Below, piece by piece: positions 1 to 34,143 of a stretch of DNA of 34,143 bases. The notes beneath the pieces were generated by a model. That model was not told the origin of the DNA. It made no database searches and saw nothing but the letters and a program-made list of their open reading frames with translations. Every line of letters starts with the position of its first letter. Within the stretch, counting starts at the first letter, position 1. The DNA is from Reclinomonas americana ATCC 50394 (lineage: Eukaryota): contig PS015379.1 in NCBI GenBank assembly GCA_048213135.1, positions 1-34,143 on the forward strand. The letters are read 5' to 3'. The position numbers and the translations under genes are program-made.

Positions 1-2850
1 TGGAGGGCCTGTGCCGCACCATTGCCACCTCATTGACGACGCTGTGCGCCATTCTCGACCCGGCGTCGGGCAAGCTGGACGAGTCGGGTCCGGTGCTGGA
101 GGTGACGCTGCGCTACGACGCGCAGGTCGACACGGAGCCGAACGAGGACTTTGCCGAGTTTGCACCCTACGTGCAAGAGTATCGTGCGTGCACTTTCTTC
201 CCCCTTTCCTTGTCTTCCATCACTTTGGCTCACCCCCCACCCTTTGCCTTGTGTTCATCGCAGGTGACGGCAAGCCGAGTGTGCAGGGTCGTGTGCTGAG
301 CTGGCTGGACGATTTCCGCCATGTGGCCACTCTGCTGGGCAGCCGCCTCGACACGGGCGAGGGCGACTATCTGCCGGAGGTGGAGACCGATGCCACCATT
401 CAAAAACTGACGAGCGACATTCAGCGCCTGCTCGACACCAACATTGGGCAGTGCAAGGCCTTCCGCTCCTCCTTCATTCAGTTCTCCTTCTTGTGGATCA
501 AGAACGACGAGGAGAGCTTCCAGGAGTTTTACGAGACGGCGCCGAAGGAGTCACCAAACTCGGAGGAGCCGTCGCTGGAGGCGTTTGAGGAGAAGATTGC
601 GCACTACGAGGGCCTGCTCAAGCAGATTCACGTCCTCAAGAAGGCCACCGACATTGGCTGGCTGCGCGTGGATGCCTCGCCGCTGAAGAGCACGCTGGCC
701 ACTCTGTGTGCCAAGTGGCGTGCCGACTACACCGAGCACTTGTCGAGCCGCGTGCAGAACACGCTCGACGAGCTGGCCGAGTTCATGGAGACCGTCAGCC
801 GCGGCATCTCTGTCGACGTGCCCGACAACAACCTCGCCGTGTTGAAGGAGGTCATGGGCCACATTCGCCAGGTGCTCAAGCGCGAGGAGGCGATTGAGAC
901 CATGTGGGAGCCGCTGAAGAATATTGGTGAGTTTTATTTTTTTCACTAGGAGTGTGGATATGGTGGTGATGCTGATGGAACGGTTGGTGGTGTGCAGTCA
1001 ATTTCTTGAAAAAGTGCAACTCGCCCGTGCCCGACGTGGTGTACACGCAACTGGAGAACTACCCGCAGCAGTGGAACAAGCTGAAGACTCGCGTGCTGAA
1101 CAAGCGTGCCGAGCTCAGCCCGCTGCAGGACAAGGAGGCGGAGAAGATCAAGGTGTCAGTGGATGTGTTTGCCGAAAAGGTCACGGCGTTCCGCCGCAAG
1201 TTCGAGCAGGACGCACCGTTCGACTGGAATGTCGGCGTCGACAGGGCCTACGATGCTCTCGACGTGCAGCAACAGCAATTGGTGCGCATGGAACGCGAGA
1301 ATGAGGAGCTGAAGAACTTGCAGGGCCTCTTTGGTCTGTCGCCCACCGACTTCCGCTCGCTCAAGGTCTGTGTCATCCTGCCCCTTCCACTTTTCTCTTC
1401 TTTTTCTCATCCTATTTTTCTGTCTGGCGCAGATGTGCCGCTCGGATCTGGTCAACCTCAAGCAAGTGTGGGACATGTCGGCGCTGGTCAAGAACCAGTT
1501 CGACTCGTGGATGCTCACCGCGTTCAAGAACGTGGAGGTCGACTCGCTGACGGAGGAGACGCGCAAGCTGCAACTGCTGATGCGCGCCTTCAACAAGGAG
1601 ATCAAGAGCTACAACGTCTACAACGGCCTCGACGCGGAGGTGCAGAACATGCTCACCGCCCTGCCGCTGATTTCCGATCTGCGCAACCCCGCAATGCGAG
1701 CGCGCCACTGGAAGCAGCTGCTGACCGAGACCAACAAGACTGGCAGTTGCGCTCCAATAGTCTCCCTCATTCCTCCGTTTCCATCCTCCCTTCTCACTCG
1801 CCTCGCCTCCTGCAGCCATCAACCCGGATGCCGACGACTTTTGCCTGCAGCAACTCATCGACCTGGGCCTGCACGAGTACGTGGAGGAAGTGTCGACGAT
1901 TGTCGACAAGGCCATGAAGGAGCTGGCCATTGAGAAGAATCTGCAAAAGATCAAGGACGCGTGGGCCATCCTCGTCTTCGAGTACGAAGAGAGCGATGAG
2001 CTCAAGGTGCACCTCATGAAGCTCTCGGACGAAATCATGGAGGCCGTCGAGGAGCATCAAGTTGCGTCGCGCCGCCTATTGCATGTGAATCCATTTTTGG
2101 CTGACCCTCTGCTGTTTTTGTAGATGATGCTGCAAGGCATGGCTGGCAGCCGCAATGTCGAGTTCTTCGAGAAGGAGGTGACCAAGTGGTCCAACATTGT
2201 CGGCGCTGTCGATGAGGGCATTCGCCTGTGGACCAACGTGCAGGGCAAGTGGTCCAACCTGTACCCCATTTTCGTGCTGTCGGCCGATATTCGGTTTGTG
2301 TGTCTGCTATTGCCGTCATTGTGGTCGACCTCGTGACTGACTCTCCTCTTTTACATGCGTGTGCAGTGAGCAATTGCCCGAGGACTCGCGCCGATTCGAA
2401 GGCATTGATCGCGTGTTCCGCGACATTATGCAGCAGGCCAAGAGCGTCACCAACGTTGTCGAGGCCTGTGCCGAGGACACCATTCAGCGCAAGATGAACT
2501 CGAGCAAGGACTTTATGACCCTGCTACGCGAGATGGAGGCGGAGTTGGAGAAGTGCGAGAAGGCCTTGGCCGACTACCTGGAGACGAAGCGCAAGATCTT
2601 CCCGCGCTTCTACTTTGTGTCACCTGCCGATCTGGTCGACATTCTGTCCAAGGGCAGCACGCCGCATCTCATTATGCGCCACATTGGCAAGCTCGTCGAC
2701 TCGCTCGACACGCTCATCTTCCAGTCGGTGCCGGAGGGCGCCGAGCCGTCCAAGATCGCCATTGGCATGATCTCCAAGGAAGGCGAAGAGGTGTGTACCG
2801 CTGTGATGGTGGAGGGACCGTGGTGTGCTTAACTCTCGTCACTCATGCAC

Positions 2851-2884
<34 letters not shown>

Positions 2885-4339
2885 NNNNNNNNNNNNNNNN
2901 NNNNNNNNNNNNNNNNNNNNNNNNNNNNNNNNNNNNNNNNNNNNNNNNNNNNNNNNNNNNNNNNNNNNNNNNNNNNNNNNNNNNNNNNNNNNNNNNNNNN
3001 NNNNNNNNNNNNNNNNNNNNNNNNNNNNNNNNNNNNNNNNNNNNNNNNNNNNNNNNNNNNNNNNNNNNNNNNNNNNNNNNNNNNNNNNNNNNNNNNNNNN
3101 NNNNNNNNNNNNNNNNNNNNNNNNNNNNNNNNNNNNNNNNNNNNNNNNNNNNNNNNNNNNNNNNNNNNNNNNNNNNNNNNNNNNNNNNNNNNNNNNNNNN
3201 NNNNNNNNNNNNNNNNNNNNNNNNNNNNNNNNNNNNNNNNNNNNNNNNNNNNNNNNNNNNNNNNNNNNNNNNNNNNNNNNNNNNNNNNNNNNNNNNNNNN
3301 NNNNNNNNNNNNNNNNNNNNNNNNNNNNNNNNNNNNNNNNNNNNNNNNNNNNNNNNNNNNNNNNNNNNNNNNNNNNNNNNNNNNNNNNNNNNNNNNNNNN
3401 NNNNNNNNNNNNNNNNNNNNNNNNNNNNNNNNNNNNNNNNNNNNNNNNNNNNNNNNNNNNNNNNNNNNNNNNNNNNNNNNNNNNNNNNNNNNNNNNNNNN
3501 NNNNNNNNNNNNNNNNNNNNNNNNNNNNNNNNNNNNNNNNNNNNNNNNNNNNNNNNNNNNNNNNNNNNNNNNNNGGCCCAGATCCTTCGTCGTCTCCGTC
3601 TTGCCCGTACCGGCGGGACCGGCAGGCGCACCACCCTGTTGTTGTGGGGGAAAAGAAAGAAAGAGTGAGTTGCCGAAAAAAGTCACAAGTCTTCCACAAT
3701 CAAACGGTTGACACACCTGCACCAAGCGCAGCGCCTGCGTCAGGGTAATGTAGCAGCGATCGGTCAGCGGCGTAATGACCAGGCAACCGCAGTTGCCGAT
3801 GTACTCGTAGCCGTAGCGGAACTCGGCATCGGCCACCATGATGGTGCACTCGCGCAACTCATCATCCCAGGCCATGCGCAGCTGCGACTGCCACGCAAAC
3901 ACCAAGTGGTTCTCGGCGGCGTTGGTCACCAAGCTGGTGACCACATCACGAGCGTGCACCTCAATGGTGATCAGAGTGATGATCTTGCGGCGCTCGTCGC
4001 CAGTCAGCTCGCCACGGACCAGCGTGGCCAGCTTGCTCAGGTTCTCCACCTGCTGCTTGTTGTAGTCGCGGACGGCGTTGGCGTTGCCCTCCTCCTTCAT
4101 GCCGAACGCATTGTCGACATCGCGTGTCCACCAAATGCGCGACACGGCAGTGACAATCTGCGCCGGGTACGACTCCAGCCACGAGGCGAGGGCGGCCTCA
4201 CGCTCGGGCTCGGCGTACGAGGTGGCGGCATCGGCCAGAATTTGGCGCAGCGTGTCGGCAATGTGCGCAATCAGGCCGTTGAGCCAGTCCTCGACAGCTC
4301 CCTCACAGGTGAACGGGCTGCGGAACATGACCTGTGACC

Positions 4340-4431
<92 letters not shown>

Positions 4432-7400
4432 NNNNNNNNNNNNNNNNNNNNGAGTATCATTGCTCCCTCTATCTCTCTTTCTCTCTCTCCCCTTACTGTA
4501 AGTGTGCTGATTGCTGACACGCACACTCAGGGCTTTGAGGAGGCCAAGCCGCTGTCGAAGAAGTTTGTGACGCTGTACATGCTCAACCGCGAGCTGCTGT
4601 CCAAGCAGATTCACTACGATTGGGGTCTCCGTGCCGTCAAATCCGTGCTGGTCATTGCCGGTGGCTTGAAGCGTGCCGAGCCGTCGATTAGCGAGGACAA
4701 GATTCTCATGCGTGCCCTCCGTGACACCAACATGGCGAAGCTGTCGCGCGATGATGTGGAGATTTTCCGGTTTGTTGTTCTATGCTTCTTTTATTGTGTG
4801 CGTGCGTGTATGCGGCCTGCTTACCATCCCCCAATGCAGCGGTCTCATTTCGGATCTGTTCCCGGAGATGGAGCTGGCGCCGAAGCGTGACGTGGAGCTG
4901 GAGAATGCCATTCGCGAGGCCGTGACTGAGTCGCGGCTGCAGCCTGGCGAGCGCCGCGATGCTGGTGCTGTGGAGATGTTCATTCTCAAGGTGCTGCAGT
5001 ACAAGGAGCTGCTGGACGTGCGTCACTCGGTGTTCGTGCTCGGACCGGCCGGTGCCGCCAAGTCCGCCATGTGGCGCACCCTTGCCACGGTGCGTTTTTC
5101 TTGTGTTTCTCAAGTCTTGTGCATGTTTGTACTCTTGGCACTAACGTTTCTCTCTCACTTCCTCCTCCTCCCCCTCCCCACAACAGGCCATGACTCGCCT
5201 CGGACACCGTGTGGCCACTGCGATCATCAACCCGAAGGCTGTGAGCTCGGATGAGCTGTACGGCTACGTGCACAAGGCCACTGGCGAGTGGCGCGACGGT
5301 CTGCTCTCGGTGCAGATGCGTAACTTTGCCGACGACTCGAAGCGCAACAAGCATCCCAAGTGGATTGTGCTCGACGGTGACATTGATACCGAGTGGATTG
5401 AGTCGATGAACACTGTCATGGACGACAACAAGGTGTTGACGCTGGCCTCGAACGAACGCATTCCGCTCACGCCGTCGATGCGCATGGTCTTTGAAATCAG
5501 CCACCTCAAGAACGCCTCTCCCGCCACTGTGTCTCGTGCCGGTATTCTCTTTATCAACGAGACTGATGTGGGCTGGGGTCCGTTCAAGGACAGCTGGATT
5601 GACGAGCAGCCGGAGAAGCAGGTTTGTGTGTTGTTTGCTGTATTTGTGCTTTCCCTTTTTTTTCCGCTCACCACTCTCAATCCACCCGTGTAGCACTCGC
5701 TGCTGACTCGCCTGTTCGACACGTACGTGCCGGACACGCTGGAGTACGTGCAGAAGAACCTGAAGCACATTATCCCGGTGTCGGACTACATGATGGTGCA
5801 GACGCTCTGCTACTACCTGGAGGGCCTGCTGCGCATTGCACCCGCCAACATGTCCAACGAGCTGTTCGAGCACTACTTTGTGTTTGCGGCAGTGTGGGCT
5901 GTCGGCGGTGGCCTGGCGGAGGAGGGCGGCGTGAACCAACGCAACCTCTTCAGCAACTACTGGCGCAAGGAGTACTCGGGTGCTTCGGCGCCGGTCAAGT
6001 TCCCCGACGGCGGCACTGTGTTCGACTACTTTGTCGATCCGGAGCAGCAGAAGCTCCGCCCGTGGCAGGAGATTGTGCCCAAGTACGAGCACGCGGCTGG
6101 TGAGTGGCGCGTCTTCATGTTTCCCCCCCACCTTTCATTTCGTACTCACTCACTTTATCTCCTCCCCTTGCGTTGTGTATGCAGATGCTGCGTACTCGAG
6201 CATCTTTGTGCAGACGGCCGAGACGGTGCGCCTCGGTTTTGTCAGCAACCTGATGCTGAACCGTGAGGACCTCGGTCACCCGGTGATGTTTGTCGGCACG
6301 GCCGGCACAGGCAAGACGGCCATTATGCGCGACATTCTCAGTCGCTTCGACGAGGACACCAACATTTTCCGCCAGATCAACTTCAACTCGCAGACCGACT
6401 CGGCTACACTGCAAGTCATTCTCGAGCAGAACATTGAGAAGCAGGGCCGCACGTACGGCCCGCCTGGCCGCAAGAAGTGCATCTTCTTCCTGGACGACAT
6501 CAACATGCCGACGCCCGACAAGTACGGCACGCAGTCGTCCATTGCGCTGATTCGTCAGCACATGGACTACAGCTTCTGGTACGATCGCCAGAAGCAGGAG
6601 CAGAAGATTGTCAAGAACCTGCAATACGTGGCCTGCATGAACCCCAAGGCCGGCTCGTTCACCATTGACGAGCGCCTGCAGCGCCACTTTGCCGTACTGG
6701 CCGTCAACCCGCCAGAGGCCAGTGACTTGCGGGTGCGTCGAATTTTGTTCGTCTGTATTCTTTTTTGTCACCTCCCTCCTCACTGTATTCTTTATTGATA
6801 CAGACCATCTTCTCGCAAATCATGCGCGGCCACTTGAAGCCGTTCCAGCGCTCGGTGGCCGATCTGGCCGACCGCATGGTCGATGGCCTCATCTCGCTGC
6901 ACCAGCAAGTCGTCAAGAACTTTATCCCGACCTCGATCAAGTTCCACTACGTGTTCACGCTGCGCGAGATCTCGAACGTGTTCCAGGGCCTGTGTGCCAC
7001 TCGCGCACAGCAACACACCGACCCGATGATGCTTGTGCGCCTGTGGGCACACGAGGCCTTCCGCGTCTACTGCGATCGCCTGATCAACGAGAACGACTCG
7101 GATCGCTTTGTGGCGCTCATCACCGACACCCTCAAGGGCAGCTTCTCCGAGTTCCCGGTCGACCAGGTGCTGGCACGACCGCTCGTGTTCACGCAGTTCC
7201 TGAAGAAGACCGAGGGCAACGAGCCGGTGACGTGGCCGGTGGACTCGTACGACACGCTGCGTGCCGAGCTCGACTTGAAGCTCAACGAGTACAACGAGAA
7301 CCGCGCCGTCATGGAGCTCGAAATCTTCGAGCAGGCGCAGGAGCACGTGTGCCGCATCTCCCGCATCCTGTTCCAGCCTCGCGGTAACGCGCTGCTGGTC

Positions 7401-10400
7401 GGTGTCGGTGGTTCCGGCAAGCAGAGCTTGGCTCGCCTCGCCGCCTCCATCTGGGGCATGGATGTGTTCTCAATTGTCGTGCGCTCCGCCTACGGCATCA
7501 ACGATTTCAAGCTGGACATTAACCAGCTGTACCGCAAGGTCTGTTGTTTGTTTTCCCCTTCCCATGCGCGCGCCACACCCTCTCTCACCACTCACCACTT
7601 TGTTTTTTTCGTTTTGTATCTCAGGCTGCGCTCAAGCCCGGCACACCTCGAGTGTTCCTCATGAACGACTCGCAGATTGTCGACGAGCGCATGCTGGTCT
7701 ACGTCAACGACATGCTGTCCTCCGGCAACATTCCCGACCTGTTCACGCCTGAAGAGCGCGACGAGATTCTCGGCACGATGGCCAACGAGGTCAAGCAGCA
7801 ACAGGCTGGCGACTTCAACAACAAGGACGTGGTGTGGGAGTACTTTATCAACAAGGTCCGCAACAACGTCCACGTCGTGCTGGCCTTCTCGCCTGTCGGC
7901 GAGCAGTTCCGCGTCCGTTGCCGCAAGTTCCCGGCGCTGTCGTCGTGCACCGTCATTGACTGGTTCCACGCGTGGCCGTCGCAAGCCTTGGTGTCGGTCG
8001 CCAACCGTTTCCTCGGCAAGATCGACCTCGGAAGCACCGAGATGCGCGAGAAGATTGCCGAGGTTTGTTTGTTTGTTTGTGTTTCTACTCGAGTGTCGTG
8101 TAAGATTGTCATTCTAATCCCTCTCCCTTTTCCTCACAGTACATGGCCTTTGTGCACTCGTCGGTGGAGGACGCCAGTCGCGAGTATCTCGCCGTGCAGC
8201 GCCGCTTCAACTACACCACGCCAAAGAGCTTCCTGGAGCTCATTGTGCTGTACATGAGTCTGCTGACCAGCAAGCGTACCGATCTGGAGAAGAAGATTTA
8301 CCGCCTGGAGAGCGGTCTCTCGAAGCTGCTGTCGTCGTCCGACCAAGTCGCCGTGCTGCAAGAGGAACTCCGTCGCACTCAAGTGCGTGTCGAGGAGAAG
8401 AAGGTGGCCACGGACAAGCTGCTGGAGCGTGTGGGCCACGAGCGCAACATTGTGGAGAAGGAGGCCGCCATTGCCGATGTGGAGAAGCAGAAGACCATGG
8501 TGCTGGAGAAGGAGGCCACGGACTTTGCCGAGAGCGCCCGCGAGGATCTGGAGAAGACGGTGCCGATTGTGCAGCAAGCCTTGGCTGCGCTCGACACACT
8601 CAACAAGAAGAGCATCGATATTCTCAAGTCGCTGGGCAAGCCGCCGCAGGATGTGCAGGATGTCGCCATTGCTGTGCTGCTGCTGTCGAGCCAGGGCCCG
8701 GTGCCGAAGAACCCGACCTGGAACGACGCGCGTAAGATGATGGGCAACCCCGTGCAATTCCTGCAGATGCTGCAGTCGGAGTTCGATATTGACCACATTC
8801 CGCAAGCCAACGTGGACGCCGTGGAGACGTACGTTGTTCGCGACACGTTCGAGCCGGAGGTGGTCGCCACCAAGTCCGGCGCTGCTGGCGGTCTCTGCTC
8901 GTGGGTCATCAACATTGTCAAGTACCACAAGATCAACCTCGAGGTCGCTCCGCTCAAGGCCAAGTTGGCGGAGGCCCAGGAGAGGCTCTCTGTTGCCCAG
9001 GCGTCGCTGCAAAAGTGCGTCGACCACGTGAATGCGCTGCAGGCGCAGCTCGACACGCTGTTGGCCGAGTACGAGGAGGCGCGCCAGGAGAAGCTCAACA
9101 TTGAGCGACAGGCGCAGGAAACGGCCGACAGTCTCGACCTGGCCGAGCGTCTTGTGAATGGTCTGTCGGGTGAGCGTGTGCGCTGGGCCGCAGCCATTGA
9201 CGAGTTCAAGGCCAGCCGTGAGACGCTGACGGGTGACGTGCTGCTGGCGGCTGCGTTCCTGTCGTACATTGGACCCTTCTCTCGCCGTTTCCGTGAGGTT
9301 TGTGCTTTTCACGTCTCTCTCTCTACTCTTGTCGTCATTCACTCACTCTATCACTCGCTTGCTCTCCCCTTTCCATCCGCAGTCACTGCTACAAGAAAAG
9401 TGGATTCCGACCATCTTCCAGCGCGGCATTCCCACCACACCGGAAATGGATCCGCTGCTCGGTGTGCTCACCGACGAGGCCACAATTGCCAAGTGGACCA
9501 ATCAGGCGCTGCCGGCCGATCGCATCTCGCAAGAGAACGGCGCCATTGTCACCAACTGCAAGCGCTGGCCTCTGCTCATTGACCCGCAGCTGCAAGGCGT
9601 GCGCTGGGTCAAGAACATGGAGGCCGCCAACGAGCTCAAGGTGCTGCAGCTCAGCAAGGGCAACTACATGCGCGACATGAAGATGGCGTTGCAGAACGGC
9701 AACCCGGTGCTGATTGAGAACCTGGGTGAGACGATTGACGCCGTGCTGGATCCGATTGTGTCGCGCTCCATTATCAAGCGCGGCCGCAACGAGTACATCA
9801 AGCTCGGCGAGGAGGAGATTTCGTATCACCCCAAGTTCAAGCTGTACCTGCAGACCAAGCTGTCGAATCCGCACTACCGTCCCGAGATTCACGCGCAGAC
9901 GACGCTGGTGAACTTTATGGTCACGGAGGACGGTCTCGAGGACCAGCTGCTGGCCGTCGTCGTGAACAACGAGCGTCCGGAGTTGGAGCGTNNNNNNNNN
10001 NNNNNNNNNNNNNNNNNNNNNNNNNNNNNNNNNNNNNNNNNNNNNNNNNNNNNNNNNNNNNNNNNNNNNNNNNNNNNNNNNNNNNNNNNNNNNNNNNNNN
10101 NNNNNNNNNNNNNNNNNNNNNNNNNNNNNNNNNNNNNNNNNNNNNNNNNNNNNNNNNNNNNNNNNNNNNNNNNNNNNNNNNNNNNNNNNNNNNNNNNNNN
10201 NNNNNNNNNNNNNNNNNNNNNNNNNNNNNNNNNNNNNNNNNNNNNNNNNNNNNNNNNNNNNNNNNNNNNNNNNNNNNNNNNNNNNNNNNNNNNNNNNNNN
10301 NNNNNNNNNNNNNNNNNNNNNNNNNNNNNNNNNNNNNNNNNNNNNNNNNNNNNNNNNNNNNNNNNNNNNNNNNNNNNNNNNNNNNNNNNNNNNNNNNNNN

Positions 10401-11923
10401 NNNNNNNNNNNNTTACTTGGTGACTTACTTTTGTGTGTTTTTGGTGACAGGGCTGGAACCGCAGCTATCCGTTCAACTTTGGCGATCTGACCACTTGCGT
10501 GGCCGTCGTCAACAACTACCTCGATGAGCGACCAGTGCCATGGGAGGATCTCAGATACATTTTCGGCGAAATCATGTACGGCGGTCACATTACCGACGAC
10601 TGGGATCGCCGTCTGTGCATGACCTACCTGACGGTGAGCTGCTGAAGAAGAGGAGGAGGGTGGGGAAAAGATGCACAGAGACGGTGACTTACGCGGTGTG
10701 GTGCTGGTTTGCAGGAGTACATTCGCTCCGAGTTGGTGGACGGCAGCATGCAGTTCTTCGAGGGCTTCTCGCCACCCGCACCCGCGACGGCCACCATGGC
10801 CGAGTTCCGCGAGCACATTGATGTGGAGCTGGCGCAGGAGACCCCGAAGGCCTTTGGCTTGCCGCCGAACGCCGAAATCGGTTTCCGCACGACGCAGGGC
10901 GAGAACCTCTTCCGCAACATTATGGAACTGCAGCCGCGCGGTGGCAGCTCCAGTGGCGGCATCAGCGTCGTCGACAAGACGCGCGACATTCTCACCGAGA
11001 TCAACGAAGGCCTGCCACCGCAGTTCAACATGCTGGAGCTGGCCGAGCGCCTGGAGGAGCGCGACCCGTACCAGAATGTGTTCATGCAAGAGTGCGAACG
11101 CATGAACAAGCTGCTGAGCGAGATGAGGAGGTCGCTGGATGAGCTGGCCATGGGTCTTTCGGTTCGTTGCATAGAAGAGAAGAATAATATGTGTGTATCT
11201 GCCAGTGACTTACACTTCTCCACTCCACAGGGCGAACTGACCATGTCGGAGAAGATGGAGAAGCTGATGAACTCACTGTACTTGGACCGCATTCCGGAGT
11301 CGTGGGAGTCGGTGGCGTACGCCTCGCTGCGTCCGCTCGGCATGTGGGTGATCGATTTGCATGCTCGCCACACACAACTGGCCGACTGGGTGAACGAGTT
11401 GGCGATGCCCAAGGTCGTATGGCTGCCGGGCTTCTTCAATCCGCAGTCGTTCGTCACGGCCGTGCTGCAAGTGACGGCTCGCCGTCAGAAGCTGCCGCTG
11501 GACAAGATGATTCTGGTGACCGACGTCACGAAGAAGCAAGTGGACCAGATTGAGAGCGCGGCTCGTGAGGGCTGGTACGTGCACGGTCTGTTCCTGCAAG
11601 GCGCCGGCTGGGATCTGGCCGGTGGTGTACTGGAGGATGCGACTCTGAAGGGTGAGTGAGTGAGATTGAGAAACCAAGGCGGAGTCAATGTGTGTCTCAC
11701 TGTTTTGTGTTGCTGCTGAACAGAGCTGGCGCCCGCAATGCCGGTGATCCACGCGCGAGCTGTGTTTGTGGATGCGGCCGACTTCAAGGACTCGTACATG
11801 TGCCCGGTGTACAAGACACAAGAACGCGGCGCCACCTACGTGTGTACCGCCAATCTGAAGACCAAGGCAAAGGCGGCGAAATGGGTTCTGGCCGGCACTG
11901 CCTTGTTGTTGGATGGTGAGTGA
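1..11923 (+). CDS. DNAH9/11/17-like: Axonemal dynein heavy chain, outer-arm beta/alpha-type; 5'-partial, multi-exon, interrupted by gaps
   Basis: Hand-spliced exons: 1-183, 264-926, 998-1365, 1433-1745, 1816-2060, 2124-2293, 2367-2790, [inverted 4331-3717, 3635-3575], 4531-4769, 4840-5089, 5187-5621, 5694-6099, 6185-6732, 6804-7538, 7625-8062, 8140-9297, 9383-9991, gap, 10451-10633, 10715-11161, 11231-11651, 11724-11923. Every placed junction is GT-AG and in phase. Motifs: linker [38 protein letters not shown]2 [38 protein letters not shown]3 [11 protein letters not shown]4 [15 protein letters not shown]; coiled-coil stalk with MTBD; AAA5 [22 protein letters not shown]-terminus [29 protein letters not shown]. 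These match the outer-arm beta-type group as I recall it; the subfamily call needs a phylogeny. Confidence 0.96.
2855..2884. repeat. (CT)n microsatellite at a contig edge inside a dynein intron
   Basis: Pure CT run that ends at gap 2885-3574. Confidence 0.95.
3575..4331 (-). CDS. Two exons of the same dynein heavy chain (end of linker to AAA1 P-loop), reverse-oriented in the scaffold
   Basis: Minus strand reads cacag|[18 protein letters not shown]...[29 protein letters not shown] (4331-3717), then intron 3716-3636, then [20 protein letters not shown] (3635-3575). This continues directly from ...MISKEGEE at 2790. Confidence 0.95.
4347..4431. repeat. (GA)n microsatellite; reverse complement of the (CT)n at 2855-2884
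   Basis: Pure GA run that ends at gap 4432-4451. On the minus strand it leads into the acceptor ...tttgccttggtcacag. Confidence 0.95.
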
Positions 11924-12132
11924 TGGGTGGTGGTGTAGGTTCTTGTCATGTATTGTCTGCCGGTTGCTCATTGCCTCTCTCTTCTCTGTGCACAGCGTCG
12001 TAATCATGTCATGCGCGGCAACAGGAGAGATAGTGTTTTGTTTTTGTGTGTGTTTGATGTGATGGGAGAAAAACCTGATGAACAATTGTATCGCTTGCTT
12101 TCATTATTGTATATATGGATGGCATCGTCCGT

Positions 12133-13261
12133 TCACATCCAGCTGGTGATGGCTATCCGCGGTGCCGATCCCGCGGTGACGGCCAGCACCTCGTGGTCCA
12201 CCGCTCCACTGAGAAAGAGCAGCAGTCGACCGGCCACTGGCTCCACATCCACCTCGCCACCGCCCTGCGCCGGTGACAGGTACAGCCGCAGCTTGCCGCT
12301 GCTCTGCAACGCCGTGTGGTCGCCCAAGTACACAATCGCCGTCAGCCGGCGTTGCACAAAGTCCTCCTCGTCGTGCTCGTCGCCCACACTCGGCATGGCA
12401 TCACGATGCCGCTCGTACCGCGGCGCATGACTCACCCTGCCTACGTCGTACTCGTACAGCGCCAGCTGGATCTCGTGATGCCCGCGCAGTCGCAGCACCC
12501 GTCCCATCTCCTGTCGCACATCGGCCAGCACCCGCAACACCGGCGCCAGCAGCCGCACTGCCTCGTCGCTCTCGTTGTGATCCTCGAGCCAGCACATGAC
12601 ATCGTCGCGCGCGGTCGCATCGCGATACGGATCATCAGCGGCCTCGTCCTCGCCAACATGATCGCCCGCTGCTTTCGCGCGTGGAGGCTGCAGACGACCA
12701 CTGTCGCGCAAGTGCATCGCCACCGCACGCATCTCTGCAATCACCTCGGCCGACACTGCATCGTCCACCACCGTGTAGCCGCGTTCACGCAACTCGCTCA
12801 CATGCGCGTCGGAGATAATCGATGTCGACGACGGTGCAGGTGGATGGTCGCGTGTGAAGGCGTTCACGCACACTGCGCAGCGAGCATGTGAGAGAGGAAG
12901 GGAGGGAAGAGAAGGGAAGAGAGGACGCACCGAGATGCGGATCGTGCACTGCATCCAACATGCGCAGCAACTGCGTCTCGGTGATTGCCGACTCCTGCGG
13001 GTGTGCTGCTGCTGCTGCTGCTGCAGACGACGATGAGCCTCCTCCTCCTCCTGCTGCTGCTGCTGCTGCAGCGTATGCGTACTCTTCGTCGGCCTCTTCG
13101 GCCTCTGCCTCGGCCAGTGCCTGCAGTGGATCGTACTCTTCCCCTTCTTCTTCATCAAAGTCGTCGTCGTCCCACTGTGCCGCTGCAGCTGCTGCATCGT
13201 CGTCATCGTGGACCGCGGCGAATGCGTGAAGAATGCGCGTGGAGAGACCGGCACTTGCCAT
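12133..13261 (-). CDS. EGLN/PHD-like 2-oxoglutarate/Fe(II)-dependent dioxygenase (prolyl-4-hydroxylase-like) with an acidic, low-complexity N-terminus
   Basis: Exons 13261-12931 and 12872-12133; intron G|gtgcgt...cgcag. Motifs: LRERGYTVVDDAV, RDDVMCWL, YERHRD (HxD), RRLTAIVYL, GKLRLY, DVEPVAGRLLLF, DHEVL (distal His) and RIAITSW (2OG-binding Arg). The order and spacing are those of the EGLN/PPHD family. Confidence 0.88.
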
Positions 13262-13542
13262 GGCGTGGGGAGGGGAATGAGGAACGACGATCGGAAAATT
13301 TGAGACCAGTTTTTCTCTTTTTCTCCTCTGCTATCTTTCCGATGCGTCATGCGATTCACTACAGTGTTTTTTCTCCCATCCTCCAGTACTCCCCCATCCT
13401 GGAGAGAGTCACCGGTGGTTCTTTTTCATCTGCACAAGCACAGGCACCGGTTAGTCATCGACGACGACGGCTGGCAGGCAGTTCTGTTGTGTTTTCGTGC
13501 TCACCTCACTGCAAAGAGAATCGCACGATTCTTTTTCTATCC

Positions 13543-16500
13543 TCAGGCGGCACCCGAGTGAGCGCCCAAGAAGTTGCCAGCGGTGCCCACAGTGGGCGCT
13601 GCTGGTACCTGCGGCTTGCCCATCTCCACGTCGTGGTCGTCCTTCTTCCACGATGGAGCCATGTCCTCGCCATCCACCATCGAGTCAGCACTGCTGCTGC
13701 TCTGGCGGCTGTCGGGGCGGTTGTTGGTAGGGCTGTTCTTGACCCGAGCGGTGGCCTTGCCGCCGGCGGGCAGATCGGTGTTGATGGACTTGACTGGGGA
13801 GCGACGGCGGCGCACCATGATCACCAGGATCACCACCAGCAGGCTGATGACAACCACAATGCCACCGATCACCGGGCCGAGCCACACCCACATCGAGCGA
13901 CCGCTTGATCCTGCACATTCGTGTGGGCGGTGAGACTCAACAACTGAAAAAAAGCCGCGCACGAGAGACACCAACCTGGATTGCCGGCAACCTGCAAGAC
14001 AACCAGTGCACCGGCCTGGCACACAGTGGTAGTCAGCGTCTGGGAGCTGGCGTCGTAGGTGTTGACCTGATCCGTCGACGGGCAACCGCTGGAAGCCGTC
14101 TGCAGATCGCGGAACGAGTAGTCGAGACCGTCGGCATCCAACAGACGAAGCGAACGAGTGCCGTTTCCAGATGCAGCACCAGTGCCGCTGGCAGCACCAG
14201 AGCCGGAGCTGGAGCCAGAGCCACTGCTGGTGGAGTCGGACGACGACGACGACGACGATGTGCCCGAACCAGTCTGGTAGAACAGTCCGAACTTGGCGTT
14301 CGGGTCGGTGATCAGGAAGTAGTCCGACGCTGCACAACCAAACACGTGAGTGAGTGGCAGGAGATTTAACTACATACTCCTCTCACTTGCACGCAACGTT
14401 TGATGACCATGGTCAGGGTCGGAAGATCCGTCGAGTCACCGGTGGCGTTGGCCACCACAATCGACTGCGACGACGAGAGAGGGGTGAGGGCAAGAGAGAA
14501 TGTGACACAGGAGCAAGCCAATACCACTCACATTGTCGCTGCGGTTGGCGATGGCAATCTGCGAGCACTCCGCTCCGACTCGATCCTTGCAGCCAGCGCC
14601 AACCACACCCTTCAGACCATCAATGGCACCGGGCGTACCGTTGGCGTCGGTGCTGCCGAGTGACAGATCGAGCACTTGTTGCTCTACAGGGGAAATGAGT
14701 AAGAAGTGATCGACATGCGCACTGCAAGCACCAACTTTTGAAAACTACGAAACTGTCGATCGTGGGCGCTGGTTGATTGGAATTGTTGTTGCCTGAGCCA
14801 GTGCCGGCGCCGTTGCCGTTGCCAGTGCCGGTGCCATTGCTGCTGCCACCAGTCGATGGAGTGTTGAACAGATTCGCCAAGTTGTTCAGATTGAGGGTGG
14901 CTTCGCGAACGCCCGATGAGTTGCGCAGCTTGGCCGTCACCGCCAACTTGCTCCACGTTCCCAATTGCATCGAGGACCACGGAATGGTCACAGTCTGCTT
15001 GGGCATCACTTCGGTAAAGTCCTTGGTGTCGAACGGAGTCGAGGAGCCATCACTGTCGCAGACATGTGAAGGGTGAGTCCATGTGTACTTGCAGGGTGTC
15101 GACAAATGTAGACGCAACGTGGTGGCCGAGTACGCGTACGCCATGTTGGTGCCGTCTGCAGGCGTGGTGAACTGGAACTTGACGGAGCCCTTGTCGAACA
15201 GCAGGCTGAGACCAGCAGGTTGCGGCGGCACTGGCGTTGAAGAGCCGTGAGCGACAAAATAAATGACCGGGGAGAAGCGAATGCAAACAGGCAGATGACG
15301 CAACAGGCAGTCGAAATCGACGTCCGCAGCTCAAATGGCGTGGTGGACTGCGCCTGCGAGTTGGTGGACCAGATGCGCAGCACGGCGTCGGCGCCAGGGA
15401 TGACCTTGTCGATCAATGTGGACGAAGTGTTGGCACCGTCCACAAAGCGCACACGCTCCACCGCCTGCGTGGTTCCGAGCGTCATCGACAGCGACACCTT
15501 GAAGCCCGTCACAGCAGCACCGCCCGACAGATCGGCCGAAGGCGGTGTCCACCTGCCGATGAACAATTTAGAGGTAATCCACGACCCACAAAGACAAACG
15601 GTAATAGAGTACGCACGAGACGCGAATGCCGTTGCCGTCGGGAGTTAGGAGGCCATTCGTTGGAGCCACTGGAGCCGCAATGGTCTCCGTCGGCGGCTTG
15701 ACATTCACCTGCTTGAAGACGGCTGGCGACTCGATGCCGTCCAGCGTGTACGTCAGCTTCAGGCTCGTCAGCTGGGCATTGTTCATCTTCAACGTGGCGA
15801 CTGCGCATTATGGGGATGAGTGCATGTCCGTGTCATGCCTGCATCGCAGATGGCGATCGTACCTGGCACCGGGCCAACCCACGCAGAGTCGAGCACGTCG
15901 ACGAGGAAACCGTTGGGGCGCGACAGTGAACTGCTGGCGTCGGGAGTGTTAAACGTGGCGGTGAGCGTGGCCTGCGCATTTCCAGCAGCTGCGGCAGTCG
16001 AGTCGGCGGCTGCTGCTGAAGCACTAGTGCCGACCACCAATTTCCACTGCATGTTGGCGGTGTCGGGGTTGGTCTGCATGCCCTGTTGACCGGCGGCGGT
16101 TCCACTACTCGGGCCCTGTTGACCGGCGCCGGCGGCGGTTCCACCACCCGGGAAAATCACTTGAATGATGGTGTGGCCGGCGCGAGAACCCTGCACATTA
16201 TGTTTGTTGTGAGACGCACATTGACAAGAATGAGGCATTATGAAGCGTGTGACACTCACGTCAGAAAAGGCGACATCTTGCGGCTGGCTCAGACCCGGAA
16301 TAATGATATCCGCCACGGTCACACTCTGGCTCTTCAGTGATCCGTTCAACGCGGTGATCTTGATTTCCGTGATCTTGCGTTGGTCCAGCGACTGTTGCAC
16401 AGTTTCGCGTTAGTGTTGATTGCAGAGAAAGAAATAGTCGCTGCACGTGATGGCGTACCGGAGCAAAAGGTGTCGATTCGTAAAACGATGCATTGCTGAC

Positions 16501-19500
16501 CATGACGGTCTGCGCTGTCCCTCCGAACTGGCGGAACGACAGGCTGAAATCACTCGGCGCCACTCCAGCGTCCGAGCTTTGCGGAACTGTCCACTCAATG
16601 CTGCAATTGCCGCACAAGATTAGCATAACGCTGGCGACGCGCAGAGGCAGGAATTGTGTGCACTTACCGGAATTTGCGGAAACCCACCGCGAATCCGCGA
16701 ATCGAGCCCTCCGGCGGCTTGGCGACATCACCATTGACCTGGAAGAAACCGCCCTGCACGTCGACAACCGCGGGGTCGGTGGCGCCAGTGCGGTAGCACA
16801 GTCGGAACTGGCCAGAGTCGGCAGCCGAGTACGACAGGTTGGCGACACCGTCGGTCGCCGAGATGATGTTCATCGTGCCCGGATTGACGCCGGACGGTGC
16901 GGACGCGGTGGGCGTGCACTGAGCCGTGTTGGCGATAATAATGAACGAGCCGCTGACGCTGGACTCGGTCTGGAAGACATTTGACCTGATGGTGATCTTG
17001 TCGGTGACCGACTTGGCGGCAAACGACTGCCTCGACAAGCTGGTGAATTGAGCTGCAGGTGTGGCAAACGTGGTGAATGAGTCGCAGATTTGGCGGATGG
17101 GAAAAAAGTGAGAAACAGCGACGCACCGACGTCCGTCGGGAGCATCGTGAGATCCTCGTAGCGGTCCGAGCCAATGTACTGTTGCGTCACATTGCGTCAG
17201 AAGTGCGGTTGCTGGAGAACATGTCGAGTGTGTGTAAACTTGCCTTGATGCAGAGACGGAAGTTGCGCGAGACTGGCAGCGTCGAGGTGATGCCCACGTA
17301 CATGAAGGTGGCAGAAATGGTGCCCACAGTCACAGTAACATTGGGAGAGGCCACAGGATCCGTCACCTGAGGCAGCAGGGTTAGCACAGGAAATGAGACA
17401 TGCGAAAAGGGAGTGACGGCAAATGAGACCTGGCCATTCACGAGCGGCTGGCAGTTGCCACCATCCACGGCGGTGACAACATCTTGCGCGTGGAATCCCG
17501 CCGCGACGATCTTGACCGACACTGGAATTCCACGGGGAACCGGCATCGGTTGCGACTGCGAGGGAGGAGTGGCAAAAGCGTCAGCATATATAAGCAATCC
17601 ACAGCGTGGGTAGTCGTGTTGGTGACAGGCGCAACTGCTGAGCCAGGAGGGTTTGCAAAGACAATGAAATCGCTGATGGCGGTATAGGCGGCGTCTCCGG
17701 GGCGCTTCAAGCAGAACTTGAAATCTAGAGGAAGGAGGAATAATGTCAACAGAACGGCCGGCAACCAACGCAATTCATGTGGCGCACGCAACATCCTCGT
17801 GCAGAGGCCACCACGGTCACTGTGATGACGTCGGTTGCATCCGCCGTGGGAGCACCCGGTGTACCCAGCGTGATGGTTGCGTGCGTGGTGCTTCCGCATG
17901 TTGCCGTGCGCGGTACCAAAGTGAGACTGAATGACGCATTCGTCGCTGAGATAGCGATATTTGTGCCCTTGATGGTCACGGTAGTGACTGCCGCGCCAAC
18001 AAACATTTGCGTCGGTTGCACCGGTCCTTGGCCGTTGGCGCCGCCGGCATTGCCACCACCACCGACTGTACCCGCCATCAAGATGCCCAAGGAGTTGTAG
18101 CGAGCGCGAGTTCCGTCTGCGTATTGCACGCAGGCCTTGTAGTTGGCGCGTGCAGCCGAGTCCGCCACCGTCAGTGTGCCAGTCAAGTACGCTTCGCCGC
18201 CGCCATTGGGAGTGACAGCCGAAAGCTGACCGAGAGTAACACCGGTGGAAGAGGTGCCGGTGCAGGCGCCGTCACCAGTCTCGAAACTAAAGGACTGTGC
18301 AGTGCGAGGGTATGAGCACTCTCACTTGTGGAGGAATCAAGTGGACACATGAAGCACATAGACGCAACATCGCCAGTGGTCATGGTGATACCGCGAATCT
18401 GAATGTCGGTCGTACCCGTCACCTTGTCCGGCACCACGCCACACGGTGCGTGCAACAGCTTGGAGCCACCAATCTCAATCGTGCGGATACGCTGCGATAG
18501 TAGTGAGCTTTTCTTCAAAACGATCCTTGCCTATTAGCACGCAACATTGTTGGCAGAGTCCATCACCACGTACACGTTTTCGGGGCTATTGGGATCGCCA
18601 GTCGGCAGCGAAATCGCAATCGCGTGCGACGGCGCGTTGAACTGCGCCACATTCAGGAAGCCATCCTTGAAAGCCGCAGTCGCCGCTGCGCCGTTCTGCG
18701 CCGGAGGCGCACCAGCCAGCGTGTCGGCGGAGCCGTCGGCCAGCTTCACCGTGCGAATCACGTTGTTGCCCTGTGCATGGGGAGCGAGGGATGAGGCTCA
18801 CATTGTTTCCCTGCAGATGTGTTCGTGTCTCGGTGTCGCGTACCTTGTCGGCCACCACCAACAATCCCTTCTCCGGGTCGGCGTGCAGCGACGCTGGAGA
18901 TCGGAAGCGCGCATTGGCTGTCACGCCATTGGCGTAGCCAGCGGTAGCCGCCGTCGGTCCGCTGAACAGCTCCACAGCCTGATCGGTAGCACGCAAAATG
19001 GCGTGGTTTCCTGGTAGGTAGCAAGCGAGCATCATGTCAGTCGGCAACGTACCATTCGACCATACGCACATCACCAAACGCACCAGTGTCTGAAATGTAA
19101 ATGTATGCGGTGCCGCTCACAATGGCAGCCACCACACCTGTCGGACCGTTCAGCTTCGTGGCCGCAGGCTGCAGGGAGCGAAAGCGTACAAGTCAGTCTG
19201 CCATTCTCTCTCTGTTCCACCAGACTGGTCTGCACTGTTGTCGCTCACCGCTGCGCGATTGAGGCCCGAAGTGCCGTCACCAATGGTCAAGGTCGGCGCC
19301 CACGTGTCGCCCGACGTGTTGTTCAGGACGTACACCCTGTGACACGCATCGGGTCGGTAAGGCTGCACCGTAAACCTCGATACCGCATCATCCGTGCACG
19401 CAACTTGTTGTTGCCAGTGTCGGCCACCACCAGGCGACCCGAGCCGCCGAACGCGTTGAAGGCCATGAAGAAGATGCCAGTCGGGTTGTTCAGCGTGATG

Positions 19501-22500
19501 CCCGTCAACGACAAGACCGCCACCGCACCGCTGTGAAAGTGGTGAGCAGCAACAGCAAAAGCGTGAGAATAGTGCGGTACACTGCAACGGCGTGGTGAAT
19601 CCGTGAGCTTACCCGTTGCGGTTGAAGCGAATGATTTGGTTGTTGCCGCTGTCGGTGACGAAGAAATTGCTAGAGGCCGGATCGTACTGCGCAGCGAAGA
19701 GTGAGGCACTGTGCCAAATAAATCATAGATGGTGGTGGCGTCACACGGCTCACCGTGATACCCGTCGGCGTGTTGAGGCGCGACACGCCGGGCTGGCCTT
19801 GCACGTTACCGGAGGTGCCACCCAGACCCACCACGACCGTCGACACACCATTGTCGCCGGCAATGGTCTTGCGCACAACGTGGTTGCCCGAGTCCACTCC
19901 GTACACTGCAACAAGGAAACGGATGGTGTTTAGAGAAGCGGCGAGAGAGAGAGAGAAGAAAACAGAGGCCACGTGTGTGTGTGTGTGCACGCACATTCGT
20001 TGGTGCCGGGGACCCAGGCCATGCCAGTCGGCGAGTTGAATTGCTGCGTCGGGCAGGCACCAGAACTGCAGCGTGTGCCATGTACAGTGAGCATTGGTGG
20101 TTCGGGCCGACGTGGTAAATGAGGTGACGCGCAACATGGAGAATCCCTGCGTGCCAGTGCCGCACACGGTGCGCACACCGCGTGAATTCTTCAACGAGAT
20201 CATCTTCTGGAACATGTTGCCGGTGGCGTCGCGGACCGTCAAGTTGAGCGACAGATTGGCGCTGCCGCACTGCATCGGCGTTCCGTTGCACGGTCCCTGA
20301 GTGGTGGGGAACACCTGGGCGTTGCAGTTGAGCTGCAGCATGTTGTTGTTGTAGATGTGGAACATGTCGGCGTTGGGTCCGCCAGTGATCGCAAAGGTGA
20401 ATGTGTCGTTGGGGTCGGGATCGGTGGCCGTGAGAACACCGACAAGGGCGCCCGGGGCAGGCGGGTAGAAGATGGTGTCGAGCTTGATGTCAGTCGGCGC
20501 GCCACCATTGAGTGACAGGATGGCAGCCTGGATCCAGTTGCCTGCGCCGCCAAAGCGCACGCAGAGGCGGAACTGGCCAAACGAAAGAGTCGCACCGGCA
20601 GCAATCGTCGGGGTGAAAATGACGCGGCCGGGCTTGTTGACGTCCTCCGACGGTGTGTTGATAGAAAGGCCAGTGGCATTGGTACCAGCACAGGCCTGGC
20701 TTGAACCCTCGATAGTCACCTCGGTGGAGGCAGCCACGAGCGATGCGCCGAACAGGGACATGGCGGTGCCGGAGACAATGTTCTGAGAAAGAAGGGTGAG
20801 CAAAACAAGTGTGCGGAAGAAGTGGAACACAGTGCCGCGTGCCACACACGCAACAGGAGGTTCGACTCCGCAAGCCACCGTGTTGCCATTGGGTGCAATC
20901 GTGTCCAGCACGCGCACCAGGCGACTGTCCTTTTCGACAAAGAAGATGATAGTACGACCGCTGATGGGACCGGTGGTGAGCGTCAAGCCCGCGGGTCCCT
21001 GCATTTGCGCAAACAGCGGCGCGCCATCGCGGTTGCCAGCGACACTGCCGCCGGCCAAGGTGGACACCTGACCATTCGAAATCTTGCGAAGGCGATTGTT
21101 GCCCTACACGTCACAACAAAGAGGAATGCATGAGTGGCACATGCACAAGCACACAGCGAGATTGTGACAGCTTGCTTACCGGATCGGAGACGTAGAGGAC
21201 CGTATTGTTGTTGACGGTCTCGGCCGCAATGTTCGCCGGCGAGGCAAACTTGGCGCTACCCGTGGCTCCGTCGACGAATCCCGAGGTGCCGACACCGGCG
21301 ACCTTGGCCGTGTTGGTGCCGTCAAACGACAGGACTTGATGGTTCAGCGAGTCCACAATGTACAGCGTCGTGCCGAGGAATGTCACGCCACGCAGGCTGT
21401 TGAAGCGGGTGGTGGTGGCGTCGCCCTGCACGCTGCCGCTCGTGCCGCTCAGACCGATTTCGCCATTGGTCACCACGGCCCACGTGGTGGTGTCGACAAT
21501 GAGCAGACGGTGGTTGCCCGTGTCGGCAATAGCCAGTCGGTTGGTGCCGCCCATAAACGTGATGGTGCCACTCAAGGCCAGACCGGAGGGGGCGCTGAGA
21601 CCTTGACCACTGGCACCGGTGATGGTGATCGCGGTGGCGTTGCCACCAGCACGCGGCACACGAAGAATGCGGTTGTTGGCCGTGTCGGCAATGTACACCT
21701 CATTGGTGGCCGTGTTGTAAGCCAGTCCACCAGGCGACGACAACTGGCTGGCGCCAGAGCCCGAGGTGCCGGCCGACCCGAAGAAGACGGGGTAGTCTGC
21801 AGCAAAAAAAATTAGAAGATGAGATAAGGGCGGAAGAAAGGGAGGAGTGGGAGAGGCTGGCATGGTGCTAACCGCCGGTGCCAGCCGTGTTGACGCGAAC
21901 AACGTGGTTGCCGGTGTCGGCCACCCAGCACTTCTTGCTGTGGTAATTCGAAAGAGTACATGAGTGCATGACAGGGGAGAGGAAGGAGAAAGGGCGAGGG
22001 AGAGAAGAAGAAGAAGAAAAGGAGAGAGAAGAAGGAAAGGAAGAGGGCGAGAGAAAAGAAAGAAGCGAGAGAGAGAGAAGAAAAAGAAGAGGGCGAGAGA
22101 GAAGGAAAAGTGAGCGAGAGAGAAGACAGAGAAGAAGGTGAGAGAACAGATAAAGTAGAGGGTGAAAGAGAAGGGGAAATGAGCGAGAGAAGAAAGAGAA
22201 GAGGACAAGAGAGAGAGAAGACAGAGAAGAGGGCGAGAGAGAGAGAAGAAGAAGAGAAGGAGAGGGAGAAGAATAATAAGAGGATGAGAGAAAGGTGAGA
22301 GAAGTGGGCGAGAGAGAGAGAGAAGACATAGAAGAGGACAAGAGGGAAAGAAGAAAACGAAGAGGGCGAGAGAGGAGAAAAAGAAAGACGAGAGAAAAGA
22401 AAGAGAAGAGGGCTAGAGAGAAGAATAAATGAGAGTGAGAGAGAGAAGTAGAACAGGGAGAACGTGAACTGAGAGGGGAGACTAATCAACTAGTTAGTCT

Positions 22501-23423
22501 TTGAAGTCAGGAACGTGTTCTGGAGGAGTGAGGATTGAGGGAGAAGAGTATCGAGACATTGCGAACACTCGATATCAAAGATCATGCGATGAAGAAGGCG
22601 TTCGCGTGCGCAACTTATCGCCCTGCGTGTTGCAGACAACATCGGTGGGATTGTTGAAAATTACATTCGGCGGGCGGCCGGCCAGCGACCACAGTGCACC
22701 ACCTGCAACAAGGAAAGTGAGCAAGCAGAGGCGTTGAGCGCCAAGAAGTAACGGGCACGTGCGCACCATTGGCCAGCGTGAACTGCTTGGTGAAGGTGTT
22801 GCTCATGCTGTCGGTGGTGGTAATCGAGATGTTGAGATCGCTGCACCGTTAATGGCACACGCGTTAGTGAGTACCGCATATAACCTCCCACAGACAAGTG
22901 CCAAAACGACTCACCGGGTGATCGGCGGCTGCGGCGGATTGGGCGGACTCGGGGCCATGTACGGCATCACCGGCGTGCTGCACTTGAGCGCCAAGTTGTT
23001 GCCTTTGATCTCAAACAGGGCGGCATCGGCGCCGGAGAGCGTGTAGGTGAAGGTATCGTTCTGATCTGCACAGCAGGAAGCGTTTTCGGAAGAAACGCAT
23101 TGGTATTTGACCGTTTTTTTAACGAAGCAACGGTTGTTGCCGTAGTCATCGGAAATGCACACCGGCACTCACCTGCGTCTGTCGAAGACAGTTGACCGAC
23201 CGTCATGCCTCCAAAGGGGGGGTACACGGTCGACGAGAGCGCAATGTCGGTCGGACTGGCCGCTTCGCGCACAACAACAAATCAGTGTCAGAGAGCATAC
23301 AGAACGGGACGACTGACTTTGGCGACGAGAGAAAGTGTATCATCGTCACTCACCAAGTGCCAGTAGCGCGTGCATCATGACCAGCAGTGCAAAGACTGCT
23401 GTCGCGTGACGAATGCCCGTCAT
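13543..23423 (-). CDS. Very large type-I single-pass surface protein: signal peptide, 2x (cadherin-like + NHL propeller), 5 Cys-paired IPT/Ig-like repeats, several FN3-like domains, TM helix, Ser-rich cytoplasmic tail
   Basis: About 35 exons join in frame from ATG 23423 (MTGIRHATAVFALLVMMHALLAL, signal-peptide-like) to TGA 13543. Cadherin-like: PTDIALS..VGQLSSTDADQNDTFTYTLSG..FEI and PTDIKLD..VGVLTATDPDPNDTFTFAI. NHL: VYIADTANNRILRV, IADTGNHRLL, GFVDGATGSAKFASP, DSANNRIR. FN3: IRVSWTPPS..AVTGFKV and IEWTVPQS. TM: WVWLGPVIGGIVVVISLLVVILVIMV followed by RRRR. A few junctions (near 17635, 15304 and 14734) have alternative placements. Confidence 0.88.
17179..17243 (-). other. GC-AG intron in the surface-protein gene
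   Basis: AAG|gcaagt...caacag|TAC joins FRLCIK to YIGSDRY in phase. The neighbouring GT (A|gtttac) gives no in-frame join with either nearby AG that I tested. Confidence 0.75.
21960..22480. repeat. GA-rich (CT-rich on the transcribed strand) low-complexity tract inside the long intron 21938-22614
   Basis: Nearly pure purine tract with recurring gagggcgagagaga and gaagaa units. Confidence 0.9.
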
Positions 23424-24006
23424 CTTGTTGCTCAGAGAGTGACGACGAGAGGGAAAGAGAGAAAGAGAGGTACTTGCTGGACAAACACACACTCAGATCA
23501 ATGTCAGAGGTGGATGTGCTTCTATGTGTGTGTGCGGGTGTGTGTGCGCGCGAGTGCGCGTGTATGTGTGCGTGCGTGAAGGGTGTGAGGGAGGAGATCT
23601 GCGCTCTCGGGCACGTGCAAAACAAATTGTATTGGTGTGAACCGTCTGAATCTAATTTGCCTGACGGTTGGAGATCGGAAATATTTTTCGATGAGGCATG
23701 TGCACGGTGACGATGGTGTGATGGACACGTCGCTTCTGAGATGCATATCGCCATCGTTTGCAGCGGTGTGATTTCGAATGTAATGTTCGACAGAAATATC
23801 GAAGACCCTAAATAAACTGGACAACCGGACGTCGATGGCAGCTCGTGCTCTCCTCAGCCTCTTCGCCTGCATCTTCTCGTTGACGCGAGCTCAATTTGCT
23901 GAGCAGTCTGTCAAAGCGGTTTTGTCGAGGATATCGAAATGCAATCATCGATATTCCGCGCAACATATCGAACACTCGGAGCGTCATGAAGCGCTGAAGA
24001 CTGACT

Positions 24007-24203
24007 TCATTCTTCCATCGCGAGGTCAGGCATGTCGACGTTGATTGTCGCACTCGCTGCAATGTCGCTCTCCGACGACGACGTGACGACTTGACCCTGA
24101 CGAGATGCGCGTCGCCCACCAGCTCCTCCTTGTTGCGAATCGCGAACCCACTTGGGATGGTACACCTCAGTCTGTGCGTGCGCGATGATGATGATGATGA
24201 TGA

Positions 24204-24235
<32 letters not shown>

Positions 24236-24924
24236 GCAACCGAAGTGAGGCGCAATGTGTTGACAGTTGACCGAAGAACAGATTTCCGACCGCAGCGGCT
24301 CACCAGCAGCCTGAATAGCAGGTTGATGTACGACACGCTGGTGATTCCAGCCAAAACTGCCACACCTGGCGGCTGACACTGAGCGGCCAGCTGTGTGGAC
24401 TGCACGGCGACAGTGCAGAACTGCAGGATGGCGACTGCCCAGTTTGCATGAACCGTCAGCGGTGCGACACCCTATTGTATGAAAGGAGGATCCGGCCTTC
24501 CGGTCAGTCTCGACGGGAAAACAAGGAGAGGGAGATGGGGAGAGAGGGAGAGGGAGATGGAGAGAGAGAGAGAGAGACACAGCGAGAGGCGCACCTTTCG
24601 ACGATTGTAGTGACCGAGCAGGTACTCGTCGGCGGCGAGACGCTGACGATCGAACATTTCCTCACTGCTGCTGCCGCTCGTGTTCTTGTTGTTGCACCAC
24701 AGACACCACCAAAATCGCACCCACTTGCGGAACAGCCACACCAACAGCACGGAGGAGACGCACGTGAGAAGGAGGTTGACGGCACCGCCGCACAGTCTCC
24801 ACGCGAGAGGGTGAGTGGCCACTCGGTAGATGTTGTACACAAAGATCCCCGACTGTGTGCAACCGAGAAACAAGTGGAAGCCGTGCAACGCCGCGGCAAT
24901 GGCGAAACGGCGGCTCGTGTGCAT
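24007..24924 (-). CDS. Hypothetical multi-pass membrane protein, about 220 aa, 3 exons
   Basis: Exons 24924-24595, 24471-24304 and 24171-24007 join in phase 0 (AAG|gtgcgc...aatag|GGT; CTG|gtgagc...cacag|ACT). There are about four hydrophobic segments (FAIAAALHGFHLFLGC.., AVNLLLTCVSSVLLVWLF, WAVAILQFCTVAV, VAVLAGITSVSYINLLF). No family recognised; the start is uncertain. Confidence 0.6.
24185..24226. repeat. Compound (ATG)n(TG)n microsatellite in an intron
   Basis: Seen directly in the sequence. Confidence 0.9.
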
Positions 24925-25114
24925 CGGCACATGGGAGTCGCAGGGTGTGTGTGGTATGTGTGTGTGCTCTGCTGGGGGAACGAGGACGGGAGGAAGAAGA
25001 AAAAGATTCTTCTGTACGGCGGGAAAGGGGGGAAAGGGGCAAAGGGGGGAAGGGGAAATGGGGGAATGGGGAAGGGGAGAGGGCGAGGGACGAAGGGGTA
25101 GAGGGAGAAAGTAA

Positions 25115-25730
25115 GGTCAGACGCCCGATTCAAGGCGGAGCAAGACAAGACCGCGCCACTACCATGCGCTCGATCGCTGTTTAAAGAGGTTGCAGGGAGA
25201 GGCGCCCGATGCGGGGCGGTACAGCACATGGGGGACAAGCCAGGTGACATATAGAGGGGGAGGGAGAAAGAGCGGCGGGAAGTAGAGAAAGAGGGAGAAG
25301 GCAGTGACAGACACTCGGTTCACGGCGGAGCAAGACAAGACTGCCTGTGTTCCAAGCGCTTGATCGCTGTTAGACAGAAGCGGGGTGGAACAGCACTTGG
25401 GGGACATGTTTGGTGACAAATAGAGGGGGAGGGAGAAAGAGCGGCGAGGCCCGATGTGTTCCGGAAGAGCACTTGGGAGACGACAAGTCAGCCGATTACG
25501 CCAACAGTGACAAGGAGAGAGGGCGCGGCAGAGACACACAACGGAGTAGCACTCTGTAGACAAGCCAAACATGTGCCCATCGCTCGATCGCTGTAATAAG
25601 TGCAGAAGGGGGAGAGAAAAACAGAAAAGCGGCGACAGACACCCGAGTTCCGACCGCGAGATCACTGTTGAGGAAGAGAAAGAGGGGGGAGAGAGAGGGA
25701 GAAACCCAGCGACAGAGACCCGATGCGGAC
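25115..25730. repeat. Degenerate tandem repeat with a unit of about 170-220 bp
   Basis: ggcggagcaagacaagac occurs at about 25134 and 25324. (g)cgct(c/t)gatcgctgt occurs at about 25166, 25356 and 25581. tagagggggagggagaaagagcggcg occurs at about 25252 and 25421. Confidence 0.8.
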
Positions 25731-25911
25731 ATGGAGAGAGGAAGATTGAGAAAGTTGTGACAGGAACGCGCCATAAGTGAGAGAGAGAGGAGGACATCCG
25801 AACAACAACAGGCAAAGTAGAGACACGATGCTGAGGCAACATTTACGCAACACACGTTCTCAACGCCACACATAGCCATTGTCGCAAAACTTCCCGAGCC
25901 GCCGACGCAGC

Positions 25912-26449
25912 TTACTCCGCTTCGGCGACGGGTATTGCGACACCGTAGTACGCCTCGGCCTTGTAGACCATTCCGCGCTCGTTCACAAACATCTGCAATC
26001 ATGGCGAGAGGAATGAGGTCGTTGCAGAAAAGGTGCCTGCGTGAAGCGATCAACCCCCACGCGTACCACTTCGCTGGCGTCGACTGCCATGCCTCGCGCC
26101 GTGCTCACGTACAGAATGGAGAGCACACGCGCCTGTCGATCAACCGCCGCGCGCGTCAGCGCAAAGTGCAGGCGATGAGGTGCGAGATTGGCCAGTGCGC
26201 GGTTCCAGTACGCGCGCAGCTCTGCTCGGATCGAAGTGAGAAGGGATACGGTAAATAAAGGTGAGTGGGGGCGTGCTCACTCACCGTCCTTGCCGTGCAC
26301 GGTGGGCTTGCCAACGGTGGCCTGCGCTTTTGGCGAGGTGAACTCGCAGTCGTCGGTGAAGTGTGAGAGGACCTGTAGCGGGGGAATGGGTAAGAAAAGG
26401 GAAGGGGTGGCAAGGGAGGGAAGGCAAGGGAAAGCGAGATATATATATA

Positions 26450-26490
<41 letters not shown>

Positions 26491-27395
26491 CAAGGAGAAG
26501 AGGAAAGATGAGCACAAGGCGAGAGTGAGATCCAGTAGCAGAATTCGTGGTAGCTGGCAGGAAAGGCGCAACATTCTCAAGAAGAAGCAGAATGACGGAG
26601 AGCAGCAGAGGAAGGAGAAAAGGAGATACAATGGGAGTAGGTGTGGAAGCCGACTTTGTCATCGCAGCACTGAGTGATCGAGAAAGGGAAGCAGTGAGAG
26701 GAAGCGGGCACAAAAGGAAGGCGACTGGGGAGTGAGGAGACAGACTTCGTCAGCGGCTTTCTCGAATAAGGGGATTGAGAAAGAGACGCAGAAAAGGCAG
26801 AGAGATGAAGAGGAAAAAGGAAAATACCGCGACAGAGACAATAGTCGTAGTGGAAGCAGACTTTCTGCGAAGGAGGAATATCGAGGAAGAGGAACAGTGA
26901 AACGCAGAGAGCAGATGAGAAAGGAGGTGGCGGAGATCATTGACAGAGCGAGGAGACAGACATCGTCTCAAATATAGAAGATTGAGAAAGAGATGCAGTA
27001 ATATATCCAGAGAAGGCACAGTGGGAGGGTTGCCCGTCTTAGGAGGAAGCTAAAGGCAGAGGCGAAGCGAAGAGCACATCAGGCCACAGGCTGCTGCGAG
27101 CGCGGTCCGTCCCTCCCCCTGCCACCCTCTCCTTCTCCATTCACCTCCTCCACATCATGCCGCGTCCACGCAGCGCACCACTTGCGCGCCCACTCCTCTG
27201 GCGCCTCCATCGGATCCTCAACAACAGCCTGCTGCGATGGTGGCGGCGGAGGCGGAGGCACTGGGGGCGACGGTGGCGTCCGCACCTCATCGCGCCTCAA
27301 CCAATCACCATCCGCAAAGAAGCGACTGGCGGCCACCACCGACGGATCCGCACGCTGCACGTACATGAACGCCCGCGACGCACGCCGATCACCCG
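25912..27395 (-). CDS. SnoaL-like/NTF2-family domain protein; 5' end lost in the gap, preceded by a possible gamma-glutamylcyclotransferase-like C-terminus
   Basis: Exons 27395-27145, 26372-26285, 26221-26067 and 25992-25912 splice to ...WARKWCAAWTRHDVEE|VLSHFTDDCEFTSP..VHGKD|ELRAYWNRAL..LHFAL..LSILY..ASEV|MFVNERGMVYKAEAYYG..*. This is the pattern of bacterial SnoaL-like proteins. The ORF track misses most of it. Confidence 0.85.
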
Positions 27396-29230
27396 NNNNN
27401 NNNNNNNNNNNNNNNNNNNNNNNNNNNNNNNNNNNNNNNNNNNNNNNNNNNNNNNNNNNNNNNNNNNNNNNNNNNNNNNNNNNNNNNNNNNNNNNNNNNN
27501 NNNNNNNNNNNNNNNNNNNNNNNNNNNNNNNNNNNNNNNNNNNNNNNNNNNNNNNNNNNNNNNNNNNNNNNNNNNNNNNNNNNNNNNNNNNNNNNNNNNN
27601 NNNNNNNNNNNNNNNNNNNNNNNNNNNNNNNNNNNNNNNNNNNNNNNNNNNNNNNNNNNNNNNNNNNNNNNNNNNNNNNNNNNNNNNNNNNNNNNNNNNN
27701 NNNNNNNNNNNNNNNNNNNNNNNNNNNNNNNNNNNNNNNNNNNNNNNNNNNNNNNNNNNNNNNNNNNNNNNNNNNNNNNNNNNNNNNNNNNNNNNNNNNN
27801 NNNNNNNNNNNNNNNNNNNNNNNNNNNNNNNNNNNNNNNNNNNNNNNNNNNNNNNNNNNNNNNNNNNNNNNNNNNNNNNNNNNNNNNNNNNNNNNNNNNN
27901 NNNNNNNNNNNNNNNNNNNNNNNNNNNNNNNNNNNNNNNNNNNNNNNNNNNNNNNNNNNNNNNNNNNNNNNNNNNNNNNNNNNNNNNNNNNNNNNNNNNN
28001 NNNNNNNNNNNNNNNNNNNNNNNNNNNNNNNNNNNNNNNNNNNNNNNNNNNNNNNNNNNNNNNNNNNNNNNNNNNNNNNNNNNNNNNNNNNNNNNNNNNN
28101 NNNNNNNNNNNNNNNNNNNNNNNNNNNNNNNNNNNNNNNNNNNNNNNNNNNNNNNNNNNNNNNNNNNNNNNNNNNNNNNNNNNNNNNNNNNNNNNNNNNN
28201 NNNNNNNNNNNNNNNNNNNNNNNNNNNNNNNNNNNNNNNNNNNNNNNNNNNNNNNNNNNNNATGAATTGTTGTTGTTGGAACAGTGAAGTTAACGTTTAC
28301 AATTGCAAAACAAAACACTTCATTCCACATATGCATTCCAATAATATTGCAAGCTGTTTGAGTGTTTTTCCGACCAAGTCTCTCACCGAACAGGCCCTCG
28401 CCTGCAGCAGCACAGTGAGCCATTCTGGATCGTAGGTGCATCGATATCCCTCGCGCTGCGCATGCGCATGCGCAGCGTACATGCAGTATGCGAGGTGACG
28501 AGCACAACGCATGGTCTCTCTGCAGAGGTTTGGCAGTTGCGTCGTTGTCACGCACTCAACTTAAAAGTGATCGTACTCGTCCACCTCGTGGAGGCTCACC
28601 GGCGTCTGTTCTCGGCAAGTCCCTTGACCGCACTGCCTTGCACGTGCACTGCGGTGCAGCCGAATGACGGATTCGTCTCCATGGCCAGCTTGACGGTGGA
28701 TCGGCTGTTTACGATCGTGGCCTGTCCTGCTCGTGGAACGCTTGCGGCGCTGGATGTTGCTTCGCCGGTGCTGCTGCCTTGCTGTCTGAGGAGGACTTTG
28801 AACTTGTTGGTAACGGTGATGCGGAGGTGCTTGGAATTGGTCTCTCTGGGATGGAACTGGCATGAGGCAGCGGTTCGTGCTCAACTGGAGACTGACATAT
28901 GGATGCTTCTCGGGATTGGGGGCGCTTTCCGTGTCAGCACTGTGTGGAGGACTTCACGATTTTCCCGACTTAGCGTTTTTTTTGTGTTTCTTTGTATCAG
29001 AGCAGACACATTTTCTCTGCTGCCGTCGTGGCCGTTCATCGTCAATCCACTGGCAACTGCTTCAGCATCACTGCCACGCACACCAACAGAGGGGAAAAGC
29101 AATAGAGGAGGATGCGGAGGATGGAGAAGAAGAGTTTGCCCAAGATGACAGCGAGTTCCATTGGTCTCTCGCTCTGCTGTGACATTCTCGTTCCCTCCCT
29201 CTCTTTCTCTCAAACGCCGTCGACCGCGTT

Positions 29231-30625
29231 TCACTTAGCCCTCTCATCAGCGGGATCAACATCCACACACAATGCAAACTGCCGCAGTCGTCTGCTCAGC
29301 TCCTGCGCCACCGCCACCGCCGANNNNNNNNNNNNNNNNNNNNNNNNNNNNNNNNNNNNNNNNNNNNNNNNNNNNNNNNNNNNNNNNNNNNNNNNNNNNN
29401 NNNNNNNNNNNNNNNNNNNNNNNNNNNNNNNNNNNNNNNNNNNNNNNNNNNNNNNNNNNNNNNNNNNNNNNNNNNNNNNNNNNNNNNNNNNNNNNNNNNN
29501 NNNNNNNNNNNNNNNNNNAAGTGGCAGGAGCGGTCTGGCGGCGATGCTGCGAGCACTGGGCTGCAAGGAGAATGAGCCGGTGAGGTTTTATTGGGTGGTG
29601 CCTGCACACGTGTTCAAGGTGATGGACAGGCCGGCGGCTGTGACGCCGTCGGGAAAGAAGAAGAAGAAGGCAGAGGAGGAGGAGAAGGAGGAGAAAGAAG
29701 AANNNNNNNNNNNNNNNNNNNNNNNNNNNNNNNNNNNNNNNNNNNNNNNNNNNNNNNNNNNNNNNNNNNNNNNNNNNNNNNNNNNNNNNNNNNNNNTACC
29801 GCGGAATCTCCACCTTCGTCTCCACAACAACACCGCTGGTGAGCAGCTCACGGCACGCAAACTGGCCTCCGGCAGCCAGCACGCCATGCGCCATCTCCTC
29901 AAACACATGACCAGAGAGCACCGAGCCGACAGCACCCAGCATGCGCAGCCCCGACAGCAGGAACCTGGCGTTCTGCTGGGCGGAGACGCGCCAGAGCCGG
30001 AACAGCTCATTCATCACGTAGTGTGACGCAAAGTCGACGCAGGTGAGCCTAAAGTCATCGCGGTTGACAACGAGGTGCACGAGGCGGTGTGAGATGGTGT
30101 CCTCGCGGTCGTTGAGAGTGCCCGCCGCTCGGATAAGGTCCTCGGGCATGAAGCAGGAAAAGGCGCGCTGCAACGCCAGTTGCGCGTCAGCGCCGATGTT
30201 GGCGAGCACCATTCGCGCCGATCCGCCCCACTTGAGGTACCGCTGCAGCACCTCCTCGCGGTCTTGACTGGGGAATGCCACTTGTCGCAGCAGCTCGATT
30301 TCCTCATACTCATACGTTGGAAAATACAACGGCACCGCGCCATGCTTCTCAAAGTCCTTCCAGAGCAGTCGGTTGGGCGACGTGATGAGCAGTGACATGG
30401 TCACCTCGTCGGGCTCGTACAGGCCGGGCGTCGTGCCGTCCACCAGATACAGGTCGATGTGGCGACCCTCTCGTAAGTCGGCCGCGCTCACGGACCGCCA
30501 CACTCGATCGCCAACGATGAGATGCGGCTCGAACGCCTCGACAACACCGTGGCGCAGCAAGATCGTCTTCTCCGCCAGCAGGGCGCGGTAGAGCACATAC
30601 ATGCCGAATGCCGACTTGGAGCTGG
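29231..30625 (-). CDS. Crinkler (CRN)/RHS-type P-loop NTPase + restriction-endonuclease-like protein, fragmentary
   Basis: 30625-29797 reads KS (end of Walker A region)..LYLVDG (Walker B)..LITSP..YFPTYEYEEI..WGGSARMVL..SHRLVHL..FASHYV..GHVFEEMAH. 29323-29231 reads ..RLRQFALCVDV..*. These are hallmark motifs of CRN-family NTPase-REase effector proteins. The N-terminus and the REase core lie in gaps. Confidence 0.8.
29519..29702 (+). CDS. Inverted small contig carrying the CRN C-terminal segment
   Basis: Plus strand reads GLAAMLRALG..PVRFYWVVPAHVF, the (L/F)Y(F/W)VVP..F motif that precedes the terminal QF/Y strand in CRN REase domains. It is flanked by gaps on both sides. Confidence 0.65.
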
Positions 30626-32300
30626 NNNNNNNNNNNNNNNNNNNNNNNNNNNNNNNNNNNNNNNNNNNNNNNNNNNNNNNNNNNNNNNNNNNNNNNNNNN
30701 NNNNNNNNNNNNNNNNNNNNNNNNNNNNNNNNNNNNNNNNNNNNNNNNNNNNNNNNNNNNNNNNNNNNNNNNNNNNNNNNNNNNNNNNNNNNNNNNNNNN
30801 NNNNNNNNNNNNNNNNNNNNNNNNNNNNNNNNNNNNNNNNNNNNNNNNNNNNNNNNNNNNNNNNNNNNNNNNNNNNNNNNNNNNNNNNNNNNNNNNNNNN
30901 NNNNNNNNNNNNNNNNNNNNNNNNNNNNNNNNNNNNNNNNNNNNNNNNNNNNNNNNNNNNNNNNNNNNNNTCGACACACCCTCACCTCTTGTTGACAAGA
31001 AGCGGCGAGAGCACAGTGAGAGAGCGAACACATGTGCTCACTCCAGCAGCAGTGATAGCAGCAAGCCGACCTGTGGTGTTGTGAAGAAGACCTCGAATGA
31101 GCAATGTCGTCGCGAGAAAGAGCGGAGAAAAAACAGAGAAAAAGGGAGGGAGTGAGATGGAGACGCACCGGTGCTGGCAAGAGTGGCAAACATCGTTCTG
31201 CTGCAGGCTTTATAAGGAAACACAAAGTACGAATTTTCCACGCCACGGCATCGACACAACAATTGCAAAGAAAAAATAATAGAAACAACAACAACAACAA
31301 CTTTACTAATCCAAACAGCAACACAGCTGCATGATGATCACGATCTTGAGTGAGCACCAGAAACTCAGACATCACGAAAAAAAGCGAGAAAAAGTCGAGA
31401 TGGCTAATGCTGGCGTTTCTGCAAGAGAAACCACACGTACGGCTCATGACAAGCATGGATTTGACGCCGGATTCCACAAAGGAATGCAGAAAGATAGCAA
31501 GAGGTGTTGGTGTCAGAACACATAGGGAAAACCCAACAAAGCCAGACAACACAGCGTGCAAGCAAGAGGTCCCGGAAGGAGCTGAGGTGCAGAATCTGCA
31601 GCTCACAAAGTCCGAATTCGAAGTCGTGATCGAATACCGGCCAACTTCCCTCTGACATCGCACCAAACACTCGTTCTAGCTCTGATCCCCACGATCCACG
31701 GCCTGCGCAATGCAATGCAAGCCGATCCATCCAGCTCGCGAGGAATTCAAAAACCGGCTCCTCTGCAGATCCTACCTGCGACATCGCCCCATCTACTAGC
31801 TCCACCTCTGATCCCACCATGCACTACCACAAATCAAGTTTTCGAATTGCCCTTTTGCTCACAAACCCTCTTGCACACGTTCACGAAATCGAAATTTCAT
31901 CTGATTGACGATCGTTGTGTGTCACGCACTCTGTGCGTGTTTTGTCGCAAATGGACGCACGCAACATCTCACAGCGGTTGCGTGAGCTGAGCAAGGACCC
32001 GGCCGCACAACCATATGTGGTGCGACGTGGAGTGTTGACTGGAGTTGCGTGAGAGAGATGCGCGTGTGTGTGAGTGAGAGAGAGGCACGCAGGAGATGCA
32101 AGGAGAGAGCTGTCTCTCTCTTTCTGTTTCTCTGTCTTGTGTGTGTGTCTGTGTGTACGCATGTCTTCTCTAAGTGCGAAAAGTGCATGATTAAGGCGAG
32201 TTGTCTCGCGCGCTATGAGTGATCAGGGATCCACAGCATTCTTTGTGTCACAAGCTGTTGTCTCCTTCATGTCTGCGTGTGTGTGCGTGCAAGGGCTTAG

Positions 32301-32344
32301 CTCTCTCTCTCTCTCTCTCTCTCTNNNNNNNNNNNNNNNNNNNN

Positions 32345-32380
<36 letters not shown>
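32301..32380. repeat. (CT)n microsatellite spanning gap 32325-32344
   Basis: Seen directly in the sequence. Confidence 0.9.
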
Positions 32381-32385
<5 letters not shown>

Positions 32386-32496
32386 CATCCTCAATCGCTC
32401 TTCTTCTCCTTTCACCTGTCCCTCACTTCTCCTCCTTTGCTCAATCCCTTCTCTCTCTCTCTCTCCCTCACCTCTCCTCCTTCTCCCTCTTCCCAG

Positions 32497-33801
32497 CTCT
32501 GCGGCTTCGTCATCGACAGCGACGTGGTGGTGGCACACAACGCCCTCGACGCCCTCGGCTCTCTCTCCTCGCACCCCGACAACCAGGCACTCATGTGTCG
32601 CGAACCTCTCCTGCTGGCCAACGTGTGGACGGCCTTTCATCGTTGCGTTCTGGCGTCATTGTTGTGCAGGCGCAGGGCTCTTCCCATCGTTGACTGTGGT
32701 GCAACTGCGCAGTCACTGGCGGCGACCTGACGGCCTACGAGGCCGACGGCGTCACGTCGACTCAGATTCGCGACGCTGCCGCCACGGTGCTCACCAACTT
32801 GTGGGAGGCCATGCTGCAGCACTACGGCTCTGGTGCGATTCGAAAGCCTTCTTCTTCTGCTGCCCCTCCCTGCTTGTGGTGCTCATGCATTGTGTGTCTG
32901 TGCGTGTGTGCGTGTGCAGAGAGACCACGAGGCGTGGATCTGCCGGCACTGGAGGCGTATGTGTTGGAGACGCAGGGAATTGATTTGCGGCGAAAGCGAG
33001 AGGCGTTGGAGGCGCGGCGGGCATCCAGTGGTCGGGGAGCAGGAGCGGGCGAGGGTGGCTCGCTCTCCAAGGAGAGGCGATGGGTGATTATTGCGTTGAC
33101 GAATTTGCATCGAGCCGAAGTGCGCAAGCAGGTGCAGGATGCGCTGATCTCTGTGCGCGGCTTCATCTCGCTCGTCTTTGTGTTGGAGGACAATGTGGCG
33201 AAGATTCTCGCCCAATGCCCGACCGAGCACCTCCTGCAGGCGCTCGAAAAAGCAGGCCTGCTGATTCGCGGCGCCGACGGAGAGACGACTGTCGCCAATG
33301 GCCACGGTTCACCCTCCTCTTCGTCGTCGCCCACCAGCACCACCGTTTCCGCGGCGGCCGGCTCTGCTGCCGCACCACCGGCGGTCACCACCGAGCCCAC
33401 CGCAGTCGACTCGTCGACCGTCAACGGCGCGGAGCCCGACGAAGCGACCTCGGCGGCTGTCAGTTGCGGGCGGTGTTTCCACCCTTTTTATATATTTTTT
33501 GTTGGCGGCCTCACGACGCTGGTGTGCAGTCCGAGCACGCATGATGTACCTGCGTGAACACACACAAGCAGAAGAGGCACGGCTCACGGGCGCCGATCGC
33601 GGTCGTGGTCGCGTGCAGGTCAGAGTCGACGATGAGGATTTGGAGCGGCGGTTCTCGCGACGCGTTAGAAACAGGTGTGTTGTGAGGGGAAGAGTGGTTG
33701 TGAGTGGCAGTCGTGTGCAGAGTGCTGTGGGCGGACTGGTATTGCGTTCCTTGCTTCGTCTGGCGTTTGTTTGGGCGTCTCTCTTTCTCTCTGTGTGGTG
33801 A
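32497..33801 (+). CDS. ARMC1: Armadillo repeat-containing protein 1-like (ARM segment + HMA-like domain); first exon not placed
   Basis: Exons 32497-32641, 32713-32832, 32920-33462 and 33530-(33801). LCGFVIDSDVVVAHNALDALGSLSSHPDNQALMCREP resembles the ARMC1 ARM segment. RWVIIALTNL..RKQVQDALISVRGFISLVF resembles its HMA-like domain. The frame ends in ..FLSVW*, and ARMC1 also ends in Trp. Both termini are uncertain. Confidence 0.75.
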
Positions 33802-34054
33802 GCAGCTTTGCGCACATGGCGTTTCGTGATTCGCGTTGAGCTGTGTGGGATCTGTTCTCCTCTCTCTCTCGTGCGTTCTCTCTTTCTCTGTGAGTGGCGG
33901 CCTGTTGTGCATACACGTTGTTTCGCGATTCGTGAAGGGCTGTGCGAGACCATTTCGAAAATGTGCTCTCCTAGTTCTTCTCCCTCTCGCGCGCTTTGTC
34001 CTTTCTCTGGTGAACAGACTGGCTTGGGAGACCTTGCCGAGATTGCATTGCGTT

Positions 34055-34071
34055 TTCTTTCTTTCTTTCTT

Positions 34072-34143
<72 letters not shown>
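34055..34143. repeat. (CTTT)n-(CT)n microsatellite at the window end
   Basis: Seen directly in the sequence. Confidence 0.95.

Follow-up and report, generated by a model that had tools for sequence, protein, structure and literature searches.

Shifted-register 5' splice sites in mammals were reportedly described by Roca and Krainer in 2009; these sites are GUUAAGU-like and A-rich. U12-type introns are marked by the donor RTATCCTT and the branch TCCTTRAC. In the passages of Tan et al. 2016 used here (PMC4856993), the GU at +1/+2 of the mammalian shifted sites is followed by U, with the consensus lying one base intronward; the intronic G+1 replaces the exonic -1G, and it is the GU, rather than the register of U1, that sets the cleavage point. 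The same source gives the bulge +2/+3 register, experimentally established at a few human sites, for 68 sites (54 after curation) of 201,541 (Table 3). Two major classes of 5' splice site, AG//GU and //GURAG, have been distinguished (Parker et al. 2022, PMC9803359; Open Biol 2025, PMC11732430). In the Mamiellophyceae the donor consensus is GTGCGT(G), and the authors raised possible matching snRNA changes (Irimia and Roy 2008, PMC2483917; Verhelst et al. 2013, PMC3879977).

We analysed a 34,143-nt stretch of Reclinomonas americana DNA (the window), in which GTTGCG is the commonest donor hexamer, beginning 15 of 56 curated introns, or about a quarter. These donors resemble the mammalian shifted sites in the U after GU, the one-base displacement, the role of the intronic G+1 and the setting of cleavage by the GU. 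Those sites are A-rich, very rare and fit standard U1, whereas the present class is frequent, invariably carries GCG and is predicted not to bind the standard U1 5' end in any register. Bulge +2/+3 sites likewise look like a canonical donor with one extra U after GU, but a bulge leaves the -1G in play, and here it is found in 0 of 15. The AG//GU and //GURAG classes, as the cited sections present them, show a comparable anticorrelation between exon-end G and intron-side consensus, and their intron signal is stronger where -1G is lacking; in the window, all five donors that keep the canonical register but lack -1G read GTG[CA]GT. Those two classes share one register with +5G, whereas the GTTGCG class has +5C, +6G and a single fixed hexamer. 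Mamiellophyceae also prefer a donor with the 'atypical' +4C; their genomes are described as intron-poor, in contrast to the intron-dense window studied here, and the cited passages on them do not mention a one-base-displaced class. Like U12-type introns, the GTTGCG introns form a second class in which the donor is rigid and -1G is not preferred. Unlike them, they lack the U12 donor and branch motifs, and their branch motif, spacing and acceptor are those of the main class.

Gene models were built for a dynein heavy chain, an NHL/cadherin-like protein, a 2OG oxygenase and an ARM-like protein. The following two genes contain most of the introns discussed:

1 to 11923, forward strand: axonemal (outer-arm-like) dynein heavy chain gene, from Pfam dynein domains, tblastn of homologues P0001-P0117 and junction scoring.
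13540 to 23376, reverse strand: gene for an NHL-repeat, cadherin-like, single-pass membrane protein, from Pfam NHL and Cadherin matches.

The dynein gene is interrupted by N runs, and its piece 3575-4431 is inverted; two of its 18 curated introns are of the GTTGCG class. The NHL/cadherin-like gene hosts 11 of the 15 GTTGCG sites. When spliced at its 34 curated introns it reads through 2,256 codons as a single open frame, with a lone stop at the end, a density of 34 introns per 6.8-kb coding sequence. The position of its first-exon acceptor is uncertain. The intron set (n = 56) is our own curation of this single window, with 12 introns graded B or C (4 of the 15 GTTGCG donors and 8 of the 41 others).

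A first-pass annotation of this DNA had listed 15 GTTGCG donors. GTTGCG was present at every one of these positions, on the strand given, and all 15 appear to be intron starts as judged by frame continuity and by a downstream branch-like motif (CTNAY/TTRAC) and YAG ending at 54-95 nt. The introns are:

1746 to 1815, forward strand: GTTGCG intron of the dynein gene; donor gca/GTTGCGCT, 70 nt, CTCAC branch, CAG acceptor.
2061 to 2123, forward strand: GTTGCG intron of the dynein gene; donor caa/GTTGCGTC, 63 nt, CTGAC branch, TAG acceptor.
21938 to 22614, reverse strand: GTTGCG intron; donor taa/GTTGCGCA, 677 nt and CT-rich with the in-frame acceptor 21938, grade B.
20783 to 20854, reverse strand: GTTGCG intron; donor cct/GTTGCGTG, 72 nt, CTCAC branch, CAG acceptor, grade B.
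20066 to 20135, reverse strand: GTTGCG intron; donor cat/GTTGCGCG, 70 nt, CTCAC branch, CAG acceptor.
19337 to 19404, reverse strand: GTTGCG intron; donor caa/GTTGCGTG, 68 nt, CTTAC branch, CAG acceptor.
18492 to 18545, reverse strand: GTTGCG intron; donor aat/GTTGCGTG, 54 nt, CTCAC branch, CAG acceptor.
18295 to 18368, reverse strand: GTTGCG intron; donor gat/GTTGCGTC, 74 nt, CTCAT branch, CAG acceptor.
17725 to 17792, reverse strand: GTTGCG intron; donor gat/GTTGCGTG, 68 nt, TTGAC branch, TAG acceptor.
17556 to 17635, reverse strand: GTTGCG intron; donor gca/GTTGCGCC, 80 nt, CTGAC branch, CAG acceptor, grade B.
15231 to 15304, reverse strand: GTTGCG intron; donor cct/GTTGCGTC, 74 nt, CTCAC branch, CAG acceptor.
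15053 to 15118, reverse strand: GTTGCG intron; donor cac/GTTGCGTC, 66 nt, CTCAC branch, CAG acceptor.
14330 to 14397, reverse strand: GTTGCG intron; donor aac/GTTGCGTG, 68 nt, CTCAC branch, CAG acceptor.
32642 to 32712, forward strand: GTTGCG intron of the ARM-like gene; donor atc/GTTGCGTT, 71 nt, TTGAC branch, CAG acceptor.
33463 to 33529, forward strand: probable GTTGCG intron; donor tca/GTTGCGGG, 67 nt and T-rich, CTCAC branch, CAG acceptor, grade B.

Both strands of the window together hold 42 copies of GTTGCG, compared with 29.9 +/- 5.6 in dinucleotide shuffles, 2 of 100 of which reached 42. Just 3 of the 27 remaining copies have a branch-like motif and YAG within 95 nt. Genes carry 18 copies on their sense strand, of which 15 start introns and 3 lie in exons; their antisense strand carries 15. 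GGTTGCG was not found on the sense strand of any gene in the window, and therefore no class member with -1G was overlooked.

The first version of our gene finder scored codon usage, GT..AG, YAG and the branch motif only, and was thus blind to the donor motif. Its 63 predicted introns included 8 of the 15 GTTGCG donors exactly (1746, 2061, 19404, 18545, 15304, 15118, 14397 and 32642, the last with its frame read by hand). Once donor hexamer frequencies had been learned, 20135 and 18368, both with continuous frames, brought the number to 10 of 15. The finder missed 22614, 20854, 17792, 17635 and 33463 and chose a nearby GT with a poor motif instead; these five were placed by hand. Its alternative donors showed no recurring motif, and the one for 17792 required an 8-nt exon. 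For 11 of the 14 short GTTGCG-class introns there was no frame-compatible alternative having +5G, YAG and a branch motif; +5G alternatives numbered zero at 19404, 18545, 18368 and 14397, and four frame-compatible ones existed at 20135. The donors at 1746 and 15304 are the sole in-phase GT donors for acceptors 1815 and 15231, and 15118 has a single alternative, c/GTACGCG at 15139.

The hand-placed sites were of unequal quality. Upstream of 17792, the exon 18294-17793 is a single long open frame that continues over the junction. The frame is also continuous at 20854, which has an in-frame alternative donor of poor motif, acg/GTGGCTTG, at 20878. The first-pass annotation had marked 17635 as ambiguous, and we found an in-frame alternative there, att/GTCTTTGC at 17662. 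For 22614 either 21938 or 22520 may be the acceptor: the nearer CAG at 22520 would close the frame after 4 codons, and with 21938 the frame runs on into the next NHL exon. At 33463 the basis consists of intron-like signals and a frame change only, removal of 33463..33529 shifting the frame into a further open stretch.

For the dynein junction at 2061-2123, all GT/GC-AG pairs within +/-36 nt were scored against 3 dynein homologues, and 2061..2123 ranked first. By homologue scoring 1746 was the top GT donor and third overall, with only 2 homologues over a poorly conserved stretch. Protein motifs that had been reported across three junctions were reproduced: EEHQ/MMLQGM at 2061, ADTGNNK/VYVLNN at 19404 and MDSANN/RIRTIE at 18545, the latter two with NHL repeat spacing intact. 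We regard the 15 sites as confirmed intron starts on sequence grounds, and we infer the cleavage position from this one window.

Base composition separated the two groups of donors. The claim that G never precedes GTTGCG held: exon -1 was A in 6, T in 6, C in 3 and G in 0 of the 15 sites, compared with -1G in 35 of the 41 other donors (Fisher p = 3.3e-9). This association within the window persisted among A-grade introns alone (0/11 vs 30/35, p = 3.3e-7). The annotation's 'about 6' other donors without -1G proved to be exactly six: 184, 19994, 16259, 15616, 14753 and 14531. As it had also stated, the conserved G sits at +6 instead of +5; +5C and +6G occur in 15/15 of the class and +5G in 39 of 41 others. 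Position +7 of the class (T10/C4/G1) mirrors the ordinary +6 (T in 28/41). All six donor bases are invariant in the 15 sites, compared with 18 hexamers among the 41 ordinary donors. GTTGAG was found in 0 of 15, although ordinary donors include 11 GTGAG and 10 GTGCG (p about 7e-6), and neither GTTTTG nor similar shifted forms occurred among the curated donors. The 3' features are alike in both classes: median intron length was 70 nt vs 73 nt and branch-to-3' splice site distance 19 nt vs 21.5 nt, CTCAC was the commonest branch motif in each, and acceptors were all CAG or TAG. These data support a discrete and frequent second donor class in the window.

One further donor has a related pattern:

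14684 to 14753, reverse strand: intron with the related donor aca/GTTTCGTA, picked by the motif-blind gene finder.

It is one of just two non-GTTGCG donors without +5G. With -1A, +3T, +5C, +6G and +7T, it can therefore be read as a one-base-displaced form of the ordinary donor tcg/GTTCGT at 11162, so that aca/GTTTCGT and tcg/GTTCGT make a second displaced pair.

We give about an even chance to the reading that the 15 sites are GT-AG introns of the ordinary (U2-type) spliceosome whose 5' signal is the local optimum, G/GTGCGT, displaced by one base. The exon side fits such a displacement, as the first-pass annotation had proposed. G occupies the ordinary -2 in 3 of 41 donors and the ordinary -1 in 35 of 41; by hand arithmetic, 0/15 G has a probability of ~0.32 at the ordinary -2 rate vs ~3e-13 at the ordinary -1 rate. 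The base mix of the class at -1 (A6 T6 C3) and -2 (A9 C5 T1) is only a loose match to ordinary -2 and -3. The U1 side of the proposal found no support in its stated form. Nearest-neighbour duplex prediction with the canonical U1 5' end (an 11-nt motif) gave ordinary donors -6.8 kcal/mol, with the canonical register in 40/41, and the GTTGCG class a mean of -0.8 kcal/mol with no consistent register and the shifted one not favoured. With predicted binding near nil, simple shifted pairing to standard U1 therefore fails to explain the class, and the displaced-signal model needs an unseen, non-standard reader. It also counts against this model that a general shift should yield GTTGAG, GTTTTG and the like; the shifted register is frequent, as had been claimed of it, but it is not a general alternative, since only the GCG version is seen. 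A further point against it is that the U6 ACAGAGA stage would also have to accommodate a displaced G, which it is not known to tolerate. The annotation's interpretation is thus partly supported.

The near absence of predicted U1 binding would also suit a dedicated reader, whether a second U1-type snRNA, another guide RNA or a protein complementary to GUUGCG(U), an RNA of this kind carrying (A)CGCAAC. The first-pass annotation had named a variant snRNA or a dedicated factor among its possibilities. GTTGCG donors would then be a separate class in their own normal register, with no shifted G/GTGCGT involved. The hexamer's strictness, far beyond that of ordinary donors, and the obligatory +5C agree with this, and the scarcity of GTTGCG in sense exons fits a strong autonomous donor signal. 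We nevertheless hold it unlikely. An Rfam search of the window gave zero matches, no snRNA gene or other candidate RNA or factor being seen there, and in their 3' halves these introns cannot be told apart from those of the other class. A dedicated reader would also leave the absence of -1G, as opposed to a mere lack of selection, unexplained, as the probability of 0/15 at ~28% background G is ~0.007 (hand arithmetic). If instead U1 and later U6 paired with G+1/U+2 while one U (+2 or +3) bulged, GCGU would pair as in GTGCGT, and GTTGCGT is indeed GTGCGT plus one extra T. Such a bulge, which has its human precedents, would keep the exon -1 partner unchanged, and -1G would be expected as elsewhere; its absence from all 15 sites supports a one-base shift over a bulge. 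Negligible predicted binding to canonical U1, the lack of GTTGAG and the contrast between the human count and 15 of 56 here also make the bulge quite improbable.

Misplaced junctions, for example through use of a neighbouring in-frame GT, could have inflated the -1 association if the choice of donor was led by the motif. The junctions were placed from sequence alone, and for a third of the class they depart from what the gene finder chose; in-frame alternatives exist for 20854 and 17635, and by homology 1746 comes only third. Recovery of 8 sites by a model blind to the donor motif, the persistence of the association in A-grade introns, the motif-poor alternatives and the lack of GGTTGCG on sense strands make an artefact of this kind very improbable. 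Descent from a mobile intron (introner-like element), in which the shared GTTGCG end would reflect common ancestry, not recognition, might account for the uniform donor, the tight lengths (54-80 nt in 14/15) and the clustering of 11 sites in one lineage-specific gene. Ordinary introns span the same length range, however, and in an all-against-all blastn of the 56 introns the class members were alike only over their first 9-10 bases. Without interior similarity they are therefore not mobile-element copies; this reading is largely refuted, and we find it hardly credible.

For the displaced signal, we infer both the register and the nature of its reader. Whatever reads G-G-T-G-C-G-T at ordinary donors would also accept G-T-T-G-C-G-T, with the first G of the intron occupying the place of the exon's last G and the invariant G falling at +6, not +5. 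Cleavage would take place before the sole available GU, one base upstream of the ordinary-register position. The exon -1 of the class would correspond to the ordinary -2, where G is rare, and because of this -1G would be absent with no need for active avoidance. One central position of the signal would already be mismatched, so that the remainder must be perfect; on the added assumption that this leaves no slack, GCG(T) would be invariant and GTTGAG absent. The reader in Reclinomonas americana would thus prefer C at the ordinary +4, and may be the U1 5' end itself, or a second U1 variant, with G/C in place of the two pseudouridines of standard U1.

GTTGCG donors were frequent in the window, as the first-pass annotation had claimed: this was the commonest donor hexamer, opening 15 of the 56 curated introns (termed here the class), and the next were GTGCGT (8), GTGAGT (8) and GTTTGT (5). 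The hexamer was present at all 15 proposed sites (plus strand 1746, 2061, 32642 and 33463; minus strand 22614, 20854, 20135, 19404, 18545, 18368, 17792, 17635, 15304, 15118 and 14397). A branch-like motif and a YAG ending followed 54-95 nt downstream at every one of these sites, compared with 3 of the 27 other copies of GTTGCG in the window. The 34,143 bases are draft scaffold with eight runs of N, in which four genes were identified by scanning long open frames against Pfam and by tblastn with retrieved homologues.

Genes of the window (Pfam, tblastn)
1 to ~11,923, plus strand, axonemal, outer-arm-like dynein heavy chain
13261-12132, minus strand, 2OG-Fe(II) oxygenase gene
~23376-13540, minus strand, gene for a very large NHL-repeat/cadherin-like membrane protein (the NHL gene, host of 11 class sites)
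starts ~32,495, plus strand, ARM-like gene

Introns were placed with a dynamic-programming gene finder that scores codon usage, GT..AG ends and bonuses for YAG and for a branch motif, with no donor motif; its codon usage was trained on the dynein tblastn matches. Run over whole strands, this motif-blind gene finder returned 63 introns, of which eight began GTTGCG.

GTTGCG intron starts found by the motif-blind gene finder
1746, 2061, 32642, plus strand
19404, 18545, 15304, 15118, 14397, minus strand

When the gene finder was given learned donor hexamer frequencies and confined to gene regions, 10 of the 15 proposed sites were recovered. At the remaining five it took a nearby GT with no recurring motif, one case needing an 8-nt exon, and these five were placed by hand from reading frames and sequence. 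The resulting curated set of 56 introns comprised 44 of grade A, 11 of grade B and 1 of grade C, and included one GC-AG intron (17243-17179).

Several lines of evidence bear on the curated junctions. Spliced at all 34 of its junctions, 11 of them of the class, the NHL gene reads as a single frame of 2,256 codons with one stop, at the end, and frame continuity was also read across the dynein and ARM-like junctions. The junctions at 19404 and 18545 keep the NHL repeat spacing D-x-x-N-[NH]-x-hydrophobic. Homologue scoring took in every GT/GC-AG pair within +/-36 nt for 14 dynein introns on the plus strand (three more had no homologue); the curated pair came first in 9 of the 14, the GTTGCG intron 2061-2123 among them, second in 2 and third in 2. 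The 1746 intron ranked third in a poorly conserved stretch with two homologues only, where the better-scoring pairs have GC donors. At the 7539 intron (plus strand, donor aag/GTCTGTTG, the slash marking the exon-intron boundary), homologue scoring prefers acceptor 7636 over the curated 7624, an in-frame difference of 12 nt that leaves the donor unchanged. An all-library HMMER search with exon 20138-20782 matched multi-repeat cadherin-like proteins only; since these matches hit residues ~90-150 up to 32 times, they were of no use for placing junctions in the NHL gene. Of the 14 short class members, 11 had no frame-compatible alternative pair with +5G, YAG and a branch motif; 20135 had four, and 15304 and 15118 had one apiece.

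Three other introns or possible introns were noticed on the minus strand.

Other introns and intron-like stretches
17179-17243, minus strand, GC-AG intron of 65 nt, aag/GCAAGTTT, CTGAC branch, CAG acceptor; keeps a recurring 'FRLC' repeat-domain motif
23899-23964, minus strand, uncounted 66 nt, tat/GTTGCGCG, then TTGAC and CTCAG; ~590 nt before the NHL-gene start codon
17367-17429, minus strand, in-frame 63 nt, cag/GTCTCATT, pyrimidine-rich, CTAAC, CAG, no +5G; grade C

The GT-only gene finder had cut 30 nt further upstream of the GC-AG donor at 17243. The stretch 23899-23964 may be a 5'-UTR intron of the GTTGCG class, with T at -1, and 17367-17429 may represent coding sequence or else an intron that is optional or retained.

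The exon side of the class was as the first-pass annotation had described it, with donors never following an exonic G. The last exon base was A in six, T in six, C in three and G in none, whereas 35 of the 41 ordinary donors (all curated introns outside the class) had G at this position (Fisher, 3.3e-9). Restricting the comparison to grade-A introns gave -1G in 0 of 11 class members against 30 of 35 others (p = 3.3e-7). GGTTGCG is absent from the sense strand of every gene in the window, so no class member with -1G was missed. The claim that the conserved G sits at +6 rather than +5 likewise held: +4G, +5C and +6G were invariant in all 15, followed at +7 by T in ten, C in four and G in one. 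Among ordinary donors, +5G was found in 39 of 41; the exceptions were the doubtful in-frame intron at 17429 and a donor at 14753, aca/GTTTCGTA, which has T at +3, G at +6, T at +7 and a non-G at -1. At the level of sequence the GTTGCG class is real and far beyond chance within the window; its junctions are putative cleavage positions.

Within the genes, 15 of the 18 sense-strand copies of GTTGCG are intron starts, and the antisense strand of the same regions holds 15 copies. Exonic copies on the sense strand of all four genes are thus scarce, numbering three (3858, 12793 and 12538) against the 15 antisense. Selection against cryptic donors may account for this scarcity, or else codon usage.

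Apart from the donor, introns of the class closely resembled the others. All 15 begin with GT and end with YAG (13 CAG, 2 TAG), and all contain a branch-like CTNAY/TTRAC, in the same mix of motifs as the other 41 and with CTCAC commonest in both. Median length was 70 nt in the class versus 73 nt in ordinary introns, and median branch-to-acceptor distance 19 versus 21.5 nt; pyrimidine content and acceptors were indistinguishable. Introns of the minor spliceosome (U12-type) have the donor consensus RTATCCTT and the branch consensus TCCTTRAC. Neither was present in the class, whose donor is GTTGCG and whose branches (CTCAC, CTGAC and others) are those of the main class, and a U12-type assignment was rejected. 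We also considered introner-like copies of a mobile intron. In an all-against-all blastn of the 56 introns, class members shared only bases 1-10, and this lack of interior similarity argues that they are not such copies. Reading the class as TT..GN introns, with the G kept in the exon, leaves the frame the same; this was rejected as it needs non-GT/non-AG ends at 14 of the 15 sites and replaces the motif-conforming R of ANN/RIR with G.

How such a donor might be read by U1 was weighed as a choice between two registers, a shift, in which the intronic G+1 takes the place of the exonic -1G, and a bulge +2/+3, in which one extra U is looped out. GTTGCG(T) is GTGCG(T) plus one T, so that the extra U lies after GU as the bulge needs, and +7 is T in 10 of the 15. 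A bulge leaves -1 opposite its usual partner and therefore predicts -1G at the ordinary rate; the 0 of 15 observed speaks against it. At -2 of ordinary donors G stood in 3 of 41, which the 0 of 15 at -1 of the class matches, and the A/C/T mix resembles the ordinary one only loosely. On these counts the exon side would fit a one-base shift and not a bulge. The class nonetheless does not simply reproduce the donor repertoire one base over: ordinary donors with +3G continue with A in 11 and C in 10, about equally, whereas the class has C in 15 and A in none (p ~7e-6).

Pairing was modelled with ViennaRNA duplexfold against a canonical 11-nt U1 5' end with pseudouridines entered as U; the host U1 may differ from it. 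Ordinary donors averaged -6.8 kcal/mol, and +1 paired to U1 C8 in 40 of 41. The class gave a mean of -0.8 kcal/mol and no consistent register, with +1 paired to C8 in 0 of 15 and G+1 to C9 in only 2 of 15. The canonical U1 5' end is thus predicted not to bind the class. The routine use of a shifted register proposed in the first-pass annotation is the best fit to the exon-side data but fails for standard U1, for which a one-base shift brings no clear gain in predicted pairing, and the shift idea calls for something other than a standard reader of the 5' signal.

The simplest account that keeps the exon-side, GCG-only and U1-binding facts together would be a reader of the 5' signal in Reclinomonas americana that is optimal for G-G-T-G-C-G-T. 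Such a reader would tolerate T at the second position only when the rest is perfect, and catalysis would then fall at the only GU present. In place of the two pseudouridines of standard U1, the U1 5' end, or that of a variant U1, would then carry G/C. The main rival is a separate reader fully complementary to GUUGCGU. We regard as rather improbable an arrangement of two parallel 5' splice-site systems in the major spliceosome, with standard U1 serving G/GTNNGT, a second U1-type snRNA (or a U1 whose altered or extended 5' end carries CGCAAC) serving N/GUUGCGU, and a U6/5' splice site helix that tolerates a one-base displacement at catalysis. Rfam, run at gathering thresholds, gave no match in the window, hence no snRNA gene, and ARAGORN had no hit there either.

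To our knowledge, non-canonical U1 registers are known solely as rare exceptions. For human sites both the shifted register and the bulge +2/+3 register are established (Tan et al. 2016; PMC4856993), with bulge +2/+3 accounting for 68 of 201,541 sites, or 54 after curation. In Ostreococcus and Micromonas the donor optimum is described as GTGCGT(G), and the authors thought matching snRNA changes conceivable (PMC2483917, PMC3879977). Parker et al. (PMC9803359) and a 2025 review (PMC11732430) divide donors into an exon-anchored and an intron-anchored class. Those classes, AG//GU and //GURAG, keep +5G in one register, whereas the GTTGCG class has +5C and +6G in 15 of 15. Full-text literature searches found no description of a GTTGCG/GUUGCG donor class; donor tables for some genomes might stand in supplementary files. 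What appears from the sequence to be new is the use of non-canonical-register donors as a routine, fixed-sequence class, such registers themselves being already known.

Other features of the window were also recorded. The dynein piece 3575-4431, flanked by N runs at 2885-3574 and 4432-4451, aligns to homologues in minus-strand orientation, opposite to the remainder of the gene on the plus strand; it holds part of the motor, ~220 residues and one intron (3716-3636), and was most likely inverted because its contig was misoriented in scaffolding. Only ~280 nt separate the stop of the NHL gene from the start of the 2OG-Fe(II) oxygenase gene on the same strand (13261-13542, minus), a very tight spacing. 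Pyrimidine-rich low-complexity tracts (CT on the minus strand) with strong strand skew lie at 21938-22520, inside what is likely a 677-nt NHL-gene intron, and at 23400-27395, an apparently non-coding 4 kb upstream of that gene packed with CT/GA and CA/TG microsatellites. The closest database proteins to the genes of the window were only 48-56% identical (best identities per search: 48%; 47% with 31% of the query covered; 56% with 39% covered). Protein searches found no close transcriptome-derived proteins. Because identities are this low and a metagenome contig scan found no relative, the organism is poorly sampled.

A gene finder that has learned only one donor matrix will put GTTGCG junctions in the wrong place, five of 15 having been missed here even with learned hexamers, and annotation of Reclinomonas americana therefore needs a two-class donor model. 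If roughly a quarter of its donors rely on a fixed signal displaced by one base, this genome would be a natural system for asking how the scissile bond is selected independently of U1 pairing. It would likewise serve to ask how much displacement is tolerated by the U6 and U5 contacts, and whether the 5' ends of snRNAs co-evolve with the repertoire of donors.
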